IMG/VR virus record: IMGVR_UViG_3300042292_000345
Location: 1-64,000 of that record
Length of the DNA: 64,000 nucleotides
Reading direction: 5' to 3' (one strand)
Source of the DNA: a virus
Positions within the stretch are counted from its first letter, which is position 1. The number at the start of each line of letters is the position of its first letter. Of the stretch, positions 1-64,000 are shown in pieces. The notes under the pieces were generated by a model. It searched no databases. It saw nothing but the letters and a program-made list of their open reading frames with translations, and was not told the origin of the DNA. The translations under genes were made by a program, and so were the position numbers.

Positions 1-266
1 TGTAGGTATAAATAGAATTAATACTTATGCAGGTACTTTCGGCACAGTGGATAGTCCAGCTATAAGTATCCCTGCAAGTATACCTAGTCTATCTATTAGT
101 AGACCTATTTATACTACTATAACAGATGCTTATGTAGGTATAAATAAAGTCAATACTTATGCAGGTACTTTCGGCACAGTGGATAGTCCAGCTATAAGTA
201 TCCCTGCAAGTATACCTAGCCTATCTATTAGTAGACCTATTTATACTACTATAACAGATGCTTATG
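1..266 (+). repeat. 132-bp in-frame tandem repeat, at least 2 near-identical copies
   Basis: 1-132 and 133-264 differ at only a few positions (e.g. agaatt/aaagtc, agt/agc). The period is 44 codons. Confidence 0.95.
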
Positions 267-325
267 CTGGTCTATCAGGTGGTGGTGGATCTAAAGGCTC
301 TACATTAACTCTTTCATGGTCTTAA
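2..325 (+). CDS. 3' end of a repeat-containing protein (44-aa tandem repeats), truncated by the window start
   Basis: The frame of ORF 47..325 is open back to position 2 (VGINRINTYAGTFGTVDSPAISIPASIPSLSISRPIYTTITDAY, twice). The GTG at 47 lies inside the first repeat, so it is unlikely to be the start. Confidence 0.7.
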   Translation, partial: VGINRINTYAGTFGTVDSPAISIPASIPSLSISRPIYTTITDAYVGINKVNTYAGTFGTVDSPAISIPASIPSLSISRPIYTTITDAYAGLSGGGGSKGSTLTLSWS

Positions 326-326
326 T

Positions 327-599
327 ATGAATTATACAAAATTAAAAGAATTTCTTTCAGACTCTAATTTTATCTATGCAGATGTAACAGAAAAGGAATT
401 AGAAACAGTTCCTTGCGCTATTTACTTTACTGAATTTGATGGTGTTAAATATATAGGAGCTAGTATTGAAGTAGAAGCACTATCAGAAAAGCTAATGGAA
501 CCTACACAAGAAGAAGAGCTAGCAGAACCTATAAATATTGATATGCTAGAAGAATCTGTACAAGAAGAAGCTGTACAAGAAGACGTAATCCAGCCGTAG
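327..599 (+). CDS. Hypothetical protein with acidic C-terminus, probable paralogue of 1198..1437
   Basis: ATG 1 nt after the upstream stop. 12 of the first 57 residues are identical to ORF 1198..1437 without gaps. Confidence 0.7.
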   Translation: MNYTKLKEFLSDSNFIYADVTEKELETVPCAIYFTEFDGVKYIGASIEVEALSEKLMEPTQEEELAEPINIDMLEESVQEEAVQEDVIQP

Positions 600-656
600 G
601 ATTAAATACGGCAAGTCGAGTAAAGTAGTATTATTTAACAAAAACTGGAGGTTTAA

Positions 657-847
657 ATGGCTGAAATGACAACACCAAATATCTTTACAATGCCACAGAC
701 TAGTGGCAACAACAAATGCAAGGTATTCTTGGGGTATTGAACGGTTTAGTAGGTGAGTTACAGCGTAATACACAACAGACAATTGCTATTGGAAGTACCT
801 TAACGGGAAACGCCCAAACATCGACGAACAATCGTGTGAACGGATAG
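657..847 (+). pseudogene. Disrupted small gene (frame change or internal deletion at a CAACAACAA run)
   Basis: Strong RBS (GGAGG) and ATG657 give MAEMTTPNIFTMPQTSGNN, then a stop at 738-740. A protein-like -1 frame begins at 707 (QQQMQGILGVLNGLVGELQRNTQQTIAIGSTLTGNAQTSTNNRVNG) and ends at TAG847, just before the next gene. Confidence 0.5.
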
Positions 848-853
848 AAGAAG

Positions 854-1186
854 ATGGATCTGACTCAATCATTAGAGGACCAAATCCGACAACTCCAATC
901 TCAGATCCAACCTACGGTCTTAAAGAAAGTAGAAAACGTAGAAGAACAAATGAGAAGAGTGTTTCAGGAAGAGATGTCCAAACTAAACACGAGTCTTAAC
1001 CAAACAGCAGCTGCTAGTGTTAGTCCAATGCTAGCAGCTCTTGGTTCTGCATTATCGGAAGAAGAACAAGTGTGGATATCACAACCTGAAAATCAAGTTA
1101 AGGTCATAGATTTCTTCAAGACTCCTGAAGGCCAAGCAATCACTAGACGTTTCATGATGGCATATAAAGAATATAAATCAAAATAA
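854..1186 (+). CDS. Hypothetical protein (Q-rich, helical)
   Basis: ORF track; tightly packed with neighbouring genes. Confidence 0.7.
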   Translation: MDLTQSLEDQIRQLQSQIQPTVLKKVENVEEQMRRVFQEEMSKLNTSLNQTAAASVSPMLAALGSALSEEEQVWISQPENQVKVIDFFKTPEGQAITRRFMMAYKEYKSK

Positions 1187-1197
1187 AAGAGGCTTAA

Positions 1198-1437
1198 ATG
1201 AATTTTGAAAATTTAAAAACAGCAGTACCGTCTTGTAATGCTTTCTACGGTTCAGTACCTGAAGAAAAAGCATACTTACTAGAGGGTAACTTACAAGCTA
1301 GTTTAGGCAATGGTACTGTAGTTTACTGTTTCCCAGAACCTGTAAAAGGTCTAGAAGCATTTTTATTAAATGAAAGTAATTTACAAACTGTAAGTGTTGT
1401 TATTGAACCTATTCCAGAATTAGTAATTGAAGAATAG
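1198..1437 (+). CDS. Hypothetical protein, probable paralogue of 327..599
   Basis: AGAGG RBS; ungapped similarity to 327..599. Confidence 0.7.
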   Translation: MNFENLKTAVPSCNAFYGSVPEEKAYLLEGNLQASLGNGTVVYCFPEPVKGLEAFLLNESNLQTVSVVIEPIPELVIEE

Positions 1438-1445
1438 CAACTAGT

Positions 1446-1473
1446 ATATCCACTCGGAAGGGTGGATATCTTT
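1446..1473 (+). terminator. Hairpin with GGAA (GNRA) loop; weak terminator or RNA-stability element
   Basis: ATATCCACTC-GGAA-GGGTGGATAT followed by CTTT, intergenic. Confidence 0.5.
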
Positions 1474-1484
1474 GAGGATATAAA

Positions 1485-1721
1485 ATGAAAATAGTACACC
1501 GTATAGAATTTGAAACACATGAACTAGAAAAACAAACTGAAATGCTTAACAAAATTATTGAGATTTCTGCTAGTACAGCTTACACTGAAGTTGAAAAAGA
1601 AACAGCACTTAACTCAATTAGAGAACAAATAAGCTTAATGAACTCTAGCATGGCTTTTACTCTTGGCTACAATGCTGGTAGAGGCAATGCCAATGAGAAA
1701 GATCTTGAAATGTACAGCTAG
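1485..1721 (+). CDS. Hypothetical protein
   Basis: GAGG RBS and ATG; ORF track. Confidence 0.7.
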   Translation: MKIVHRIEFETHELEKQTEMLNKIIEISASTAYTEVEKETALNSIREQISLMNSSMAFTLGYNAGRGNANEKDLEMYS

Positions 1722-1732
1722 GACTATTAAAT

Positions 1733-2218
1733 ATGGAACAAGAAAATAAACTAAAAGATTTCTTTCCTCGTACTACTAGTACTGTTGGAAAAGAATTTAT
1801 TAAGAAAAGAGAATCTTTCAGATCTAAGCCATATTTAGATGGTAAGAAAGTTCCTACTATTGGTTTTGGCAATACTTACTATCCTGATGGTACTAAGGTA
1901 ACAATGAATGATGCTCCTATCTCTGCTGAGAAAGGTCTAGAATTGTTTGAAGTAACCTTAAAGACTTTTGAAAAAGGAGTGAATAGTGCTATTATTCGAC
2001 CTATTAGTCAAAATGAGTTTGATGCATTAGTTAGTTTAGCTTATAATATAGGTGTTCCTAGATTTAAAACATCTAGTGTAGTTAAGCGTATTAATGGTAA
2101 TACCCCAAGAAAAGAAGTCGCAGATGCTTTCAGAATGTGGAAGCTATTAGACGGCGAGGTCTCTCAAGGTCTAGTCAATAGACGTGAAGAGGAAATTAAA
2201 TTGTTTTTAGGAAAATAA
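1733..2218 (+). CDS. Endolysin, GH24 phage lysozyme
   Basis: E-x8-D-x5-T catalytic triad (ESFRSKPYLDGKKVPTIGFG), QNEFDALVSLAYNIG and GLVNRREEE motifs. Confidence 0.93.
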   Translation: MEQENKLKDFFPRTTSTVGKEFIKKRESFRSKPYLDGKKVPTIGFGNTYYPDGTKVTMNDAPISAEKGLELFEVTLKTFEKGVNSAIIRPISQNEFDALVSLAYNIGVPRFKTSSVVKRINGNTPRKEVADAFRMWKLLDGEVSQGLVNRREEEIKLFLGK

Positions 2219-2220
2219 AA

Positions 2221-2436
2221 ATGAGTGAACTAAAAGAAGAAGTAGTGGTGGCAGTTGCTCCACCTGCCGCAGTAGTTAAGAAATCAGCAGTAAAACCTTT
2301 TATTGAGAAAGTACCTGCACAGTGGTTTATTAGACAACATCCAGAAGATGAAGATCTTATTGCAGCTACTGCATATACCACTCAAGAACACTTTGAAGGC
2401 ACAATGGCAGATTTTAATGCCTGCATGAGAGGCTAA
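2221..2436 (+). CDS. Small hypothetical protein upstream of portal
   Basis: Abuts both the endolysin and portal genes with 1-2 nt spacing. Confidence 0.7.
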   Translation: MSELKEEVVVAVAPPAAVVKKSAVKPFIEKVPAQWFIRQHPEDEDLIAATAYTTQEHFEGTMADFNACMRG

Positions 2437-2437
2437 T

Positions 2438-3985
2438 ATGTATAAATCTGTTGCTAGTCCTAACGCATCTTATTTGCTTCATTCAAAGTTGTGGGCTAAA
2501 AATAGAGCTATGTGTGAGGGTGAAGCAGCAGTTAAGCGGCTTGATGAACAGGTTAATATAGATAATCTATTAATTCCTTTTTCACCTAGCATGTCTCTCG
2601 ATCAATATTTATTTTATAAAGCTGAAGCAGAACTTCCAGGAGTTACTTCAGAATTCGCTAAGATGCTAGTAGGTGGCTTACTAAGAAAACAGCCAGTACT
2701 TGAATTACCTGCTAGCGTTCCTGAAGAGGCTACTGAATGGCTCCTCAACAATTTTGGTAGAGATGATTCATCTTTAGTCAGCTTTATGGATGAAGTCTTA
2801 TGGGAGGAAATTCAAACTTCTAGAGCATGGATTATGGTAGATTACCCTTCTATATCTGAAGCTCAGTTTGAAAATCTATCACCTGAAGAACAAGCCAAGC
2901 TTAAACCATACCCTATCACGCATAAAGCAGAGTCTGTTATTAACTGGAAGACTGAAGTTACATGGGAAGGTAAAACTAAACTTACTATGGTAATTATTAG
3001 ATCTCTGGTAGAAAAAGTATCAGTTGATGATGAATTCCATCCTGTTCTGGTAGACACTGTATGGGTTCATGATCTTGCACCTAATTATAGAATACGTAAA
3101 TATGAATCTCAAATGCCTAGTAATGAGACACCAGACGTTCATAAAGATCGTATCAAGCCTGCCAAAGATGATGCGCCTAGATATACTTTAGTAGAAACTA
3201 TTGATTCTATTAAAGCATTTGGCATGCCTCTGGATAGTATTCCTGCATGGCCTCTTAATGGTTCTATACCTATTATGCCGCCTATGCTAACACCTATTGT
3301 AGATAAAGAAGTCTCTTTATACAATAAGATGAGTAGAAGAAATCATTTATTATATGGTGCAGCTACTTATACTCCTATTATTATGTCTGACATGACTGAT
3401 GAGGAATTTGAGAACATAGTAGATTCAGGATTAGGTTCTTGGATTAGGTTAAGACAGGGTGATACTGCAGATATCTTAAAGACACCTACAGAAGCTCTTG
3501 GTAATATGGATGTTACTATTAAAGCAACTATCGATGAGCTTGCCAGACTTGGAGTGCGGATGTTATCACCTGAGAATGAACAGTCAGGTGTTGCTTTAGA
3601 GATCCGTAACGCAGCTCAAACAGCTAAGCTAGGTACTCTTAATAATAAGATTAGCAGTACTATGAAAGCTGTATTTAGCTTTATGATATTCTGGCGATAT
3701 AATATACAAGTACCTCCTTGTGATATTCATTTCATTTTATCTGCTGATTTTGATCCTGTCCCATTAGGTGCTGACTGGTTACGTCTAGCTACTGAATGGT
3801 ATGAGAAAGGATTAATTCCAAGATCTATTTGGCTACAATTACTTAAATCAAATGACATGATTGATCCTTCGTACGATGATAAAGAAGGTCAATTAGAGAT
3901 TAATGCCGATCAGATGATTATTACACCTGTTCAGCAAAATGATCAATACCTTCAAGGTATGCAACAACAAGAACAAGGATTCTAA
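2438..3985 (+). CDS. Portal protein (DUF4055/SPP1-like)
   Basis: 515 aa at the start of the head module. The SGVALEIR motif, PYPITHKAESVINW and the acidic C-terminus resemble siphovirus portals. Confidence 0.85.
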   Translation: MYKSVASPNASYLLHSKLWAKNRAMCEGEAAVKRLDEQVNIDNLLIPFSPSMSLDQYLFYKAEAELPGVTSEFAKMLVGGLLRKQPVLELPASVPEEATEWLLNNFGRDDSSLVSFMDEVLWEEIQTSRAWIMVDYPSISEAQFENLSPEEQAKLKPYPITHKAESVINWKTEVTWEGKTKLTMVIIRSLVEKVSVDDEFHPVLVDTVWVHDLAPNYRIRKYESQMPSNETPDVHKDRIKPAKDDAPRYTLVETIDSIKAFGMPLDSIPAWPLNGSIPIMPPMLTPIVDKEVSLYNKMSRRNHLLYGAATYTPIIMSDMTDEEFENIVDSGLGSWIRLRQGDTADILKTPTEALGNMDVTIKATIDELARLGVRMLSPENEQSGVALEIRNAAQTAKLGTLNNKISSTMKAVFSFMIFWRYNIQVPPCDIHFILSADFDPVPLGADWLRLATEWYEKGLIPRSIWLQLLKSNDMIDPSYDDKEGQLEINADQMIITPVQQNDQYLQGMQQQEQGF

Positions 3986-3986
3986 A

Positions 3987-4199
3987 ATGGCTAAGCGTGG
4001 CAATAAGAATGCTGCTGGTCCACATAAAAAGACTGCTTCATTTGTAGTTGGAGGATTTGTATCTGGAATGCTACATGCGCCTAAGCATAATCAAAGATCT
4101 ATGATAGCATACGCTAGTAAGTCCACAGCAGGGCTAAGAGCATACAAAGTTGGTGCTGCTGTAAGAAAAGCTTCAGGTGCTAATTTATTCTTAAAGTAA
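3987..4199 (+). CDS. Small basic protein with N-terminal GNKNA motif
   Basis: ATG3987 lies 1 nt after the portal stop (MAKRGNKNAAGPHKK...). 70 aa, K/R-rich, with no acidic residues. Confidence 0.6.
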   Translation: MAKRGNKNAAGPHKKTASFVVGGFVSGMLHAPKHNQRSMIAYASKSTAGLRAYKVGAAVRKASGANLFLK

Positions 4200-4215
4200 C
4201 AAACAAGGTAGAGTT

Positions 4216-7200
4216 ATGAATTTAAATACAGAACTTTATGATAACCTCATTCATAGAGCAGCAATGCTAAGACTATTCGAAAGAAGAGTATCAGGCAAAG
4301 TAGATATAGTGCTAAATGATCATACAGATAGGTTGGACAAAATAATTCGTAACTCTGATCTTACTGTAGTAGGTCAAAGAAAGCTTAAAGAAAGGATTGA
4401 TATTGAGTCAACAGGCTCTTTTAGACAAGCATTTAATGTATCTAAAAGTAGTTTACTAGATCTGGTTGCAGATCAGCTTTCTTTTACCTATCAGAAAGTA
4501 GAAGCAAAAGTAGGAAAGATTTGGAGAACTGAAAGACCTGCTAAACGAGTATCAGAAGAAATTGTATTACAGAATCCTTTGTACAGTAATCAGACGTTAG
4601 CTCAAGGTTGGGCTGGAATATCTAAAAGTGAACGTATTAGGTTGGACTTAATTATACGTAAAGGTATTGCAGATGGCTTATCAATAGATGAAATAGCTGT
4701 ATTAGTACGGAAAGGACATCTACATGATATTACTAGAAACCAATCAAGAGCGCTGGTTACTACTGCTGCTACGTCTGTCGTTGCTCAAGCAGATCATCAG
4801 ATTTATAAAGCAAATGAAAAAGCTCTTCAAGGCTATCAGTATATTGCAGTATTAGATGCTAGAACAACTCCTTTATGTGCTCATCGAGATGGTCATGTGT
4901 ATCCTATTAGCGATACTGAGCATCTTCCTCCAGCTCATTGGAGATGTAGATCTACTACTGTTCCTGTCTTTAAGTCTTGGAGTGACATAGCCAGTCTAGA
5001 AAATATAGCTCAAGTCAGAAGAGAAAATATTAGTAATCTAACAGAAAAGCAGAAAGCTTACTATGATGGTATGACTCCTTTAAAAGAATCATATAACGAT
5101 TGGCTACTGCGACAACCTAAAGACATACAATTAGCTCATTTAGGTGACTACAATAAAGTAGAGTTGTTTAATAAGAATCAACTTACTGTTGATCAATTTA
5201 CAAATCCTGAAGGTAATACATTAGGTATAAGAGAATTACGTCAGCTAACTGATAGTACTTATGCGCTACCTAATGATACCCAGAAGTTTGCAAATGCTAA
5301 AGCAAAGTTAGATGCAATGCAATTATATGCATCAACTCCTGATAGTTTTATCAATGATAAGAAACTCACTCAGACTCTATTAGATTATTATCTATTGCAG
5401 AGTGGAGAGTTAGATGGTACTTTATCTCTTACAAATTATCGTGGAACTCTAATACATACTAAGAAAGCTACTAAAAATAGAGTGTTGAATACATTACCAA
5501 CAGAGGATCAAATGATATTTAATCCTATGACAGGTAGATATGAAGACTCTAGAATGTATCAGCCTAGTATTGGTGCATTAAGTAATAATCTTAGACTAGT
5601 AGAAGAATCTACAGATCTGAAAGATAAAGACAAACTATTCATTAATAGTTTTGAAAGATCACTCTCTGAAAAGATGAGTGTTAATGAGAGAGCTGTTGTT
5701 GTAGATAATCTACGTAATATATTCTCCAGATTTAGACGTAATGGAGAAGTATGGGGGAACTTTAAAGCTGTTAGTCAATCTCAGATTAAGTTTGATGTAA
5801 TGAATGTATCTGATACTATCGAAACACAGATTAGAAAAGATTCTGACCCGCTAAAAAAACTTCTTCAAGACAACTATATCGATCCAGTACTAGGTCCAGT
5901 GCAATTACAAAAACTCCACGATACCTTCCATGATAATATAAGATTCATGAATAAGTGGGAAGATAAGGTAGCACCTAAAATCGCTAGAGAGCTAAGAGGC
6001 TTCTTTGATCTTGCAATTCCCTTTAAGATTCGTGATAGGCTTACTGAAGTTAATATTCAAAAATTCTATCTGAAATTAGCAAAGAGACTTGCACTTGCTG
6101 ATACACCTGACAGAGATCAATTAGCTGTCACTATTGGCAGAGACCTCTATAATGCTGCTAATTTTAATGGTACTAGAAAAGATTGGTATAACGTTGGTTT
6201 AGAAATAATAAATGCTAATAATAGTATATTTAAAGTAGAGACATTTGGGGTTCAAAAGAGACGAATGAAATCTAGACTGTCAGGTCAATATTTTGGACCA
6301 TATTATGATACATTAGCATACAATATTCGCATAACAGATCCTAGAATTCAAGAGTATGCTCAAACAGTACGTAAGGTAGACCTTGGATTACGTGTTAGTG
6401 TAGTTAACGATGATAATAGACTTATATTCAAAGAAGGCTATAAGACATACTTTATGAAATCTAAATTTGGATTAGAAGATACTAGAATACCTATTACAAG
6501 TACTAGTAGTTTTTCTGATTTTCCAGAAGATTTTGTAGATGAGAATATGAAAGATGCACTCGAATGGGCATCAAAAGCTAGATATCGCATTGATGGCGAC
6601 TTCTACGATTTTACTCAGAAGTTATTATATTTTGTAGATGACAGAGGTAATGCTAAAAAGTATGATGCACTTAATGAATATAAACATTATATTAGTTCAC
6701 GTGGAGATGCTTATGAACGCTTTAAGGCGATGGAATGGCTACGTAAAAGCAATGACTCTTTTTCTAATCATCCTTTCATTGACCACAGGGCTCGTATTTA
6801 TGATAGGGGTCTTATTAGCCCTCAGTCTGGCGAATCCTTTAGACCTTACCTTAATACTGAAATAGAGAAACCATTAGGTGAGGATGGCTTTAAGAACTTC
6901 AAAGATCAGATAGGTGCCTTTATGGGTGGGCTAAATGACGTATTTGAAGGTAGATATAACTCACTATCCTTTACTGGTAGACAGAAGATTGCTGATAAAC
7001 TCTGGCCTGAGATGGTAGATATTGGTAATAAGATGCTAAGAGCAAAACCTGCTGATATTCGATTTATCTTAGAGTCTGAAATGGTCCAGTCAGTAGAAGG
7101 TGAGGAACTTGGTAAGTTTTTTAGATTTGCTATTGAAGCTGCTAAATTAGATAATCATATCAAATCTGGGGGTACACTTGACAAGTATATGACAGCACTT

Positions 7201-8940
7201 GCATTAGAGCAAGATGCATCATCATCGGGTGCTCAGATTATTGCCCTAACTACTAAAAATAAACAGCTAGCAGAACTCTCTAATGTAGTTCCTACTAATC
7301 AGAAAAGACGGCTATATGATGAGATTGCAGCATCTACTTATAATGATCCTAGATTCAAAGTAATGAATGAACGACTAGGATTATCTGAAAAAGATCTTAG
7401 AAAAGCTGCTAAAGCTCAGAACATGGTTACTTTCTATGGTGCTGGTGAACGTACTGGCATTCTTAATGTAGAAGGCAAATTAGCTAAGATTCTTGACAAA
7501 ACTGATAGTACGTTAGTAGTAAAAGCTTCTGATAGAGATAAAGTACTTAGTGAGATATCTGCTAGAGCTGCTAGGTATCAGAGATTTGATGAAGAAACTT
7601 ATAATGAATTAATGGTTCTCAGAGCTAATGTTAAAGATATCTTTAATAAAGGATTAGAACCAGGTGATGAAATCATGGAACAGCTTTATTTCTTAGAACC
7701 TAAAACAAAAGAATTAGTTGAAAAGATGACTGCTAGTTATGATATGGTAGTTACCCCAAAAGACTTTCAAGCTATTGCAAAAATTATGAGTGAGCATTTA
7801 GCTGAACAAGTACCTATTCTAAAAGACTTCACTAAGTATTTTGGTAGGCTAGCAGAGGATTTCTTAACTACAGCAAAACCTAGCGGTAGTGATTTAGATT
7901 GGAAGGTAATAGGTAAGATTCCTTTTCTGGGTACTAGACAAAAGACAATAGGTTCTGAACTTGTTGCTGGTAGTAGAGAAAGATCACCTACAATTGATTC
8001 ATTAGTTCTTGGCAATCTAGATAAGAAACTTAAAGCTAAATTTAATTCTAGACTAAGCGAGATATTAGGTATCAAGGCGGATGAGCCAATTACTGAAAAG
8101 ATTCTGAAAAGGTTTACTTGGTATAGACCTGATGGGATTCTATCTGATCTATTATATGGCGTACACACGCCTGATGACAGAACTATTGGCAAGAATGTAA
8201 TACGATTTAAATATACATTTATAAATGATAAATTTAGTATTACTCAACCGTTAAAGATCTATAGGGCAATAGATGTCAGTATACTATTTAATCCTAAGAT
8301 GCCTAAGAAGTGGACTAATGTTCCATGGGTTAACTTTGATGGTAAAACATTAGAACAAAACTTTACTCAATCATTTGAAGAAAGATTGAATTACAAAGAT
8401 AAAGATGGTAATTGGGTTACTAATATTTTACAAGTACCTCAAAAGACATCATCTACTGGATGGGAAGAATGGGCAAATGATCCAGGAAATATTAATGACA
8501 TTGCCGATGCAACTAAAGCTAGAACTGCCTATGCTGTTAATGGCAATCACTCTAATGATGCAACATTAGTTAAAAACTTTCATTTATGGGGCAGAGATAA
8601 TAACATTGCCACATCAACGATTCATGATGCTTTCTTTGCCAATGCTGCTGATATGCTTATAGCAAGAAAGGGTCTACGGGAGCTTTATGCAAATGCTCTC
8701 AATGCTGGTTCAGTAGTGAAAACGCTGGATGAGATGAAAGCAAGAGGTCTCCCTCAAGAGCTTTACGATGCTTATCTTAAAGAGGGCATTGAAAAGGGCA
8801 TTATCCCTGTTGCAGGGAAATCTGTCGTGGGTGGGAAAGTCCTGACAGAAAATGATATATTGAAAATAGATGACATATTAGCACCTATACCAGATCCTAG
8901 CAAATTCAGTAATGATGTTGGCTTCTATGGTGTAGGTTAA
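4216..8940 (+). CDS. Minor head protein (SPP1 gp7/MuF) fused to a T7-like single-subunit RNA polymerase; putative virion RNAP
   Basis: MuF signature YQYIAVLDARTTPLC...PPAHWRCRST (4834-4956). RNAP motifs: DHRARIY (6781), motif A DASSSGAQ (7213), motif B RKAAKAQNMVTFYG (7399-7440), NGNHSNDA (~8540) and motif C IHDAF (8620). Located between portal and scaffold. Confidence 0.92.
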   Translation: MNLNTELYDNLIHRAAMLRLFERRVSGKVDIVLNDHTDRLDKIIRNSDLTVVGQRKLKERIDIESTGSFRQAFNVSKSSLLDLVADQLSFTYQKVEAKVGKIWRTERPAKRVSEEIVLQNPLYSNQTLAQGWAGISKSERIRLDLIIRKGIADGLSIDEIAVLVRKGHLHDITRNQSRALVTTAATSVVAQADHQIYKANEKALQGYQYIAVLDARTTPLCAHRDGHVYPISDTEHLPPAHWRCRSTTVPVFKSWSDIASLENIAQVRRENISNLTEKQKAYYDGMTPLKESYNDWLLRQPKDIQLAHLGDYNKVELFNKNQLTVDQFTNPEGNTLGIRELRQLTDSTYALPNDTQKFANAKAKLDAMQLYASTPDSFINDKKLTQTLLDYYLLQSGELDGTLSLTNYRGTLIHTKKATKNRVLNTLPTEDQMIFNPMTGRYEDSRMYQPSIGALSNNLRLVEESTDLKDKDKLFINSFERSLSEKMSVNERAVVVDNLRNIFSRFRRNGEVWGNFKAVSQSQIKFDVMNVSDTIETQIRKDSDPLKKLLQDNYIDPVLGPVQLQKLHDTFHDNIRFMNKWEDKVAPKIARELRGFFDLAIPFKIRDRLTEVNIQKFYLKLAKRLALADTPDRDQLAVTIGRDLYNAANFNGTRKDWYNVGLEIINANNSIFKVETFGVQKRRMKSRLSGQYFGPYYDTLAYNIRITDPRIQEYAQTVRKVDLGLRVSVVNDDNRLIFKEGYKTYFMKSKFGLEDTRIPITSTSSFSDFPEDFVDENMKDALEWASKARYRIDGDFYDFTQKLLYFVDDRGNAKKYDALNEYKHYISSRGDAYERFKAMEWLRKSNDSFSNHPFIDHRARIYDRGLISPQSGESFRPYLNTEIEKPLGEDGFKNFKDQIGAFMGGLNDVFEGRYNSLSFTGRQKIADKLWPEMVDIGNKMLRAKPADIRFILESEMVQSVEGEELGKFFRFAIEAAKLDNHIKSGGTLDKYMTALALEQDASSSGAQIIALTTKNKQLAELSNVVPTNQKRRLYDEIAASTYNDPRFKVMNERLGLSEKDLRKAAKAQNMVTFYGAGERTGILNVEGKLAKILDKTDSTLVVKASDRDKVLSEISARAARYQRFDEETYNELMVLRANVKDIFNKGLEPGDEIMEQLYFLEPKTKELVEKMTASYDMVVTPKDFQAIAKIMSEHLAEQVPILKDFTKYFGRLAEDFLTTAKPSGSDLDWKVIGKIPFLGTRQKTIGSELVAGSRERSPTIDSLVLGNLDKKLKAKFNSRLSEILGIKADEPITEKILKRFTWYRPDGILSDLLYGVHTPDDRTIGKNVIRFKYTFINDKFSITQPLKIYRAIDVSILFNPKMPKKWTNVPWVNFDGKTLEQNFTQSFEERLNYKDKDGNWVTNILQVPQKTSSTGWEEWANDPGNINDIADATKARTAYAVNGNHSNDATLVKNFHLWGRDNNIATSTIHDAFFANAADMLIARKGLRELYANALNAGSVVKTLDEMKARGLPQELYDAYLKEGIEKGIIPVAGKSVVGGKVLTENDILKIDDILAPIPDPSKFSNDVGFYGVG

Positions 8941-8948
8941 TTTAATCA

Positions 8949-8984
8949 GTTAGATAGCTGTGCTACTAACATAGGCTGTGCCTA
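8949..8984 (+). promoter_or_regulatory. Twin hairpins with identical C-TGT-G loop directly upstream of the scaffold RBS; putative translational operator
   Basis: GTTAG-a-TAGC-TGT-GCTA-CTAAC (8949-8970) and TAGGC-TGT-GCCTA (8972-8984), followed by AAGGA. Confidence 0.5.
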
Positions 8985-8996
8985 AAGGAATTTAAA

Positions 8997-9665
8997 ATGA
9001 GTACCGAAAATCCAAATCCAGATAATACTGATAACACTAATAATGTACCTCCTGCACCTGCGGGAACTACTAATGGTGTTAGCATGACTCCTGAACAATT
9101 GGAAAAGTTAATATCAGATAGACTTAATCCAATTAAAGAGAAGTTAGATAATGCATTTGTCGAGAGAGATGCAGCTAAGACCAAGTTAGCAGAATTAGAA
9201 AAAGAAAAGCAAGAACAGGAAATTAAACGTCTTCAAGAAGAGGGCAAACATAAAGAAGCTTATGAGATTCAGTTAGCTGAAGAAAGAGCTAAATTAGCTC
9301 GATTAGAAAAGCAAAACACTGAACTAGCACGTGATGCATCTTTAAGAACTCTGTTAGGTAAATTTACTTTCAGAAGTGATAGCGCATCTAACATGGCTTA
9401 TAACTCTATTATATCTGAATTAAGACAGAATGAGAAAGGTGAATGGGTTCATGCGTCTGGTACAACATTAGCAGACTATGTTAAAGTATTTTCTGAAAAT
9501 GAAGAAAATTCATTCTTGTTTAAACCTAAAGTATCTTCTGGTGGAGGTCTTGACGGAAACAATAATCCACCTCCTGTTGGCGAATATAAAAGCATCTACG
9601 AGATGAGTCAAGAGGAAGTATTAAAAAGAATCACTGAAGGCAAAGCGTTGCCTAAAAGGAAATAA
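8997..9665 (+). CDS. Capsid scaffolding protein
   Basis: Low-complexity N/P-rich N-terminus, long charged coiled coil and FLFK...SSGGG C-terminal motif; immediately upstream of the major capsid gene. Confidence 0.85.
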   Translation: MSTENPNPDNTDNTNNVPPAPAGTTNGVSMTPEQLEKLISDRLNPIKEKLDNAFVERDAAKTKLAELEKEKQEQEIKRLQEEGKHKEAYEIQLAEERAKLARLEKQNTELARDASLRTLLGKFTFRSDSASNMAYNSIISELRQNEKGEWVHASGTTLADYVKVFSENEENSFLFKPKVSSGGGLDGNNNPPPVGEYKSIYEMSQEEVLKRITEGKALPKRK

Positions 9666-9668
9666 CAA

Positions 9669-10889
9669 ATGACTGTAAAAACAAATCTAGCCGGTGCTAC
9701 TAACTTCGTATTACAAGAAGCAATCAGTGCTTACTCTGACGAAGCTTATACTACTGCTCGTAAATTATCAAGCACTGGCATCGTAGGAACTAACCCACAA
9801 ATTGACACTAGCACAGAAACCTTTATTGGTCAAATGCGTTGGTTCAAACCATTAAATCCAGTAGTTAACGTTGCATCACTAACAGATGCTGCTGACGGTA
9901 ACAAAACTAGCTATGCATCTGACTACTTGACATATATTAAAACTGTTCGTACTCACGGTGCTAACAAAGTTAATATGCAATCAGTAGTTACTCAACAAGA
10001 TGGCTTAGCTAAAATCGGTCGTGACTTTGGTGAAACTCGTGCTAAAGACGAACATGATGCTATCCTTGCAGTACTAAAAGGTGTTGCAGTATCTGAATTA
10101 TTGAATGGTGCAGCAGCTGGTAGTGGTGCAGCAGGTTGGGGTGGTCAAACATTTGATAGCGATCCTGAAGAAAAACGTTACGGTTTCTATGTAGACCTAG
10201 GTGCTAACAAACCAGTATTACCATCAGGCGGCTCATCAGGTACTAACTATGCTATTCAAGGTGCTGCTCGTGCAGAAGGCTTCTTAAATGCATTTGGTAT
10301 GGCATTCAAAGATTATGAACCAGCTTGGGCTTACTTAGTAATCTCACCTGAAACATTAGCATCTTTCCGTTCTGCTAACTTTGTAGATGAAACTACTGTA
10401 ACAGATGGTATGGTAGAATTCAATACTATTTTTAGTGGTAAATTCAGATTAGTTGTAACTCGTGCTAACCAATCATTAGCAACTGCTGACTTGACTAAAA
10501 TCAATACAGGTGCTGGTACAGTTGGTGGCGGTGCAGTTGCAGCTGACGTTGCAGGTACTAAAACATCATTTATTGTATTGCCAGGTGCATTAGCAATGGA
10601 AGGTTTGTCAGTTCCTGATGAAACTGAAATTTACCGTGATGCTAATAAATATAAAGGTGGTGGTACAACTGACATTTGGTATCGTTGGGGTTATGTATTA
10701 GCACCTGCAGGCTACAACTGGGCTGGTCCAGTAGATGCATTCCCATCTAACACTGATTACACTTCAGTAATGGATGGAAGTACATTGAAAACTCTTTCAG
10801 CTGCTACTATTGCAACTTCAAAAGGTGTTTGGGAACGTAAAGCTCATTCAGCACTTTCATTAGGTATCTTACCTGTATTCCACGCTTAA
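9669..10889 (+). CDS. Major capsid protein
   Basis: 406 aa after the scaffold, with high-expression codon bias (CGT, GCT, AAC). The YKGGGTTDIWYRWGYVLAPAGYNW motif resembles siphovirus coat proteins. Confidence 0.88.
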   Translation: MTVKTNLAGATNFVLQEAISAYSDEAYTTARKLSSTGIVGTNPQIDTSTETFIGQMRWFKPLNPVVNVASLTDAADGNKTSYASDYLTYIKTVRTHGANKVNMQSVVTQQDGLAKIGRDFGETRAKDEHDAILAVLKGVAVSELLNGAAAGSGAAGWGGQTFDSDPEEKRYGFYVDLGANKPVLPSGGSSGTNYAIQGAARAEGFLNAFGMAFKDYEPAWAYLVISPETLASFRSANFVDETTVTDGMVEFNTIFSGKFRLVVTRANQSLATADLTKINTGAGTVGGGAVAADVAGTKTSFIVLPGALAMEGLSVPDETEIYRDANKYKGGGTTDIWYRWGYVLAPAGYNWAGPVDAFPSNTDYTSVMDGSTLKTLSAATIATSKGVWERKAHSALSLGILPVFHA

Positions 10890-10898
10890 GGAATTGTT

Positions 10899-11378
10899 AT
10901 GGCTTTAGTTGTAGGTGTTAATTCATATGCATCAGTAGCTGACGCCAATACATATTTCGAAGATAGACTAGATGTTGCAGCATGGTCTGATGCTACAGAT
11001 ACTAATAAAAGTATGGCATTGGTCACTGCAACGTCTATTTTAGATAATCTCGATTGGATTGGAAGCGTTACAGATAGTGCTCAACCTCTTGCACATCCTA
11101 GAATAGGTATGTACAATGATCCTAGACTAGGTATTACAGTTGATCTTGCAGACGTCCTTATTGATAGAAGAGTGATAACCGCTTGTTATGAGCTAGCCTA
11201 TCACCTGCTTAACAATGAAGGTCTATTAGATGATACTGGATTAGTCAAATCTGTTTCATTAGGTGAAATCGGTCTACAAACAATTATTCCTGCCAATAAA
11301 ATGTCAGGTACTGTTAGAAGATTAATTAAACCTTTATTACTCAGAGGTGGTTCTAGATCTTGGTGGAGAGCAAACTAA
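10899..11378 (+). CDS. Head-tail adaptor (DnaT-like family)
   Basis: MALVVGVNSYASVADANTYF...QPLAHPR pattern; directly after the capsid gene. Confidence 0.78.
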   Translation: MALVVGVNSYASVADANTYFEDRLDVAAWSDATDTNKSMALVTATSILDNLDWIGSVTDSAQPLAHPRIGMYNDPRLGITVDLADVLIDRRVITACYELAYHLLNNEGLLDDTGLVKSVSLGEIGLQTIIPANKMSGTVRRLIKPLLLRGGSRSWWRAN

Positions 11379-11716
11379 TGGGACTTAAAGCTACTATAGC
11401 AAAGGCTGTTAATTCTGCTTTTGATAAAGCGTCAGATCTTGCTATTGTCAGTACTTTTAGTAGAACACAGTCTAACTCTTTTGATTTCAGTACTGCTTCG
11501 GCTACTGAAACTACTTTGGCAGATGTAACTGCTAAACTACTTATAATTAAAGATTATAAAACAAAAGATGGTCTTAAAAGACTAAAGATTCTAGTGAAAG
11601 CCGTAGATGTCAATCTCTATGATACTGTAAGTATCAATAATGAGATTTGGAAAATCGGTAATGTCATAGAGTCTAATAGATATACTACATTATTAGAGGT
11701 TTATAGAAATGGGTAA
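11378..11716 (+). CDS. Head closure / neck protein (putative)
   Basis: TAATG overlap gives a start at 11378; size and synteny fit. Confidence 0.6.
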   Translation: MGLKATIAKAVNSAFDKASDLAIVSTFSRTQSNSFDFSTASATETTLADVTAKLLIIKDYKTKDGLKRLKILVKAVDVNLYDTVSINNEIWKIGNVIESNRYTTLLEVYRNG

Positions 11717-12095
11717 ATTCACTGAAGTTGAAGATAGTATCTTTGCTATATTTGCAGGTGAAGAGTGGGATGCTGAAGGTATTCCTACATTCCCTAATAA
11801 CTATAATCCTACTAGTAATCTCGAAGAATTTATTAGAGTTGATGTAATACCTTCAGGAATGGGAATTAATATTAATTCACTTTCAGGCTTGATTATTATA
11901 GAAATATTTACTCCAGCAGGAAAGGGTCCAAGAAGAGCTACTGAAATAGCTGATATATTAGATAAATATTTTGCAGGTAAGAGTAGCGCATCTACTCAAT
12001 TCATGCAAAGCAATTTTAGATCTGTCGGAAATGAGACAGCATACTATCATTGCTCTTACTCAATTCAATTTAACTTTTATAAAAGTTTTAATTAA
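11709..12095 (+). CDS. Tail terminator protein (putative)
   Basis: SGLIIIEIFTPAGKGPRRATEIADIL pattern; directly before the tail tube genes. Confidence 0.7.
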   Translation: MGKFTEVEDSIFAIFAGEEWDAEGIPTFPNNYNPTSNLEEFIRVDVIPSGMGININSLSGLIIIEIFTPAGKGPRRATEIADILDKYFAGKSSASTQFMQSNFRSVGNETAYYHCSYSIQFNFYKSFN

Positions 12096-12105
12096 GGAAA
12101 ACAAA

Positions 12106-12765
12106 ATGGCTCATATTACATCTATTGGGGCAGCAATGTTCACTAGCTTAGCTGTTACTAAAGCAGCTGCTACTCTTGCTGATGTCCCTAAAACAGCTGC
12201 TGCAGCTACTAAGTTACATGGCGCTACTGGCGCTGCTGCTGGTTTCTTCTCTACTGACGGCACTAGTGGCGCAGCTGGTGGTACATTCTTCCGCATTCCT
12301 AATGTTAAAGAATTCCCTGCAATGGGTATTCCAGCTAACATTACTAACGTTCCTGAATACGGTTCTGCGCTAGCACTGCAAGTGCAATCACAAGCTGACG
12401 CACCTACTTTAGAAATTACCCTAAACTATGTACCATCTCAGTGGGATAATAACACTTTGTTCAGTAATGCTGGTAATCCTACAGTTGGTGGTGATATCCA
12501 CTTATTCAGATTTACAGTTTTAGCTGAAGATGTGAAAAGCTGGAATAGTGGCTTCCACAGAACCGCTACTAATGCTGCAGCATCTGGTAATACTTCAGTT
12601 ACATCGCTTGTTGAAAATTCAAGCTATTACTTCTTGGGTAAACTAGAAGCGTTAGAAGTGACCCCTAACTTGACTGATGCATTAACTGCTAAGCTAACAA
12701 TTTCTGTTAGATCTAGTATCTATGGTGCATTCACTCAAGAAACTGCAACTTACACAGTATCCTAA
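12106..12765 (+). CDS. Major tail tube protein, copy 1
   Basis: Start at ATG12106 after AAGGA (MAHITSIGAAMF). VKEFPAMGIPANITNVPEYG...QADAPTLEITLNYVP motif. Confidence 0.82.
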   Translation: MAHITSIGAAMFTSLAVTKAAATLADVPKTAAAATKLHGATGAAAGFFSTDGTSGAAGGTFFRIPNVKEFPAMGIPANITNVPEYGSALALQVQSQADAPTLEITLNYVPSQWDNNTLFSNAGNPTVGGDIHLFRFTVLAEDVKSWNSGFHRTATNAAASGNTSVTSLVENSSYYFLGKLEALEVTPNLTDALTAKLTISVRSSIYGAFTQETATYTVS

Positions 12766-12777
12766 CAGGAGCATACA

Positions 12778-13596
12778 ATGGCACATATTAATCAGTTAGG
12801 TTCTGCTATTTTCTCAGACCTTTCAATTTCATTATTTTCTACCAAAACTATGCTTGGTTCTAGCGCTGCTACTTATGACCAACTTCTAGATGTATTGTCA
12901 AAAATAAAAGATGGTGCATTAGCTGTTGGCGGGACAGGAGCAGAAAATTTACCCACTAGTATTACAAGTCTTGTAGGCTGGGGTGGCTTGTTTCAAAACA
13001 ATTTAAGTACTATTACCTCTACTGCTATCACTGGTGGTACACTTATTGCTGACGCAAAAGCATATGTACGTCTAACACATGTTAAAGAATTCCCTGCAAT
13101 GGGAACACCTGCTAATATTGTTAATGTACCTATTTACGGTCGTAAAAATTCTTTACAAATCCAAGGCCAGGCTGACTCTCCAACAATGGAGATTACAGTC
13201 AACTATGTACCTACTATGTGGGCAGGTGGAGAATTAAAAGGTGGGATTGATACTTCGCCTGTTTCTACAAGTATCAAAATAGGCGATGGAAAAGTTTATT
13301 TAATGAGATTCACTCTCTTAAATAAAGAGCCAAAAGGTTACAATGCAAGTTTAAGAGCTACTTCAACTTCAGTATCTAATGTTAATGATGAAGATTCTAT
13401 TGGTGAAGCAGTAACCAATCTTAAAGCTGGCAATGCAGAAGTTCAAAACTCAAGCTTTTACTTCTTGGGTAAAATTGAAACTATTGAAGTAACACCATCT
13501 CTAAGTGATGCAACTACTGCTAAAATTACGATTGCTATGCAATCAGATTTAGTAGGTGCATATACTATTAACTACGGAACGGATCTTCAAGCTTAA
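12778..13596 (+). CDS. Major tail tube protein, copy 2 (paralogue)
   Basis: MAHINQLGSAIF start, VKEFPAMGTPANIVNVPIYG...QADSPTMEITVNYVP and NSSFYFLGK motifs shared with copy 1. Confidence 0.82.
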   Translation: MAHINQLGSAIFSDLSISLFSTKTMLGSSAATYDQLLDVLSKIKDGALAVGGTGAENLPTSITSLVGWGGLFQNNLSTITSTAITGGTLIADAKAYVRLTHVKEFPAMGTPANIVNVPIYGRKNSLQIQGQADSPTMEITVNYVPTMWAGGELKGGIDTSPVSTSIKIGDGKVYLMRFTLLNKEPKGYNASLRATSTSVSNVNDEDSIGEAVTNLKAGNAEVQNSSFYFLGKIETIEVTPSLSDATTAKITIAMQSDLVGAYTINYGTDLQA

Positions 13597-13603
13597 GTAT
13601 CCA

Positions 13604-13629
13604 AAGGGAGAGGTTTAGACCTCTCCCTT
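13604..13629 (+). promoter_or_regulatory. Perfect 11-bp hairpin after the tail tube genes, no U-tract
   Basis: AAGGGAGAGGT-TTAG-ACCTCTCCCTT. Confidence 0.6.
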
Positions 13630-13644
13630 CCTTATAGGACTATC

Positions 13645-13893
13645 ATGGAAAATGAGAATAGACCTTTTGACTTCGATTATGTGATTTGTGTTACTAAACA
13701 TGAAATACTAAAATGTATTGATCGAAGCATTAATAAAACATTTGAGAGAACGAAAGAATTCCAAAAGGATTCTGTCAAAACGACTGAAGCGTTCTCTACA
13801 TTATCATATCTTCATCAACTGCGAGTGCAAATAGATGAATCAATTAAATATAAACCCAAAGGTGGCAAAAATGTCAGAAGTAAAAGGAATTAA
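13645..13893 (+). CDS. Hypothetical protein in tail module
   Basis: AGGA RBS; ORF track. Confidence 0.65.
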   Translation: MENENRPFDFDYVICVTKHEILKCIDRSINKTFERTKEFQKDSVKTTEAFSTLSYLHQLRVQIDESIKYKPKGGKNVRSKRN

Positions 13894-14197
13894 AAGCTTA
13901 GTTGGTCGTAAAATGACTAAAAGTGTTAAATTTTTAGATGATTCAGTAATCATCAGTAAATTATCAGTAGATGATGTTATGGAAGTCCAAGCATTAGCTA
14001 AGGAAGTTGAAGAAGCTAAAAATGAAAACGCAGGAATTGATATTCTTAAATTGGTAATTAGCAAAGCTGTTGAAGGTGGTGGTGAGCTTACCGAAGAAGA
14101 TTTTAATTCCTTTCCGATGGATGAACTTTCAAAATTAGCAAATGATATTATGAAGTTCTCTGGCATGACCACTGAAAGTGCGGGAAAGTCGAACTAA
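13871..14197 (+). CDS. Tail assembly chaperone (lambda gpG analogue)
   Basis: Start ATG13871 after AAGGTGG. Lies between tube and tape measure genes and ends with the slippery site G GGA AAG. Confidence 0.85.
   Translation: MSEVKGIKSLVGRKMTKSVKFLDDSVIISKLSVDDVMEVQALAKEVEEAKNENAGIDILKLVISKAVEGGGELTEEDFNSFPMDELSKLANDIMKFSGMTTESAGKSN
14182..14188 (+). other. Programmed -1 ribosomal frameshift site GGGAAAG
   Basis: In-frame G GGA AAG (X XXY YYZ), identical to the lambda G/GT site. The -1 frame is open from 14185 into ORF 14242..14571. Confidence 0.9.
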
Positions 14198-14571
14198 GTA
14201 ATGATGACTTAGCTGTATTTGAAATAGCATATCAGCTACGTATGCCTATATATCAAATGACAAGAGAAATGCCATATGATGAATTTTTAGGTTGGTTATC
14301 TTACTTTGATGCTCGTCCTATTGAATGGAGGGCAGATGATAGAGCAGCTAAAATGATTCAATCGCAAGGTGTAAAAGCCAAGCCTCATGAATTGTTCCAT
14401 TCTCTCGATGCAATATATAACAGAAGACCTGGTGGTCCTCTAAAAGAAGGGCAAGTAGACACTAATAACCTAAAAGGTTCTGCACTATTTAATAAACTAT
14501 TTAGTGCTCAAGGTGGCGAACAATTGGAGTTCTTACATGGTAGCAATCAATCCGTTCAAGAAAGCATTTGA
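14185..14571 (+). CDS. Tail assembly chaperone C-terminal extension (gpGT analogue), reached by -1 frameshift
   Basis: The -1 frame reads KVELSNDDLAVFEIAYQLRMPIYQMTREMPYDEFLGWLSYF..., a typical gpT-like segment. Confidence 0.85.
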   Translation, partial: KVELSNDDLAVFEIAYQLRMPIYQMTREMPYDEFLGWLSYFDARPIEWRADDRAAKMIQSQGVKAKPHELFHSLDAIYNRRPGGPLKEGQVDTNNLKGSALFNKLFSAQGGEQLEFLHGSNQSVQESI

Positions 14572-14818
14572 TGCAGAAGTCAAGAAACAAGTAGATTTAA
14601 AAGCTAGAGATCTCACAGAGAAACTTAGAGAGTCTACCCTCACCCCTGATGCTTCTGCTCGATGGAATTATGAAAATGGGAAAATTGTGAATGATGCAAA
14701 ATATATTGTTGATTTAAATAATGGCAATAGCGCTACTCATCCCTCTCATTTTATAGAAAGGACTTTACTATCAGACGAAGATGTAAAGCCTAATGGAGCT
14801 ATTATAGCTCTAAACTAA
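14537..14818 (+). CDS. HK97 gp10-like tail completion protein (putative, short)
   Basis: GGAG RBS and ATG14537. TP...ARW...NDAKYIVDLNNGNS...FIE resembles the TPxxTG...W...NxxxYxxxLxxGxS pattern. Confidence 0.55.
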   Translation: MVAINPFKKAFDAEVKKQVDLKARDLTEKLRESTLTPDASARWNYENGKIVNDAKYIVDLNNGNSATHPSHFIERTLLSDEDVKPNGAIIALN

Positions 14819-14823
14819 AACTT

Positions 14824-14852
14824 ACCCCTTCATGAATTTGAAGGGGTTTTTT
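14824..14852 (+). terminator. Intrinsic terminator just upstream of the tape measure gene
   Basis: ACCCCTTCA-TGAATT-TGAAGGGGT followed by TTTTT. Confidence 0.75.
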
Positions 14853-14865
14853 ATTGGAGACAAAT

Positions 14866-17800
14866 ATGTCAGGAATAGCTATAGCAGTAGAAGCTAAGGT
14901 AGACAAAGCGCAAAGAGACCTTCAACTATTAAATCATACAGTTTCAAATATATCTACTGAAGTTAAAAAGGCTACCTCTAGTTTCTCTTTGATGTCTAAG
15001 TCTATTGTAGGTTTAGGTGGTATTGCTTTAATTTTACCCACGATCAAAAGCATTGATGCTACTTTTACAAATATTGAAAACAAAATAAAAACCATAACAG
15101 GTGCAACTGAAAGATTTAATACCGCATTTTCTGGGGTTTCATCAATCGCAAGAGACACTCGTTCTACACTAGCAGATACTACTGATTCTTTCTTTAGGAT
15201 CTCATCAGCTATTTCAGAAACTAGTCTAGATATGGATAAGGTTCTGGTAGCGACAAGAGCAATACAATCAGGTGCTATTCTTGCTGGCGGTAATCTTGAT
15301 GGATATCGTGCAGCCGTTATGCAACTAGGGCAAGGACTAGGTAGTGGTGCTTTAAGAGGTGAGGAGTTCAACTCTGTTATCGAGCAAGCTTTACCTATTG
15401 CAAAAGCTATTGGAGATTCTTTAGGGGTGTCTGTAGGAACTTTAAGAAGAATGGCAAATGCAGGCAAGCTTACATCAGATCTTGTATTTAACGCACTAAT
15501 AATGCAAGCCGGTGCTTTACAAAAGAAAGTAAGCTCTATGGATATTACTATAGAGCAGAGTATGCAAAGTTTAAAAGAGACATTAAAATATGTATTTAAC
15601 TCTTTTGATAAAGCAGTAAATATGTCTGGCTTTCTTAGTAGAGGGATAGTAGCACTTTCAGGTAAGCTAAGTTTACTAGCAGATTCTGCATTTAATATGG
15701 GGACTGATATAAGCTCCGTATTAAATAGTTTATTTGCTTCAAAAGATCTTAAAAGAATTGCAGATATAGCAACAACTATGCTATACCCTTTCTATTTTGC
15801 TGCTAAGCAATTTGGAAAACAATTTATGTTATTTTTGAATGCTAGAGGTATAATCTCATTCATGAATAAAATATTTGTTGAGACTACATCAGCAGCAATG
15901 ATGAGTATAACAAAACTTGGAACAAAGCTATATACTCTTGGTGTTATTTTACGTGCAATAGACCAGCAAGGCTTTCTACAAGGGAAATTAGCCGTATTTG
16001 ATGCATTTGGATACGCTGTAAAATCTTTCTTTGTAATGTTTCATTTTTATGTACAACGTGTAGTAAATCCTATTAATCAAGATATTTATGCAATAGGCAA
16101 TTCTATAGATCAAACATTTAATGTTATACCTGGTAAGGTAATTAAATTATTTGCAAATTTCACAGCACATATTTCTCATTTTATACAAGGTTTTATCGGA
16201 TTATATGATACTTCTATAGGTCGTCTTTTTAAAAATCTAGCAGAAGCTTATGAGGATTTTGTAGCCGACTTTAATAATAGTGTATTTGGTTTTAGTCCCT
16301 TAAGTAAGAAACTTGAAAAATATAAAGAAATATTAGCAAGAGTTGTTCTTAAAAGTATCCCAGAAGTATTGATAAGAGCTGCAGGAGCTATCAAAGCTGC
16401 CCTTATAGGTTTTATTAAGCCTTTTAAATCTGTTGAAGAAAGAATTTCAGCAAGCAGTAGAGTACTTCCTAAAGTATCTTTAAGCTTTGAAGAAATGGCA
16501 ACAGGAGTTAATAAGGCTGGCAAAATATTAGTAACTGGTGCAGAGAATGTAAAAGACTTTTTTATGATGCTAGTATCAACTGATTTTAGCAAACTAAGTA
16601 GTTCTTTTAGCTTTGATGGATTAAAGAAAAATATTTCTAATTTTGTAAAGTATATTTCTAACACTAGCCTACTATCATCAGTTAAGTCTTTTGTAAAAGA
16701 TCTATTACCATCTGATATACTATCTAAAAGTGCTAGTGTATTCTCAAATACACTTCAAAAAATTATTGTAAAAATCAGAGACGTTCTTGGTTCTTTATTT
16801 TCTATGGATAAGATTAAAGGGCAATTGACAACATTTTTGCCAGTAATACAGAGCGGTCTGTCTTCTCTTTTATCTACTCTTACAGATGCTGCAAGTATTG
16901 TTTATAGTAAAGTCAGTAGCTTTATTGACTCGTTTAAACAGTTAGAAATGGTATCTGCAGTAACTGATAAAGTTGAAAAAGTATTTAATTTTATTAAAAA
17001 GAAACTAGAAGGCACATCTCTGGATGTTGATTTCAGTGCTATAAAAGATAAAGTAAAATCTTTATTTAAAGATAGCATTAGTAGTGATATTACATCATCT
17101 ATGGCATCATCATCTTTTAAATTTTCAGATTTTAAACATATTGCTGTAAAAGCACTAGATAGCATCGTAGACGGCTTCCATAATATTGTGGCTGTAAGTA
17201 AGAAACTTTTATTTACAAAACCAAAAGAAGCACTCGATTATATATTAGAAAAACTATCTATTGTAAAACAGAAAATAGGCGAATTTGCTACTAGTATAGG
17301 TATCCCTAGTATCGATCTTAGTGTAAATTTAGAACCTATTAAAAAAGCTATAGGCGTTGCTAAAGAATTTATTGGTAGTATGGTTGCCGATCTTAGTGAT
17401 GTTTTTGGCACTAATTTTACAAATCTTAATCTTGATACATCTAGTTTTTCTAGTTTTAAAGCAAGTATTCTAAAAGCCTTTGATGAAGTCTCATCAATAT
17501 TTAATAAAAATCTTGCAGTGCTATTTGCAAAACCAATGACATTCCATGTGTCTGCAATAGCACTTGGGGAGATGTTCCCTGAAAATAAAGTGACTGAATT
17601 TTTATCTAAACAGTTACGTGCAGTAGCGGTAAGAGGCTGGAAAGACTTTATTATTGCTTGGTCAAATACTGCAAATGCTGGAGACTTATCTGAAAGAGTT
17701 GGTGAATTTGCTAGTACAACGATTGTCAATGCAATAAAGAATTATACATACGCCCTACCACAATTGGCAGGCGCATTAATGAGCATTGGTTCGAGTATAT

Positions 17801-20800
17801 TTAGAGGCTTTGTGGAAGGTCTTCCAATTGTTGGAAAAGTTTCTGAAGTTGTATTTAATTTAGCTGAAATGCTTGGTGTAGCAGGTCCATTAGGAGTGAT
17901 AGGTGCCTTTTTATTTGGCAGTAGCATTCTTACTACTCTGGCTGAAATAGGTCTATTACCAGCAACCTTAACAAAAGTAGCAGGCGCAATGCATACTGTT
18001 AAGTCATTCTTTATGGGAAGCTATGGCACAAGAACAGCTACTGGTGCTTTTACTAGTGTTCTTGGCACTATGTCGCATGAGATGTTTAACTCTGCTAGAA
18101 GATCTTTCAGTATTGGAGCAGCGCTCTTAGGGGCAGATATGCTGGGAACCTTTGATACAATGTTTAAGGACTCTCCAATTGCCCATAGCGTAGCTAGGGG
18201 TCTTGCTGTAGGCTTTATGTTGTTTGGTCATGATGTACCTAAATTAATTGCTGAACATGTACTAAAGCCAATAGCAACAGGCCTTTTAATGGGCGGACCG
18301 GCGCCTTTTAGTAATTTTCTTGTTAACTATCTAAGAGGTGGAGACCAAGGCCCATTATCTGCAAGAGTTGCAAAAACAATATTTGAAAAAGTAGATCAAA
18401 TAAGAGATATGTTTGTAAGTCGGATGGAGGGTATTGTAACTGGTAAAGGAATATTTGAATCTCTAATCTATGGTAGAACAGGTGCTATTACTCAGCCACA
18501 ACAATCTTCTCGTATTTTTGTAAAATATGAAGCAATGATGCGAAGCCTACAAGGACATGCTGGCTCTTTTGCTGCTACTATAAGGGCACAAGTACCTGTG
18601 CTTGCTACACTGATGTCAAAATGGACAGCTTTCGATACTGCATTAGCAGCGTCTGGAGGATCTGGTGGTAGGCTCTTATATGCATTGTTTGGAAAAGGCG
18701 GATTGATTTTAAGAATTGCACCTACTATTCTATTAATCACAGGTTTACTAGCAGCATTCTCTACATTTGCAAGTGAAGCTGAACAAATCCCTGACTATAT
18801 AAAAGGAAAAGAAGGCTTTGCAGCTGTACCTAGAATGGAAGTTCCACAACCTGAAATAGTAGTAAATAAACCTACTATTGCTAGTCAAGTAAAAGAGTGG
18901 ATGTCAGCTGCAGGAGATGAATTCAAAGCGACTTTTCCAGCTTTTGCAAAAATAATGAAAGATCTTTCATTATTGCCTTATAAGATTTTTAATTTTACAA
19001 GTCTAAGATCTTTATTTGCAGAAATAGGTAACTTATTTACAGATATATATGATGCTTCTATACCTTATATAGTTGCTCTTGGATCTATTGTAGGTAAGGT
19101 ATTATTAGATCAGTTCAGTATGATTATGAAGCTGGTTCAAAGTTTTGGCTCACTTATAAATGCTTATTTTACAGGAATAGTAAATCTAGGACAACTTGTA
19201 GGCGATACTCTTGCAACGTATACCGATGTACTTGTTGCAGTAATAGGTGTAGGTCTGGTAGTCTTTGATTATTTTATACAGCGTTCTAAAAATGCAACAC
19301 TAGCATTATCGCAGTTTCTTAAAGTATTTGCTAAATCTAGATTTCTACCAATAGCGCTTGCTATTGGTGGTGTTGGTGTAGTATTTGAAAAATATTTTAT
19401 AGAAGGAGTAGATGTCGCAATTGATAGAACTACGGTTTTTGGACAGGTTCTTTCAGCCCTCTTAACTGTAGCTACACTTGTCTTTAAGGTATTTAAAATA
19501 TTAAAACCTATTCTTCTTGCCTTACCTTTTATTGAGCCTTTGCTTGCTAAATTAGGACCTCTAAGAGAGGGGTTTAGAAAATTAGGAGAGACTTTTAAAA
19601 CGAGTTTTACTGGTTTTAGATGGACAGATATTTTTACATCACCATTAGAGACAATTAAAAAGCTAGGTTCAACAGCTGTAGAAGGTCTTAAAGGCTTATA
19701 TACAACTATTACAACAGCTACAGTAAGTGCAGCAAGCAGTGCAGGCGCAAGAGCTGGAGGTGCGTTTAGCAGAGCAATAGCAGCTGCATTATCAACTAAT
19801 GGTTTCTTAATAGTAGCAGCGCTTACAGGGGTGCTTGTAGCTGCTGCCAAAGATATTGATGGTAGAAAATTCTCTGATATTTCTGGTATTTCTAGTTTTA
19901 TTAACTTCTTTTTCGATCTTGCTGCTGGTGCTGCCGTAATTGCAATAGGCTCTTTCTTATTGCTAGGTAAGTCTACTTGGGATTTTAGAAATAAGGTATT
20001 AGCTGCTACAGCTGCTCTAAGAGCACAGCAAGGTGCTATGTTTGTAAATGAAGCAACACTAGCTGCCCATGCTGCAATGATGTGGAAAACTTATGAGGCA
20101 CCACTACTGGCAATGCCTGCTATGATTGCATCCAGAATGACAAGTTTGTTTGTATTTGCCGGTTCAATAGCTGCAGGTGCTTTTGCAGGTGCTTTTGTTA
20201 CTAATGCATTAATGCACCAGTCCGAGTATACTGAAATTGGCATAATGATAGGCACTTATCTTGGTTTTATGATAGGCAGATCGCTTATAAAGTATCTCGG
20301 TACTATAATGGTAGAAGCTTTTACTGCAGCAATGATAGGAAGTATAGCAGCTTTAGCAACTGCTGTGGGCTATGTAGGAATGGGATTAGCAGGTTGGTTT
20401 AACTGGTCGGATGACTTCTTAACTCAACTATCTTCAATCTATGATAAGCTAAAAGATATTGCAGGAATTGTATCAGAAAAACCTGATACAAAAACAGGCC
20501 TTTCAAAAAGAGCTTTAGATTTCGCTAAATATAAAGGTATTGAGATAGCTTATAATATTGGAAATATTAAGGAATCTATATTATCTGAAAATACTAAGAA
20601 ATCTTATAAAGAAAGTATTTCAAAGTTAAATGAAAGTCTATTGAAAGGGAGTGAAAATGAGCTGACAGGTGTTGAAGTAGATCTTCACGAAATTCAAAAT
20701 AATGTAAAAGCTTCTTCTAGACAGGTTTCAAGAGCTACTAACGAAAGTATGATTAGTATTTCAAAAGACTATGATAAGTTTGCTACACTATTAACTAGAA

Positions 20801-23800
20801 TAGGCAAAATAAACCCTGCAGATGAGCTTTTTAAACTTAGTAAACCAGAAAAAGTAAACTATGATGATTATTTGAATGGAATATTAATGGGTTCTGAAAA
20901 TAATAATGTGCTCAAAGATGGGGGCATTAAAGGTCGGATCCAAAAAGCAATGGAAACTTCAATAGAAAAAATGTCGACTGGTGGGGATTTTAGCCCACAA
21001 TTGACAGCTAAGATAAATCAACTATATTCTTCTCTATTTGATACGCTTAATACATACTATGGTGCCATATATGAGAACAATAGTGATAAGTCCAAGACCA
21101 CAGCCTCAGCGGCTGAGGGCTATATTGTTAATATTCTTTCAGATATTGAAAGATTAAATGTATGGAAAGGTGCAGTAGACGAAGCAGCTTCTGCAGCTAA
21201 TAAATATACAACTAGTATAGCCAATATTTCAACAAATTTAAGTAAGTATAAGATAGACTTTAAGACTGAAGATTTAAATGTTGATACAAGTCTTACTGAT
21301 TACTTAGATAATACTTATAATTATCTACTAGAGATTGATAATCAATTAAGTAAAGCCTATGATAAGAATAATAGAATACGTCTAACTCAGATAAAAGACT
21401 CTGCTATTGAAGAAGCTAAAGCACGTGTAGACGCAGCTAAGAAAGTTCAAAAAGATTATCAATATCAATTATCTACATTCACAGATGTAGGTATTGAAAT
21501 CCCTGATGTTGCTAAATTTATGAGTCCTGAAAAAGCTCAAGGTATTGTAGAAAACTTTAAACAATTAAAGCAGTTACAGGAAGATATCCAAAAACCTGCT
21601 GTAGAACCTGTAATGCCTGAGATTAATCAACTCTGGTCTATGCGTAGTAAAGAAGAAACTGCAAGAGCATTTGAGGCATATGTTAGCCAATTACAAGACT
21701 ATAATAGAATTGTATCAGCTAAAATAATGGGTGAAGCTGGTTTAGATAACTTCCGTAATGCAATATCTAGACAAATATTTGAAGGTATTAAGGGCGATAA
21801 AGCAGGTTATGCTAAGTATATCTATGGTATTGTAGAATCTATTGGCTCTCCTGTAATTGATATGGTAGATCAATTTGGTTTAGACACCATTGATGGTATA
21901 GCTAATCAAATAGCAGAGCTATCAATAAAAGCAGAGATGTTTAAAAGATCTGGCGACTACTCAAAAGAAGCACCTTTGAGACAGCAGATAGAAGATTTAA
22001 AGATGTCTATAAAGACACTTGATATTCAACCTTTACAATCTGTTATTGATTTGTTAGATCAAGGTATTACAGGTAGAGATCTTCTTTCAATTTCTGATAA
22101 TGATCTTGCTAAGCTTGCAGCACTTGGAAAAGCTATTGCAAAATATAATAAAGATCTTTCAGAAGCTAGACGTACTAATTCACCTGTAGATACTAAGAGA
22201 ATTCAAGGTCAGATTCAAGATACTAAGAAACAAGCTAAACAAATAGCTGATGTTTATCGCAGCGCTTTGCCTAGTTCATTCTCAAATATTTATGGTAGAA
22301 TGGGACTAGAAGGAAAAGCAAGCAGTGTCACAGCTGGTCTATTCATGAAACTTGCTAATGCTTCTAAGAATATTGAAAATTTAGAATTAGATAGAGCCCT
22401 TAAAAGTGATACTTTATCTGATTGGAAAGATTTTACTGATCAAATTGAAAAAGCTAATATTGAACTTGAACGTACTAAGCTACTTGGTCCTTTTGTAGGA
22501 GAAGCCTTAACTTCTGCATTTAGTGATGTCGGAGTTAGTGACTTTAATGAGATGGTGGCTTATGGCGCTGGGCAGCTTACTGAATTACTTGGTCTTGCTA
22601 GAAAGAAACAAAGTATTAATTTAGATATTAAAGCAGGGGCTAGTGAAAGTGAAATTCAGAACTATATCAATAGTGTTAGACAACTTGCAGAAATTGCAGA
22701 TGAAGTTGCTAAGAAACGTATTAACACTATTACAACTGGTACTGATATTACTCAAGCATTTTCAGATGCAGGTGCAAGTACTAATAAAGCTGCTTTAGCA
22801 AACTATCAGTATGGTGCTTCTCTATTAGCACTTAGCAAAAAGTCTGCATTACTGAAATTAGATCAAGCTAAACCATTAACACTTCAAGCAGCTAAAGAAA
22901 ATCTTAAAGCACTAGCAGATATTGACAGACAGTTAGCAATTTATAAGAAAATTGTCATGAACACAAAAGAGAACTTTGATAGCTTTAAATCTATCTTTGA
23001 TTTCTCTGTTGATGATACTTTATATGCTAGACTATCTAATGGTATTCTTGGATTGATGGGTAATGTAGCTGCTAGAATTGATTTATTGATGAAGAATGCA
23101 TCTGATAAAGATGGTCTTTCAGCATCTACTAGGTCTCTATATGAAGCTCTTGCATTAGTTAAGAGAGATGCTAAAACATACTCTTCTTTACTAACTAGTG
23201 TGTACGAAGCTCAGCAATCTAGGTTTGATAGTAATAAGACTAAGTATGATAAGATTTCTACTGCATTTCCTAATTTAGGAATGGATAAGAATCTTTATGG
23301 TACTTTAGATAGAGCTGTCAGATCTGGATTTGAGAAAAGTGCTAACTTTAGTGATTTGTTTAGTAAGATATCAGATCTAGGCGCATTGCCAGTCAAACTA
23401 GCAGATGAGCTAGATAGATTAGGTAATCTGTATGCTAGTGGTAAAAATGTAGACATCGATATGATTGCTGCTGCCGTAACTCAATATGGTGAAGGAAATC
23501 TAAAAGCAAGACTTGAAGCTATCATGTCAAGTACTAAAGATCCTTTTACTAACTTGAAGACATCTACAGATGATCTAAAAGGTGCTATTGAATTACTTAG
23601 TGAAAATGTTGCTGCAAATACAGCTACACTTAGAGGTGAAGCACCTAAAGCAAAAACTAGCATGAATATGTCTAGTAATGTAGAGAGTCTGTTAGCTGCT
23701 TCTACTGCCAAGTATGGTGTCCCATTAGATCTTGCTAGAATTGTTACTCATATCGAATCAAGAGGTAAGAATAATCTTACTTCTGAAACGGGTAATAAAG

Positions 23801-26736
23801 GCTTAATGCAGATTAGTAATGACTTAGTTAAAAAGTATAATGTATCTAATGTATGGGATCCTGCTCAAAATATAGATGCAGGTGTCCAATACCTTAAAGA
23901 GTTACTTGGGAAGTTTGGTGGTGATTCTAGAAAAGCTGCTTTAGGTTATTTTGAAGGAGAAGGAGGCGCTAGAAAAGCCTTAGCAAATCCTGCAGGTTAT
24001 ACTAAAGGTATGGATTACTTAAACAAGTATGATGCTAGATTATCTGGCAAGACTCCTATGAAGTTTCCTGATGCAACTATTACTATACCAACAGGTGCTA
24101 TAATAGATGTTAGTGGTACCAGTAATGTAACTGCCAATGGAGAGTCTGTAAATGCAGGCAGTGCTGCTACTAGAAATGTAAGTGCATTTGTAGAATCTAG
24201 AATAGCAACTGCAAATGCAAATAAGATTGTTGTCAATAGTTGGAGACAAGCAATAGAAGGTATTAAAGGCACTAATCTAGGTATGTCATTGTCTAGCGCA
24301 ATTCGTAAAGGTCTTTCTACTGTTGGTCAAGATACTATGAATGCATCTGTAGCTAACACTATATCTCCAAAAGATGTTCTTGTAGCTGATGAGTATAAGC
24401 AAACTATGACTGCTTTAAATGATCAGTTGAATACCGCTACTGATGAGATCACTAAAGCTAACCTGCAAGGTACTCTAAACAAAGTTAGTGCTGAGTTTGC
24501 ATTGTTTAAAACAAGATTAGAAGATCTTGCAACTGCTGCTATTAAAGCTGGTCAGGATTTTAGTAGTGCTGTTAAATCTACTCTAGGTGATGCTATCAAA
24601 GGATTGATGAAGGGAGAAACTTCAGATGTGTCTACTCTTTTTAGTACTGCTCTTAAGAAACTAAGAGATGGGGTTATAGATGCTACTATTGATTCAATGA
24701 CTAAAGGGATAATGAATAAATTACCATTTAGTTTTGATAAGATTATGGCAAATGCTGGTGAAGCTATCTATAAAGTTCCAGGTGCTATTTGGGATTCTAT
24801 GAGTGGTAAAGGCTTTGGAGGATTCACAGATATCTGGGGAACTCTAACAGGTGGTAGTGCTACTGGTGGTACTCCTGAACAAGTGCAACTTCAAGCTGCT
24901 AAGATTCAACTTCAAGCTGCTCAAATGCAACTTGCAGGTGGTGGGGGTGGAAGTGGTGCAGCAGCTAGTGCTGGTATTGGTAGTTGGCTTGCAAGTAATG
25001 CTGGCTGGCTAGCAGGTGGAGCAGGTGCCATAGGTCTTGGCTCATTGCTATACGGAGGTAAAGATACTAAAGGCTCATGGTCTGAAGGTATATCATCTCT
25101 TGGTAAATCATTCATGTCACCATTTGGTGGAGATACAACTAGTAGTGGAAATCCATTAAGTAGTATTAATCCTGTATCTGGAAAATCTGATTCTTGGAGT
25201 AGCGACTTCTTAGGTATTGGTAGTTTATTTGCTAAACAATCAGGTACTACAGATGCTGTAAAAGGAATCAAAGATAGCTTAATGCCTTCAGGAAAAGGAT
25301 GGTGGGACAGCACTCCAGCAGTTGGTGAAATCTCTAAATCAGCTAATACATCTTGGCTTGATGATATATTTACTAAAATGAAGACAGGTCTATCAGATAC
25401 TTTAGGCACTGATGGCTTCTTTGGCTCAATACTGAAAGGTATTGTAGCTGCTTGGGATTGGTTTACTGGTCTGTTTGGTAGTAATGAACCAACTAAAGCT
25501 GCCACTGGAGGTCGTATCAGTGGCCCAGGTACTGGTATATCTGATAGTATCCCTGCTATGTTATCTAATGGCGAATTTGTAGTCAATGCTAAAGCTGCTG
25601 GCAAGCATGGTAGACTATTAGAGTCTATCAACTCAGGCAATGTCTCTAAATTTGCTGAAGGCGGTTTTGTAGGTGGTAAAGGATTACCATTAGTTGGTGC
25701 TTTGATGGGCGTAGCAGGTCTATTCTTTGGTGGAAATAAAAGTACTCCTAAAGACCAAAGTCCTGAACAAGCATTACTTGCAGCTTCTGAAAATCTAAAT
25801 TCTGCTGCTGATAAGCTATCTCGTGGTGGATTTGGCGGAGGTAATAATAGTATCTTTGCAACTGGTAATGGTCTTGGAAAAGGTATTGGCGGCTTTGCAG
25901 ATTCTATGCTAGGTCTTGGCGGCTATGGTAGTGCTGCTGGGGGAGTTCTTGATGCACTATTCGGTGTTAAAAAGAAAGAGAATGATATTTGTTCTTGCTT
26001 TACTGGCAAAGGTAGTCCAGCTACAAGCTTATTCCAAGATATATTTGGTTTAGGTGGTGATAAGAAGCCTTTAAGTGGTCTTACAGATAGCTTTGGTGTA
26101 CTTCAAAGTGATGCTAATAATGGCTCATTTGGGGTAATGCAAAGTGATAAGAATGGCTTGATGGATAGTTTTACTGGTATGTTTAAAGACATGGATTTCG
26201 GAGGCATGTTTGATGTACTGAAAGAAGGCTTCATGGGTATATTTGGAGACTTAGGTACTTCAATTACAAGCTTACTAGGCGGAGGTGCTTCAGGCGGTGC
26301 TGGCGGAATTTTAGAAAGTCTTATGAGTTTCGGCAGTATGTTTGCATTTGCCAGTGGTGGTCATGTAAATGGACCAGGTACTAGTACTTCTGACAGTATT
26401 CCAGCAATGCTATCTAATGGTGAATTTATCATTAATGCAAAAGCTACAGCAGCTACCAGACCACTACTAGAAGCTATTAACTCAGGTAAGACTCCTAAGT
26501 TTGCATTAGGTGGTAGTGTCGGAGATGCATCAGGTAATCTAATGACACTTCCAAGTGCGAGATCAGGTGAGGTAATAAATACTTCACGAGTAAATAATAA
26601 TAGTAATCAGAGTGTAATCAATATGAATATTACAGGTGATATTTCACGTCAGACACGTTCTGAAGTATTCAAAATGATTCCTACAATTGCTAATGGTGTT
26701 AACGTTCATAATAAAGAACAAAACTATAGAGGTTAA
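14866..26736 (+). CDS. Tape measure protein (~3956 aa) with embedded lytic transglycosylase (SLT) domain
   Basis: N-terminal tape-measure domain (QLGQGLGSGALRGEEFNSVIEQ). SLT motifs IES, GLMQ and DPAQNI at ~23680-24030. Two C-terminal GGxxxGPGTxxSDSIPAMLSNGEF motifs. GGAG RBS before ATG14866. Confidence 0.92.
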   Translation: MSGIAIAVEAKVDKAQRDLQLLNHTVSNISTEVKKATSSFSLMSKSIVGLGGIALILPTIKSIDATFTNIENKIKTITGATERFNTAFSGVSSIARDTRSTLADTTDSFFRISSAISETSLDMDKVLVATRAIQSGAILAGGNLDGYRAAVMQLGQGLGSGALRGEEFNSVIEQALPIAKAIGDSLGVSVGTLRRMANAGKLTSDLVFNALIMQAGALQKKVSSMDITIEQSMQSLKETLKYVFNSFDKAVNMSGFLSRGIVALSGKLSLLADSAFNMGTDISSVLNSLFASKDLKRIADIATTMLYPFYFAAKQFGKQFMLFLNARGIISFMNKIFVETTSAAMMSITKLGTKLYTLGVILRAIDQQGFLQGKLAVFDAFGYAVKSFFVMFHFYVQRVVNPINQDIYAIGNSIDQTFNVIPGKVIKLFANFTAHISHFIQGFIGLYDTSIGRLFKNLAEAYEDFVADFNNSVFGFSPLSKKLEKYKEILARVVLKSIPEVLIRAAGAIKAALIGFIKPFKSVEERISASSRVLPKVSLSFEEMATGVNKAGKILVTGAENVKDFFMMLVSTDFSKLSSSFSFDGLKKNISNFVKYISNTSLLSSVKSFVKDLLPSDILSKSASVFSNTLQKIIVKIRDVLGSLFSMDKIKGQLTTFLPVIQSGLSSLLSTLTDAASIVYSKVSSFIDSFKQLEMVSAVTDKVEKVFNFIKKKLEGTSLDVDFSAIKDKVKSLFKDSISSDITSSMASSSFKFSDFKHIAVKALDSIVDGFHNIVAVSKKLLFTKPKEALDYILEKLSIVKQKIGEFATSIGIPSIDLSVNLEPIKKAIGVAKEFIGSMVADLSDVFGTNFTNLNLDTSSFSSFKASILKAFDEVSSIFNKNLAVLFAKPMTFHVSAIALGEMFPENKVTEFLSKQLRAVAVRGWKDFIIAWSNTANAGDLSERVGEFASTTIVNAIKNYTYALPQLAGALMSIGSSIFRGFVEGLPIVGKVSEVVFNLAEMLGVAGPLGVIGAFLFGSSILTTLAEIGLLPATLTKVAGAMHTVKSFFMGSYGTRTATGAFTSVLGTMSHEMFNSARRSFSIGAALLGADMLGTFDTMFKDSPIAHSVARGLAVGFMLFGHDVPKLIAEHVLKPIATGLLMGGPAPFSNFLVNYLRGGDQGPLSARVAKTIFEKVDQIRDMFVSRMEGIVTGKGIFESLIYGRTGAITQPQQSSRIFVKYEAMMRSLQGHAGSFAATIRAQVPVLATLMSKWTAFDTALAASGGSGGRLLYALFGKGGLILRIAPTILLITGLLAAFSTFASEAEQIPDYIKGKEGFAAVPRMEVPQPEIVVNKPTIASQVKEWMSAAGDEFKATFPAFAKIMKDLSLLPYKIFNFTSLRSLFAEIGNLFTDIYDASIPYIVALGSIVGKVLLDQFSMIMKLVQSFGSLINAYFTGIVNLGQLVGDTLATYTDVLVAVIGVGLVVFDYFIQRSKNATLALSQFLKVFAKSRFLPIALAIGGVGVVFEKYFIEGVDVAIDRTTVFGQVLSALLTVATLVFKVFKILKPILLALPFIEPLLAKLGPLREGFRKLGETFKTSFTGFRWTDIFTSPLETIKKLGSTAVEGLKGLYTTITTATVSAASSAGARAGGAFSRAIAAALSTNGFLIVAALTGVLVAAAKDIDGRKFSDISGISSFINFFFDLAAGAAVIAIGSFLLLGKSTWDFRNKVLAATAALRAQQGAMFVNEATLAAHAAMMWKTYEAPLLAMPAMIASRMTSLFVFAGSIAAGAFAGAFVTNALMHQSEYTEIGIMIGTYLGFMIGRSLIKYLGTIMVEAFTAAMIGSIAALATAVGYVGMGLAGWFNWSDDFLTQLSSIYDKLKDIAGIVSEKPDTKTGLSKRALDFAKYKGIEIAYNIGNIKESILSENTKKSYKESISKLNESLLKGSENELTGVEVDLHEIQNNVKASSRQVSRATNESMISISKDYDKFATLLTRIGKINPADELFKLSKPEKVNYDDYLNGILMGSENNNVLKDGGIKGRIQKAMETSIEKMSTGGDFSPQLTAKINQLYSSLFDTLNTYYGAIYENNSDKSKTTASAAEGYIVNILSDIERLNVWKGAVDEAASAANKYTTSIANISTNLSKYKIDFKTEDLNVDTSLTDYLDNTYNYLLEIDNQLSKAYDKNNRIRLTQIKDSAIEEAKARVDAAKKVQKDYQYQLSTFTDVGIEIPDVAKFMSPEKAQGIVENFKQLKQLQEDIQKPAVEPVMPEINQLWSMRSKEETARAFEAYVSQLQDYNRIVSAKIMGEAGLDNFRNAISRQIFEGIKGDKAGYAKYIYGIVESIGSPVIDMVDQFGLDTIDGIANQIAELSIKAEMFKRSGDYSKEAPLRQQIEDLKMSIKTLDIQPLQSVIDLLDQGITGRDLLSISDNDLAKLAALGKAIAKYNKDLSEARRTNSPVDTKRIQGQIQDTKKQAKQIADVYRSALPSSFSNIYGRMGLEGKASSVTAGLFMKLANASKNIENLELDRALKSDTLSDWKDFTDQIEKANIELERTKLLGPFVGEALTSAFSDVGVSDFNEMVAYGAGQLTELLGLARKKQSINLDIKAGASESEIQNYINSVRQLAEIADEVAKKRINTITTGTDITQAFSDAGASTNKAALANYQYGASLLALSKKSALLKLDQAKPLTLQAAKENLKALADIDRQLAIYKKIVMNTKENFDSFKSIFDFSVDDTLYARLSNGILGLMGNVAARIDLLMKNASDKDGLSASTRSLYEALALVKRDAKTYSSLLTSVYEAQQSRFDSNKTKYDKISTAFPNLGMDKNLYGTLDRAVRSGFEKSANFSDLFSKISDLGALPVKLADELDRLGNLYASGKNVDIDMIAAAVTQYGEGNLKARLEAIMSSTKDPFTNLKTSTDDLKGAIELLSENVAANTATLRGEAPKAKTSMNMSSNVESLLAASTAKYGVPLDLARIVTHIESRGKNNLTSETGNKGLMQISNDLVKKYNVSNVWDPAQNIDAGVQYLKELLGKFGGDSRKAALGYFEGEGGARKALANPAGYTKGMDYLNKYDARLSGKTPMKFPDATITIPTGAIIDVSGTSNVTANGESVNAGSAATRNVSAFVESRIATANANKIVVNSWRQAIEGIKGTNLGMSLSSAIRKGLSTVGQDTMNASVANTISPKDVLVADEYKQTMTALNDQLNTATDEITKANLQGTLNKVSAEFALFKTRLEDLATAAIKAGQDFSSAVKSTLGDAIKGLMKGETSDVSTLFSTALKKLRDGVIDATIDSMTKGIMNKLPFSFDKIMANAGEAIYKVPGAIWDSMSGKGFGGFTDIWGTLTGGSATGGTPEQVQLQAAKIQLQAAQMQLAGGGGGSGAAASAGIGSWLASNAGWLAGGAGAIGLGSLLYGGKDTKGSWSEGISSLGKSFMSPFGGDTTSSGNPLSSINPVSGKSDSWSSDFLGIGSLFAKQSGTTDAVKGIKDSLMPSGKGWWDSTPAVGEISKSANTSWLDDIFTKMKTGLSDTLGTDGFFGSILKGIVAAWDWFTGLFGSNEPTKAATGGRISGPGTGISDSIPAMLSNGEFVVNAKAAGKHGRLLESINSGNVSKFAEGGFVGGKGLPLVGALMGVAGLFFGGNKSTPKDQSPEQALLAASENLNSAADKLSRGGFGGGNNSIFATGNGLGKGIGGFADSMLGLGGYGSAAGGVLDALFGVKKKENDICSCFTGKGSPATSLFQDIFGLGGDKKPLSGLTDSFGVLQSDANNGSFGVMQSDKNGLMDSFTGMFKDMDFGGMFDVLKEGFMGIFGDLGTSITSLLGGGASGGAGGILESLMSFGSMFAFASGGHVNGPGTSTSDSIPAMLSNGEFIINAKATAATRPLLEAINSGKTPKFALGGSVGDASGNLMTLPSARSGEVINTSRVNNNSNQSVINMNITGDISRQTRSEVFKMIPTIANGVNVHNKEQNYRG

Positions 26737-26739
26737 TCT

Positions 26740-27411
26740 ATGAAATTCGGTATCTGTGATGACAATTGGAATGTACTTGCTAGATTTGCTGTGCCTATGA
26801 CAGTGAATAGCAACCAACCAGTATTCTCTACAGATACCCTTTCACTACATAGAAGAACTACAGTAAGAGGTGCTCAACGTTGGGAGATCAGTTCCAACGT
26901 TGAAATCTTAAGAGAAACTGCTGCAGGACTCTTCGCTCATTTAGTAGAGAAAGGGCATCATACACCTATAAATGTATTAATACCACAAAATATAGGTGTT
27001 ATAGAGAATATGAGAGAAGCCTATGAGGATCCAATTCCAAGATATATTGGTATCTCTCAAAGACAAAATTCAGCTGATGGCAAAGCTACTATATCTTTAC
27101 AGAACCATACTGTAGCATTACTTGCAGGTACTTTTGTACAATTCATAACTTACAACGCAAACGGTGTAATAGATCCTGTACAAGATACTAAAGTATATAT
27201 GCTAACCAGACCAGTAACAGCAAATAATAATATTGCATATGTATATCCTCAGCTTAGAAAAACAGGCACGGTTGGTAGCCAGTCTAAGATGTATTATACA
27301 GGCGTTAAAATGCCTTGCTATTATGATATGGACACTATTCAGGGAATGGTATATCAAGATGGTCTATTAATGGATATGGGGACTGTGAAACTAGTAGAGG
27401 CTTTAGCATGA
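26740..27411 (+). CDS. Distal tail protein (putative)
   Basis: First gene after the tape measure; AQRWEIS motif; size fits. Confidence 0.6.
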   Translation: MKFGICDDNWNVLARFAVPMTVNSNQPVFSTDTLSLHRRTTVRGAQRWEISSNVEILRETAAGLFAHLVEKGHHTPINVLIPQNIGVIENMREAYEDPIPRYIGISQRQNSADGKATISLQNHTVALLAGTFVQFITYNANGVIDPVQDTKVYMLTRPVTANNNIAYVYPQLRKTGTVGSQSKMYYTGVKMPCYYDMDTIQGMVYQDGLLMDMGTVKLVEALA

Positions 27412-28043
27412 TAGTTCTATCAGAGCATAATAGAAATATATTAGCTGGTTCAAATGCGTTCTCCATATTGATGGTTTGTATTTTAAAAAATGATGATTCA
27501 TTATTATATGCATCAACTACACACTATCAGGATCTTTTAACAGTACCTGCAAACGTAGTATTTCCAGGGGTTAATGTTAAAAATGAATTTGGAGAAACCC
27601 TAACATTTATACCATATCTTGCAGATGGTACTTTAGTTAGTTTAGCGCCACCTACATTATCTACATCAGTAGATAGAGAGCAATACTCTATGATGATGAC
27701 GGATCAAGCATTACTGTCATTTGCAGCAAATACTTGGGGTATGATTGGGTTAAGATTTAGAGTAACCGCAGTATTTTCTGATGGCACTACTCCTAGCTTT
27801 ACTAAAGAAAATATGCTTACAGTATATGCAGGTCGTATCAGTGGTGTTACTCATAATCAATCAATGGGAACGGCAGGTGAATCACTAGTAAAGATAACTG
27901 CAGGATCTCCTATGTACGGTCTAGATCAAAAGAATGGTATATTCTTTTCAGACCCTAAAATAAAAGAAAGAAATAAAACAGATACGTGTGCTGAACATGT
28001 ATACGTCACTTCACGCAATTATGCACTTCATTGGGGAAAATAA
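27408..28043 (+). CDS. Tail tip / hub protein (putative)
   Basis: Synteny; VYAGRISG motif and C-terminal D..C.....WG pattern of siphovirus minor tail proteins. Confidence 0.55.
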   Translation: MIVLSEHNRNILAGSNAFSILMVCILKNDDSLLYASTTHYQDLLTVPANVVFPGVNVKNEFGETLTFIPYLADGTLVSLAPPTLSTSVDREQYSMMMTDQALLSFAANTWGMIGLRFRVTAVFSDGTTPSFTKENMLTVYAGRISGVTHNQSMGTAGESLVKITAGSPMYGLDQKNGIFFSDPKIKERNKTDTCAEHVYVTSRNYALHWGK

Positions 28044-31000
28044 TGACAGATCCCTTTTCAATTATTATGTTTGTTGTGGCTATTGGTTTAACAGTTTATC
28101 GTATGGTATCTGCACCTAAGCCTAAAGCCCCTCAAGGACCAGGTAGAACACAAGTCTCAGGTGTAGATGTTATAGCTGATGGTCAACCAGAGTATCTACC
28201 TGTGGTGTACGGTAGATCACGGGTAGCAGGGGTCAGAGCTTATACCACTATCTCACCATCATTTGTGTATATAGACATACCTGATAATTTTCAAAGATTT
28301 AATCCAACGGCTAACCCTTCACTTACAGCTATTCTTGATAAGAGTGGTGCAGCAACTAAAAATTCTGTATTAACAACACAGATTGCAATTGCCCATGGAC
28401 CTATTAATAGAGTAGTAGAAGTATTAATAGAGGATACTACTTCCGATAATCCTAGTTTTGCTTATAGAAGCAATAATACAACTCACAAAGATGCTGAAGT
28501 TGCTAATAGACTTCCTGAAGCATCTTGGCAGATTGATATATGCACTAATGGTGTAGCGCCTAATACTGCAACAAATGTCAAAGGGTTTACACATCCAAGA
28601 GGTTCTTCTACAGCATACTTTGCAGACATTGCCTATGCTACTTGTACTTTTAAAATTGATGAATTTGAATTACAATGGAACGGCATCCCTGATACAGCAT
28701 TTCTAGTAGAGGGAATGAAAGTTCAGAAATGGATGCTATCAGGTACTACGCCAGTAGTTGATGGACCAAAAGTATATTCTGCTAATCCTTCTTGGTGCCT
28801 CCTAGATTATCTAACTAATACTATCTATGGTAAAGGTATAGATGTTGGAACTGAAGTAAATATTGAAAGTTTTATAAAAGCAGCAATAGTATGTGATCAG
28901 AGATTTAAAGAGTCTAACGCAGCAAATGCTTTAGATAAAGGCTATAAGATTGGCGGTGCTATTAACAAAGCCATTCCTACAGAGCAGTATAGAGCTATTT
29001 TTGAATGTAATATTACATTAGATACTGGTAAGCCAATGCGAGATAATATCGAAACATTACTTACTACAATGAATGGCGCAGTACTTACATGGTCTAACGG
29101 GAGATATAACTTACTAGTAATTCACCCTACTAGTATGACTGCATTAAATGCTTTAAGATACCTAGATGGTGTAGCACCACTGGCAGGTCAAGAAGATATA
29201 ACATTACTGACAGATAATGACCTAGTACTAGACCAACAGATTGACGTAGCTTGGCCAGATGCTTCTACTAAACTAAACCAAGTTACTATACACTTTAAGA
29301 ACGAAGCTAGAAACTTTAAAGATGATGCTATTACTTGGCCAGTACTCTATCAAGACGCTGAAATACCTGTAGCAGCTACTTCAGAGGTAATCACAGATCC
29401 TGTAGGTCGTTTTGTATGGACTGCTAATGCTAATGGCCATGACTACAGTAAATATGCTTTTGTAGGGATGTTTGCTAAATTTGGCGTTGCTAATAAAGGC
29501 GATAATGCAGGTGCTACAGATACTTTTAGAATTCACTGTGTAGGTGTTATAGGGAGCTATTCTATTGAAGCCGTCTGTACTGCTAGAATATCTTCTGTAA
29601 GAATTATTAGAGAGTATCCAACTTCGGGCTTGATTGAACAAGAGTTATTAAATTTAAGTACATGCGCTACACCTAGGTTTTATAATGATGAGACCAAAGT
29701 AGATGATCCATTAGGTGACAAATTTTATTATAATACTCTCTTAGGATCTACAACAAGACCTATTGGTTATAATGATACAATTATAGGTTCTGGTCCTACA
29801 CGCCTTACATCAGGGGGACAAGAAGCTAAATTAAATATTTTAACTAATGAGGACATGTATTTAAGAATTGAAGTCACTTATTCTAGAACTGTTGGTATGT
29901 ATTTTAATCAAAAAGATAGTACTGATAAGAAAAAGAAAAGACAATTCGAAGATTACAGCCCTAACGCTGGGGTTTCTTATGGCCTTTGTTTTATTGATTA
30001 TTCAGCAGGGCACAATATTCTCTGGCAGACAGGTCAGCAATACTACACTGAATTTAAGATAGCTTCACCAAATGAAAAAGCTACTCTAGATGCTGCTAAG
30101 GCATTACATGATTCTTTAAAAGCTGAAGATGGAAATGTTATATTAGAGCGAGACTATACTATTCCAGGTATTAGCACTATCTATCACGCGTGGTTTAGAG
30201 CTGAAGAGTTAGTAAGAGCTAGTAGATTTAGCTTTAAGGTAACATTTAAGTATCTAGTAAAGAATCTCTATTTAGAACCAGGAGATGTATTTGCCATTCA
30301 ATCAGTGGCAATGGGATGGGATACTCCTATAACTTTACGAGTCACTTCTAGTAGTCTTAATGAAGAGAACGTATGTTCAGTACAGGCAGATTATATCAGT
30401 ACTGACTTGTATATTAAAGGAGTCAACTTACCTAATTTTTCATCTGATATAATACCACCCATTTATATTGGTACTTCTTATGACATGAGATCATTTGAAT
30501 TTATCTCGGAGGCAAATGAGACTGTTGGTAGTCCAGGCACTTTAATATATGCGGCCCAGTTTCCTAATCTAGTAAAAGGCTTTGAAATCTCTGCTTGTTA
30601 TAATTCAACTAAAGCAAGTAATGGTGCTTTAAGCTTTTCAGTAATTGTCCCTGAGACGTATGCCAGAGAGGTTGAATTACCAGCTACAACTGCCACTACT
30701 GCGATATATAGCATTAGAGCAATCTCGTATAATGACATCAAGGGTACTCCAGCGTATAGTATACTTACAGGTGCTCATACACTTTCTAGATTTGGTAATA
30801 TGCTTATTTTAAGCTGTGATCAAGACGCACTTATCTACTCTAATGATAAACCAGTAGTTTCAACAATAACTCTTAAAGCAATTCTAGATGTTGTAGATTT
30901 ACATGGAAAGGTATATACTTGGAAAGTAGGTGGAGTAGTTATACCTACACTAGTTGGCAATGAAGTTACCTATACACTACCTACAACCAAGCCTTTAAAA

Positions 31001-34000
31001 GCTTTAGAAATCTCTGTATCAGTAACAGATACAGATATCCCAGACTTGGCATTTTCTTTTACAGATACTATCAAACTTCCAATTCTAACAGGTGCAGATT
31101 CACCGCCTTTATTAGAATTTGCAGATAGCCTTCTAGTACTTGAAAGAGACAATATGCAATTGCCTAAAACAGTTGCATTGAACTATTACCTAAAAGGAGT
31201 GATAGCTCCACTGCCTGAATATACGATTGCAGCAGTAGGCTGTACTGCTGAGATAGTGGCGACTGGAATTAAAATTACTGAAGTAACTTCAGGCGCGGCT
31301 AGTACATATGTGATTGCAACAGCGGGAAGCCTTTCTACAACTGTTAAAGTTGTTTCGGTAACTAACACTACTTTTAATATTTCAGTAAACTTAATTAGTG
31401 AAGATAAATTAGTAGCTAAGTATAAATCTGACAATACATTAGACCCTCCTTCGTACACTATTGCATTTACTGCACAACTTAATGTACAAGATATTTCAGC
31501 GTATACTTTTGAATTCTATGTAAATGACACATTGAACCCTAACTCAGTTGACAATACTTTCATCTACTACCCTACTGAGCAATATGCAAATATGCCTGAG
31601 ACTATTAAGGTATTAGTAAAAAGAGTAGTAGGTACTACTGAAACTCTGGTAGCAGCTGATTATGTAACTATCTTAGGGCTGCTAGACACTAGTGGAGCTG
31701 AGCCTAAAATGCAGTTAGCAAACGCATTTAAAGTACTGTCAGTAAACTTAGATAGCACTACTAGTATGGCGGATTCTGGTACTTATGGTGATGTGTATAT
31801 TGGCACTACAGCGTTAACCTACTCAACAACAGATGTCAACGCAGTAAACGCACCGTTGGGTATTTATAATGTAACTGCTACACAGGTAGGTCTTTCAGGT
31901 GAACCTGAAATAGCTGTATCTATGAATAGTACAAGTGATGTTGGCTTTCATACAAATGACTACGCTGAAATGCTACCTACAACAAACCAAGCCACTATTA
32001 CTTTTAATGCTAAAGTCAAAGATTTGAAAGGAGCAATTTTAGAACTATTACCTTTAGAGCAGAAATTAATTAGACAGACTTCTTTTGCTGTAACTAAACA
32101 GGTACTAGATGCTGCTTCATTGCATGTGTTAAGTACGAGTGCGGATATTTCGGTTATTCCAGTACCTACTGATATTGCTATTACTTATGTAGCAGACGCA
32201 GATGATGATGGGACTACTTCAGGCACTATATCATGGACTTACCCAACAGCCTATACGAGTATAGACGGCTTTGTTGTGTGTTATACAAGTACTAAATTAA
32301 ATGCTCAACTTGATTTGAATCATCTAGATGTTGCGTCTTCAGCGGTATCTGTCAAAGTTAGTAAAGATATTAGAAGTTGTCAAATAAATGGGCTAGGTAC
32401 TACTAAGTATATTTGTGCATTTATTTTTGCTTATCGAAAAGCAGACATAGCATCTTACAATACATTTGATGATGATACCTCGCATCGATATAAGACTTCT
32501 GACAATGATTTATGGATAGTCTCTCTTGTAGCTAGAAGTCATCTAACTGACGCTCTAAGCAGGTATACTAGTCGTCTAGTAGTTAATACCGATATCAAAG
32601 ATGAAAATGGTAATACATTAAGTGTAGCAGAGGTATATGCTAATCTTGAAGATTTCAATTCAAAAAATAATACATCTACTGCGCCACTCCCTGCTGTTAC
32701 ATTCAGAACTCCTGGTATTGTTTACGACAATTCTAAAGTAAACTCAGGTAATATTGACTTTGCAGTGCTATGCAAGATGCCTAAAACATCTGATCTTGTT
32801 ATGATAGACGGCATTGCAGTATTGTGCGAAGAGTACTTGACATCTAACTCGATTAACTTGTCTGGCGTAATACCAACTGAACAAGTTATTGCAACAAACT
32901 TAAGTACTGTATTTGTTCCAATAAGTTCCCCAAAGGTAGACTCAAATCCTCTCAACCCCACTCTAGGTGATTGGTGGTTTAATATACCATTTGATGAAAT
33001 GAAAGTAAATGTATTTAGAAATGTGTTTATATTTACTTACAGAGAAGTTGATATTACCACTTATAATTCTACAGCTTATACTAAGAGAAAATTTCAGAAA
33101 GGAAATAGAAATTTCTTTTGTTCTGATGCTTATCAATTAGTTCCTAAAGACGGTGACTATTCCATCTACAATGGCACATTAGCGACATCAGCTGAACTTA
33201 AACTGCCAGACGGTACAATAATCAAGACAGCAGACTTATATGCTAATTTGGTAAATACGTCACCTTTGAATGACGCATCTGTTGCTGCTATTTCAACTCC
33301 GATTATCAGTACTAGCAATGGCATAGTCTACTCTAACACATATACTAATTCAGGTAATATTGATTATATATTTAATTTTGGTACATTAAATATAATACCT
33401 AATGGTACTCCTGGGAACGATAAAGACTCTATAGATGGTTTTGCAATTTTAGAAGTCATAACAGCTGATAAAACAGATTTGATTATTGATATAACTCCTG
33501 AAAAAATAATGACAAATCCTAGTAATTTTGTAGTGTCAGCAAGTGTTGGGCAAGCTGCTACCGCTCAAAATCAAATGGGTCAAACAGTCTACGCTGCAGA
33601 AGTAAAAGAAGCCAAAGCTAAAGCTGCGAGAAGCTTATTTATAGTGGCTTATAGAGAGGTTAGTACTGCAACATTTGCAAAAGCAACTACTAACATTAAA
33701 GTAAGAGTAGGAAAGAGAATGTTTTTCTGTTCTGAAGTGGCTAGAAGCCATGCAAATGGTGAGTTAAGCTTATGTACCCTTCCATTGACAACAACAGCAG
33801 AGTTACAGACTATTGATGGTGTTGTATTGCAGACTACTAAGTTGTATGAAAATTATCTTGATTTTAATAGTGGAAATAATAATTCTTTTGCCACAATAGA
33901 TAATAACATAACTAATATACAGCTAAGCTATCTTAAAGACACTGATCCAACTACTGCATTAGTTACTAGTGTACATCCTTCAGGTAATGTAGATATCACT

Positions 34001-35545
34001 CTACAGTTTGAATTTGGAGGAAATGTCACAGGCGTCGATTCTATTGATGGCTTTTGTGTACTATTAGAGGGCATGAAAACAAATGGAACTATTCCAACTC
34101 CTACATTTGACAAGATGTTTAAGAATGCTAATAGTAAATTTATAGATGTTTCAGACCCTGTTTTAGCTGGAAAGTATGCAGTAATCTTTGAAGATGTATC
34201 TCCTGTGTTATTTAGAACTGCTTTTGTGTTTCCTTTCAGAAGAGTATCTAAACCTGCTTATGATAAATATGATACTCCATTAGTACGAGTGCTACCAGAT
34301 ACTGTAGCAAACAAACCACAGTATAAGAAGTTTGTAATAAAAGGCAAAGAGTATATTTGTGTCCCTAATATAGCGCCTGCAAGAAGTCATGCAAATACTG
34401 TATTATATCAAGCAATGACTGAACAGATTATGCAAGCTTTTGTTGCTACTGAATATGGTAACCTATCAATAGCTAATGGTATTGGTGATTTTAATCTATC
34501 ATCTGCTGACGGCTTAATGGGGAGTGTTAGTGTCTTGCCTGCAGTCGATACTACTAAAGTAACAGTAGTAATGGCAGGTAATAAAAGTGGCACAATTGAT
34601 ATTACAATTAATTGGGAATACCCTGCCGAGGATAGAGCAGGGCTAGATGGTTTCATTATTGATATTATCACCAATGATAAGAGCAGTACAATGACTAAAG
34701 CGACTATAACAAAGCTGAAAGGTTATGTCACTGTTGATGAGGCAGGTACAGACTCTGCAAACCCCGATAAGTCTTCTTATACATTTCTAAATCAGCCTAT
34801 TAAATCTTTTTATAATTTTACAATTATTCCTTACCATGTAATTTCAGAAGTTACTTTTAAGAAAGCTAAAAATGTTATCTTAGGCAAAGGAAGAGTTGCA
34901 AGAGTAGGTAAGGTACCTATATTATATGAAGCTACTTATGGCTTGGTATTGGCCGCAGGTATGAAATACAGTAAAAGGGATACACAAGGTGGTACCCAGC
35001 CTGTATTAGCCACCGCTGGTGATTACTGGTTAAATACATTTGCAGGTTTTACCGCAGGTATTCCTACATTACAAACTGCTAGATTTGATGGAACTTCTTG
35101 GGAGGCTTTAACTACTGCTGAGTATGCTGAAAAAGCCATAACGCAGACTGTTGAGTTAGCACAAGAACCTACTTGGCATACTGGTTTTTATTTTAAAAAT
35201 ATTAGTAGTAATACAATAGCGGGGATTGTGACTCAAGATACAGCTAAATGGGATGACAAATTAGATAAATGGATTAGTTTACAGACCAAACCGATGCTCT
35301 TTAATTACCCTATAGCTGATTTAAATTCGTATCCACCTAATACTAATTCTTACTTTTTAGCAAGTGTTGCTCCTTTTGTGCTATATAAAGGATTTAATGG
35401 AAAGTGGAATCTAATTAATACACTAGTAGCAGCTCAGATAGGTACTGCAAAACCTGCTAAAAACTCAACTCAACTTGCTTTCTTTGATAAGAAAGCTATC
35501 ATATACTATTATAGACCTAGCACGTCTAAGATATGGATTAACTAA
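28043..35545 (+). CDS. Central tail tip / host-specificity protein (~2500 aa) with Ig/FN3-like repeats
   Basis: TAATG-coupled start. LPVVYG, NPSWCLLDYLTNTIYGKG and LEPGDV motifs are typical of gpJ/Tal-like tip proteins. Five ~200-aa internal repeats. Confidence 0.82.
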   Translation: MTDPFSIIMFVVAIGLTVYRMVSAPKPKAPQGPGRTQVSGVDVIADGQPEYLPVVYGRSRVAGVRAYTTISPSFVYIDIPDNFQRFNPTANPSLTAILDKSGAATKNSVLTTQIAIAHGPINRVVEVLIEDTTSDNPSFAYRSNNTTHKDAEVANRLPEASWQIDICTNGVAPNTATNVKGFTHPRGSSTAYFADIAYATCTFKIDEFELQWNGIPDTAFLVEGMKVQKWMLSGTTPVVDGPKVYSANPSWCLLDYLTNTIYGKGIDVGTEVNIESFIKAAIVCDQRFKESNAANALDKGYKIGGAINKAIPTEQYRAIFECNITLDTGKPMRDNIETLLTTMNGAVLTWSNGRYNLLVIHPTSMTALNALRYLDGVAPLAGQEDITLLTDNDLVLDQQIDVAWPDASTKLNQVTIHFKNEARNFKDDAITWPVLYQDAEIPVAATSEVITDPVGRFVWTANANGHDYSKYAFVGMFAKFGVANKGDNAGATDTFRIHCVGVIGSYSIEAVCTARISSVRIIREYPTSGLIEQELLNLSTCATPRFYNDETKVDDPLGDKFYYNTLLGSTTRPIGYNDTIIGSGPTRLTSGGQEAKLNILTNEDMYLRIEVTYSRTVGMYFNQKDSTDKKKKRQFEDYSPNAGVSYGLCFIDYSAGHNILWQTGQQYYTEFKIASPNEKATLDAAKALHDSLKAEDGNVILERDYTIPGISTIYHAWFRAEELVRASRFSFKVTFKYLVKNLYLEPGDVFAIQSVAMGWDTPITLRVTSSSLNEENVCSVQADYISTDLYIKGVNLPNFSSDIIPPIYIGTSYDMRSFEFISEANETVGSPGTLIYAAQFPNLVKGFEISACYNSTKASNGALSFSVIVPETYAREVELPATTATTAIYSIRAISYNDIKGTPAYSILTGAHTLSRFGNMLILSCDQDALIYSNDKPVVSTITLKAILDVVDLHGKVYTWKVGGVVIPTLVGNEVTYTLPTTKPLKALEISVSVTDTDIPDLAFSFTDTIKLPILTGADSPPLLEFADSLLVLERDNMQLPKTVALNYYLKGVIAPLPEYTIAAVGCTAEIVATGIKITEVTSGAASTYVIATAGSLSTTVKVVSVTNTTFNISVNLISEDKLVAKYKSDNTLDPPSYTIAFTAQLNVQDISAYTFEFYVNDTLNPNSVDNTFIYYPTEQYANMPETIKVLVKRVVGTTETLVAADYVTILGLLDTSGAEPKMQLANAFKVLSVNLDSTTSMADSGTYGDVYIGTTALTYSTTDVNAVNAPLGIYNVTATQVGLSGEPEIAVSMNSTSDVGFHTNDYAEMLPTTNQATITFNAKVKDLKGAILELLPLEQKLIRQTSFAVTKQVLDAASLHVLSTSADISVIPVPTDIAITYVADADDDGTTSGTISWTYPTAYTSIDGFVVCYTSTKLNAQLDLNHLDVASSAVSVKVSKDIRSCQINGLGTTKYICAFIFAYRKADIASYNTFDDDTSHRYKTSDNDLWIVSLVARSHLTDALSRYTSRLVVNTDIKDENGNTLSVAEVYANLEDFNSKNNTSTAPLPAVTFRTPGIVYDNSKVNSGNIDFAVLCKMPKTSDLVMIDGIAVLCEEYLTSNSINLSGVIPTEQVIATNLSTVFVPISSPKVDSNPLNPTLGDWWFNIPFDEMKVNVFRNVFIFTYREVDITTYNSTAYTKRKFQKGNRNFFCSDAYQLVPKDGDYSIYNGTLATSAELKLPDGTIIKTADLYANLVNTSPLNDASVAAISTPIISTSNGIVYSNTYTNSGNIDYIFNFGTLNIIPNGTPGNDKDSIDGFAILEVITADKTDLIIDITPEKIMTNPSNFVVSASVGQAATAQNQMGQTVYAAEVKEAKAKAARSLFIVAYREVSTATFAKATTNIKVRVGKRMFFCSEVARSHANGELSLCTLPLTTTAELQTIDGVVLQTTKLYENYLDFNSGNNNSFATIDNNITNIQLSYLKDTDPTTALVTSVHPSGNVDITLQFEFGGNVTGVDSIDGFCVLLEGMKTNGTIPTPTFDKMFKNANSKFIDVSDPVLAGKYAVIFEDVSPVLFRTAFVFPFRRVSKPAYDKYDTPLVRVLPDTVANKPQYKKFVIKGKEYICVPNIAPARSHANTVLYQAMTEQIMQAFVATEYGNLSIANGIGDFNLSSADGLMGSVSVLPAVDTTKVTVVMAGNKSGTIDITINWEYPAEDRAGLDGFIIDIITNDKSSTMTKATITKLKGYVTVDEAGTDSANPDKSSYTFLNQPIKSFYNFTIIPYHVISEVTFKKAKNVILGKGRVARVGKVPILYEATYGLVLAAGMKYSKRDTQGGTQPVLATAGDYWLNTFAGFTAGIPTLQTARFDGTSWEALTTAEYAEKAITQTVELAQEPTWHTGFYFKNISSNTIAGIVTQDTAKWDDKLDKWISLQTKPMLFNYPIADLNSYPPNTNSYFLASVAPFVLYKGFNGKWNLINTLVAAQIGTAKPAKNSTQLAFFDKKAIIYYYRPSTSKIWIN

Positions 35546-35556
35546 TAGGAGGAATA

Positions 35557-38500
35557 ATGTCATTTGGCGATTATAAAAATCCTGGCGTAACTGCCGTAAA
35601 CACAGATGACACCCCTTTTACAGACTCTTCTACAAGCGAGGTAGTACCAGCAGGTGCTACCGCCGTTTGGGATGGGGATAATTGGGATGTTATTATTTCA
35701 CCCGCTATAGAAAGTAATGTCGCGCCTGCTAATCCAATTGATAATCAAATATGGGTAGACTCTTCATTATCTCCAAAGCAAACAAAGATATGGCGAGACC
35801 ATATAGAAAATGGTACTTGGCTCGTTATTGGCATTCCAGAAGCTTCAAGGATAGCACCAAAAGGTTTATTCAACCTCGGTGATCCTTACATTGTAGGTGA
35901 TGTTGTAACTTTTAATGATGTTACATACTATTGCACAGCAAACACTAGTGTCGAGCCCGCTGCTTTATCAGCAGCATGGTCAGTATTAGTGCCTGCCAGT
36001 GATAGTTCACCAGATATTCAAGTAAATTTCACTAATGATAATTTTGTAATTTCAGCTAACTACGCAGCAGGGTACACTGCAAGTGATAGCTATGATACCA
36101 CTATTACAGTAACTAGAAATGGTGTGCAAGTATTACCTAGTGCTACAGCTGTAGCTAGTACTTTTGTTTGCACTATTGAAACTTCAGATCAGAATGAAAT
36201 AACCCCTGGAACTTTAACAAAGGGCGAAACCTCTTATACTCTGTCAGCGCCTACTGCTATATCTTTAACTGAGACATCTTACCTAGTGGTCAAGACAGTA
36301 GTAAGAGATAAGACAGGTACTGGAGTTGCTAAAACTGTGTATACCAGAGTTAACTATACTCTAGTAAGAACTGTAGAGGTCTCTGCCGCTGGAGGGACCC
36401 CTACTTTTTCAATAGGGACTGTTGAAGCTGCTACAACCGTACCAGAAGTTACTATGTCAGGTACTGCATTAAATCCTGTATTAAACTTCAAATTAATTAA
36501 AGGTGAGGCTAGCACTGTACCAGGACCTCCACCTTTAGTAACCGTAGGAACTGTTACAAGTGGATTAACTCCTAATGTTGTTGCGTCAGAAACAGAACCA
36601 GGTAAGGTAAAATTTGATTTTATACTTGCTAAAGGTGCTGATAGTACTGTACCAGGGCCTGCTTACCCTATTCATGTTATTGTTGCAGACTCACCTACCG
36701 TTAGAGGAAACTCCAAAGGTATCCTTAATGTTAGCTCTGTTGTATTTGATTTAACAGAATTGACTGGTTACTATGCTGGCGCAGAAAAAGGAACTGCTGA
36801 CGTAACTTGGACAATTTCTTTACAAACAGCTACTGAGCTTATTCTTGTTGACACTACAGCTAATAAAACATGGAAAGCCAGTGTAGCTATAAGTAACATT
36901 GTAAAAAGTATTATAGTAAAAGCAGCATTCAAAGTAGGGACTAAAGACACAGTATGTAATTATGTAGTGCCAGTTATAATGGATGGTAGAGACGGTAATG
37001 ACGGCATCCCTGTGACTTATGATATAATCGGAGGACCGGCTAGTCTTGAGTTTGATGATGTTACTAATAAAAATATACTGAAAAAGCTGATATTAGATGT
37101 TACTAAGACATATAATGGCATAACCACTTCGACAGGTCTGACTGGCTACTTTACAGCTTTTGCATTATCTTCAAGTGGTGCATATGATGCTACAGTAGCT
37201 GGTAGCCCTTTTACAGGTACGACAGCTACTATTGATGTCAGTGAAATTTACAATAGCATATTAGTTTCTTATTGGCTGACAACATCAGGTGAGAGTGTCA
37301 AAGTTGCATCTCGTACTTTTGCAAGAGTGCCTACAGGTCGTAAAGGCGATAAAGGCGAAAAAGGAGATAATGCTACATTTGAAGTAGACTCAACAATAAC
37401 ACTTGCAGCAGGCTCAATAGCAACGGTAGAGAATACAGGAACTTCGGCAGTAGCTAAACTCAAATTCAGCATTCCAAAAGGTGATAAGGGAATGCAAGGC
37501 GACGCGGCTACCGTAACTGTAAATAGTGTAACCGATGGTGATATTGCAGCAGTTACAAACTCTGGTACAGCTTATGCTGCTGAGTTAGATTTTGTATTAC
37601 CAAGAGGAGAAAATGGCACTAGAACAGGTGTAATGACGTTATTTAAATGGTCATTAGATAAACCTAGTAGCAAACCCTCAGGTAGCTCTACATATACATG
37701 GGCAGATGGGACATTCAGCGCTCCTGCCACTTTAAATAATTGGTCAGAAACGATTGGGCCTTCAGCTGGTGGGTTTACATTGTGGGCCTGCAGGCTTCAA
37801 GTTATTAATAAGACTGACAGTGCTACTACCGGGGTTGATTGGGGAAATAGTACAATACTTGCAGCTGGTTCATCGGGCCCTAATTCTTATGTTTGGGTAA
37901 GATACGCAGATGATGCTAGTGGTCTTAATATGACTGCTACACCTGGCAATAAGATGTTTATTGGGTTGGCTTTTAATAAGACAACAGCAACTTCAACTAA
38001 TGCTGTTGCAGACTATAGCTGGACACAGATAAGAGGTATAGATGGTATTTCTACTACGCTATACACTATTATCCCAGTTGAGGGCGCAATAACAATAACT
38101 GCAGCAGGTGTTATTACTCCAAATGTTATAACTTTCAATGCGTACAAGAGAATGGGTAATGGCGCATTAGTACCTGAAGACGATTATAGTAATTGGACGC
38201 TCTCTATAGATGCTGGCGGAGAGACAGATAATAATCTTACAGTAACTACTAGCGGTGGTGTCGGGGCAGTAGCAGGCGCTGTATGTAAAGCAAACCTGGT
38301 AGGTGCAACTATAACTTCAAGAGTTAAAGCTAGGATTTATAAAGAGCCTGCAAAGACCACACTGTTAGCTGAGTATACTATGCCTGTTGTATTTCAGGGT
38401 CCGAAAGGTGATACAGGCTCCTCAGCAGCAATTGAGTCTATAACAGCCGTAACAGGAGATCCTGGAAGTGCTGCAAGTGTTTCTTATGGAGGCACAGCAA

Positions 38501-39972
38501 CTGCTAGAACCATAACATTGACTGTTCCGCGTGGTAATGTCGGAGCTACCCCAAATATTACAATAGGTTCTGTAACTGCTAGTGCTTCTGGTGGGTCTCC
38601 TAGTGTTGCTTTAGCAGCTACTAGTACTAATACAGCTCCTAAATTTGATTTTGTATTACCGAGAGGTGATAAGGGTGACGCTGGTACTATTGATAGTGTT
38701 ACAATCAAGACTGGTCTTCCAAATACTTTAGCAGGGCTAGTACTAGGAGGGACAGCGTCTGCTAGAACTATGGAATTTACTATTCCTGAAGGAAAGATAG
38801 GTAAGACTCCTGTAATTAGTGTAGGTACTACTATCTCTGCTGCTGAAGCTAAAGTAATTAAATCAGCTGATAGCACAGATGCAAATGTTATATTTAATTT
38901 TGAATTACCCAAAGGTGATAAGGGTGATACAGGCACTATTACAGTCAGAAATGTAACAACAGGTGCAGCAGGCTCTTCTGTTACTATAGCGAATGCAGGT
39001 ACAGCATCTAGCGCATTGTTAGATATCTCAATACCTAAAGGTGATATTGGTATTACTCCTCAAATTGGTATAGGCACAGTTAGTGCCAGTGCTTCTGGTG
39101 GCACTCCTAAGGTTGAAATGGCAGCCAGCAGTACACTTACAAATCCTAAATTTGATTTTATATTACCTAAAGGTGATAAGGGTGATATTGGTCCTTCGTT
39201 ATATATTATTGCTGATAGACAATTAGTATTCTATTCTATGGATGGTCTTACTGAAAATCTTGCAGGTGGCCCAATAACACTTACAGCTATTTCATCAGGT
39301 CTGACAGGTGATATTTCATGGTCTTATACAGGTCTGGTCAGCTCGCCTACAGCTAGTACTAGCGCAACCTATACTATTACTCAAGCAAATTTTGGCAGTT
39401 CTTCTTGCGCTCAAATAACATGTACTATTGGTTCTTATAAGGCTAGTGTAACTATTTATAGATACGAAGCTAGTAGTGCAGCTCCACATGCTACAGTAGG
39501 TGCTAATTGGCTTACTAATGTAACAAATAAGCCTACTAAACTTGGAGATATAAATAGCACTGAAGGTACCTTGCTGAATTTATTTAGTTACAGTAATGGT
39601 TTAGTTAGTTTAAATGCTAACTTTAGTTCTAATGCAAATATTACAGCTTATGATACATCTGATAGAACTCTAAAAGAAGAAATTAAATGGCTAAAAGATC
39701 CACTAGAAAGATTAATGGAAATACCAGCAGTTAGCTTCAAATGGAATGAAGAGTACTATGACAGATACTTATCAAGAACTCACCCTTTGAGTGATATTGG
39801 TGTAATAGCTCAAGATGTTCAAAGAGTTCTACCAGAAGCTGTAAAGATAAGAGAAGACGGTATATTGGCTGTTAACTACATGAAGTTAATACCTCTCTTA
39901 ATAGGCGCAATAGCTGAGCAGCAAAAACAAATAGAGGAATTAAAAGATGCCATACTCTCTACTGGACGTTAA
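35557..39972 (+). CDS. Tail fibre with collagen-like PKGDKGD modules and C-terminal S74 intramolecular chaperone
   Basis: AGGAGG RBS and repeated ...FxxPKGDKGD units. SDRTLKEEI...IGVIAQDVQRVLPEAV...VNYMKLIPLLI from 39658. Confidence 0.88.
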   Translation: MSFGDYKNPGVTAVNTDDTPFTDSSTSEVVPAGATAVWDGDNWDVIISPAIESNVAPANPIDNQIWVDSSLSPKQTKIWRDHIENGTWLVIGIPEASRIAPKGLFNLGDPYIVGDVVTFNDVTYYCTANTSVEPAALSAAWSVLVPASDSSPDIQVNFTNDNFVISANYAAGYTASDSYDTTITVTRNGVQVLPSATAVASTFVCTIETSDQNEITPGTLTKGETSYTLSAPTAISLTETSYLVVKTVVRDKTGTGVAKTVYTRVNYTLVRTVEVSAAGGTPTFSIGTVEAATTVPEVTMSGTALNPVLNFKLIKGEASTVPGPPPLVTVGTVTSGLTPNVVASETEPGKVKFDFILAKGADSTVPGPAYPIHVIVADSPTVRGNSKGILNVSSVVFDLTELTGYYAGAEKGTADVTWTISLQTATELILVDTTANKTWKASVAISNIVKSIIVKAAFKVGTKDTVCNYVVPVIMDGRDGNDGIPVTYDIIGGPASLEFDDVTNKNILKKLILDVTKTYNGITTSTGLTGYFTAFALSSSGAYDATVAGSPFTGTTATIDVSEIYNSILVSYWLTTSGESVKVASRTFARVPTGRKGDKGEKGDNATFEVDSTITLAAGSIATVENTGTSAVAKLKFSIPKGDKGMQGDAATVTVNSVTDGDIAAVTNSGTAYAAELDFVLPRGENGTRTGVMTLFKWSLDKPSSKPSGSSTYTWADGTFSAPATLNNWSETIGPSAGGFTLWACRLQVINKTDSATTGVDWGNSTILAAGSSGPNSYVWVRYADDASGLNMTATPGNKMFIGLAFNKTTATSTNAVADYSWTQIRGIDGISTTLYTIIPVEGAITITAAGVITPNVITFNAYKRMGNGALVPEDDYSNWTLSIDAGGETDNNLTVTTSGGVGAVAGAVCKANLVGATITSRVKARIYKEPAKTTLLAEYTMPVVFQGPKGDTGSSAAIESITAVTGDPGSAASVSYGGTATARTITLTVPRGNVGATPNITIGSVTASASGGSPSVALAATSTNTAPKFDFVLPRGDKGDAGTIDSVTIKTGLPNTLAGLVLGGTASARTMEFTIPEGKIGKTPVISVGTTISAAEAKVIKSADSTDANVIFNFELPKGDKGDTGTITVRNVTTGAAGSSVTIANAGTASSALLDISIPKGDIGITPQIGIGTVSASASGGTPKVEMAASSTLTNPKFDFILPKGDKGDIGPSLYIIADRQLVFYSMDGLTENLAGGPITLTAISSGLTGDISWSYTGLVSSPTASTSATYTITQANFGSSSCAQITCTIGSYKASVTIYRYEASSAAPHATVGANWLTNVTNKPTKLGDINSTEGTLLNLFSYSNGLVSLNANFSSNANITAYDTSDRTLKEEIKWLKDPLERLMEIPAVSFKWNEEYYDRYLSRTHPLSDIGVIAQDVQRVLPEAVKIREDGILAVNYMKLIPLLIGAIAEQQKQIEELKDAILSTGR

Positions 39973-42900
39973 TGCAGAAATGGGAGGTAGTGGAAATGAG
40001 AAAATGTCAATGGATGCTGAGAATGTTAGACAGCATCTTTTGGCAGAACCTCATCCTGCACCTGTAAGATTATATCCAAATTTATCTCCTGGAGGCATGA
40101 ATGCAGTTGTACTTACTGTAACAGTTCTTTCAGATTCTCAAGTTAGATTTAACTGGACTGGAGGTCATAAATATGGCACATACCAGATAAGGGGCAGATT
40201 TAAAAATGTCGATGATACGTGGACAAATATTACAACATCTGAAAATATTCTTAATGGTAGTGTCTATACATTCAATCATGCTGCACATATCGGGAATACA
40301 ATGTATGGCATATTTGAATTGTTTATTGTACTCAGGTTTGCTACTCTAACAGGCGGTATGGCAGACTTTTTACCTTCTAACATTGTTACTGTTCAATTAA
40401 GTGATTGGGAATTTCCCGATACTTTTAGAGATCCCATCTTATATGGCATTGACAATGTACATGACTCTGATTATCCTAACTGGAAGAGTCCTGGATTTCG
40501 ATACGATATGCAGTGGCTTGTACTGGCGCTATGGGATAAGGGCGTTAAGACTTCTGAAATTGAAGGTTCTATTTTTAGGACAGACTGGGCATTCTGCAAT
40601 ATATACGTCAAAAGAAACATAACTATATATTGTAGTAAAACAATAGGTGCATCATCTTACCTTACTCAAACTACTGCTGTTACAGGAGATTACTACCCTC
40701 CTTCTCCAGGTCTAACAATTGGTCTTAAAATTCCTGATGTAGACTTTACTTTTATATTTAGTGGCTCAATAATAGCAAGTGAAACTGTTGCAGTAAAAGG
40801 ACAATTTAAGCAGAATACAAACTATGTGACAAACAATACTGTTGATGTCGATGGTACTTTATATACTTGTATTAAAGATTGTGTAAATATACTTCCAGGA
40901 AATCATGCTTCATGGGGCAAGTACTGGATGTATACTGAAAGAAATCCTGCAATCCCTTTATTAATACATGGCATACATAATGCTAGTAGTACTACTATTA
41001 TAAATAATGGTACTATTAGAGGTGGAGGAGGTGGCGGCGGGTGTGGCGGTAATACAGTAGTATGGGATACTTATTACTATCCTAGCTGGATCAATAAACC
41101 CTATCTAATAGGCGATTTTGTAAAACATCAAGGTATGCTGTATTGTTGTATAAATCCCCCGATTGCTGCTTACTTCAATGCCAGCTTTTCATATTCAGTT
41201 CCTGCAGCAAATGCAAGTACTATCTATTGGAAACTATATTCCCAAAATTTATATCCATTTAATAGAGGCTCAGATGGTATGCAAGGTGGTATTGCAATCA
41301 AAAATGATACTCTTAGTTATGTAATTCTTGAAAACAATGGAATAATACATGGTGGCGGTAATGGTGGCGCAGGTGGAAGACCAAATACTATATCACAACT
41401 GCTACCTAGAGATTTTGCTGTTGGTGTTGTAGGTACTAATGGAAGAGATTCAGCAGGCGGTGATGGGGGCAACGGTGCAGGATATTCTCTTACTGAAGTA
41501 GATCCTATTAATGACTTTAAGTATAAAGGTGATATTGGAGGACTTGGTTCTGATAATAGCCTGATAGCTGGAGGAGATGCTGCTGGTCCTGATAATGATT
41601 ATGCATTTGGGGGTAAAGGAGGTTTAGCATTTACTGGGCAACCTGCATGGGGTGTTGGTAGGTTTAGCATAGTAGGTAATCGTAAGCCATATCCACCTAT
41701 CCTAATATTAGAAGCTTATCCAAAGCAAGTTTATATTGATATAGTTCCACTAGATCCACTAGGCGGAAATACAGCGCTGGGTTATGACATATATAATTCA
41801 AATATATTAGTAGGCTCTGCTACTAGCGCACTTAGGGTCACAGGTCTTCTTCCAGACACTGTCTATTATTTTTCTGCAATAGCATATAATGGTGCACTAA
41901 GGTCTGCAGAGACTCAAAAATATTCTATAAGAACTAAATTAAATGAGCCTATCGTTAGTATTATAGATGATGGATTTACTTATAACTCATTTGCTGTAAA
42001 AATAACTGTAGAAGCCCCAGCAGATAGGTATGAGATCTATATAAATGAAGTATTGACTACTACTTTAATATATAATGGTGCTGATACTCTGATATATAAG
42101 ACAGGGCCAGTAATGGAGATGTCAACAACTTATTATGTTAGGGCAAAAGCTCTCTATTCTTCTGTAAATGAATCTTTCTTAAGTGGTAACTATGCAGTGA
42201 CAACTACGTATGCGGCAGTTCCACAAAAACCTTATGATCTAGTAGTTACTCAGACAGATAGGTCTAGTGCTGTATTAGAATGGAGTAGTTATGCTACTAG
42301 TTACGAAATAACCATTAGTGGAAGAGCAATAATTACTACTACTGTAACTAATCTTCCTCTTCGTGATTTGGTCTTTAATGCAAAGTATGATATAACTATT
42401 GTTGCAATTAATTCTGAAGGGCGATCTCCTATATTCTCAGCTAACCAAATAGTTCTAATTGATGTATATCTTCCAGAACTTTCAGTAACTTCAATAACAT
42501 CTACTACTTGTGTAATTAATGGAAATTTACCAGCAGAACGTGATCTAAAATGCTATCTAGCCTGGTATGATGCAGATGATTATCTCACAGAAGAAATACG
42601 AGTATACTACACGCCTGGAAGTGTCTATAATATACCAAAGACATCTCAAGGTCGCTACGAACTAAGGGTAAGAGGTTATAATCCTGTTACAGATCATGAG
42701 GTATGGACTGGTATCCTCTCTATAAAATTATTACCTTGGATAATAACGTCGTCAACATCAGCGCCTAGAAGTTTATCTGATGGTTACTATTTTGATGATC
42801 AATGGGCACGTATAGCTACTAATAATCTACTTGCAAGTAACTTAGAATCTAGATTAGGTAGGGATATACAATATACTACATCTTCTAATAACTATGGTAC

Positions 42901-43591
42901 TAGTTCTTTACCTAAGCCATATAAGGTAACAATTACTGGAAATACACTCCCTGTAAAATTTACTCTAATTACTAATGGTGTAATTAAGGGAACTACTGTA
43001 TCTGTTTGGTCATCTGTAGCGGATGTTGCAATGTATATTGAAAGCACTTGTACTGTTGTTGTCTACAACTATGGAACTATTTGCGGTAGAGGAGGTACTG
43101 GAGGACTAGGTGGTTCTTCTCTTCAAATAGGTGACTATAATGGAGAAGATGGTATAGCTGGTGGTGACGCTATAACAAATTTTAACGGTGATCCTACAAG
43201 TGATAACCCCTTAATAATCTATAATTATGGCATCCTAGCTTGCGGAGGAGGCGGGGGCGGAGGAGGTGGTGGAGGTGGGTCTGATTACTACGATAAGACT
43301 AAGAAAGTATATACTTACGCTGATGCTATCTATAAAAGAGCTACCTTCCATACGATTCCTAGTTCTTATATTGGCGGTTCTGGAACAGCTGGTAAAGCAC
43401 GTTCAGGTTCTGGCGGTCTTGGGGGCACAGGCACTGATGGTAAACCTGGTAGTGGTGGTTATGGTACTCTTGGATTTGCAGAGTCTGGAGACAATGCTAC
43501 AGAATCCACAGGCGGTGCAGAAGGAGTAAAAGGTGTTGCAATAGCTGGAAATGAAGCTATAATTTATAATTTTAATACTTATTATCCATAG
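39947..43591 (+). CDS. Glycine-rich adhesin (two gp38-like modules) with FN3-like and small beta/CBM-like domains
   Basis: NNGTIRGGGGGGG / GGIAIKN and YNYGTICGRGGTGG / GGDAITN / LACGGGGGGG motifs. GLLPDTVYYFSAIAYN-type FN3 signatures. GAGG RBS. Confidence 0.75.
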   Translation: MPYSLLDVNAEMGGSGNEKMSMDAENVRQHLLAEPHPAPVRLYPNLSPGGMNAVVLTVTVLSDSQVRFNWTGGHKYGTYQIRGRFKNVDDTWTNITTSENILNGSVYTFNHAAHIGNTMYGIFELFIVLRFATLTGGMADFLPSNIVTVQLSDWEFPDTFRDPILYGIDNVHDSDYPNWKSPGFRYDMQWLVLALWDKGVKTSEIEGSIFRTDWAFCNIYVKRNITIYCSKTIGASSYLTQTTAVTGDYYPPSPGLTIGLKIPDVDFTFIFSGSIIASETVAVKGQFKQNTNYVTNNTVDVDGTLYTCIKDCVNILPGNHASWGKYWMYTERNPAIPLLIHGIHNASSTTIINNGTIRGGGGGGGCGGNTVVWDTYYYPSWINKPYLIGDFVKHQGMLYCCINPPIAAYFNASFSYSVPAANASTIYWKLYSQNLYPFNRGSDGMQGGIAIKNDTLSYVILENNGIIHGGGNGGAGGRPNTISQLLPRDFAVGVVGTNGRDSAGGDGGNGAGYSLTEVDPINDFKYKGDIGGLGSDNSLIAGGDAAGPDNDYAFGGKGGLAFTGQPAWGVGRFSIVGNRKPYPPILILEAYPKQVYIDIVPLDPLGGNTALGYDIYNSNILVGSATSALRVTGLLPDTVYYFSAIAYNGALRSAETQKYSIRTKLNEPIVSIIDDGFTYNSFAVKITVEAPADRYEIYINEVLTTTLIYNGADTLIYKTGPVMEMSTTYYVRAKALYSSVNESFLSGNYAVTTTYAAVPQKPYDLVVTQTDRSSAVLEWSSYATSYEITISGRAIITTTVTNLPLRDLVFNAKYDITIVAINSEGRSPIFSANQIVLIDVYLPELSVTSITSTTCVINGNLPAERDLKCYLAWYDADDYLTEEIRVYYTPGSVYNIPKTSQGRYELRVRGYNPVTDHEVWTGILSIKLLPWIITSSTSAPRSLSDGYYFDDQWARIATNNLLASNLESRLGRDIQYTTSSNNYGTSSLPKPYKVTITGNTLPVKFTLITNGVIKGTTVSVWSSVADVAMYIESTCTVVVYNYGTICGRGGTGGLGGSSLQIGDYNGEDGIAGGDAITNFNGDPTSDNPLIIYNYGILACGGGGGGGGGGGGSDYYDKTKKVYTYADAIYKRATFHTIPSSYIGGSGTAGKARSGSGGLGGTGTDGKPGSGGYGTLGFAESGDNATESTGGAEGVKGVAIAGNEAIIYNFNTYYP

Positions 43592-43599
43592 GAGATAGT

Positions 43600-43770
43600 A
43601 TGCTACAGAGATTCAAAGAACCTTCAACATGGTTAGGGATTATAACAGGAACAATTGCAGTACTCTTGCAATTTCACCTTATAGAACTTACACCAGAACA
43701 AAGAGATGCCATTCAAGAACTTTTAATTATAGTTCTAGGTAATGGATTAGTGATGACTAAAGACAGTTAA
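43600..43770 (+). CDS. Putative holin (56 aa, not in ORF track)
   Basis: AGGAG RBS. MLQRFKEPSTWLGIITGTIAVLLQFHLIELTPEQRDAIQELLIIVLGNGLVMTKDS has two hydrophobic segments and the RxKEPSTWxG N-terminus seen in small phage membrane proteins. Confidence 0.6.
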   Translation: MLQRFKEPSTWLGIITGTIAVLLQFHLIELTPEQRDAIQELLIIVLGNGLVMTKDS

Positions 43771-43775
43771 AGGAA

Positions 43776-43805
43776 GCCCTGATAGAAAATATCAGGGCAT
43801 TTTTT
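43776..43805 (+). terminator. Intrinsic terminator ending the virion operon
   Basis: GCCCTGATA-GAAAA-TATCAGGGC-ATTTTTT. Confidence 0.85.
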
Positions 43806-43807
43806 CG

Positions 43808-44308
43808 ATGATTATAAGAAAGCCTAAAGTAAATGAAATTCATATGTATTATGAAATAGCCTTGCAGTGTTCATTAGAGAGCCGTATAAAAGAATTTGAT
43901 ATTAATAAGGACTACGTAATGAATAATATTAATGCAATGATGAGAGGAGAATATTTTTATGTAGTAGAAAATGAAGGAGTACCAGTAGGGTGGATGGCAG
44001 CATCTAAAAGAAGTGCTTCACTTTATTGTGATAGATTAGTACTAGCAGTAGATAGTTATCAATGTAATTTAAAAGGTAGAAAAGCTGTTACAGCTATGCT
44101 AGATATTCATGAGCACTTATATGATTATGCAAATACTATCAATGTAGAAATGGTTCTGACAGGTTCTGTTCTGAATTCAAAAAAGACTTATAATAAAATA
44201 TTAAAGCACGAGGGCTGGGCTGATTATGAATTTATGTTATTGAAAATGACAGATAAATATCAAAATAATAAAATACGTAGAAGGGTTCTGACTATAGCCG
44301 AAAAATAA
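43808..44308 (+). CDS. GNAT-fold acetyltransferase-like protein
   Basis: MIIRK start, YFYVVENEGVPVGWMAA beta-hairpin and KILKHEGW end; 166 aa. Confidence 0.55.
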   Translation: MIIRKPKVNEIHMYYEIALQCSLESRIKEFDINKDYVMNNINAMMRGEYFYVVENEGVPVGWMAASKRSASLYCDRLVLAVDSYQCNLKGRKAVTAMLDIHEHLYDYANTINVEMVLTGSVLNSKKTYNKILKHEGWADYEFMLLKMTDKYQNNKIRRRVLTIAEK

Positions 44309-44311
44309 AGA

Positions 44312-44480
44312 AAGCGAGGTCAATGCAAAAACGTCGCCTGTGGCACGCGAGTTCGGGGCATGGCAACCGTATCGCCCGCGAAAATTCGGGGAGCGTACCC
44401 CCGCTAGCCGTCGCAGAAACGGGTGGCGTGTGGCAACTACTGCAAAACCGCAGGAAGGTTAACCCGTCAGGTCTCCCAGT
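44312..44480. other. GC-rich non-coding island at the late/early module junction
   Basis: Abrupt CG-rich composition in an AT-rich genome; no convincing ORF. Confidence 0.7.
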
Positions 44481-44492
44481 ATAAGGAAAATT

Positions 44493-44750
44493 ATGTTAAT
44501 CAATGAATTAAAACTAGCTAATAAATCTGAAAGATGTTCTTTAGTAATATCTTTATTAGATAAGAACAATACCCCTTGGAGATCCTCTAACAGAGGAATC
44601 CATATCACAGTAGAACGTGAACATTATAAATTAGATATATGGCCTACTACTCTCAAATTTAGGATAACAGAATATCCGTTAGGTGAAGGAAATACTTTCA
44701 GTGGTGCTGAAGAATTCTTAGAAAATCTGGAAAAGTATTTGCGCAAATAA
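44493..44750 (+). CDS. Hypothetical protein
   Basis: AAGGA RBS; ORF track. Confidence 0.7.
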   Translation: MLINELKLANKSERCSLVISLLDKNNTPWRSSNRGIHITVEREHYKLDIWPTTLKFRITEYPLGEGNTFSGAEEFLENLEKYLRK

Positions 44751-44779
44751 TGGTATCTTATATGAATACCATAAGGTAT
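44742..44779 (+). promoter_or_regulatory. Putative phage RNAP promoter P1
   Basis: CGCAAA-taatg-GTATCTTATATGAA-TACCATAAGGTAT, upstream of an RBS. Confidence 0.78.
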
Positions 44780-44804
44780 ATCATAACCCATTAGGAGTAG
44801 TATC

Positions 44805-45245
44805 ATGTTAGTAGAATTAAATAATGCAGCAGGCAATTGTGCAACTTTAGCATTTGGATTAAATGTAGCACTAGAAACAAGATTGTATAAAAGCGGATGG
44901 AGACAATTCTCGTCTGATATAGACTTTAAGACGAAAGGAGAAGCATTGTATAACGCCCTTTTAAGTCCAAGAATTTATCTTGATTTAGAAGATGGCGAAA
45001 GTTGGGATAAATGCAGCTTATCTATTTCAAAATTAAAAATAAAGAGGGGAAGTTCAGATGTTAGAGCTGAAATTGTTGAGCTTAAGGATGGATCTTTTGA
45101 TATAGTAATTGTGTATTCAGTTTTTGATGATGATCTTGGTGATTATAACCTTGATCTTGAAATGAGAGGTGTACACTCTAATCATGAGGATTTATCAGCA
45201 GTTATTAATTGGGCGGCAAGCCTTGGCATTAAATTTGTAAAGTAG
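44805..45245 (+). CDS. Hypothetical protein (acidic)
   Basis: AGGAG RBS directly after P1. Confidence 0.75.
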   Translation: MLVELNNAAGNCATLAFGLNVALETRLYKSGWRQFSSDIDFKTKGEALYNALLSPRIYLDLEDGESWDKCSLSISKLKIKRGSSDVRAEIVELKDGSFDIVIVYSVFDDDLGDYNLDLEMRGVHSNHEDLSAVINWAASLGIKFVK

Positions 45246-45254
45246 GAGAATAGT

Positions 45255-45368
45255 ATGTTAGATTTAATAATAATCAGCGCAGGTTTTGCGGTATGTGTAA
45301 TATGGTTAAGATGTTTTAAAGAACCTACATATGTATTAGGTAAGAACCACATCAGTTTTAAAAAATAA
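45255..45368 (+). CDS. Small membrane protein (37 aa, not in ORF track)
   Basis: AGGAG RBS; MLDLIIISAGFAVCVIWLRCFKEPTYVLGKNHISFKK. Confidence 0.55.
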   Translation: MLDLIIISAGFAVCVIWLRCFKEPTYVLGKNHISFKK

Positions 45369-45384
45369 TTTATTGGAGTAAGTT

Positions 45385-45873
45385 ATGAGAGTTATTAAGA
45401 CACATTTTAAAGATATCATTTTCAATAGTAAAGACAAAGTAGTAGCCGTAAAGAAGTATGCCACACATGCCACTAAGTCCCATAAAAGTATAAAATTAGA
45501 ACCCCCCTATATTTATATGGTTGGAGATAACTATATTGGATATCATAAACTTAGTAATAGGTATGAGGTTGTGACTATTAGAAGAAACAAAGGAGCTGGT
45601 AAATGCCATTTAGCAAACTTTGCTAGTAGGAGTGGTGCTGAAGGTTTTTTAAAGTATCTTTTATTTTCACACTACACTTATAGCGAGTTATTAGAAATGG
45701 CAGGTCTTCCACAAGATCCACGTTATACAGATCGGCCATCCTTCTTTCAATTTGAAAATTCTAATTTTGAATATCCATATAATGATATGTATGCGATTTT
45801 AGATTCAGACATACCTTTGAAACAGCTAAAAATGTTGCAAAAGAGAATTTCAGACTTTTTAAGTGAAAAATAA
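45385..45873 (+). CDS. Hypothetical protein
   Basis: GGAG RBS; ORF track. Confidence 0.72.
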   Translation: MRVIKTHFKDIIFNSKDKVVAVKKYATHATKSHKSIKLEPPYIYMVGDNYIGYHKLSNRYEVVTIRRNKGAGKCHLANFASRSGAEGFLKYLLFSHYTYSELLEMAGLPQDPRYTDRPSFFQFENSNFEYPYNDMYAILDSDIPLKQLKMLQKRISDFLSEK

Positions 45874-45877
45874 AACA

Positions 45878-45915
45878 CGCAAAAACAAGTATCTTATATG
45901 AATACCATAAGGTAT
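45878..45915 (+). promoter_or_regulatory. Putative phage RNAP promoter P2
   Basis: CGCAAA-aacaa-GTATCTTATATGAA-TACCATAAGGTAT; 27 consecutive nt identical to P1. Confidence 0.8.
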
Positions 45916-45950
45916 CTCAATAACTATAATTAACTTTTTGGAGTATTATC

Positions 45951-46121
45951 ATGTTTACAGTTGAAATCAACAGAAAAGCACTTGAATCACAATTAGAGCT
46001 AGCGCAAGCAGCTCTAGATGGCTTAAGAGCAGATGACGTCTTTAAAATGCTGCCAGGTTATTCAGTAATGGTAGCACGTAAAGAACGTGAAATTGAAGAA
46101 TTAAAAATTCGTTTAGCTTAA
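45951..46121 (+). CDS. Small coiled-coil protein (56 aa, not in ORF track)
   Basis: GGAG RBS; MFTVEINRKALESQLELAQAALDGLRADDVFKMLPGYSVMVARKEREIEELKIRLA. Confidence 0.7.
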   Translation: MFTVEINRKALESQLELAQAALDGLRADDVFKMLPGYSVMVARKEREIEELKIRLA

Positions 46122-46138
46122 TTATTTGGAGAGCAGTC

Positions 46139-46426
46139 ATGAGAAGAATCGACCACGCACAAAGAAACATTGCAAGATTATTTAAAACAAGAACAGCAGT
46201 AAATGCTAAATCAGTTAAGAAAGAGTTAGTAAATCCTCTAGTAGCAGGGACTACTGGTGCAGTAGTAGGCGCAACAAGCTTTGCTAGAAATACTAGCTTA
46301 GCACTATCAGTTACCTCTGAGGTAGTTGGTGGTACGGCTGTTGGTATTCTATCAGTAGGTACGTTAGCAACAGCAGGAATCTTAGGGTATGTAGCTTATA
46401 AAGCTGCAAGAAAAATCCTAAGATAA
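46139..46426 (+). CDS. Membrane-associated protein (glycine-zipper-like C-terminus)
   Basis: GGAG RBS; basic N-terminus followed by G/A/V-rich hydrophobic segments. Confidence 0.7.
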   Translation: MRRIDHAQRNIARLFKTRTAVNAKSVKKELVNPLVAGTTGAVVGATSFARNTSLALSVTSEVVGGTAVGILSVGTLATAGILGYVAYKAARKILR

Positions 46427-46433
46427 ACACAAC

Positions 46434-46489
46434 CCAACCTATTAGAGGCCCTTAGGCTCCTAATAGGTTGGTATTTAATTTTTTTTTTT
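46434..46489 (+). terminator. Long hairpin with an 11-T tract
   Basis: CCAACCTATTAG...CTAATAGGTTGG, then TATTTAA and T11. Confidence 0.8.
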
Positions 46490-46511
46490 CTCCACAACTA
46501 AAGGAGGTAAC

Positions 46512-46880
46512 ATGTTAGCATTAGGTTTAAAATGTATGACATTAGCCTTGTATCTCGAAGGCCGAAATCAATCTGAAATGGTTCAGACAAAGCTGGCTGA
46601 AGTAGTAATGGAGAGAGCTGATTGGCAACCTGCTCTCGTTTGTAAAGTATTGAAAGAACCAGCGCAATTCACTGGTTATCCACACAGGGTAAAGCTTCCA
46701 ATACCTAAAAATAAACCCGACAGGGTTGCACTAGTGACTGTAAATAAAGTCGCAAGGAAGGTGATGTTTGGCAGCAGTCGCCCTAAGCATCGTTGTAAGT
46801 TCTTTAATCATAAAAGATTAGGAAAGCGTTTTAATACTAGCAATAATGCAGTCATTGCTGGTGATTTTATATTTTATTAG
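46512..46880 (+). CDS. SleB-like cell wall hydrolase (Hydrolase_2)
   Basis: CMTLALYLEGRNQS...LAEVVMER...VCKVLKEPAQF...GDFIFY pattern with the catalytic Glu present. Confidence 0.75.
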   Translation: MLALGLKCMTLALYLEGRNQSEMVQTKLAEVVMERADWQPALVCKVLKEPAQFTGYPHRVKLPIPKNKPDRVALVTVNKVARKVMFGSSRPKHRCKFFNHKRLGKRFNTSNNAVIAGDFIFY

Positions 46881-46888
46881 GAGGATAT

Positions 46889-47023
46889 ATGGAGTACGCA
46901 GTATTAGGTCTATTAGTAGTAAATACGCTGTTACTATTAGCAGTATTTGGGGGAATCAGAATGGTAATAAGTTTACAAGACTCTATAAGCCAAGTTCTTA
47001 TCAAAGGCAATAGTATTCATTAA
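46889..47023 (+). CDS. Small membrane protein (44 aa, not in ORF track)
   Basis: AGGAGG RBS; MEYAVLGLLVVNTLLLLAVFGGIRMVISLQDSISQVLIKGNSIH. Confidence 0.6.
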   Translation: MEYAVLGLLVVNTLLLLAVFGGIRMVISLQDSISQVLIKGNSIH

Positions 47024-47063
47024 CACTAACAAAGACAGAGGACTGTCTATTTTGGAGGCATTT

Positions 47064-47399
47064 ATGCTACCGTTTATATTGGGAGTTGTAATTGGCGCAG
47101 CCTTTACTAGCTCTAAGCGATACGATCGAGAGATCAATAAAATATTAAAAACACGAAAAACAAGGCTACAAAATCTTAGACAACAACCACAAATAACGCT
47201 TGAGGGTATGGAATACGATTCAAAAGCAAAAGAGTACTTTGTGTCTATGATAACTGTTGATAGAAATACTTTTACACTTAGTACAATTCCTATTATGCTG
47301 AATGAGGTAAAATACTATTCAGTAATAATAAAGAATCAAGTAAGACCATTTTTAATTGACAAACTTGAACGCCTAAAGTTGCAAGACTTTATGGGCTAG
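47064..47399 (+). CDS. Hypothetical protein with N-terminal hydrophobic anchor
   Basis: GGAGG RBS before ATG47064 (MLPFILGVVIGAAF...). Confidence 0.7.
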   Translation: MLPFILGVVIGAAFTSSKRYDREINKILKTRKTRLQNLRQQPQITLEGMEYDSKAKEYFVSMITVDRNTFTLSTIPIMLNEVKYYSVIIKNQVRPFLIDKLERLKLQDFMG

Positions 47400-47449
47400 A
47401 CTAACTCTATGAGGCGGTGCAGCTCATAGGGTCTTGCAGTATTTTTCAT

Positions 47450-47486
47450 GACCTCCCTTCGGGGAGGTCTCCTTATTTTTTTTTTT
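47450..47486 (+). terminator. UUCG-loop hairpin with an 11-T tract
   Basis: GACCTCCC-TTCG-GGGAGGTC, then TCCTTA and T11. Preceded by another hairpin at 47404-47432. Confidence 0.8.
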
Positions 47487-47495
47487 AGGAATTAT

Positions 47496-47612
47496 ATGAA
47501 ATACTGTATGACACTAACTGCATCACTCATGATACTAGGGCCAACACACCAAGCGTTATTTATGGGTACTTTAATTTATCTTTATTGCGTAGGTAAGAAA
47601 TATGTTGGTTAG
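47496..47612 (+). CDS. Possible small hydrophobic protein (38 aa)
   Basis: AGGA RBS; MKYCMTLTASLMILGPTHQALFMGTLIYLYCVGKKYVG. Confidence 0.4.
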   Translation: MKYCMTLTASLMILGPTHQALFMGTLIYLYCVGKKYVG

Positions 47613-47647
47613 ATTAATATTATTACTATTGATATCGGAGGCAATTA

Positions 47648-49714
47648 ATGGAAGTAGCAACGATAGAAACGCTGTATCTGTATACAAGACCAAAAAGAAG
47701 CGGTGATCCAATTCTATTTGCAGAGCTTATTACAGCTATGGGTAGGGCACTTTCAGATTCTAGATGTTCGACTGAAAGAGCCAGAATTGGTGCTAACTTT
47801 ATTTACAATCTAGAAGAGCAGTGTATTCTAGAACTTCAACTGAATCAAGATAATCAATATATAATTAAGATTATCAATGATGCATGGATCTTAGATATAA
47901 TGAGGAAGTGTGTAAAGATCCATCACAGTACTTTTCCTTCTCTACTACCATATGATGACTGGGATAAATTTTATCATAGTACAGGTGCTAAACTAATAAA
48001 AAGTAAAGCACCAGAATTGAAAAAGATAAGCCCTAATACTCATCCTATTGTATTTGATAGTATTAACAGGTCTCAAAGTGTTGGTTGGAATATCAATAAA
48101 AGAATTCTACCAATAGCTGAGTGGTGTCTGAAAAGACAAGAAGCGGCTTTTAGTGATATCTGGAATCAAGTAAAGAAAGAAGCTAAAGCAACAAAGTCTA
48201 GAGAGTCTAAGACAATCATTCAGATTGCTAAAGAGTTTATTAATTCAACTTTTTATCATCTGTATTATCTTGACTTCCGTGGCAGGTGTTATCCAACTAC
48301 TGCATACCTTCACGAGCAAGGTTCAGATCTAGCAAAGGGTTTATTACTCAGAGCTGATAAGAAAAGAATCGGTGAAGGTGGTTATAGATGGTTATGTATC
48401 AGTATAGCATCTAACTGGGCAGGTGCAAGTGGTCGTCCAGATGGTGCAAAGACTGATAAGATTCCTATGTTAGAAAGGTATCAATGGACTCAAGCAAATC
48501 TAGATGTGTTGCTTAGCTATGCCAGAGATCCTCAGAAGAACAAAGGATGGATGGATGCTGATAAGTGTTGGCAGTTTCTAGCAGCTTGTATAGAGCTAAA
48601 GAAAATACATGATACTGTATTATATCATGGAGCAAATATTTATGATTATGAAAGTCATCTAGAATGTTTTATAGATGGCTCAACTAATGGCTCACAGCAT
48701 CTGGCAGCACTTACTAGAGATGAAGTAACAGCACCATATGTTAACTTAGTACCTAGTAGACTGCCTGGTGATTTATATACGTATGTTGCAAACTCTATAT
48801 GGAAATTTGTCAGTGTTACGTTAGCTGATCTAGATCCCAATCTAGTAGCTGCAGCAGAAGTATTTGTAGATACTATAATTGAAATGAAAGCACAAGTTAG
48901 AAACACTGAACCTAGAAGTGAACTAAGAAAAGCGCATTCAGAGAAATTACAGTATTATAGGAATCAATATCACTATCTAGAAGAGACAGCAGCTTTTGTC
49001 TTCTGGAATAGAGTTAAAGATTTAAAAGAACGAAGAAAGATCGTTAAACGTGGTGTAATGACTTTACCATATGGCGGGACTTCTTACGGTCTTGGAGAGC
49101 AGGTTCTAGAAGACTCTAAAAAGCATGGAATAGATCTCTTAAAAGATCTTGATATGAAATGGGGCACTTTCATGGGTAGACTTATCTTTATGAACTGTAA
49201 AGATTCATTAAAGAATCCTATGAAACTTCTAGATATATTTAGTAAAGCAGGAGTGAAGGCTGAAAAAAGAGATGAGTATCTTTCTTGGACAGTACCTGTA
49301 ACTAAGTTTCCTGTAATCCAGCATTACGATGAAGGTACAATAAAGAAAGTGTTAATTATGTATGGGGGTAGAGAATTAAAGATATCTATCTATCACTCTG
49401 AGTTTCCTACTAAAGCTAAAAGGAAGCAAGGGCAAGGAGCAGCACCTAATATTGTTCATTCACTTGATGCAGCACATCTAATGCTTACTAAAGTAACTTG
49501 TCCATTTACAGTAACAACTATTCACGATTCTTATGGATGTTTGTTAGCTGATATGGATGATTTATTTAGAATAGTTAGAGAGACATTTGTAGATCTTTAT
49601 AGAGTAAATCCATTAGATTATTTGATGGAAGAAATTCAAGGAGATATGAGTGGTTTAGAAATCGGTGCGCTAGATATCAATAGTGTACTAAAATCAGAAT
49701 ATTGCTTTAGTTAA
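47648..49714 (+). CDS. T7-like single-subunit DNA-directed RNA polymerase (compact, 688 aa)
   Basis: DFRGRCY (48272), motif A DGSTNGSQH (48674), motif B RKIVKRGVMTLPYG (49034), PNIVHSLDA (49445) and motif C IHDSY (49520). GGAGG RBS. Confidence 0.95.
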   Translation: MEVATIETLYLYTRPKRSGDPILFAELITAMGRALSDSRCSTERARIGANFIYNLEEQCILELQLNQDNQYIIKIINDAWILDIMRKCVKIHHSTFPSLLPYDDWDKFYHSTGAKLIKSKAPELKKISPNTHPIVFDSINRSQSVGWNINKRILPIAEWCLKRQEAAFSDIWNQVKKEAKATKSRESKTIIQIAKEFINSTFYHLYYLDFRGRCYPTTAYLHEQGSDLAKGLLLRADKKRIGEGGYRWLCISIASNWAGASGRPDGAKTDKIPMLERYQWTQANLDVLLSYARDPQKNKGWMDADKCWQFLAACIELKKIHDTVLYHGANIYDYESHLECFIDGSTNGSQHLAALTRDEVTAPYVNLVPSRLPGDLYTYVANSIWKFVSVTLADLDPNLVAAAEVFVDTIIEMKAQVRNTEPRSELRKAHSEKLQYYRNQYHYLEETAAFVFWNRVKDLKERRKIVKRGVMTLPYGGTSYGLGEQVLEDSKKHGIDLLKDLDMKWGTFMGRLIFMNCKDSLKNPMKLLDIFSKAGVKAEKRDEYLSWTVPVTKFPVIQHYDEGTIKKVLIMYGGRELKISIYHSEFPTKAKRKQGQGAAPNIVHSLDAAHLMLTKVTCPFTVTTIHDSYGCLLADMDDLFRIVRETFVDLYRVNPLDYLMEEIQGDMSGLEIGALDINSVLKSEYCFS

Positions 49715-49723
49715 GGAGAGCAA

Positions 49724-50113
49724 ATGAAAGAATTTAAAGATATTAAAGATTTAGAAAATTTACCACACGTAGACAATCTTATTGACGTTATTACAGATAG
49801 TCTTGATATTGATACAGCTTTAGATTTTATTGCTGGATTTTCTTTCATGTCTATTTTTGGGGGTAATCTATTCCTGATTGAGACTAAAGAGGACTTGAAA
49901 AGTGTCTGTCCTGATTTAGAATCAGATGAAGGTTATATAACGCCTTTTGATACATACGACTATGTTACTGACCTACCTACTAGTGATAAAAAGCTGTACC
50001 ATTTGCTCACTATTATTAATAACAACTCTGGTGGACCGACTTACATTGTCCCTTCAGAGCTTGTAGACCAAGATGTAGAATTTCTTATTGCAGCAGTATT
50101 AGCGCAAAATTGA
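49724..50113 (+). CDS. Hypothetical acidic protein
   Basis: AAGGAG RBS; ORF track. Confidence 0.75.
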   Translation: MKEFKDIKDLENLPHVDNLIDVITDSLDIDTALDFIAGFSFMSIFGGNLFLIETKEDLKSVCPDLESDEGYITPFDTYDYVTDLPTSDKKLYHLLTIINNNSGGPTYIVPSELVDQDVEFLIAAVLAQN

Positions 50114-50122
50114 GAGGATATT

Positions 50123-50398
50123 ATGAAAGTATTAAAACAAGTTGAAGCATTTAACACTACAGCTGAAGATATAGAAGAGCTATTTCGCATTATGTATCAT
50201 TGTGAAAAATTCACCTTCAATGGGCATCAGATAGTAGGTTTGACATTTGATCAAAACGGTCTTAAAATTACTGTATTAATTAACGCTGTTAAATTTACTG
50301 TTAATCTTAATCCAGAAACAATATTAGTACTTGACGGACATAGATTATCTATGGTTACTAGAAAGGTTTTCAATAAGGAGTACATTAAATGGGCATGA
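50123..50398 (+). CDS. Hypothetical protein
   Basis: GAGG RBS; ORF track. Confidence 0.7.
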   Translation: MKVLKQVEAFNTTAEDIEELFRIMYHCEKFTFNGHQIVGLTFDQNGLKITVLINAVKFTVNLNPETILVLDGHRLSMVTRKVFNKEYIKWA

Positions 50399-50580
50399 TG
50401 ACAGCTAATATAGTGTCACACAGTATTACAAATGATTCTGATGAGTTGCTGATAGAGTTGTTTGTAGAAGAGAAAGATGTGTTTAACATCTATATTGCTA
50501 AAGATGATATGTCTATTGAAGACATTAAATGTATTTTTGGCGCACTTAACTCTGTTTACAATAAGTTAAACGGAAAATAA
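50389..50580 (+). CDS. Hypothetical protein
   Basis: AAGGAG RBS; overlaps the upstream stop. Confidence 0.65.
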   Translation: MGMMTANIVSHSITNDSDELLIELFVEEKDVFNIYIAKDDMSIEDIKCIFGALNSVYNKLNGK

Positions 50581-50603
50581 TCTAATCTCTAAGGAGAACT
50601 AAA

Positions 50604-51152
50604 ATGGCATTACCAGTACCTGAATTGAAAACAAAAGTTGTAATCCGTGACGTAGTATTGAAATACGCCCATCTAGGTCGTCCAAGCGGAAAGTTCACTC
50701 CTGAGAATCCTACATACGAGGTTAATATTACTACGTATGATATGGATGTAAAGAAATTGCTACAAGCAATGGGTGCAAAAGTAGAGACCGATGTTGAAGA
50801 AGAAAGCGGAAAAGCCTGCCATTCTACTACACTTCGGAGTAAATCTTTGAATGTAAAAACAGGTGAGAAGATGATACCACCAACAGTAGTAGGTATGAAT
50901 AAGCTTCCAATAGATCCTAATATTATTGGTAATGGTTCTATTGGTGATGTTGTTATTTCTTCTTACGCATACACTTTCAAAGAAAAGAAAGGTACTGCAG
51001 TAAATCTACATGCAGTTAGAGTTAAAGTTCTTCACAAGTATGAAAGAGCAGAGTCTAATAGCCTTGACTTATTTGAAGATGATGATTCAGAAACTGTAGT
51101 AATTGAATCTGAAGAAGCATCTGCAGATGATTTTGATGATATGCCTTACTAG
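50604..51152 (+). CDS. Single-stranded DNA-binding protein (T7 gp2.5-like)
   Basis: IGNGSIGDV...AVRV OB-fold pattern; acidic tail ending in an aromatic residue (DDFDDMPY). Confidence 0.82.
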   Translation: MALPVPELKTKVVIRDVVLKYAHLGRPSGKFTPENPTYEVNITTYDMDVKKLLQAMGAKVETDVEEESGKACHSTTLRSKSLNVKTGEKMIPPTVVGMNKLPIDPNIIGNGSIGDVVISSYAYTFKEKKGTAVNLHAVRVKVLHKYERAESNSLDLFEDDDSETVVIESEEASADDFDDMPY

Positions 51153-51160
51153 GAGCTGAT

Positions 51161-51460
51161 ATGGTTAATGAAGAGATCAAGAAAGAAGGTAGTCCATATA
51201 AGGGCAGTGAAGCATATCACTACCAGAGTTATATAGACGACTACCAGTGGATTGAAGCCATTGGAAGAATGCCTAATTTTAGAGAACTATCTAATGGTAA
51301 ATTCTTTGGAGTAGTCGAAGTATTGGCTAGAAAATATCTAGATAGATTAGGTAAGAAAGACGACCCTGTTCAGGAATTAGATAAAGCTATTTGGTATTTA
51401 AGATATCTTAGAGCTTGTATTAAAACTAACAGTGTTGCAGATCCTAAAAATATGGAGTAA
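51161..51460 (+). CDS. DUF3310 / T7 gp1.7-like protein
   Basis: HY...WIEAI...KYLDRLGKKD...ELDKAIWYL motif. Confidence 0.8.
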   Translation: MVNEEIKKEGSPYKGSEAYHYQSYIDDYQWIEAIGRMPNFRELSNGKFFGVVEVLARKYLDRLGKKDDPVQELDKAIWYLRYLRACIKTNSVADPKNME

Positions 51461-51462
51461 GT

Positions 51463-51627
51463 ATGTTTTATAATAGAGACATCGACGTAGATAGAGAGAA
51501 CTGTGATTATCCTGAAAGTACTGATAATTGGGATGAAGATGATGGTGTTATTGTAGGTGCACATTCTTACAATAAAAACTGCTCTTGCTATCTATGTGAT
51601 CCACCAGGATTTATGCCAGGTGATTAA
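51463..51627 (+). CDS. Small acidic Cys/His-rich protein (54 aa, not in ORF track)
   Basis: GGAG RBS; MFYNRDIDVDRENCDYPESTDNWDEDDGVIVGAHSYNKNCSCYLCDPPGFMPGD. Confidence 0.6.
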   Translation: MFYNRDIDVDRENCDYPESTDNWDEDDGVIVGAHSYNKNCSCYLCDPPGFMPGD

Positions 51628-51635
51628 GTAATTAG

Positions 51636-51667
51636 AGCGCCCTAGTGACAGTAGGGCGTTTTTATTT
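51636..51667 (+). terminator. Intrinsic terminator before DNA polymerase
   Basis: AGCGCCCTA-GTGACAG-TAGGGCGTT-TTTATTT. Confidence 0.75.
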
Positions 51668-51677
51668 GGAGATATTT

Positions 51678-53561
51678 ATGAAGTTGGTATACGACATAGA
51701 GACTGATGGTCTACTGCATGATTGTACTAGAATGTGGATTCTACGTGCAGAAGATGTAACAACAAAAGAGAAGTATAGGTTCCTTGAAGGTGACTTTGGC
51801 TGGAAAGAGCTATTCAATAACGCTGAAATGCTAATAGGTCATAATATAATTTCCTATGATAACATGGTATTAAAGAAATTATTTAATTATGATATTTCAC
51901 CTGATGTAAAAGTAGTAGATACTTTATTACTATCTATGATATTAGACTATATGAGATTTAAAGGTCTAGGTCATAGTTTAGAAAGATGGGGCGAAGCACT
52001 AGGCTACCCTAAGATAGACTACCATGATTGGTCGCAGTATTCTGAAGAGATGGATATCTATTGTGAACGAGACGTTTCATTAAATGTCAGAGTTCTAGCA
52101 AATCTTAACAGAGAATTTCAGCTAGCTCCTAACAGAGAGTTGCTTTCAAAATATATAAGATGCGAACATATTGCTGCTACTTTTGTAGCTAAAGCAAATC
52201 TGAAAGGTTGGCGTATTAATATGGAGAAGGCTATCACTCTGAGAGATAAGCTAGAAGCTGAAAAAGCAGCTATTGTAGAAGCTCTAGAAGCTGATCTAGG
52301 TATCCGCGCAGTTGCTACTGATCTTAAACTAGGAGATGTAAAAGTACATGAACCTAAATTTACTAAGTATGGTACATATGTAAAATATCAGGCTGATTGG
52401 TTTGGTATTCAACCTGAAGATGCTTATCAAGAAGATGAAAGTAAAGATATTCTTGGAGGCGCTTATTGTAGAGTAGAGTTCAGACCTCTAAAGCTGAATA
52501 GTGTAGCTGATGTAAAAGTTTATTTGTTCAGACTAGGTTGGGTACCTACTCAATTTAATGTGAAAATACTTGAAGATAATAGTAGAGTAAATACTACTCC
52601 TAAAATAACTGAGGATTCAATAGAGTTCTTAGGAGAAAAAGGAAGAATGTATCTAGATTATTTAACTATTAGTTCAAGACTGTCGATTGTAAAAACTTGG
52701 GTAGAGGAGGAGAAAAATGGAAGAGTGCATGGAGATTGTTTCACTATTGGTACTCCTAGCATGCGGGCTAGGCACAGTATCATTGTCAATGTTCCCGCTG
52801 TCAAGTCTAAGTATGGTGGTGAGATGCGCGATCTTTTCATTGCTGATGAAGGAAAGAAAATCATTGGAGCTGACTCTGCTGGTAATCAGGCTAGGGGTTT
52901 AGCGCACTTTATTAATGATGAAAGCTTTACTAAGCTTTTATTAGAAGAAGATATTCATCAATTCAATGCTAATGCACTTACAGAAGTGCTTAGAGATTCC
53001 CTTCAAATGGATCACGAGGTATCGAGAGATCGTGCTAAAAGAATTTTATATGCTTTTCTCTTTGGTGCTTCAGGTGCTAAACTCTGGAGTTATGTATTTG
53101 ATTATTTTGATCCTGATAAGGGAAATATTCTAAAAGATGGCTTTACAGCTAAAGTACCAGGATTTAAAGCACTTGTTGATAGTCTTAACAAAGAGTTTAA
53201 GAACAGTAAGGTAATCAAAGATGGCAAGCGTGATAAAAACGGCTATATACGTAGCCTTGCTGGTAATAAGTTATGGATTGGCGGTAGGCATAAGTTGCTT
53301 GTATATCTGCTACAGTCAGCTGAAAAAATCACTTGTTGCTCGGCTATAAAGTGGTTCAGTGAAAAGATGGAAGAAGAAGGAATTCCTTATGAACCTTTGA
53401 TATTCTATCATGATGAAATACAATTTCAAGTAGATGAAATATATGCTAAAAGATCTGCTGAAATTGCTGCAATGGCCTTTAAAGAAGGTCCAAAAGAGTT
53501 TGGAGTCACTATCATGGATGGTGAAGCCAAGATTGGTAATAGTTGGTATGAAACACATTAA
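51678..53561 (+). CDS. DNA polymerase, family A (T7 gp5-like) with 3'-5' exonuclease
   Basis: Exo motifs YDIETDGL, GHNIISYD and YCERDV; pol motifs DSAGNQAR, RDRAKRILYAFLFG and YHDEIQ. GGAG RBS before ATG51678. Confidence 0.95.
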   Translation: MKLVYDIETDGLLHDCTRMWILRAEDVTTKEKYRFLEGDFGWKELFNNAEMLIGHNIISYDNMVLKKLFNYDISPDVKVVDTLLLSMILDYMRFKGLGHSLERWGEALGYPKIDYHDWSQYSEEMDIYCERDVSLNVRVLANLNREFQLAPNRELLSKYIRCEHIAATFVAKANLKGWRINMEKAITLRDKLEAEKAAIVEALEADLGIRAVATDLKLGDVKVHEPKFTKYGTYVKYQADWFGIQPEDAYQEDESKDILGGAYCRVEFRPLKLNSVADVKVYLFRLGWVPTQFNVKILEDNSRVNTTPKITEDSIEFLGEKGRMYLDYLTISSRLSIVKTWVEEEKNGRVHGDCFTIGTPSMRARHSIIVNVPAVKSKYGGEMRDLFIADEGKKIIGADSAGNQARGLAHFINDESFTKLLLEEDIHQFNANALTEVLRDSLQMDHEVSRDRAKRILYAFLFGASGAKLWSYVFDYFDPDKGNILKDGFTAKVPGFKALVDSLNKEFKNSKVIKDGKRDKNGYIRSLAGNKLWIGGRHKLLVYLLQSAEKITCCSAIKWFSEKMEEEGIPYEPLIFYHDEIQFQVDEIYAKRSAEIAAMAFKEGPKEFGVTIMDGEAKIGNSWYETH

Positions 53562-53569
53562 GGGGATTT

Positions 53570-53866
53570 ATGAACACACAAGAAGCATTACTAGTAATGG
53601 TTGCTGAGGAAGCAGCTGAAGTTGCACAAGCAGCATGTAAGTGCCTAAGATTTACTCCAAATCACGTTTATAGTGAGTATAAGAAAAGTAATATGGATAG
53701 GCTTTTAGAAGAACTAACAGATCTGACAGCAACTGTTGGATTACTTATGTCTAATATTAACAAAGAGGATATAGATATGGAGTTGATAAGTGAAAGTACT
53801 AGAATAGCAATGCAACGTAAAATTAAAAGCCTACAAGTATCTAAAATTGTAGGAGCAGTAAAATGA
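53570..53866 (+). CDS. MazG-like nucleotide pyrophosphohydrolase
   Basis: EEAAEVAQAACK...LLEELTDL (EExxE / ExxD) pattern. Confidence 0.75.
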   Translation: MNTQEALLVMVAEEAAEVAQAACKCLRFTPNHVYSEYKKSNMDRLLEELTDLTATVGLLMSNINKEDIDMELISESTRIAMQRKIKSLQVSKIVGAVK

Positions 53867-54654
53867 GTCTATATGCACTAGTAGATGGTGATGTAATTGT
53901 TCATTTAAGCTGTCCTAGTAGAAGAGCTTTCCATGATATTGATCCAGATCTTCCAGATGATGAAGTTGAGTACTCTTTGGAAGATGATGAAAAGTATTTA
54001 TCTGCTATCTTCTCAATCTACAAGAATAAGATAAATAATATTGTTCAGACTCTTTTTGTAGATAAAGTTCTAGTAGCTGTAAAATCTGAAAGTAATTTTA
54101 GATATAATGTCTCATCAGCCTATAAGAGCCACCGTATTAATAAACCAGGTGGTGAAATGGTTGCTGCATTACGTAGACGAGTACTGGAAGAAAATCTAGC
54201 AGTATGCCTTCCAGACTACGAGGCAGACGATCAACTTAGAATCTGGGCTGAAACACTTAGGGAAATGGGAGACGATTTCATAGTTGTAACTATTGATAAA
54301 GATCTCAAAATGATTGGAGGAAACTTCTATAATCCTAAGAGTTGTATCTCATTTGAAGTCCTACCTAGAGAAGCAGCTTTTAACTATTATCAGCAAATTC
54401 TAATGGGTGATGCTGTTGATAACATTAAGGGTATTCCTAAAATCGGTCCTAAAAAGTCTGAGAAAATACTAGATCATTGTAGAACTCATAAAGACTTTAA
54501 AGAGGCAGTAGACACTCAGTACATTATGGCATTTGGAGATAATTGGATGCAAGAACTAGAAGTAACAGGTAAGCTTATTCATTTAAGTAGATTTATTGGA
54601 GACCAATTCAACCTAGAGGAGTGGTTTGATGACCGTTCAACAGCCGTTATTTAA
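53863..54654 (+). CDS. 5'-3' exonuclease (T7 gp6-like)
   Basis: LVDGD, NFRY...YK, EADD, IDKDL and GDAVDNIKGIPKIGPK motifs. Confidence 0.92.
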   Translation: MSLYALVDGDVIVHLSCPSRRAFHDIDPDLPDDEVEYSLEDDEKYLSAIFSIYKNKINNIVQTLFVDKVLVAVKSESNFRYNVSSAYKSHRINKPGGEMVAALRRRVLEENLAVCLPDYEADDQLRIWAETLREMGDDFIVVTIDKDLKMIGGNFYNPKSCISFEVLPREAAFNYYQQILMGDAVDNIKGIPKIGPKKSEKILDHCRTHKDFKEAVDTQYIMAFGDNWMQELEVTGKLIHLSRFIGDQFNLEEWFDDRSTAVI

Positions 54655-55081
54655 TGGTCACTGGAGTTTTGAAGAACCTATGGGCGGTGCTGGCTATGTT
54701 GGTTTTATTTATATTATCAAGATATGGCCAGAAGGTAAGTTATATCTAGGTAAGAAACATTACCAAGTATCTAGAGGTAAATCGAAAGGGGATGAATCTA
54801 ATTGGAGATTCTATTGTTCTAGTAGTGATGCTATGAAGAAAATCGTATCTATCTACGGAATGCAGGATTTAGAATTCATTTGCCTTGAGCAATACAAGAC
54901 TAAGTCAGGCCTAAGCTATGCTGAAACTAAGTCTTTAGTATTAGTAGACGCGCCTTTAACTGATATGTGGCTTAATAAGAGAATTGAAGAAGTCGCATGG
55001 AATGTAAAAGAGCCAATGTCTGATCGACACTACAACAAACTGATGGAGATGAATTTGTGGCGACAAAAGGCACATTCGTAA
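54626..55081 (+). CDS. GIY-YIG-like endonuclease
   Basis: GFIYII...LYLGKK...ESNW..Y.SSS...YAE pattern. Confidence 0.65.
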   Translation: MMTVQQPLFNGHWSFEEPMGGAGYVGFIYIIKIWPEGKLYLGKKHYQVSRGKSKGDESNWRFYCSSSDAMKKIVSIYGMQDLEFICLEQYKTKSGLSYAETKSLVLVDAPLTDMWLNKRIEEVAWNVKEPMSDRHYNKLMEMNLWRQKAHS

Positions 55082-56709
55082 GACACACACACTGTGACAA
55101 ATGCGGTAGTAGTGATGCCAAAGCTTTATATAGTAATGGTAGCGCTTTCTGCTTTAAATGTGGTAAGTACTTTAAATCCGAGGAAGAAGAAGTGCAAGCA
55201 ACTAAGATAGTGGTAAATAAGAAAGATGATAGCGCAAGAATTGACGATATCCTGAAATTACCTTTTAAAGGGATGGCATCCAGAAAAATAACCAAGGAGA
55301 TATTTGAGTTCTTTGAAGTCAGGAGTGAAGTAAATGAAGACGGTAGTATTAAGAAGCATTTTTATCCTTACGGGGATGATGCCTTTAAAGTTAGAACGAT
55401 TGAAGATAAAAGATTTCAATGGATCAACAACTCTACCACCTTATTTGGAATGGATAAATTTCAGCAAGGTGGTAGAAGACTTATTATAACTGAAGGTGAG
55501 CTAGATGCTATGAGTGTAGCGCAAGCATGTTTACTTAAGTATGATAAGATCTTTCCTGTTATCTCTTTACAGAGTGCTACAGGTAAGAAGTCATTTGCTG
55601 CAAATCGTGATTGGATCATGAGCTTTGGAGAGATTATTCTTTTCTTTGATCAAGATGAAGCAGGTAAAGAAGCACTAGAATATGCAATTAAGGCTTTAGA
55701 TATTAGTAAGTTAAAGATTGTAGAAAGTCCTGAAAAGGATGCTAGTGATATGCTAGTCAAACATGGTGTTGAACCTTTATATAAATGTATCTGGGAGGCT
55801 CATAAATATGTGCCAGCTGGATTTATTAGTAAAGATGAGATCTGGAAAAGACTAGTAGAGTATAACGAAAAGCCGTCTATCAAGTATCCTCCATGTCTTG
55901 AAGGTATTAATACTAAGACTAAAGGCTATCGTGATGGTGAGATTGATTTGTTTATATCAGGTACTGGCAGTGGTAAGAGTACCTTAATTAGAGAAATCAT
56001 TTTATCAGCACTTGAGAATACAGATCGTATGGTAGGTGTCATGGCACTGGAAGAATCACCAGAAGAAACTGTTAGAAAACTAGTAGCCATGAAGCTATGT
56101 ACTAATCCTGTGTATCAACCATTAACACCTGATGAAATGCATGCACCATATCAGGAGCTGATGAAAGATGACAGATTGATGTTACTTGATCATCAAGGTG
56201 CTATTTCAGATATTGGTAGTATTGCTAGTAAATTAGAGTATATGGCTTTGATGGGTTGTAAAAGTATCTTTATTGACCATATAACTATGCTAGTGAGTGA
56301 AGGTACTGAAGAACTAACAGGTAATGAAGCTACTGATAAGATTATGAATATGCTGCTTAGGTTTAGTAAAAAGCATAATGTTCATGTTGGTGTTGTTTCA
56401 CATTTAAGAAAAGCACCAAATGGTTCTAAATCATTTGAAGAGGGTAAGATACCTTCTGTAGATGATATCAGAGGTTCTGGTAGTATTAAACAAGTTTCTC
56501 ATACAATTATTGCATTTGCTAGAAACCTAGTAGCAGATACAGCAGAGGAACAAAATGTAATTAAGATAAGTATACTTAAGTGCAGATTTACGGGTCTTAC
56601 AGGTGCTGTTAGAGGTTCTAGATATATACCAGATACTGGTAGGCTAGAAATGAATGACGAGTCATTGAATGAAATTAGTTCACTATTTGATTATAAGGAA
56701 GAAGGATGA
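55057..56709 (+). CDS. Primase-helicase (T7 gp4-like)
   Basis: Zn finger CDKC...CFKC, TOPRIM ITEGELDAMS / FDQDEAG, Walker A SGTGSGKST, IFIDHI, VSHLRK and DIRGSGSIKQ. Confidence 0.95.
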   Translation: MATKGTFVRHTHCDKCGSSDAKALYSNGSAFCFKCGKYFKSEEEEVQATKIVVNKKDDSARIDDILKLPFKGMASRKITKEIFEFFEVRSEVNEDGSIKKHFYPYGDDAFKVRTIEDKRFQWINNSTTLFGMDKFQQGGRRLIITEGELDAMSVAQACLLKYDKIFPVISLQSATGKKSFAANRDWIMSFGEIILFFDQDEAGKEALEYAIKALDISKLKIVESPEKDASDMLVKHGVEPLYKCIWEAHKYVPAGFISKDEIWKRLVEYNEKPSIKYPPCLEGINTKTKGYRDGEIDLFISGTGSGKSTLIREIILSALENTDRMVGVMALEESPEETVRKLVAMKLCTNPVYQPLTPDEMHAPYQELMKDDRLMLLDHQGAISDIGSIASKLEYMALMGCKSIFIDHITMLVSEGTEELTGNEATDKIMNMLLRFSKKHNVHVGVVSHLRKAPNGSKSFEEGKIPSVDDIRGSGSIKQVSHTIIAFARNLVADTAEEQNVIKISILKCRFTGLTGAVRGSRYIPDTGRLEMNDESLNEISSLFDYKEEG

Positions 56710-57737
56710 GTGTAAGTATATTATCACCTAATTATGTAGGTGCAAAACCAACAATGTTGATCCCTAAAGAAACGTACACGTACGATTATCCTCGGGCAAT
56801 TGAGTTTGCTAAAGAACAAGTTAAGATTCTTTGGCCACCTGATGAGATTGATGTAACAAAAGATATTCACGATATTAAGACAAGGCTTACAGAGGCTGAA
56901 TATCACGGAATGGTTACTGTGTTAAAGTTATTTACACTGTATGAACAAAAAGTCGGACAAGACTACTGGGCAGGTTATTTCTGTAAAGTATTCAAGAGAC
57001 CTGATTTAAGACGTATGGCTAATTGTTTTAGTTTCTTTGAAGATAATATTCATGCAGTATTCTACAATCGCATTAATGAACTACTAGGTCTTAATACAGA
57101 TGAATTTTATTCGTCTTATAAAGATATTGAAGTTCTTGCAGGGCGTATGAAGTTTATTGAGGAGCTTGTTGGAAAGAAACATGATATCAACGATATTTTA
57201 GTATCAGTTGGTACTATGAGTATGATTGAAGGTGCTATCTTGTTTGAGGGCTTCTCTTACATTAAACATTTCAATAGTACTGGTAAGAGTAAATTACTTA
57301 CATTAAACAGTGGTATTGACTTTTCTATTGATGATGAGAGTATTCATGCACTAGCAGGTGCTTGGTCTTTCAATCAGCTACTTCATGAAGCAGTAACAGT
57401 TGAGGTAGCAGAGTTAGATCTTGATTATGTACATGATACCTTAATTAAGAATGCTGAATGGCTATACGAGCATGAGTGTCTTATTAATGATAAGATTTAT
57501 GAGAAAGGGGAGCCTGATAATATCAGTAAAAAGGCTTCTAATATCTTCATTGGTCACAGATTGAACAGATGCTTAGAGAACATGAATCTTCCTACTATCT
57601 TTAGTGAAGAAGGTAATAGTATTGCTAAATGGTTCTATAGGGATCTTAAATCTAGTGTCCTACATGACACATTCATTACACAGGGCTCTGATTATTCAAG
57701 AGCATGGAACAGAGATAAATTTGGATGGAAAAAATAA
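56706..57737 (+). CDS. nrdB: Ribonucleotide reductase class I, small (beta) subunit
   Basis: FTLYE, E..IHAVFY (radical Tyr), IEGAILF, DESIH and C-terminal Tyr (GSDY). Confidence 0.92.
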   Translation: MSVSILSPNYVGAKPTMLIPKETYTYDYPRAIEFAKEQVKILWPPDEIDVTKDIHDIKTRLTEAEYHGMVTVLKLFTLYEQKVGQDYWAGYFCKVFKRPDLRRMANCFSFFEDNIHAVFYNRINELLGLNTDEFYSSYKDIEVLAGRMKFIEELVGKKHDINDILVSVGTMSMIEGAILFEGFSYIKHFNSTGKSKLLTLNSGIDFSIDDESIHALAGAWSFNQLLHEAVTVEVAELDLDYVHDTLIKNAEWLYEHECLINDKIYEKGEPDNISKKASNIFIGHRLNRCLENMNLPTIFSEEGNSIAKWFYRDLKSSVLHDTFITQGSDYSRAWNRDKFGWKK

Positions 57738-57738
57738 T

Positions 57739-59457
57739 ATGAGTACGATTTATGATAAATTAGATCTTGAAAGACATGCCCTTCAAAAAGAAGGTAAGTT
57801 ACCTTTATGGTTCAAAACAGCAGGCTGGCAGTTATTTAAAGAGAAAGTAGCAACAGAAGAGTACCCTGATTTTCTATCAGTAACTAAAAGAGTAGCAGAT
57901 GCTGCTGCTAAATTTACTGATGAACCTTCATTCTATAGTGAAAAGTTCTTTGAGATTATCTGGAATGGTTGGTTAGGTATGTCAACACCTGTAATGTGTA
58001 ATATGGGTGTTCCTAGTGGTAAGGCACAAGCAGTATCTTGCAGTGGTGGTACAGTTAAAGATTCAGTAGCAGCATTCTATGATTCATTGAAAGAGTGTGC
58101 TTTGCTATCTCAGCAAGCTTATGGTACTAGCTACTATTTAGGTGAGATTAGACCTAGAGGAGCAGCTATTAGTGGCGTAAAGGGCACGGCAAGTGGCCCA
58201 TTGAATGTATTTGAGGATATTATTAAAGTAGCTCAACATATTACGCAAGGGTATCAAAGACGTGGTGCAGTAGCCTCTTATATCGAGATAGATCATCCTG
58301 ATGCAAGAGAGATATTAACTTTCTGCAAGAACAACCCAGAGGATGCTAATTTGGGTTGGTGCATTAGTGATGCTTTTATTGATAAACTCAAAGCTGGTGA
58401 CAAAGAAGCAAATGAGATGTTAAAAGATGTTATTATGCTACGTATGTTTCCTGGTATCGGATATATGATGTTCCCTGATAAGATCAATCGTAAACCAGTA
58501 GCAGCTTATGAAAGAAGAGGAATTAAAGTAAGAGCATCTAATCTATGCACTGAAATTGCTCTTTTCTCTGGAACAGATCATACAACTGGAAAAGAGTATA
58601 CTTTTAGCTGTGTATTATCTTCTATGAATGCAGCAACCTTTGATGAATGGAAAGATACTAATGCAGTATTCTTTGCAACAGTATTCTTAGATTGTATCAA
58701 TCAAAGTCAAATTGAAGGTCTGAAAGGTAAGCCTACATTTGAAAAGATTGTAAACTTTGCTGAAGATACTAGAGCACTTGGCTTGGGTCTGATGGGTTTC
58801 CATACTTATCTTCAAGCTAATAACATGGAGTATGCTGAGCTACAGTCACAATTCAAACTAAGAGAAATTTTAGGTCATATGAATTCTGAAAGCTTAAGAG
58901 CATCTCAATGGATGGCTAAGAACTGGGGTGAGCCTGAATGGTGTAAAGGACTAGGTCTTAGAAATACGCATAGAATGTGTATTGCGCCTAACTTATCTTC
59001 TTCACTAATTCTTGGTGGTGTCTCTCAGGGTATTGGTCCGATCTATAAGAATGCTTACGTTCAGCTAACACCTGTAGGTAAAGTTGAGAGAGCTTCACCA
59101 GCGTTAATGAAGATCATGAAAGAACGTGGAATTGACTTCGAAAAGGCTTCTGAAAGAATTGTTAATAATGGAGGGTCAGTTCAATATGAGGACTATTTAA
59201 CTGATAAAGAAAAGCAAGTATTTCTAACAGCCTTTGAGATCAATCAATTTGATATTCTTAGAATGGCAAGTATTGCTCAAAGAGACTTAGATCAGATGCA
59301 AAGCATTAATCTATATTTTGCGGCTGAAGAAGATGAGGAATATATACGTGATGTTCATCAAGCTGCAATAGAAGATGAGTATATACATTCATTGTATTAT
59401 GTAAGAGGTACCAAAGGCGTTAGTACACATAAAGAATGTACTAGTTGTCACGGGTAG
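57739..59457 (+). CDS. nrdA: Ribonucleotide reductase class I, large (alpha) subunit, no ATP cone
   Basis: AVSC, SNLCTEI, SCVLSS, IAPN, SLYY and C-terminal CxxC (ECTSCHG). Start ATG57739 follows the nrdB stop. Confidence 0.95.
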   Translation: MSTIYDKLDLERHALQKEGKLPLWFKTAGWQLFKEKVATEEYPDFLSVTKRVADAAAKFTDEPSFYSEKFFEIIWNGWLGMSTPVMCNMGVPSGKAQAVSCSGGTVKDSVAAFYDSLKECALLSQQAYGTSYYLGEIRPRGAAISGVKGTASGPLNVFEDIIKVAQHITQGYQRRGAVASYIEIDHPDAREILTFCKNNPEDANLGWCISDAFIDKLKAGDKEANEMLKDVIMLRMFPGIGYMMFPDKINRKPVAAYERRGIKVRASNLCTEIALFSGTDHTTGKEYTFSCVLSSMNAATFDEWKDTNAVFFATVFLDCINQSQIEGLKGKPTFEKIVNFAEDTRALGLGLMGFHTYLQANNMEYAELQSQFKLREILGHMNSESLRASQWMAKNWGEPEWCKGLGLRNTHRMCIAPNLSSSLILGGVSQGIGPIYKNAYVQLTPVGKVERASPALMKIMKERGIDFEKASERIVNNGGSVQYEDYLTDKEKQVFLTAFEINQFDILRMASIAQRDLDQMQSINLYFAAEEDEEYIRDVHQAAIEDEYIHSLYYVRGTKGVSTHKECTSCHG

Positions 59458-59466
59458 TAAACATTG

Positions 59467-59490
59467 GGGGTGCTTTCGAGCGCCCCTTTT
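59467..59490 (+). terminator. Intrinsic terminator after nrdA
   Basis: GGGGTGCT-TTCG-AGCGCCCC-TTTT. Confidence 0.85.
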
Positions 59491-59503
59491 ATTCGGAGAT
59501 TCT

Positions 59504-59707
59504 ATGAAACTTAAAAACAATCACACATATGTTACACGTAATGGCAAGATGAGAATTCAAGTAAAGAAAACTCATGACTTATTTGAAGAGTATTTTAAGG
59601 CTGATATGGAGGGTCTGCCAGGTCTTATATGGAGTGTTGAAGGTAAGTTTCTTAGTCCTTTTAGTGGCTATGAACATTTAGATTTAATCCAAGAATCAAG
59701 AAAATAA
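59504..59707 (+). CDS. Small protein, YxTR...DLxxE paralogue family
   Basis: MKLKNNHTYVTRNG...W...G...HLDLIQE. Confidence 0.72.
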   Translation: MKLKNNHTYVTRNGKMRIQVKKTHDLFEEYFKADMEGLPGLIWSVEGKFLSPFSGYEHLDLIQESRK

Positions 59708-59711
59708 AACG

Positions 59712-59736
59712 CGCAAAAGGGGGTATCTTATATGAA
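59712..59736 (+). promoter_or_regulatory. Putative phage RNAP promoter P3
   Basis: CGCAAA-agggg-GTATCTTATATGAA; same spacing as P1 and P2. Confidence 0.75.
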
Positions 59737-59773
59737 ACAATAAAAGATATCCCTTTTTAATTTGGAGTATAAC

Positions 59774-59947
59774 ATGAATACATTTGATATATTGGCTTTA
59801 AGACAGTCTGAAATAATCTACGTGAAAAATCGTGGACCACAGTTACATTTCTCAAAGATTATAAATCTATTGGGAATGCAACGAGCAGCTAAAGGCACTG
59901 TCCGTAAGTATTACCATAACGGTAACACAATTACAATTTATAACTAG
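59774..59947 (+). CDS. Hypothetical protein
   Basis: GGAG RBS before ATG59774 (MNTFDILAL...). Confidence 0.65.
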   Translation: MNTFDILALRQSEIIYVKNRGPQLHFSKIINLLGMQRAAKGTVRKYYHNGNTITIYN

Positions 59948-59956
59948 GAGAATAAC

Positions 59957-60187
59957 ATGAGAACAATTTATAGTTTTAACCTTTATCCATTAACAATCGC
60001 TCAGTTACATTCTTTGACTATCCAAGTGCATAGACTAAGAAATATTGGAGATTATAGAATTAATTTCGTAATGGATGAAGATGACAAGATCTACGCTGAA
60101 GTAGGGCTAGATAACGAAAAAGGTAGTACTATAGAAATATGGCTATTTTCGATAGACGAAATCGTAGCTACACTTAAATTGAAATAG
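59957..60187 (+). CDS. Hypothetical protein
   Basis: AGGAG RBS; ORF track. Confidence 0.7.
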   Translation: MRTIYSFNLYPLTIAQLHSLTIQVHRLRNIGDYRINFVMDEDDKIYAEVGLDNEKGSTIEIWLFSIDEIVATLKLK

Positions 60188-60196
60188 GAGAATAAC

Positions 60197-60397
60197 ATGA
60201 GAAGCAATAAATTCCTTGTCGGCACAACTTGGGAAGATGGTTATAAAAGTAAACTAACAGTAAAGTTTAACGACCATGATGTACTAGTAGTAAAGGTAGA
60301 AATGTTAAATGGTACTGTTCGTGATCGTATTCTAAACAAGGACGGGACAACAGATAAAGATACACGTCAATCAATTAAACAAGGCTGGAGAGGATAA
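60197..60397 (+). CDS. Hypothetical protein
   Basis: AGGAG RBS; ORF track. Confidence 0.7.
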   Translation: MRSNKFLVGTTWEDGYKSKLTVKFNDHDVLVVKVEMLNGTVRDRILNKDGTTDKDTRQSIKQGWRG

Positions 60398-60398
60398 C

Positions 60399-60608
60399 AT
60401 GAAAGAACAAGTACAAGTAATTTTAGGTAGATTCAGTTATGGATCATTCTTAATAGGTATGATTGTATCAGCAGCGATAGCAGCAGTAGTTATGAAAGAC
60501 TATCAGCTAGTACATAGTACTAAAATCGGAGGAGTAGTAATCGAAGGAGATAGGATCTTTGAACTGGTAGAACTAAGCGACCCTTCACAGGGCGTGGTAA
60601 GAAAATAA
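60399..60608 (+). CDS. Small membrane protein
   Basis: Hydrophobic segment FLIGMIVSAAIAAVVM; GAGG RBS. Confidence 0.7.
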   Translation: MKEQVQVILGRFSYGSFLIGMIVSAAIAAVVMKDYQLVHSTKIGGVVIEGDRIFELVELSDPSQGVVRK

Positions 60609-60632
60609 TATAATTATAATTTGGAGAACATC

Positions 60633-60791
60633 ATGAACGAAACAATGGTACAACAAGCGCAAGAAAAAATAGAAGTTAAACTCGAACAAATGAGACTAGA
60701 GCACGAACAAAGAATTCTTGAAATGCATCAAGAAGTAAATATTGAAGCTAGAATGTCAGATCTTTTAGCGCAGTATGGATTGAACGTTTAA
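60633..60791 (+). CDS. Small coiled-coil protein (52 aa, not in ORF track)
   Basis: GGAG RBS; MNETMVQQAQEKIEVKLEQMRLEHEQRILEMHQEVNIEARMSDLLAQYGLNV. Confidence 0.68.
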   Translation: MNETMVQQAQEKIEVKLEQMRLEHEQRILEMHQEVNIEARMSDLLAQYGLNV

Positions 60792-60823
60792 CAATTTTAC
60801 ATGAGGCTCCTACCTCCCCACTC

Positions 60824-60883
60824 GACTTTGATAGATTCCCTTAACGGGGAGTCTATCAAAGTCACTTTTTATTTTTTTTTTTT
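60824..60883 (+). terminator. 17-bp hairpin with a very long T tract
   Basis: GACTTTGATAGATTCCC...GGGAGTCTATCAAAGTC, then ACTTTTTA and T12. Confidence 0.82.
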
Positions 60884-60894
60884 CAGGTCATACA

Positions 60895-62235
60895 ATGGAT
60901 ATTTACAGTTTACTACACGCACTTTCAATTACATCTTCTATGAACTCTAAGGTAGAAATATTAGAAGAACACAAAGACCTTAAAGAAGTAAGACAAGTTC
61001 TAAAATGGGCTTATAACAACCATACATTTGGTTTAAGTATTGCAGGATTCCATGCTAGTAACTTAGCTTACCAATCACAAGACTTTGAGTTCTTTCCAGC
61101 TCTCTATCAGATTCTAAGTCGACTTGCAACACGTGATTTAACTGGCAATGCAGCTAAGAGAGTCTTGCAAGACTTTTTAAATTGCTCGGCTAACAAGCAA
61201 GGTGAATTAACGCTAGGTATTGTTAACAGAGATTTAAATATTGGAATGAATGCTAAGAGTATTAATAAAGCTATTCCAGGGCTTATCTTTGTTCCTCAGT
61301 ATATGAGAATGTCTTTACCAACTGAAGCATTTCCAGAAAAGTGGAATTACAGTCCAGGCATATACGTTCAAACTAAAATGGATGGTTGCTTTGCCAGTGT
61401 TGTTATTGATTACCATTCTAATCAAATTAATATTTTCACAAGAGAGGGCAGACCTATTCCTCTATGTAGATTGAATCCTACATTTGTAAGAGAGCTTAAA
61501 GATCTTCCTTATGGTATCTATCATGGTGAATTATTACTTATAGCAATAGCTACAGGTGATATATTAAAACGAAAAGAGTCAAACGGTATCTTTAATAAGA
61601 TTGCTAAATCAGATGTAGATCTACCTAAAGAGTATACAGTACTTTATGTAGCATGGGATATGTTATGTAATGAAGAAGATAGATCGCCATATAGATCTAG
61701 ATTTAATTTACTCAAAGTTAACTTACAGCGTAGTGATGCGAAATCTATTAGACTTTGTGATACTACTGTAGTAGCCTCATATGAAGAAGTTATTGCTATA
61801 TTTGATCAAAAGACGGCTGAAGGAGAAGAAGGGATCATCTTGAAGAAACCTGACAATATCTGGCAGCATGGTACTAGCAGATCTTGTGTAAAGCTTAAAC
61901 AACAGTATCACTGCGAACTTAGAATCATGGGCTACAATATGGGTAAGATTGGTAGTAAATTTGAATACACGCTAGGTAGTCTAGTATTGGCTACTGATGA
62001 AGGTGATTTGACAGTATCTGCTAGTGGCTTTACAGATTCTGAAAGAAGTAGTTTATATCGTAAGATAGATGAGATAATGTATACTATTGCTATGATTAAA
62101 TTTGAAGGAGTTATTAAAGACAAGAAAGGTGGTCATAGTCTTATCTCTCCTGTTTTTGAAGAACTCAGATCTGATAAATCTGAGCCAGACACACTAGATA
62201 AAATTCTAGATATTGCAGGTGGGCATATTAGATGA
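60895..62235 (+). CDS. ATP-dependent DNA ligase
   Basis: KMDG adenylation motif, HGEL, AWD, EGIILK, VKLK and LGSL...SG...PVF...RSDK; N-terminal DNA-binding domain with LTGNAA. Confidence 0.93.
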   Translation: MDIYSLLHALSITSSMNSKVEILEEHKDLKEVRQVLKWAYNNHTFGLSIAGFHASNLAYQSQDFEFFPALYQILSRLATRDLTGNAAKRVLQDFLNCSANKQGELTLGIVNRDLNIGMNAKSINKAIPGLIFVPQYMRMSLPTEAFPEKWNYSPGIYVQTKMDGCFASVVIDYHSNQINIFTREGRPIPLCRLNPTFVRELKDLPYGIYHGELLLIAIATGDILKRKESNGIFNKIAKSDVDLPKEYTVLYVAWDMLCNEEDRSPYRSRFNLLKVNLQRSDAKSIRLCDTTVVASYEEVIAIFDQKTAEGEEGIILKKPDNIWQHGTSRSCVKLKQQYHCELRIMGYNMGKIGSKFEYTLGSLVLATDEGDLTVSASGFTDSERSSLYRKIDEIMYTIAMIKFEGVIKDKKGGHSLISPVFEELRSDKSEPDTLDKILDIAGGHIR

Positions 62236-62459
62236 AAGTAATATTAGCAGTAGCAGGTTGGATGTTACTTCAACCACATCCAAAATTGCCTGACAGGGCT
62301 ATTAAATGCGATAATAAACTAATCGCAATAACAAATACCGTTAAGGTATCAAAGAAGAGGTTCTTTTGGGCACCCTATGAATTCTATGTAAGAGTAGACC
62401 GTAAGGTATCTAAGAAAACTTTTAATAAACTAGTGCAAAATAAGGAGTGCATTAAATGA
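62232..62459 (+). CDS. Hypothetical protein
   Basis: ATGA overlap with the ligase stop. Confidence 0.6.
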   Translation: MKVILAVAGWMLLQPHPKLPDRAIKCDNKLIAITNTVKVSKKRFFWAPYEFYVRVDRKVSKKTFNKLVQNKECIK

Positions 62460-62866
62460 AAATAGAATCAGGCAAAAGCTACCGCACACGTAATGGTAGC
62501 ATGAACGTTGAAGTAACAGAGAATAGCAAAGAATCGTATTTCAGGTTTTCTGTAGCTAATGTACGTTCAGCAAATCATGTTAATCTTTATTGGGAAGAAA
62601 ATGGTAGAATAAGTTCTAGTGCAGAATCTGATCTTGATTTAGTAGAAGAAGTTGAACCACTCAGAAAGCTTCAGGTTGGTAGTAGCTACTTCACTAGAGA
62701 AAGAATTATTGTAACAATTATGGAAGTTAACCTTCTTAATACTAGATATAAAGGTAGGTATTTCTGTCCTCTGTATAAACAATTCTTTGAGGCTTGGTGG
62801 TATGCTAACGGCATGATAGAAACTAGAGTAACTGATGATTTTGATCTAATAGAGGAAATTCAATGA
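62456..62866 (+). CDS. Protein with two tandem YxTR...DLxxE domains
   Basis: GKSYRTRNG...W..NG...DLDLVEE and GSSYFTRE...WW..NG...DFDLIEE. Confidence 0.75.
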   Translation: MKIESGKSYRTRNGSMNVEVTENSKESYFRFSVANVRSANHVNLYWEENGRISSSAESDLDLVEEVEPLRKLQVGSSYFTRERIIVTIMEVNLLNTRYKGRYFCPLYKQFFEAWWYANGMIETRVTDDFDLIEEIQ

Positions 62867-63171
62867 GACTAGAAAATGGAAAATATTATATCACGCGAGA
62901 TAAATCTACAATCTTTCAAGTCACAGCTATTAGCTCTGATTCGTATGACTTTGCCAGTACTATAGGGTATGATGGAGTTCCTTTGCTGCTATTTAGATCA
63001 ACTGGCAGGATCTCTCAGTGGGAGGAAGATGCACTGGACTTAGTAGCTGAAGTAAGCTTTGTTGAACTGCCAGATACACCAACACCTTTGTTTAATATTG
63101 ATAGCGAACAGTTTGATCTTTTTACTTACGATTGGGATCAATACAAAAACGCGCCCTCTGCAACGCAATAA
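62863..63171 (+). CDS. Protein with one YxTR...DLxxE domain
   Basis: GKYYITRD...G...ALDLVAE. Confidence 0.72.
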   Translation: MRLENGKYYITRDKSTIFQVTAISSDSYDFASTIGYDGVPLLLFRSTGRISQWEEDALDLVAEVSFVELPDTPTPLFNIDSEQFDLFTYDWDQYKNAPSATQ

Positions 63172-63270
63172 TTTCGGGCAGATTTCGGAGGGCAGGCACA
63201 CGGACGTGCCACAGCGCGTGAATGCGTCTAAAAATTCTGCAGGGCAATTGCATGTCGCATGTCACCCCAA
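63145..63270. other. Second GC-rich, mostly non-coding island
   Basis: CG-rich stretch that shares a 10-bp inverted match and TTCGG/GGCA words with the 44312-44480 island. Confidence 0.6.
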
Positions 63271-63329
63271 GTTTGTAAAAGAACATCTTACTTATTATTT
63301 ACTTTTATTTATTTTATTGGAGAATTACA

Positions 63330-63929
63330 ATGACTACATCTACAGAAACTTTAGTATTAGCTTTAACAATCAATGGCGCATCTGCTGGTACTTACACTTC
63401 TTATGCTGATTTGAAAAATGCTTTAAGTTCATTAGAAACAAGCCACACATATATGCCTAAAGTTCTTGAAATCGTTGGGGACAACAATGAGGAGCTAGCA
63501 ACTTGGATCTGTGCACATCGCACAGAAATTGCAGGTATTCGTAAAACTGACAAAGCTGCTATTCAGAAACAAGCTATTGAATTATTGAAAGCAGCTGGTA
63601 TTGATGCTAAGAACGTTCAGTTACCTGAACCAACAGCGGCTCAGATTGATGCGCAAGTTGTTGAAAGATTACAAGCATTATCTGTTGGCAACCCTGACTT
63701 GTATAATGTTCTTACATCAAATTTAGATGCTTTGATTAATATCTTTAAACGTCAAATCAGTGATGCGGCATTAGCAGGTATGGCTAAATTCAAAGCTGAT
63801 GTTGAAGAAGCTAGTAAAATCAGTGAAGCACACGGTAAAGTTTGCCGTAAAATGTACAAAGATTATGTTAGCATCCGCGACAATAGTGATGATGCGGCAT
63901 TATCTGCATTCGTAGAACGTAACATTTAG
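63330..63929 (+). CDS. Hypothetical protein, likely highly expressed
   Basis: GGAG RBS, CGT/GCT/ATC codon usage similar to the capsid gene, and its own terminator. Confidence 0.8.
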   Translation: MTTSTETLVLALTINGASAGTYTSYADLKNALSSLETSHTYMPKVLEIVGDNNEELATWICAHRTEIAGIRKTDKAAIQKQAIELLKAAGIDAKNVQLPEPTAAQIDAQVVERLQALSVGNPDLYNVLTSNLDALINIFKRQISDAALAGMAKFKADVEEASKISEAHGKVCRKMYKDYVSIRDNSDDAALSAFVERNI

Positions 63930-63936
63930 TAATCTT

Positions 63937-63968
63937 AAACCCCTACTAGAATCTAGTAGGGGTTTTTT
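63937..63968 (+). terminator. Intrinsic terminator
   Basis: AAACCCCTACTAG-AAT-CTAGTAGGGGTTT-TTT. Confidence 0.88.
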
Positions 63969-64000
63969 AGTTGAGGAAAGTTATGGAAGTATCATTAAGC

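Follow-up and report, generated by a model that had tools for sequence, protein, structure and literature searches.

A conserved fusion of a MuF minor head protein with a T7-type RNA polymerase, a candidate virion polymerase of aquatic siphophages

The question raised by this locus is whether a phage can load its own RNA polymerase (RNAP) into the capsid by joining it to a portal-associated head protein. The window, the whole stretch of 64,000 nt that was analyzed, derives from the genome of a 77-kb siphophage from lake water, in which an earlier note had described one uninterrupted ORF of 1574 aa between the portal and scaffold genes. We verified the ORF and its neighbors, and the data support a position of the fusion gene within an SPP1-like head module consisting of portal, MuF, scaffold and major capsid protein:

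2438..3985, + strand, portal protein (phrog_145, E 1e-51; DUF4055; synteny in ~60 loci), presumably the partner on which MuF docks
4216..8940, + strand, MuF-RNAP fusion gene, uninterrupted ORF without a stop, 1574 aa
4216..5475, + strand, MuF / SPP1 gp7-like minor head module, aa 1 to ~420 (PF04233; phrog_241 over aa 1-386)
5476..5898, + strand, junction, aa ~421-561, a flexible stretch (aa ~420-445) followed by a helical region leading into the polymerase
5899..8937, + strand, complete T7/mitochondrial-type single-subunit RNAP, aa ~562-1574 (AlphaFold model, structural alignment, family profile)
8997..9665, + strand, scaffolding protein (phrog_206; synteny)
9669..10889, + strand, major head protein (phrog_247)

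Continuity across the domain border, a check proposed in the earlier note, was confirmed by contigs from independent lake-water metagenome runs. A single 5872-nt contig from run X5 spans positions 3965-9100 with 27 substitutions and 0 gaps, and contigs from runs X7 and X6 span 3900-6899 and 5182-9100, respectively. The natural variants listed within the fusion ORF (n = 31) comprise 24 synonymous and 7 non-synonymous changes and show that the ORF is under purifying selection. Elsewhere in the record, the annotated "direct terminal repeat" is merely a 127-nt overlap within a 132-nt tandem repeat.

Phage_Mu_F and RNA_pol were both found on the one chain above the Pfam cut-offs, as the proposed HMM search had anticipated. 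Phage_Mu_F (PF04233) covers aa 147-248 (nt 4654-4959; E 1.5e-11, 45.4 bits against a cut-off of 29.6). All residues of the signature attributed to this module are present in order (D214-x-R216-T217-T218-x-x-C221 ... P238-P239-x-H241-x-x-C244-R245-S246), and the signature columns are invariant among 24 diverse relatives. Profile, signature and the portal-adjoining position in the head module place the N-terminal part in the SPP1 gp7 / Phage Mu F family, and it is the sole MuF in the genome. The junction has pLDDT values of 55-62 at model residues 31-50 and of 80-95 thereafter, and the alignment to T7 RNAP begins at model residue ~173. A methionine within the junction with an upstream GAGG (M433) is not conserved (6/49 relatives).

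RNA_pol (PF00940) matches aa 978-1098 (E 1e-9, 38 bits against a cut-off of 22), with a second piece at aa ~1426-1510; a PF00940 match was also obtained in 19 of 24 diverse relatives. While a single-sequence phmmer comparison with T7 RNAP yielded only E 0.3, a family profile of MuF-RNAP matched T7 RNAP with E 4e-19; N4 mini-vRNAP gave no match to this profile at E 0.01. The AlphaFold model of the polymerase part (pLDDT 83.8, pTM 0.82) superposes on T7 RNAP, so that the structure prediction suggested earlier came out in favor of the assignment: Z was 28 against T7 residues 33-883 (28.0 with rmsd 3.5 over 529 residues for model 181-1185 against T7 38-883 (VIA)), 28.1 against POLRMT 403-1230 and 16-21 (~20) against N4 mini-vRNAP, with a Foldseek probability of 1.0 for the fold match. 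The model thus supports a complete T7-type fold, with the N-terminal domain, the specificity-loop region (four predicted beta strands) and the C-terminal tail all included. Profile, right-hand fold (palm, fingers, thumb and N-terminal domain) and catalytic residues identify a member of the single-subunit T7-like RNAPs. Every polymerase motif named in the earlier note (DHRARIY, A, B, HSND and C) was recovered in the order given:

6781..6801, + strand, D-x-R-x-R-x-Y motif, aa 856-862 (D856-H-R858-A-R860-I-Y862), equivalent to T7 DWRGRVY
7204..7239, + strand, motif A, aa 997-1008, catalytic D1000 (49/49 relatives), aligned with T7 D537
7399..7440, + strand, motif B, R1062-x3-K1066-x7-Y1074-G1075 (K1066 48/48, Y1074 43/44)
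8314..8448, + strand, specificity-loop-equivalent beta region, aa 1367-1411 (HMM alignment, T7 residues ~723-762)
8548..8559, + strand, H-S-N-D, aa 1445-1448, equivalent to T7 H784-S-Q-D (D1448 43/43, H1445 40/43)
8620..8628, + strand, motif C, I-H1470-D1471 (D1471 43/43), aligned with T7 H811-D812
8926..8937, + strand, C-terminal tail Y-G-V-G, conserved (...YG[IV]G(P) in relatives)

The region of the first motif aligns with T7 residues 416-486 by HMM; R860 is found in 49/49 relatives, and D856, R858 and Y862 in 45/49. The FAFA C-terminus of T7 RNAP reaches the active site, which offers an analogy for the Y-G-V-G tail. All catalytic residues are kept among relatives down to 22-36% identity and, judged by these residues, the fused polymerase is apparently active.

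The survey of homologs that had been recommended showed both fusion and synteny to be conserved. PF04233 and PF00940 occur together on one protein in more than 100 clusters at 90% identity, on contigs of 60-90 kb, and the gene order around the fusion is the same in ~60 IMG/VR loci. Wherever the contig reaches, the portal gene is followed by those for MuF-RNAP, scaffold, major capsid protein and Ad1, in this order, and MuF is present in all 24 diverse full-length relatives. Nearly all relatives' loci carry the fusion as a single ORF, and in none is the domain border split. In the cultured Naomviridae phage DSS3_VP1, gp108 is such a fusion with every motif kept. We conclude that the MuF-RNAP fusion is real and conserved. 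In relatives, the ORF is interrupted solely by group I introns that carry HNH genes, and as a new observation these lie exactly at polymerase motifs: at motif B (query aa 1067/1068 and 1073/1074) and at HSND (aa 1443/1444, in locus L022). Homing elements usually target conserved, essential sequence. Compared with the relative G002, MuF-RNAP is 65% identical, the major capsid protein 67% and a second RNA polymerase 46%.

This second polymerase and three candidate promoters lie far from the head module:

44742..44766, + strand, promoter candidate P1 (CGCAAA box, 5-nt spacer, GTATCTTATATGAA)
45878..45902, + strand, promoter candidate P2 (copy of CGCAAA-N5-GTATCTTATATGAA)
47648..49714, + strand, second, canonical T7-like RNAP (RNAP2), 688 aa (PF00940 E 2e-72; T7 RNAP E 2e-48)
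59712..59736, + strand, promoter candidate P3 (copy of CGCAAA-N5-GTATCTTATATGAA)

RNAP2 is located in the replication module, is presumed to be the non-virion polymerase, and is only remote kin of the fused enzyme (26% identity over 84 aa). The presence of a separate, unfused RNAP in the genome fits a polymerase relay. The 14-mer GTATCTTATATGAA is the only multi-copy word common to this phage and G002; it occurs in exactly three copies each in this phage, G002 and a further relative (G005), always on the gene strand, with two or three copies per genome 1-4 kb upstream of RNAP2. The specificity-loop region of the fused RNAP is ~80% conserved without indels relative to the two relatives sharing the 14-mer, whereas that of RNAP2 shows indels of 3, 9 and 12 aa between the same genomes. 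Both the three-copy 14-mer and this difference between the loop regions are new observations. Loop conservation is the one ground on which we assign the 14-mer to the fused enzyme and not to RNAP2, and the fused enzyme is thereby favored as its putative reader. Between the promoter candidates and RNAP2, a hairpin with a T11 element is present in this phage (47475) and in G002 (45790), so RNAP2 would need read-through or another promoter. A second promoter class for RNAP2 was sought and not found; the same holds for a many-copy late promoter class tying late genes to RNAP2 and for a consistent hairpin at the 14-mer candidate promoters.

Since the RNAP is joined to the genome's only MuF, it probably travels in the capsid as the phage's own transcription enzyme. 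We consider it probable that MuF-RNAP is packaged via the portal, ejected and used to start early transcription before RNAP2 takes over. The fusion gene would yield one polypeptide whose N-terminal SPP1 gp7/MuF module docks on the portal during procapsid assembly, carrying the catalytically intact C-terminal RNAP into the head in few copies. The idea that MuF docks on the portal and acts as a packaging tag derives from homology to SPP1 gp7 (PMC6316719), and ejection and polymerase activity are predictions. At the next infection, the fusion protein would exit with or ahead of the DNA, and the RNAP would transcribe a few early units from phage-specific double-stranded promoters, for which the three copies of CGCAAA-N5-GTATCTTATATGAA are the best candidates; RNAP2, made in the cell, would then take over. 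The tape measure protein has 3960 aa with only TMP_3 and SLT domains and, by the usual rule of 0.15 nm per residue, the tail should be roughly half a micrometer long. As counterpoints, a 180-kDa protein must unfold and pass through this very long tail in order to be ejected, and, as the gene lies in the late operon, a cytoplasmic pool formed late in infection could also act there.

Several other explanations of the locus were weighed. That two genes were joined by an assembly or gene-calling artefact has a negligible probability, and nothing was found in its favor: although the overlap mistaken for a terminal repeat indicates that the assembly is imperfect elsewhere, contigs of other samples cross the junction and hundreds of relatives share the identical single-ORF layout, by which we regard an artefact as ruled out. 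It is also unlikely that the fusion, made late, has its polymerase act within the cell that produces it, for instance on late genes or close to heads under assembly, and is packaged only incidentally or not ejected in a usable form. Its place in the late structural operon, the missing link between late genes and RNAP2 through a many-copy promoter class, and the demanding exit through a long tail would all suit such a role. However, the genome already has a free RNAP, SPP1 offers a precedent for capsid targeting (PMC6316719), and every relative down to 22% identity retains the covalent link with its only MuF, the border never being split. This unbroken linkage is hard to explain unless co-localization with the portal matters.

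We regard it as rather improbable that a host or unrecognized phage protease cuts the flexible junction (aa ~420-445), so that only MuF is packaged and the RNAP acts as a free late enzyme. The low-confidence linker at model residues 31-50 would permit this, but no cleavage motif is conserved in the junction sequence, and a fusion kept only to be undone by cleavage would be less economical than two genes. Prohead proteases of the S78, ClpP, S77 and S49 families were looked for in the genome and none was found; the head module is SPP1-like, and SPP1 is not known to have a maturation protease. A catalytically dead polymerase domain that only binds DNA or holds a DNA end at the portal is very unlikely. 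The domain is very divergent, as the single-sequence comparison with T7 illustrates, and DNA binding by SPP1 gp7 appears in the title of a reference cited in PMC6316719. Nevertheless, the family keeps both catalytic Asp residues, Lys, Tyr and Gly of motif B, HSxD and the C-terminal tail (near-)invariant, homing introns sit at the catalytic motifs, and the natural variants indicate purifying selection.

The impression that this architecture was uncharacterized held up, as our literature search found no paper describing a MuF-RNAP fusion. A 2017 survey of polyvalent proteins reported virion RNAPs only in N4-like phages (PMC5512222). Virion RNAPs as a kind are already known. Beyond the main reading, and more as speculation than expectation, we can imagine MuF-RNAP remaining at the exit of the channel following ejection. 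There it would start at the three invariant GTATCTTATATGAA promoters on their way into the cell, help to pull the genome in by transcription (as in T7 and N4) and hand over to RNAP2, leaving the phage fully independent of host RNAP. On this reading, portal-docked delivery would represent a third route to a virion RNAP that evolved independently, shared by a large clade of aquatic siphophages with a global distribution, the dU-DNA Naomviridae among them.

Among known systems, T7 RNAP and POLRMT resemble the fused enzyme in their fold and N-terminal domain, in the specificity-loop region and in all catalytic motifs. Sequence identity is only ~17%, however, and the enzyme here has ~130 extra residues, including low-confidence insertions at aa ~1243-1267 and ~1327-1360; it also follows a head protein on the same chain, and its gene belongs to the structural operon.

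In SPP1, a few copies of gp7 attach to the portal and occur in both procapsids and virions (PMC6316719), and delivery into the host has been proposed for toxins fused to gp7-like C-termini (PMC6316719; PMC5512222). Our protein resembles SPP1 gp7, Mu gpF and the MuF polymorphic toxins in the N-terminal MuF with PPxHxxCRS, the portal-adjoining gene and, as in the toxins, a C-terminal enzymatic cargo. We rejected a polymorphic toxin because the C-terminal domain is an RNAP, a 1000-aa cargo that would serve the phage, and the next gene encodes the scaffold and no immunity protein. The ORFs that were scanned showed no sign of an integrase, and phages with MuF-RNAP look lytic.

N4 gp50 likewise holds a right-hand T7-family single-subunit RNAP inside a larger protein, which in N4 is a virion protein; its gene also lies among late genes, the enzyme is proposed to initiate early transcription, and a second T7-like RNAP acts later (presumed here). 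N4 has three early promoters, and here the 14-mer has three copies. However, N4 gp50 is a polyprotein of ~3500 aa that has, besides a central mini-vRNAP, N- and C-terminal domains of its own as well as a zincin-like peptidase domain (PMC5512222); it lacks MuF, and N4 (Schitoviridae) is a podovirus. Its promoters are DNA hairpins, whereas a T7-like specificity-loop region is kept here. An N4-like virion RNAP was rejected since only MuF and RNA_pol domains were found in the 1574 aa, and N4 mini-vRNAP was rejected as the closest relative, the structure being nearer to T7/POLRMT.

Thermus phage P23-45, correctly cited in the earlier note, carries a tape-measure-fused virion RNAP (gp96) and a non-virion RNAP (gp64) (PMC10770324). 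It is also a long-tailed siphovirus with a very long tape measure protein and a polymerase fused to a structural virion protein, and its virion RNAP transcribes pre-early genes including that of the second, non-virion RNAP. In P23-45, the RNAPs are of the two-barrel (cellular) type and the tape measure protein serves as carrier, whereas here the enzyme is of the T7 type and its carrier the portal-associated MuF.

The IMG/VR virus record measures 77,325 bp, and the window covers its first 64 kb; the + strand carries all long ORFs (ORF scan). The ORF of the MuF-RNAP fusion is free of stops over 1574 aa, and both of its halves were recognized by domain profiles. In Pfam, aa 147-248 matched Phage_Mu_F and aa 978-1098 matched RNA_pol (PF00940), each exceeding its curated cut-off, with a second RNA_pol piece near the C-terminus, and PHROGs assigned aa 1-386 to 'head morphogenesis' and aa 852-1084 to 'RNA polymerase'. 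The earlier note had claimed that MuF and a complete T7-type RNA polymerase share one chain; the two Pfam profiles confirm the shared chain, and every motif it had named was found where it had placed it. The gene lies in the following head and tail module:

2438-3985, +, portal
4216-8940, +, MuF-RNAP fusion
8997-9665, +, scaffold
9669-10889, +, major head protein
14854-26736, +, tape measure protein of 3960 aa (TMP_3 at aa 69-253, SLT at aa 2949-3046)

Adaptor Ad1, a tail terminator and a major tail protein are further neighbors, and the order portal, gp7, scaffold, capsid is that of SPP1. Two diverged major-tail-protein paralogues lie side by side at 11971-12765 and 12778-13596 (shared stretches of 62-67 nt, 70-81% identity). 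No tRNA was found in the window. The fusion is the sole MuF copy in the genome. A genome search for Peptidase_S78, ClpP, S77 and S49 proteases yielded none, and therefore nothing points to maturation cleavage. Complex prediction of the portal with MuF aa 1-390 gave a score of 0.12, which speaks neither for nor against binding. We also considered a conserved free polymerase product from an internal start, M433, which lies in the linker downstream of a GAGG, and rejected it because M433 is kept in only 6 of 49 sequences.

The same DNA is present in lake-water metagenomes from 24 studies. A single 5872-nt contig from an independent run spans 3965-9100 with 27 substitutions and zero gaps, and contigs from two more runs bridge the domain border, so that the border is crossed unbroken in independent lake samples. 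Among the 31 variants listed within the fusion ORF, 24 are synonymous. We conclude that the fusion ORF is not an artefact. From metatranscriptome run X24, only six or seven short pieces (151-184 nt) map to the gene, and these could derive from carried-over DNA. The 'direct terminal repeat' of the record (window 1-264, genome 76800-77325) comes from an overlap of 127 nt that falls within a coding tandem repeat of 132 nt (44 aa); it therefore marks closure of the assembly, not physical ends.

A word-indexed search returned more than 100 clusters at 90% identity (1520-1775 aa, both Pfam domains, contigs of 60-90 kb). An exhaustive search with aa 390-1574 against 1.84 billion representatives gave only 162 matches, the full-length ones measuring 1400-2070 aa, and each of the 24 diverse full-length members has Phage_Mu_F. 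Among 80 IMG/VR loci, the gene order is kept as portal, MuF-RNAP, scaffold, capsid, Ad1 as far as the contigs extend; nearly all of these loci hold the gene as a single ORF, and in none is it split between MuF and polymerase. Fusion and synteny are thus conserved. Shorter database proteins with PF00940 only (P0012, P0017, P0026 and others) may be contig-end or intron-split fragments. Ten loci (L076-L085) carry a homologous portal/MuF/scaffold/capsid module in which MuF is only 343-714 aa long and has no polymerase, and in some of them other genes, 4-5 kb in all, separate MuF from the portal. In a quick unrooted tree of the MuF domain, the five usable of these ten came out as a single clade at the end of a long branch, a pattern that one gain or one loss could explain.

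Full-length relatives in the phage database were limited to EBPR siphovirus 1 plus the roseophages DSS3_VP1 and DSS3_PM1 (Naomviridae), whose records name the gene 'head morphogenesis' or 'minor head protein-like'; annotation pipelines systematically apply the former name only. All MuF and polymerase motifs are kept in gp108 of DSS3_VP1. Neither the description of the Naomviridae (PMC8323127) nor a later paper treating them (PMC12669031) mentions an RNA polymerase. The same fusion occurs on JAOUJT010000001.1, a phage-sized contig (74,179 bp) assigned to a Gammaproteobacteria MAG. This binning and the window's strong ribosome-binding sites of the GGAG type hint weakly at a proteobacterial host.

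In some relatives the gene appeared to be split, the breaks lying within motif B and at the HSND motif (query aa 1067/1068, 1073/1074 and 1443/1444). Rfam identified group I introns (RF00028) at the break sites in three loci, with 53-79 bits against a cut-off of 50:

L018:7933-8203, group I intron
L022:13245-13483, group I intron
L022:15099-15362, group I intron
L015:3571-3770, group I intron

The ORFs within the interruptions are HNH endonucleases, and EBPR siphovirus 1 represents the same intron-interrupted case (gp47, HNH gp48, gp49). The 'split' fusion genes in the database are therefore intron-containing genes. Such homing elements usually occupy the most conserved parts of essential genes, and their placement at the polymerase motifs fits an active enzyme. 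Rfam found no family in the window, so the window's own copy of the fusion is without an intron. Some relatives (L032:6102-6554, also L018 and L021) have about 147 extra aa inserted in frame directly ahead of motif A; the insertion was considered as an intein, but it has no Pfam match and is not recognizable as one. Free-standing homing endonuclease genes were observed in the window phage itself: a SegE-like GIY-YIG gene at 54626-55081, between exonuclease and primase-helicase, and an HNH gene in a small-gene region at genome 67094-67987.

The polymerase half is strongly diverged. A single-sequence phmmer search of the PDB reached T7 RNAP at E 0.3 only, and a family profile built from 24 diverse relatives was needed to reach it (T7 RNAP, E 4e-19; mitochondrial RNAPs, E 3e-18; N4 RNAPII, E 3e-7); this profile did not match N4 mini-vRNAP at E 0.01. 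The AlphaFold model of aa 390-1574, based on an alignment of 49 sequences, has a pLDDT of 83.8 and a pTM of 0.82. Foldseek ranked POLRMT and T7 RNAP at the top with probability 1, and VIA-align scored T7 RNAP (model 173-1185 on T7 residues 33-883) and POLRMT at Z 28 each, N4 mini-vRNAP at Z 16-21 and N4 RNAPII at Z 14. These profile and fold matches show aa ~562-1574 to be a whole T7-type enzyme, including the N-terminal domain and a beta region aligned with the T7 specificity loop, and the structure prediction thereby bears out the completeness that the earlier note had read from the motifs. The stretch up to aa 561 is helical in the model, and aa ~420-445, of low model confidence, is probably a flexible linker. 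Catalytic residues persist in relatives at 22-36% identity (R860 49/49, D1000 49/49, K1066 48/48, Y1074 43/44, D1448 43/43, D1471 43/43), as does the C-terminus ...YG[IV]G(P).

The genome encodes a further polymerase:

47648-49714, +, second RNAP of 688 aa

This is a canonical T7-like RNAP (PF00940, E 2e-72; T7, E 2e-48), which aligns with the fused enzyme at 26% identity over 84 aa only. Its gene adjoins those for SSB, DNA polymerase A, exonuclease, primase-helicase, RNR and ligase; dCMP deaminase, ThyA and ThyX, looked for as a link to dU-DNA, were not found in the genome. DSS3_VP1 has the same polymerase pair. Compared with G002, a related 63.9-kb genome, MuF-RNAP is 65% identical, the capsid protein 67% and the second RNAP 46%. 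In G002 (45921-48500, L098) the match to the second RNAP gene falls into two pieces, separated at aa 476-486 by about 376 nt that may be another intron.

Only one repeated non-coding word of note was found, CGCAAA-N5-GTATCTTATATGAA, each copy 40-50 nt before a start codon:

44742, +, promoter candidate
45878, +, promoter candidate
59712, +, promoter candidate

It is the only multi-copy 11-mer common to the window phage and G002. The 14-mer GTATCTTATATGAA has exactly three exact copies in G002 and again exactly three in the 74-kb Gammaproteobacteria-MAG contig (MuF-RNAP 62% identical). Each of the three genomes has two or three of its copies 1-4 kb upstream of the gene for the second RNAP. By inspection, the motif bears no likeness to sigma-70 boxes. 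Between the three genomes, the specificity-loop region of the fused enzyme (aa 1367-1411) is free of indels and about 80% identical; the matching region of the second RNAP has indels of 3, 9 and 12 aa. Judging from sequence, we propose, at about even odds, that the fused enzyme would read this invariant motif; the three observations that follow temper this reading. An N4-like hairpin promoter at the 14-mer was not borne out, as RNAalifold gave no consensus hairpin and single folds after it were small, with z-scores of -0.2 to -3.2 that were not significant. Exact k-mers, words in common with G002 and 16-mers allowing 3 mismatches revealed no convincing second class of promoter.

Between the motifs and the second RNAP gene lies a hairpin followed by a T11 element. 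It belongs to seven uniform A-T11/12 tracts confined to the non-structural half, all with a ribosome-binding site within 2-15 nt downstream; in five, a hairpin ends a few bases before the tract:

window 46434-46490, tract with hairpin
window 47450-47487, tract with hairpin
window 60824-60884, tract with hairpin
genome 64392, tract with hairpin
genome 67072, tract with hairpin
genome 65580, tract with weak hairpin or none
genome 68630, tract with weak hairpin or none

One tract directly precedes the second RNAP gene in both the window phage and G002, and the distance from tract to gene is too short for a separate promoter. A non-coding, AT-rich stretch of 605 nt (genome 68250-68854; L006:8250-8854), in which TCTTTAAG / CTTTTAGA words recur, lies upstream of the terminase module and is a candidate origin, packaging or regulatory region. 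DSS3_VP1 carries a many-copy 23-mer, AATAGG[GT]T[GA]CGTTAAAGAGGGGGA, before genes of several modules, a candidate T7-style promoter; the window's phage has no many-copy class of this kind:

L005: 2332, 6580, 7408, 19202, 19237, 29396, 45925, 46392, 46551, copies of the DSS3_VP1 23-mer

The sequence data establish the fused architecture as intact and conserved and so support the interpretation of the earlier note in part; beyond this, we propose that MuF-RNAP would be packaged, ejected and active in transcription. If so, long-tailed phages would load a T7-type enzyme by means of an ordinary head-assembly adaptor, the MuF cargo idea would widen from toxins to the phage's own early machinery, and a compact, divergent T7-family polymerase would become available, its candidate promoter short and sharply defined. 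The 3960-aa tape measure protein, which contains TMP_3 and SLT only and no RNAP domain, points to a tail that may reach roughly half a micrometre, raising the question of how a 180-kDa protein passes through it. Lakes and oceans commonly yield this architecture, and roseophage DSS3_VP1, whose published descriptions name no polymerase in this gene, represents it in culture; the question is therefore directly testable.

To our knowledge, virion RNAPs occur in few phage lineages only (N4-like, crAss-like, P23-45, and the phiKZ/AR9 jumbo phages), each of which brought new transcription biology to light. A full-text search of papers readable without subscription found no description of a MuF-RNAP fusion. 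SPP1 virions without gp7 are only about 25% infectious, and toxins on gp7-like C-termini have been proposed to be delivered to the host (PMC6316719). A 2017 survey of polyvalent proteins treated MuF as an effector carrier and reported virion RNAPs only in N4-like phages (PMC5512222). In the siphovirus P23-45, a virion RNAP fused to a structural protein transcribes the pre-early genes, including that of a second, non-virion RNAP (PMC10770324).

Follow-up and report, generated by a model that had tools for sequence, protein, structure and literature searches.

A conserved bipartite motif, M1, as a candidate early promoter in siphoviruses that encode two RNA polymerases

Introduction

The bipartite motif described here, M1, is almost certainly a promoter, judged from its sequence conservation in a family of tailed phages from lakes and the sea that encode two RNA polymerases (RNAPs) of their own. 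The genes behind it are most likely the first to be transcribed by a virion-delivered polymerase. That M1 is a promoter tied to phages with their own polymerases is strongly supported by cross-genome conservation, strand, position, and a constant site upstream of the gene for a small RNAP. The more specific reading preferred here, with a probability of about one half, is that M1 would be a double-stranded early promoter read by a virion-delivered fusion of a Phage_Mu_F head-protein domain and a T7-fold RNAP (MuF-RNAP), with transcription starting at the G of GAA.

To our knowledge, virion-delivered RNAPs are known in detail from very few systems, namely N4, the giant phages phiKZ/AR9, crAss-like phages, and P23-45. 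M1 adds a clearly delimited candidate promoter from a lineage not studied so far, in which a T7-fold enzyme is joined to a MuF head protein in siphoviruses; a literature search found no description of transcription in these phages. If the assignment to MuF-RNAP is correct, the enzyme and M1 would be a new orthogonal pair of polymerase and promoter, in which recognition is of double-stranded DNA at an unusual bipartite site, and the question would arise why bacteria keep M1 in their own chromosomes.

M1 copies at gene boundaries

The stretch analysed (the window) comprises positions 1 to 64,000 of IMG/VR record IMGVR_UViG_3300042292_000345. An earlier note on this DNA had reported three copies of a motif at gene boundaries, and a rescan of the window for CGCAAA-N5-GTATCTTATATGAA returned exactly three matches with no mismatches, all on the + strand, at the same positions and with the same spacers. 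By chance 0.02 copies are expected, and none of 100 shuffles reached three. A fourth site with up to three mismatches was not found in the window, and the whole 77,325-bp genome holds the three copies only, with no extra copy of the 14-mer even at one mismatch. The copies and the units downstream of them are as follows.

44740 to 44766, + strand: M1 copy 1, TGCGCAAA, spacer TAATG, GTATCTTATATGAA (original motif 44742 to 44766)
45878 to 45902, + strand: M1 copy 2, CGCAAA, spacer AACAA, core
59710 to 59736, + strand: M1 copy 3, CGCGCAAA, spacer AGGGG, core (original motif 59712 to 59736)
44805 to 46426, + strand: four small ORFs with no family match (146, 162, 56, and 95 aa), downstream of copies 1 and 2
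46436 to 46489, + strand: hairpin and T11, terminator-like end of the unit of copies 1 and 2
47450 to 47486, + strand: hairpin and T11, terminator-like, 160 nt upstream of the small RNAP gene
59774 to 60791, + strand: five small ORFs with no family match, downstream of copy 3
60824 to 60883, + strand: 18-bp hairpin and T12, terminator-like end of the copy 3 unit

All three copies do lie at gene boundaries, with an ATG 37 to 48 nt further on. Copy 1 overlaps the stop codon TAA (44748 to 44750) of the ORF at 44493 to 44750, and copies 2 and 3 each begin 4 nt past a stop, of the ORFs at 45385 to 45873 and 59504 to 59707, respectively. The next ATG is 38, 48, and 37 nt past the last base of copies 1, 2, and 3, preceded in each case by a GGAG ribosome-binding site (for copy 3 the start codon was taken as ATG 59774, not TTG 59762 of the mechanical ORF list). 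The clusters of small genes that had been said to follow the motif were recovered as well, as ORFs without family match downstream of copies 1 and 2 and of copy 3. Two terminator-like sites separate copies 1 and 2 from the small RNAP gene, so that transcription of that gene from M1 presupposes read-through. RNA run X24, the one run with related sequence, yielded contigs only, namely motif-sized fragments from other contigs and three short contigs at 47080 to 47638, with no ends.

Consensus and conservation among phages

A consensus was drawn from 48 unique copies picked solely by the 12-mer GTATCTTATATG. In this fuller form M1 consists of an A-rich tract, yGCGCAAA, a 5-nt spacer with a final purine, and GTATCTTATATGAA. 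The upstream CG is invariant though outside the selection criterion, with C and G found 11 and 10 nt upstream of the core in 48/48 and 47/48 copies; a G stands ahead of it in 42/48, about 40/48 have the three A's of the upstream block, and a purine closes the spacer in 48/48. The 6-nt and 14-nt blocks first described are thus real, while the spacer is less free than had been described and the motif is longer. Nor is M1 wholly unlike the T7 consensus, as had been claimed, since its 3′ half (a specific hexamer, the AT-rich TTATAT, and a G) follows the T7/SP6 layout.

Exact M1 recurs in 23 other IMG/VR contigs and in 97 stretches of metagenome DNA, and the sequences flanking it are unrelated. Ten full genomes (GC 36–47%) contain 26 copies of the 12-mer core, 26/26 on the gene strand, and in 10/10 the nearest M1 is 1.1–3.5 kb upstream of the gene for a small T7-type RNAP, so that the small RNAP cannot be required for its own first expression. 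M1-bearing contigs span 27–65% GC, with about 22 near-invariant positions in the motif, and 8/8 complete ones encode both RNAPs. There are one to six copies per genome, all ahead of early genes. As expected of a T7-type RNAP promoter, M1 is long, nearly invariant, directional, multi-copy, intergenic, and co-oriented with genes, and a cognate T7-fold RNAP is encoded in the same genome, which has two such enzymes. As expected of early promoters of the N4 virion-RNAP type, few copies upstream of early genes, including the second RNAP, are found in 10/10 genomes.

The carriers are a family of siphoviruses distantly related to Naomviridae. A nucleotide search of a phage collection gave no match. 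In EBPR siphovirus 1, the MuF-RNAP of which is 55.6% identical, neither M1 nor a second motif, M2 (see below), is present in the 50 kb examined of the partial record, a part with no annotated RNA polymerase or replication gene.

Two polymerases and a second motif

The two enzymes are encoded in the window as follows, and the same genome encodes T7-like replication genes.

4216 to 8940, + strand: MuF-RNAP fusion, 1574 aa, with an N-terminal Phage_Mu_F head-protein domain and a C-terminal T7-fold RNAP; candidate M1 reader
47648 to 49714, + strand: small T7-type RNAP, 688 aa, aligning to T7 RNAP residues ~313–883, with a shortened N-terminal domain

MuF-RNAP retains polymerase motifs A, B, and C. 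Its polymerase part is predicted to fold like full-length T7 RNAP (model pLDDT 83), and a fold search matched it to T7 RNAP and mitochondrial RNAP over ~1100 alignment columns; PDB sequence searches with MuF-RNAP returned no match, and only the fold search found relatives. The family has 161 representatives among 1.84 billion proteins. The fusion to a Phage_Mu_F domain and the place of the gene between portal and capsid genes suggest that the enzyme is packaged and injected.

In the proposed model, MuF-RNAP would be packaged in the head via its MuF domain, enter the cell with the DNA, and recognise double-stranded M1 by a GCGCAAA block near −23 to −17 and the hexamer GGTATC at −12 to −7, with TTATAT as the melting segment. 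Starting at the G of GAA, it would transcribe short cassettes of small take-over genes and, reading through T-tract terminators, the small second RNAP gene as well. The small RNAP would then read another promoter class (M2 in most relatives) ahead of replication and structural genes. Packaging and injection of MuF-RNAP, the identity of the enzyme that binds M1, and the start site are points that we infer.

M2 (CCCGTTAAATTAACCC, roughly 19 nt) is found in eight genomes, those with a long specificity loop in the small RNAP, and lies directly downstream of the small RNAP gene and ahead of capsid genes. It is absent from G000 and G005, where the loop is 12 residues shorter; in the phage studied here, 12 residues present in M2-bearing relatives are missing from this region. 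A position matrix, k-mers shared with G005, and mismatch searches revealed no convincing counterpart of M2 in G000. G000 and G005 are sister genomes, so that the link of M2 to the loop amounts to one evolutionary event. M1 is unchanged in all ten genomes, regardless of the loop of the small RNAP, and the region of MuF-RNAP equivalent to the specificity loop is collinear and conserved in all ten. M1 is invariant where that region is conserved and altered in the roseophage DSS3_VP1, a comparison of two states only.

These observations bear on whether M1 is instead read by the small 688-aa RNAP, with M2 or something else as the promoter of the virion enzyme. Both enzymes are T7-type, the small cassettes could be middle genes, and in some relatives M2 precedes both the M1 cluster and the small RNAP gene. 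However, M1 is identical on both sides of the 12-residue loop indel and it is the presence of M2 that tracks the loop; the small RNAP is without ~200 residues of the T7 N-terminal promoter-binding domain; and M2 follows directly on the small RNAP gene, just as T7 RNAP promoters follow gene 1 in T7. Reading of M1 by the small RNAP is accordingly very improbable.

The earlier proposal of a promoter for the virion-delivered RNAP has thus gained support as far as a promoter of phages with their own RNAPs is concerned. As to the reader, MuF-RNAP fits the small RNAP gene downstream of M1, the covariation of M2 with the small loop, and its own conserved loop region. Points against the model include the terminator-like sites ahead of the small RNAP gene, the M2 copy that several relatives also have upstream of that gene, and the distance of 14 kb between copy 3 and the other M1 copies, unlike the clustered early promoters of N4.

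Hairpins around M1

Three predicted structures adjoin or enclose the copies.

44764 to 44782, + strand: predicted 5′-terminal RNA hairpin ATACC-ATAA-GGTAT, starting at the proposed +1 of copy 1
45900 to 45918, + strand: the same ATACC-ATAA-GGTAT hairpin after copy 2
59715 to 59758, + strand: inverted repeat enclosing the copy 3 core, then TTTTT (z −4.0 and −5.3)

The RNA hairpins after copies 1 and 2 have z values of −1.9 and −2.9, and an RNA hairpin begins 0–4 nt after the G of GAA in 23/48 M1 copies, which lends indirect support to the start near GAA that had been proposed. An inverted repeat around the core is shared by copy 3 and one copy in the relative G005 and is not common to M1.

Such structures could point to M1 not being a promoter at all and serving as a regulator or recombinase site, or as an element that acts in RNA, for instance in processing or termination. 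The hairpin of copy 3 with its T's, a palindromic TTGCGCAA in a subset of copies, and a loose resemblance to Xer/dif arms are in keeping with this. Against it, the whole motif is directional and always on the sense strand, with a ribosome-binding site 25–50 nt further on (or else a leader); many copies have CTGCGC or ACGCGC in place of the palindrome; copies 1 and 2 have no terminator structure, so that a GC-rich hairpin with a T run is seen at copy 3 alone; the spacing is 3 bp off dif; and Rfam finds no RNA family at bacterial M1 loci. A non-promoter role is therefore very improbable.

Several specific identities were rejected. A Xer/dif-like site has arms 3 bp closer together, and M1 occurs as several co-oriented copies; sigma54 on the reverse strand would have its spacing off by one, GA in place of GG, and an orientation opposite to all genes; and PurR, ArgR, or RcsB boxes show half-site likeness only. 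An N4-type hairpin (5–7 bp stem, 3-nt loop, conserved bases centred near −11) was also rejected, as copies 1 and 2 form no DNA hairpin between −30 and +5 (MFE 0 to −0.6 kcal/mol, z > 0, both strands).

Comparison with known systems

N4 resembles these phages in combining a virion polymerase with a small second T7-type RNAP that has a shortened N-terminal domain (RNAPII, 673 aa, versus 688 aa here; PMC4496689), and in about three near-identical early promoter copies, with early units leading to the second polymerase gene. The N4 early promoters P1–P3, however, take the form of DNA hairpins, in which a GC-rich loop is centred at −11, and require gyrase and SSB (PMC4496689), whereas M1 copies 1 and 2 form no hairpin and the M1 copies do not cluster at a single end of the genome. 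The virion enzyme also differs, being a 1574-aa MuF fusion in a siphovirus, with a fold nearest to T7 and mitochondrial RNAPs, and not a 3500-aa podovirus protein. The small RNAP here is one chain, and most relatives have a well-defined ~19-nt candidate promoter for it, M2.

With the 23-bp promoters of T7, T3, and SP6, M1 shares a conserved, directional, multi-copy, intergenic sequence comprising a hexamer, an AT-rich segment, and a G, in a genome with a cognate T7-fold enzyme and T7-like replication genes. It differs in its extra GCGCAAA block beyond −17, its semi-free 5-nt spacer, and its low copy number (1–6, all before early genes). T7-group promoters diverge quickly along with their polymerases, whereas M1 is invariant across enzymes ~56–68% identical.

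A virion structural protein fused to an RNAP that transcribes the earliest genes, including a second, non-virion RNAP, is proposed here and has parallels in Thermus phage P23-45, with its tape-measure-fused virion RNAP, and in gp66 of crAss-like phages. Those enzymes are two-barrel, cellular-type RNAPs (PMC10770324; 10.1101/2020.03.07.982082), whereas MuF-RNAP has a T7 fold, and its fusion partner is a head protein, not a tail protein.

The cultured Naomviridae roseophage DSS3_VP1 (NC_055826; PMC8323127) has the same order of portal, MuF-RNAP, capsid, tape measure, small genes, RNAP, T7-like replication genes, and RNR. By sequence comparison it is an independent lineage with an M1 variant at the same place: three copies of GGCATCTATAATGAA stand at the start of the block leading to its RNAP, and there are 11–12 copies of an M2-like motif. 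Its MuF-RNAP is only 31% identical, the core differs at 4/15 positions, and the upstream block is GTGAGAAAACTAA. If the M1 model is correct, later transcription starts in DSS3_VP1 would be expected at CGTTAAAGAGGGG sites; the predictions are directly testable in vitro and in DSS3_VP1 cultured on Ruegeria pomeroyi.

Bacterial copies and the host polymerase

Intact M1, upstream CG included, also occurs in the chromosomes of Proteobacteria, ahead of single uncharacterised genes or of short units that end in a terminator. Queries that do detect both RNAPs in phages detected neither in those genomes, which speaks for a host-read promoter. M1 is retained across bacterial orthologues of 51–89% identity, and something must read it there. 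The phages could then have copied a promoter type already used by some bacterial genes and mobile cassettes, and M1 would be an early promoter read by host RNAP, perhaps with a host factor binding GCGCAAA.

Parts of the sequence agree with this, since the core includes TATCTT, with the A and T that count most in a −10 hexamer, and TATAAT occurs in the DSS3_VP1 variant. The layout agrees as well, with three copies before an RNAP gene. In T7, the tandem promoters A1–A3 stand upstream of early genes and gene 1, the phage RNAP gene, followed by terminators, and are read by host RNAP. Those promoters have canonical sigma70 −35/−10 elements, however, and the dissimilarity of M1 to such elements, asserted from the start, was upheld: there are no −35/−10 hexamers 16–18 bp apart, no −35 element at any allowed spacing (GCGCAAA would fall within the spacer), and no call at M1 in a sigma70 scan, in which promoter-like sites were not enriched. 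No single −10 register suits M1 and the DSS3_VP1 variant alike, and ~22 near-invariant positions across hosts, in contigs of 27–65% GC, are untypical of sigma70 promoters. M1 is moreover very rare in bacteria (10 stretches in 185,579 species genomes), the full site being found in 1/201 genomes of one order, the seed genome only, and a host-read M1 would leave the virion RNAP without an assigned promoter. Host reading is on balance less likely than reading by MuF-RNAP.

A more doubtful suggestion is that the proteobacterial single-gene cassettes (three protein families and short terminator-ended RNAs) might be infection sensors or satellites, silent until the injected RNAP of an invading phage transcribes them. 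They would then be a bacterial parallel to provirophage genes with giant-virus late promoters. The proteins downstream of bacterial M1 belong to no named family in Pfam, NCBIfam, PADLOC, or a protein atlas, and Rfam reported only a tRNA at these loci. A motif in G227 was rejected as M1, its upstream block being missing and its 14-mer within chance expectation. The neighbourhoods of the bacterial copies include CoA-transferase, GGDEF/EAL, MFS, and TonB receptor genes.

M1 in the genome of the window

The record, of which the window is the first 64 kb, is 77,325 bp long with a 127-bp terminal repeat. It was sampled from lake water and is the genome of a siphovirus, with genes all on the + strand; its 3960-aa tape-measure ORF implies a very long tail.

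Features of the window's genome
+ strand: portal gene
4216-8940, + strand: MuF-RNAP, 1574 aa, Phage_Mu_F domain and RNA_pol domain
14854-26736, + strand: tape-measure protein, 3960 aa, TMP_3 and SLT domains
+ strand: large tail proteins, then a small-ORF block
47648-49714, + strand: T7-type small RNAP, 688 aa
+ strand: T7-like replication genes (gp2.5-like SSB, DNA polymerase, exonuclease, primase-helicase, RNR, ligase)
+ strand, beyond the replication genes: terminase

The earlier note described a three-copy bipartite motif (here M1) on the + strand at gene boundaries, preceding clusters of small genes, and both statements hold. A window scan for CGCAAA-N5-GTATCTTATATGAA returned three exact matches, all on the + strand (44742, 45878, and 59712), against 0.02 expected from shuffles of the window; no further site with up to three mismatches was found in the window, nor any other copy of the 14-mer in the full 77,325-bp record. 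Copy 1 overlaps a stop codon and copies 2 and 3 start 4 nt past one, with a GGAG-type ribosome-binding site and ATG 37-48 nt beyond M1 in each case. Copies 1 and 2 head the small-ORF block, with the small RNAP gene following 2.9 kb downstream of copy 1 and 1.8 kb downstream of copy 2. Copy 3 stands before a cassette of five ORFs that separates the RNR genes from the ligase. The units behind them are closed by hairpin and T11/12 sites. Seven T11-12 tracts, all on the + strand and in the non-structural half (window 46479, 47476, 60872; genome 64393, 65581, 67073, 68631), look like an unusually uniform terminator class, five lying directly 3′ of strong hairpins.

Conservation and shape of M1

In an exact scan of IMG/VR, 23 other contigs carried the 20 specified bases of M1, within flanks of unrelated sequence. 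Both polymerases have homologues in each of the eight M1 contigs that are rated complete (42-67% identity to the small RNAP of the window, 56-68% to its MuF-RNAP). Nine relatives were assembled in full, making ten genomes with that of the window (GC 36-47%). The motif search of the genome and of MuF-RNAP relatives that had been proposed found the 12-mer core GTATCTTATATG 26 times in the ten genomes, invariably on the gene strand (chance about 0.01 per genome), and in all ten the distance from the small RNAP gene back to the closest M1, on its upstream side, is 1.1-3.5 kb.

A logo was derived from 48 unique copies chosen by the core only, the upstream block not being a selection criterion. C at 11 nt and G at 10 nt before the core occur in 48 and 47 copies, a G precedes this CG in 42, the AAA of the block is present in about 40, the final spacer base is a purine in all 48, and an A-rich tract lies farther upstream. 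Because the unselected block recurs and the spacer ends in a purine, M1 is an element of about 30 bp whose spacer is only partly free; the spacer is less variable and the element longer than first described.

M1 as a promoter

M1 is directional, sense-oriented, and intergenic, lies a short fixed distance 5′ of ribosome-binding sites, and is conserved across genomes, so that its reading as a promoter, judged from sequence, is well supported. Stem-loops a few bases from the 5′ end can stabilise bacterial mRNAs, and RNA beginning at the G of GAA would carry a hairpin starting 0-4 nt from that G in 23 of the 48 copies (z below -1.5); a transcription start at or adjacent to this G would fit, since hairpins begin there. 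The other copies have a short leader straight to the ribosome-binding site.

X24, a freshwater metatranscriptome run, is the only RNA data set with related sequence, and consists of assembled contigs with no ends shown. Two of its records (1 and 6, not this phage) hold M1-like stretches with 3 and 2 differences, so M1-bearing sequences are present in an RNA library, where DNA carry-over is possible. One of these stretches is 4 nt from its contig end.

The unlikeness to sigma70 -35/-10 elements asserted in the earlier note was confirmed: a sigma70 consensus scan calls none of the three sites, no candidate -10 has a -35 at a permissible spacing, and GCGCAAA would be in the spacer. Two M1 regions have no excess of sigma70-like sites (25 against 25.6 expected and 11 against 20.4). 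An N4-type promoter was likewise rejected. A DNA hairpin is the defining feature of N4 early promoters (PMC4496689), and copies 1 and 2 form none on either strand between -30 and +5 (MFE 0 to -0.6 kcal/mol, z above 0). Copy 3 is enclosed by an inverted repeat of 15 bp with a run of T's behind it (z -4 to -5); this is a local feature, since only one other copy, in the relative G005, is so arranged.

The polymerase that reads M1

The best available explanation, to which we give a probability of about 0.5, is that M1 is read by the MuF-RNAP, predicted to be delivered in the virion. The small RNAP gene is downstream of M1 in every one of the ten genomes and, judging from this gene order, M1 must be transcribed at first without its product.

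A candidate promoter of the small RNAP is M2, a conserved, intergenic motif (consensus gACCCCGTTAAATTAACCC, variants GTTAGATTAACCC and GTTAAATTAATGAT; also written gACCCCGTTA(A/G)ATTAACCC) present in eight of the ten genomes (G004, G006, G007, G012, G016, G019, G020, and G021; e.g., the end of locus L096, and L028-L065) and not found in the window's genome (G000) or its sister G005. In five genomes M2 lies within about 12 nt past the MuF-RNAP stop codon, ahead of capsid genes, and in G012, G004, and G020 additionally 0.7-2 kb past the small RNAP gene. The small RNAP was mapped on T7 RNAP, and the specificity-loop region was aligned over the ten genomes. A long loop (GPPxGxRxSTGYY...) is common to the eight M2 genomes, whereas G000 and G005, without M2, have a 12-residue deletion in this region; M1 is identical in all ten, and the equivalent MuF-RNAP region (PWVNFDGK...NILQVPQKT) is collinear and conserved in all ten. 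Because M2 follows the loop change while M1 and the MuF-RNAP region stay constant, this would fit a small RNAP that reads M2 and a MuF-RNAP that reads M1, as evidence from one evolutionary event, G000 and G005 being sisters.

MuF-RNAP keeps polymerase motifs A, B, and C and has no sequence-level match in the PDB. The predicted model of its polymerase part (pLDDT 83, pTM 0.80) matches T7 and mitochondrial RNAPs over about 1100 alignment columns (E ~1e-17, probability 1.0), by which it is predicted to be a full-length T7-fold enzyme. The small RNAP is without roughly 200 residues of the T7 N-terminal domain. The phage would work like N4, P23-45, and crAss-like phages with their two-polymerase programmes, but its promoter would be double-stranded and bipartite with a T7 layout, and the enzyme a T7-fold polymerase fused to MuF.

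In some relatives (G004, G005, G014, G017, and G019) both RNAP genes are in 2-7 pieces, several RNAP matches are reported with internal stop codons, and the MuF-RNAP match in EBPR siphovirus 1 contains a gene for an HNH endonuclease, which suggests that polymerase genes carry introns, inteins, or homing-endonuclease insertions.

An independent lineage

DSS3_VP1, a cultured roseophage (Naomviridae, host Ruegeria), has the gene order of the window's genome and a MuF-RNAP 31% identical. It carries three copies of GGCATCTATAATGAA, a sequence that shares 11 of 15 positions with the M1 core; two of the copies lie straight after the tail genes, heading a small-gene block toward its RNAP. An M2-like motif, ATAGGGTGCGTTAAAGAGGGGGA, occurs 11-12 times, so both promoter classes seem to be ancient in the phage group. 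The M1 core is altered here, where MuF-RNAP has diverged. Positions common to both lineages (GG, ATCT, and ATGAA) form no consistent sigma70 -10 hexamer. Two papers on DSS3_VP1 do not discuss phage RNA polymerases or promoters.

M1 in bacterial chromosomes

A prokaryote scan with one genome per species returned ten M1 stretches: one belongs to the phage contig G007, which had been binned with a MAG, one (L072) is a 2.6-kb fragment with small same-strand ORFs, and eight lie amid ordinary bacterial genes in Gamma- and Alphaproteobacteria MAGs. One Cellvibrionales MAG has four copies. The upstream CG is kept in all 13 copies of these bacterial genomes. A scan of metagenomes yielded 97 stretches. 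Roughly half of the returned loci share proteins with the phage family, the remaining longer annotated contigs have M1 among chromosomal genes, for example those for CoA-transferase, AMP-binding enzyme, GGDEF/EAL, MFS, and TonB receptor, and many others are fragments too short to assign to a source; some short high-GC contigs may come from the early regions of phages in the group that themselves have a high GC content, such as EBPR siphovirus 1 (55% GC).

Protein families behind exact M1 in bacterial loci (L066-L093, L105-L180, L200-L203)
'NTGGG' family: 150-210 aa, Lys/Ala-rich tail
'MLTITDGG/MQLITH/MLTFKS' family: about 120-135 aa
Third family: about 150-210 aa, hydrophobic N-terminus

Terminator-ended units of roughly 35-75 nt likewise recur behind M1, and on larger annotated contigs families and units occupy ordinary Proteobacteria chromosomal neighbourhoods. 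The families have no match in Pfam, NCBIfam, or PADLOC. M1 is rare in bacteria, the full site occurring only in the seed genome among 201 genomes of the Cellvibrionales MAG's order. One family has homologues in 13 of 401 genomes of that order; those of at least 51% identity keep M1 with 0-2 changes though their leaders differ, which argues that M1 is under selection in bacteria too, and distant homologues have no M1.

That something in the bacterium, the host RNAP, reads M1 would account for this retention across homologues and for intact M1 in bacterial genomes (incomplete MAGs) where neither phage RNAP was found with queries that do match in the phages; we consider it rather unlikely. Less likely still, the bacterial cassettes would be transcribed solely upon injection of the polymerase by a phage of this group. 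Reading by MuF-RNAP is preferred to a host reading.

Other features of the genome

Tandem repeats of 132 bp span the record ends (window 1-260; genome 76800-77325, or L004 ~16800-17325), and the array continues the frame of ORF 2-325. Since the 127-bp direct terminal repeat sits within this array, it may have arisen as an assembly overlap inside a repeat and would then not mark a real terminus.

The DNA polymerase gene lies between a nucleotide-kinase-like ORF and one for a MazG-like NTP pyrophosphohydrolase (window 51161-51460 and 53570-53866). In the syntenic DSS3_VP1, dT is replaced by dU (PMC8323127), and a nucleotide kinase occupies the same place as the kinase-like ORF. By this analogy modified DNA is possible in the window's genome and, if present, would be a reason to carry a virion RNAP.

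Immediately 5′ of the packaging genes, a 605-nt AT-rich non-coding region (genome 68250-68854; L004 8250-8854), rich in the short repeated words TCTTTAAGG, TTAGATCT, and TTTAGATATAA, is a candidate origin or regulatory region.

Follow-up and report, generated by a model that had tools for sequence, protein, structure and literature searches.

A short, free T7-family RNA polymerase alongside a MuF-fused polymerase in a lake siphovirus: a probable two-polymerase relay

The window analyzed here comprises positions 1 to 64,000 (64,000 nucleotides) of the IMG/VR record IMGVR_UViG_3300042292_000345. It belongs to a long-tailed phage from lake water. The features on which the analysis draws are as follows:

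4216..8940, plus strand: MuF minor head protein fused to a divergent T7-type RNA polymerase domain, 1574 aa (Pfam Phage_Mu_F and RNA_pol)
44316..44480, plus strand: GC-rich element starting GAGGTCAAT-N-CAAA-NN-CG (alignment of three copies)
44742..44766, plus strand: class A promoter-like motif, copy 1, CGCAAA-N5-GTATCTTATATGAA, then a hairpin (core conserved in 49/54 loci and 7 genomes)
45878..45902, plus strand: class A copy 2, 1.75 kb upstream of the free RNA polymerase gene (motif search)
47450..47487, plus strand: terminator-like GC-rich hairpin (GACCTCCC-TTCG-GGGAGGTC), 6-nt spacer, A-T11 (sequence, terminator scan)
47496..47612, plus strand: small hydrophobic-peptide ORF, 38 aa, ATG at 47496, RBS AGGA (translation)
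47648..49714, plus strand: free single-subunit RNA polymerase P0001, 688 aa (Pfam, PHROG, T7 alignment, AF2, VIA)
49724..50113, plus strand: acidic 129-aa ORF directly after the RNA polymerase gene (tblastn)
50604..53561, plus strand: start of a T7-type replication module, with gp2.5-like SSB (50604-51152), a 99-aa ORF and family A DNA polymerase (51645-53561) (Pfam/PHROG)
59712..59736, plus strand: class A copy 3, ahead of a small-gene block (motif search)

The ORF at 47648-49714 is an intact T7-family single-subunit RNA polymerase (RNAP), hereafter the free RNAP. Its ATG is preceded by GGAGG, the frame is open throughout, and the product matches Pfam RNA_pol (PF00940; E 2.3e-72, 244.7 bits against a cut-off of 22) and phrog_414 (E 1.9e-118). 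An earlier note on this DNA had described a separate 688-aa RNAP with canonical motifs, and all four motifs that it quoted are present: DFRGRCY at 209-215 (pairing with T7 421-427), DGSTNGSQH at 343-351, PNIVHSLDA at 600-608 and IHDSY at 625-629. In the alignment with T7 RNAP the catalytic residues are equivalent (D343/D537, K467/K631, Y475/Y639, H604/H784 and D627/D812), and the Asp of motifs A and C, the Lys and Tyr of motif B and DxxGR are invariant across 119 relatives. The motif B Tyr serves in rNTP selection in T7-like RNAPs. Structure prediction, which the same note had proposed for the N-terminal domain, gave an AF2 model (pLDDT 92.1, pTM 0.85) with the right-hand fold of thumb, palm and fingers (Foldseek E 1e-28 to T7 RNAP). 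VIA comparison of the model returned Z 35-43 for T7 RNAP (27-31% identity, 480-616 residues aligned) and Z 36-39 for mitochondrial RNAPs; N4 gp16 (6dt7_B) reached Z 20 over residues 243-688, well below T7. The likeness to T7 RNAP (Autographiviridae gene 1; PDB 1cez, 3e2e) thus covers the fold, motifs A, B and C, DxxGR, the length of the specificity loop and a similar C-terminal end. Judged by sequence and fold, the free RNAP is predicted to be an active, minimal enzyme.

The free RNAP is one uninterrupted ORF, as it is in the 119 relatives. Natural variants from independent lake metagenomes comprise 25 synonymous changes against one non-synonymous change and no indel; the gene is under purifying selection, a sign that the protein is used but no more than that. 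Single-protein scans with P0001 among viral contigs and with P0003, a relative of the free RNAP, among metagenome contigs gave no match. The short 5' end of the gene is not an assembly artifact, since a 44.6-kb contig from an independent lake metagenome covers 47000-50200 with no indel in the ORF, and the 108-kb relative G006 has the same short N-terminus.

The free RNAP is 195 aa shorter than T7 RNAP, and because phmmer pairs the two proteins at q132-172/313-353, q176-390/385-584 and q463-655/627-840, 181 of the 195 absent residues can be placed at the N-terminus, in agreement with the previous estimate of a deficit of about 200 aa lying mainly there. At 688 aa, against 738-762 aa in almost all relatives, it is among the shortest intact single-chain members seen. 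In T7 RNAP the promoter-binding domain spans residues 72-150, and the AT-rich recognition loop lies within the segment ~77-110. The model of the free RNAP aligns to T7 (initiation complexes) from residue 110/113 to 883, whereas that of a 739-aa relative aligns to T7 76/77-883, so the free RNAP lacks the segment bearing the AT-rich recognition loop. The model has neither the loop nor the full promoter-binding domain (T7 72-150), there is no counterpart of T7 1 to ~110, and the region before the hairpin described below is much reduced. Membership of the T7-like family does not depend on the AT-rich loop, which N4 RNAPII also lacks.

A beta-hairpin at 61-75 stands at the place expected for the intercalating hairpin (T7 ~230-245), as judged by position in the model, and is likely that hairpin. 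The alignment of the specificity-loop hairpin (561-589) with T7 739-770 needs only one gap, of one residue, and puts K, L, E and K on T7 R746, N748, R756 and Q758. Compared with its own family the loop is altered, as a 13-aa tip present in 117 of the 119 aligned sequences is missing only in P0001 and P0003. The G006 enzyme shares both traits, the short N-terminus and the missing tip; the window phage, G006 and P0003 form one sublineage. A search 5' of the gene for RNAP coding sequence in any frame found none. The 54-aa ORF at 47448-47612 was considered as a split-off N-terminus and rejected, as its start falls within the terminator hairpin, its product is hydrophobic and does not resemble the relatives' N-terminal MRxxLxxSLxxRxxxEIxPQxPLKFL, and relatives have a similar small ORF in addition to the longer N-terminus.

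The terminator-like hairpin lies ~160 nt upstream of the RNAP start, and of four other lake samples compared, two have contigs in which its T-run is 3 nt longer (a TTT insertion). In many relatives, too, a hairpin and some 6-22 consecutive T are found in the ~230 nt preceding the RNAP gene, and many also have small hydrophobic-peptide ORFs where the 38-aa ORF is found, between T-run and RNAP gene. On the downstream side, the 129-aa ORF is the only adjacent small ORF with detectable homologs beside the RNAP in relatives (27/80 loci by tblastn, at a median of 120 nt after the RNAP gene). It has no Pfam or PHROG family, and its Atlas matches are all ≤0.76 with TM ≤0.55. Beyond it, synteny with the RNAP is extensive for the SSB (75/80 loci), the 99-aa ORF (68/80) and PolA (76/80), followed in the replication module by exonuclease, primase-helicase, RNR and ligase. 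As in T7, the free RNAP therefore heads a T7-type module of SSB, PolA, exonuclease, primase-helicase and ligase.

The window phage differs from T7 in being a siphovirus and in having a further polymerase, the one fused to MuF. The siphovirus assignment made earlier stands, given a 3960-aa protein carrying TMP_3 and SLT domains and the siphovirus morphotype of the nearest cultured relatives (PMC8323127). These are the roseophages DSS3_VP1 and DSS3_PM1 (Naomviridae), which match the window phage in gene order as well as morphotype. DSS3_VP1 encodes an RNA polymerase (gp080) with 35% identity to the free RNAP over 607 aa (E 3e-127), which at 732 aa has a longer N-terminus, and a protein annotated 'head morphogenesis' (gp108) that is collinear with the MuF-fused RNAP, polymerase part included. 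DSS3_VP1 also differs in carrying dU-DNA genes next to its DNA polymerase; no such genes (dCTP deaminase, HD-type dTMP phosphatase) were found among the scanned ORFs of the window phage's replication region, some small ORFs lying outside the scan. The phage group as a whole, to which the dU-DNA Naomviridae belong, is abundant in both lakes and seas.

The MuF-fused RNAP, whose polymerase part occupies about residues 620-1574, retains all catalytic motifs and is more strongly conserved among relatives than the free RNAP (63-74% versus 51-52% identity), with orthologs at 63-74% in 5/5 complete IMG/VR relatives and at 68% in G006. The pair is kept in 6/6 complete relatives and also in DSS3_VP1, a roseophage cultured on Ruegeria pomeroyi. 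Within the window phage the two enzymes align at 26% identity over 84 aa only, and this low mutual identity, together with the separate orthologs of each in DSS3_VP1, indicates that they are not products of a recent duplication, as had been proposed from their motifs. In the tree, DSS3_VP1 gp080 is sister to the free-RNAP family (support 97/98). A split with 96/96 support places N4 RNAPII together with both enzymes of the window phage group, and N4 RNAPII, on a long branch, joins the MuF polymerases (91/79); the Xp10 RNAP groups with the Autographiviridae enzymes (with phage Scott, 100/99), apart from the free-RNAP family. In this long-branched tree AU tests reject neither a clade of MuF polymerase and N4 vRNAP (p 0.099) nor one of MuF polymerase and the free-RNAP family (p 0.218). 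A recent duplication is excluded, and the phylogeny suggested earlier for both enzymes does not reject ancient paralogy (AU p 0.22).

Promoter-like motifs were compared across the window genome (G000), five complete IMG/VR genomes (G001-G005), G006 (107.8 kb) and a set of 80 loci. Class A, with the consensus tGCG[g/c]aAA-N5-GTATCTTATATGA, consists of a 14-nt invariant core and an upstream block, with copies grouped 1.3-4 kb ahead of the free RNAP gene. It has 125 plus-strand instances, occurs in 49 of the 54 loci having >3 kb of upstream sequence and precedes the RNAP gene in 7/7 complete genomes. Phages of only ~50% protein identity share it, from lakes and other waters and including one genome of 45% GC. 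Class B is an 18-nt motif (AaCCCGTTAAATTAACCCt) with 88 plus-strand and no minus-strand instances in 65/80 loci. It is dispersed in 5-9 copies per genome (6-9 matches in each of G001-G005 when two mismatches are allowed), with many sites immediately downstream of the RNAP gene and in front of structural genes. The two classes are placed in the relatives as expected for early versus middle/late units. DSS3_VP1 has neither; a motif of its own, ATAGGGTGCGTTAAAGAGG, recurs there at about 9 sites of the first 50 kb, with exact sub-words matching at 3-6 of them.

Neither the window genome nor G006, searched over its full 107.8 kb, contains class B, and both retain class A. K-mer searches of intergenic and upstream sequence for a second repeated motif in the window genome found only terminators, RBS and class A, and exact 12-mer repeats in G006 yielded class A only. 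One lead from these searches, 'AACGTAAA', proved to be noise. A fourth TTATATGAA, at 47492, was discarded as a promoter of the RNAP gene on the grounds that it consists of the small ORF's RBS spacer and ATG; base composition predicts about two copies per strand by chance. Sigma-70-type promoters are not enriched between 43.6 and 63.5 kb (60 found versus 78.5 +/- 9.9 expected, for a consensus that may not be the host's), and Rfam at gathering thresholds gave no match in 81,325 bases (the window and L002). Three GAGGTCAAT-headed elements (at 44316, about 63134 and, beyond the window, 68165) occupy places where relatives carry class B, and as a possible replacement promoter or leader they are only a lead.

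The promoter of the free enzyme in most relatives is probably class B. The loss of class B and retention of class A in genomes with the short enzyme fit a virion enzyme reading A and a free enzyme reading B, and the stronger conservation of the MuF-fused RNAP matches the invariance of class A. This assignment draws on one evolutionary co-change, in one sublineage, and on arguments from position and conservation. As the short-enzyme genomes have no class B, their free enzyme must start at a different signal or with help.

We consider it probable that the phage runs a two-polymerase relay with the free RNAP as its second enzyme, outside the virion, and that the short-enzyme sublineage reads another signal or needs help. 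The MuF-fused RNAP is presumed to be the virion-delivered first polymerase: it would be packaged with the portal-associated head protein, delivered at infection and initiate at class A, upstream of the free RNAP gene. Transcripts would run through the leaky hairpin/T-run terminators, leading to expression of the free polymerase, which would then transcribe the replication and structural genes. The sublineage's free enzyme, having apparently lost the segment ~T7 77-110 and also lacking the 13-aa loop tip, would initiate at some other signal or with assistance. Searches of the window genome yielded no promoter for the free enzyme; read-through could serve the structural genes there. The cascade put forward in the earlier note, from a virion enzyme for early genes to this enzyme for middle or late genes, gains partial support from the pair in 6/6 relatives and DSS3_VP1, from the two motif classes and from the coincidence of missing class B with an altered free enzyme; virion packaging and delivery, the assignment of motifs to enzymes and the timing we infer. 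We further infer that the relay is shared widely among Naomviridae-related siphoviruses of fresh and sea water, which form a large group.

The help in question could come from a phage protein. The sublineage's free enzyme may be of low specificity, like N4 RNAPII, and recruited by the acidic 129-aa protein or the gp2.5-like SSB, a refinement of the relay that we regard as somewhat unlikely and that survives for the window sublineage only, where no promoter was found for the free enzyme. The absent AT-rich-loop segment and the specificity loop without its tip insertion would suit such an enzyme, as would class A being the sole repeated motif found in G000 and G006 and a length of 688 aa, close to the 673 aa of N4 RNAPII, which requires gp1 and gp2 (PMC4496689). 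The accessory factor suggested in the earlier note nevertheless received no direct support: in the 77-kb genome, tblastn with N4 gp1, gp2 and SSB as queries returned no match below E 0.6, distant analogs being beyond the reach of BLAST, and tblastn of Xp10 p7 gave no match. The 129-aa neighbor is only moderately conserved, its homologs in 27/80 loci all belonging to main-lineage loci with class B. The enzyme also retains an intercalating-type hairpin and a specificity loop of T7 length, and few-copy or degenerate promoters would evade the searches made.

The relay has to be weighed against two other divisions of labor. The host RNA polymerase could read class A or other early promoters and make the free RNAP, which would transcribe the rest, leaving the MuF polymerase to serve elsewhere, for example in drawing the DNA into the cell, in priming of replication or in synthesis of a short RNA. 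A precedent is the Xanthomonas siphovirus Xp10, which like the window phage combines siphovirus structural and T7-like replication modules and has a compact 746-aa T7-type RNAP, with the host RNA polymerase acting first (PMC4496689); it relies on this early host enzyme and a single phage polymerase, whereas the window phage has two of its own. The T7-like replication module of the window phage agrees with such a scheme, delivery of MuF fusions with the virion is a presumption, and the host's promoters may follow a consensus other than the sigma-70 type used in the scan. We nonetheless find it unlikely, as class A, a 14-nt core with an upstream block, is unlike -35/-10 promoters and is conserved across phages ~50% identical in protein, from varied waters and including the 45% GC genome. 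Sigma-70-like sites are not enriched, and the MuF polymerase keeps its catalytic motifs and is the better conserved enzyme. Highly improbable, in our view, is the reverse assignment, with the free RNAP reading class A, its own operon included, and the MuF-fused enzyme reading class B. Class A does adjoin the free RNAP gene, T7 likewise has its own promoters around gene 1, and the pairing of enzymes with motifs is by deduction. However, the window phage and G006 lack class B, yet their MuF-fused RNAPs are 68-74% identical to those of class B-carrying genomes, and the free RNAP is altered in two DNA-reading elements while class A is unchanged. A few injected molecules reading 5-9 dispersed promoters, those of structural genes included, would also make an odd programme.

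The two-polymerase relay that we favor recalls that of N4 (vRNAP gp50, RNAPII gp15/gp16; Schitoviridae), which likewise uses two T7-family polymerases, one divergent and virion-associated (presumed here) and one minimal, and has the gene of the second enzyme just downstream of presumed early promoters. The differences are considerable: the N4 virion enzyme has 3500 aa versus 1574 aa for the MuF fusion, RNAPII is a gp15/gp16 heterodimer versus a single 688-aa chain, and N4 uses a hairpin promoter versus the linear bipartite class A of a long-tailed phage. Polymerases and transcription go unmentioned in the literature searched on DSS3_VP1, DSS3_PM1 and the Naomviridae, and our literature search found no paper on the design of a MuF-fused RNAP with a free RNAP.

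Molecular biology and mRNA production rely heavily on single-subunit RNA polymerases, which are also the model for promoter recognition by one protein. In the sublineage described here, loss of the AT-rich-loop segment and a short loop tip went with the disappearance of class B while class A stayed. Tentatively, and with more reservation than we attach to the relay itself, this may be read as a natural experiment in promoter recognition, the enzyme either reading a very short or novel signal or being recruited by a protein in the manner of N4 RNAPII, a state that would have arisen independently. The phage group offers a compact relay in long-tailed phages, with one polymerase anchored to a head protein and one free, and two conserved promoter-like motifs that simple assays could assign to the enzymes. 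A short enzyme without one promoter-reading element, in a genome without its relatives' promoter, would provide a handle on the parts that set promoter class.

The phage contig is 77,325 bp long with a GC content of 35%, its first 64 kb forming the window, and all called genes lie on the plus strand. A tandem repeat with a 132-bp unit (44 codons, 92% matches) runs off the contig at either end, at window 1-260 and at 76869-77325 of the full contig (16869-17325 of L002, the record of its later part). The break seems to fall within a gene that bears this repeat and whose open frame ends at 325. What looks like a terminal overlap is the tandem repeat and not a true end repeat, so its copy number is uncertain. 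Two genes of the window encode RNA polymerase (RNAP) domains:

47648-49714, plus strand: free RNAP, an open reading frame of 688 aa whose ATG lies eight bases 3' of GGAGG
4216-8940, plus strand: MuF-RNAP, 1574 aa, a Phage_Mu_F domain joined to an RNA_pol domain

The free RNAP belongs to the T7-like family on all sequence and fold criteria tested. Its profile matches are to Pfam RNA_pol (2.3e-72) and phrog_414 (1.9e-118), and the earlier note's observation of a separate 688-aa T7-type enzyme is confirmed, all four RNAP motifs quoted there being found in the frame. In a phmmer alignment, D343, K467, Y475, H604, and D627 stand opposite T7 D537, K631, Y639, H784, and D812, whose functional roles are established. 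The AlphaFold2 model (119 sequences as input; pLDDT 92.1, pTM 0.85) scores Z 35-43 against T7 RNAP, 36-39 against mitochondrial RNAPs, and only about 20 against N4 mini-vRNAP and N4 RNAPII gp16.

This stretch is present in many lake-water metagenomes, and in an independent sample a 44.6-kb contig, covering 47000-50200, carries the ORF without any indel. All but one of the 26 natural variants listed within the ORF are synonymous, indicating strong purifying selection in this frame. In two lake samples, contigs of depth 339-594 (vs 27-44) match solely the conserved RNAP stretches 48439-48462, 49433-49459, and 49565-49614; the same lakes appear to harbour more abundant relatives of the phage.

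The free RNAP gene stands at the head of a T7-type replication module comprising a gp2.5-like SSB, family A DNA polymerase, 5'-3' exonuclease, Toprim-DnaB primase-helicase, RNR, and ligase, and the order RNAP, SSB, 99-aa ORF, PolA is kept in 68-76 of 80 related loci. The exonuclease and primase-helicase genes are separated by a GIY-YIG (SegE-like) homing endonuclease gene (54626-55081), and an HNH endonuclease gene lies at 67094-67987 of the full contig. In many relatives the ~230 nt that precede the RNAP gene contain a hairpin and a run of ~6-22 T and then small hydrophobic ORFs; the 250 nt upstream of 47648 likewise hold a hairpin with T11 and then a small hydrophobic ORF. Since the promoter space between T-run and next RBS is often nil, these hairpins look like leaky terminators. 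Uniform tracts of this kind recur in the contig:

Window 46479, 47476, and 60872: A-T11/12 tracts
Full contig 64393, 65581, 67073, and 68631: A-T11/12 tracts

Most lie 3' of a GC-rich hairpin with a spacer of 1-7 nt, often with an RBS directly after, and A-T runs are kept in four of five related genomes. The tract at 47476 has three additional T in two other lake samples.

The enzyme had been described as about 200 aa shorter than T7 RNAP, mostly at the N-terminus, and this is borne out: it is 195 aa short, and as residue 132 aligns opposite T7 residue 313 (phmmer), 181 of these are N-terminal. The missing segment is encoded in no frame upstream of 47648. The window enzyme is the shortest full-length member of 119; relatives from public data are nearly all 738-762 aa, and relatives have ~37 extra N-terminal residues, while the hairpin of their specificity loop bears at its tip a 13-aa insertion that is absent from the window enzyme, whose loop has the T7 length. 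For the model of a 739-aa relative (P0007; pLDDT 92.7), the alignment to T7 initiation complexes begins at T7 76/77, the start of the promoter-binding domain; for that of the window enzyme it begins only at 110/113. The same offset is seen against Rpo41 (453-457 vs 504-508), POLRMT (441 vs 479), and N4 mini-vRNAP (95 vs 153-155). The T7 interval 77-110 includes the AT-rich recognition loop (residues 93-101), an element that the window enzyme, aligning only beyond it, thus lacks. A modelled beta-hairpin (61-75) at the place expected for the intercalating hairpin suggests that this element is kept.

The loop tip is likewise absent from P0003, a relative's free RNAP 60% identical to the window enzyme, and the RNAP of G006 (locus L115), a complete 107.8-kb IMG/VR genome, is 52-67% identical and has an equally short N-terminus and short loop. 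Judged from these sequences, both features are lineage traits, not the accident of a single contig. The G006 gene is broken within motif B, between KERRKIVKR and GVMTIPYG (L115 9300-9890), by ~590-690 nt holding a 146-aa ORF, a putative homing endonuclease; this insert looks like an intron. The match to the G006 MuF-RNAP gene is also split into three pieces.

MuF-RNAP has motifs complete by eye (DHRARIY, DASSSGAQ, RKAAKAQNMVTFYGAG, IHDAF). Both enzymes are present in each of the five complete IMG/VR genomes examined and in G006, with identities among these genomes of 63-74% for the MuF fusion and 51-52% for the free RNAP. The nearest cultured phages are DSS3_VP1 and DSS3_PM1, roseophages of the Naomviridae with siphovirus morphotype. 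DSS3_VP1 gp080 and the free RNAP share 35% identity, and gp108 of this phage (1463 aa, annotated 'head morphogenesis') is collinear with the MuF fusion, polymerase part included. In DSS3_VP1, a dCTP deaminase and an HD-type phosphatase adjoin the DNA polymerase; neither family occurs among the scanned ORFs of the window (51161-53561 and neighbours), and given also its assembly from ordinary lake metagenomes, the window phage may have normal thymidine DNA instead of dU-DNA. The window encodes a 3960-aa tape measure protein (14854-26736; TMP_3 N-terminal, SLT 2949-3046), and by scaling from DSS3_VP1 (tape measure 1655 aa, tail 230-240 nm) its tail could be near 0.55-0.6 micrometres.

The free-RNAP family groups with gp080 (support 97/98), and the MuF polymerases form a separate clade (100/100) with a branch length of 7 changes per site. 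A further split (96/96) sets the free-RNAP group, the MuF group, and N4 RNAPII apart from T7, phiKMV, BB8, Scott, Xp10, and N4 vRNAP. The contention that the two polymerases are not a recent duplication holds, given only 26% identity over 84 aa, separate DSS3_VP1 orthologues, and separate clades. An ancient duplication is possible, being compatible with AU tests that rejected neither a clade of MuF with the free family (p 0.218) nor one of MuF with N4 vRNAP (p 0.099). An Xp10 lineage was rejected for the free RNAP because the 746-aa Xp10 enzyme groups with Autographiviridae, as was an N4 RNAPII-type heterodimer, the enzyme being single-chain.

Two promoter-like motif classes occur in the phage family. 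Class A, tGCG(g/c)aAA-N5-gGTATCTTATATGA, is bipartite and strongly conserved, with 125 gene-strand instances. Of 54 related loci whose upstream sequence exceeds 3 kb, 49 carry it, mostly at 1.3-4 kb 5' of the RNAP gene, and so do all seven complete genomes; about half of the copies have a hairpin of variable sequence directly 3' (mean MFE -3.6 vs -1.5 for shuffles). Class B, AaCCCGTTAAATTAACCCt, has 6-9 gene-strand matches in each of the complete related genomes G001-G005 (two mismatches allowed) and occurs in 65 of 80 loci (88 plus-strand vs 0 minus-strand instances), frequently directly 3' of the RNAP gene, downstream of the MuF gene, just 5' of the class A cluster, or in front of the structural module. 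Its core, at sites such as G002 246, 22182, and 52461, includes AATTAACCCT, presumably the same sequence as the upstream half of the promoter of phage T3. In many copies a C-rich block and an AT-rich stretch (CCGTCCCCCCTGAATTATAAT) come ~8 nt later. The window genome has these elements:

44742, 45878, and 59712, gene strand: class A, three copies
44316-44480, 63134-63290, and full contig 68165-68320: GC-rich elements headed GAGGTCAAT-N-CAAA-NN-CG, three copies in an AT-rich genome

Class B is lacking in the window genome and on both strands of the whole of G006. These two class-B-less genomes encode the free RNAPs without the N-terminal segment and loop tip, and in both, class A is retained and the MuF polymerase is well conserved. 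Repeat and motif searches of the window genome turned up no promoter for the free enzyme. The three GAGGTCAAT elements, without a match in Rfam, occupy the places of class B in relatives (5' of the class A cluster, 3' of the ligase, 5' of the structural module) and are only a lead to such a signal. Neither class occurs in DSS3_VP1, which has a repeated motif of its own, a candidate promoter for one or other of its polymerases, with several copies lying just ahead of annotated genes:

DSS3_VP1 (L001) 2332, 6580, 7408, 19202, 19236, 29396, 45925, 46392, and 46551: ATAGG(G/T)T(G/A)CGTTAAAGAGG, about nine sites in the first 50 kb

The simplest account, based on position, conservation, and one evolutionary co-change, is that the conserved MuF enzyme would read the invariant class A and the free enzyme of most relatives class B, that the free enzyme of the window sublineage would start transcription in an altered way, and that the free RNAP gene would be expressed from the class A cluster via leaky terminators. 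The cascade proposed in the earlier note, with the virion enzyme acting early and the free enzyme later, thus gains support from the conserved pairing, the motif classes, and the co-change, and the note's interpretation as a whole is partly supported. The suggested accessory factor received no direct support: no homologues of N4 gp1 or gp2 were found in the phage genome, and the 129-aa neighbour of the RNAP, of no recognisable family, has homologues beside the RNAP in only 27 of 80 loci. Such a factor may nevertheless serve the window sublineage, as no free-enzyme promoter was found there.

The proposed system would work like the N4 relay (PMC4496689), from which the window phage differs in virion enzyme architecture, promoter type, tail type, and its single-chain second enzyme. 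Polymerases go unmentioned in the Naomviridae papers searched, and full-text literature searches returned no description of a MuF-fused polymerase partnered with a second, free one. What is new here is the further-reduced enzyme and its apparent link to the missing promoter class.
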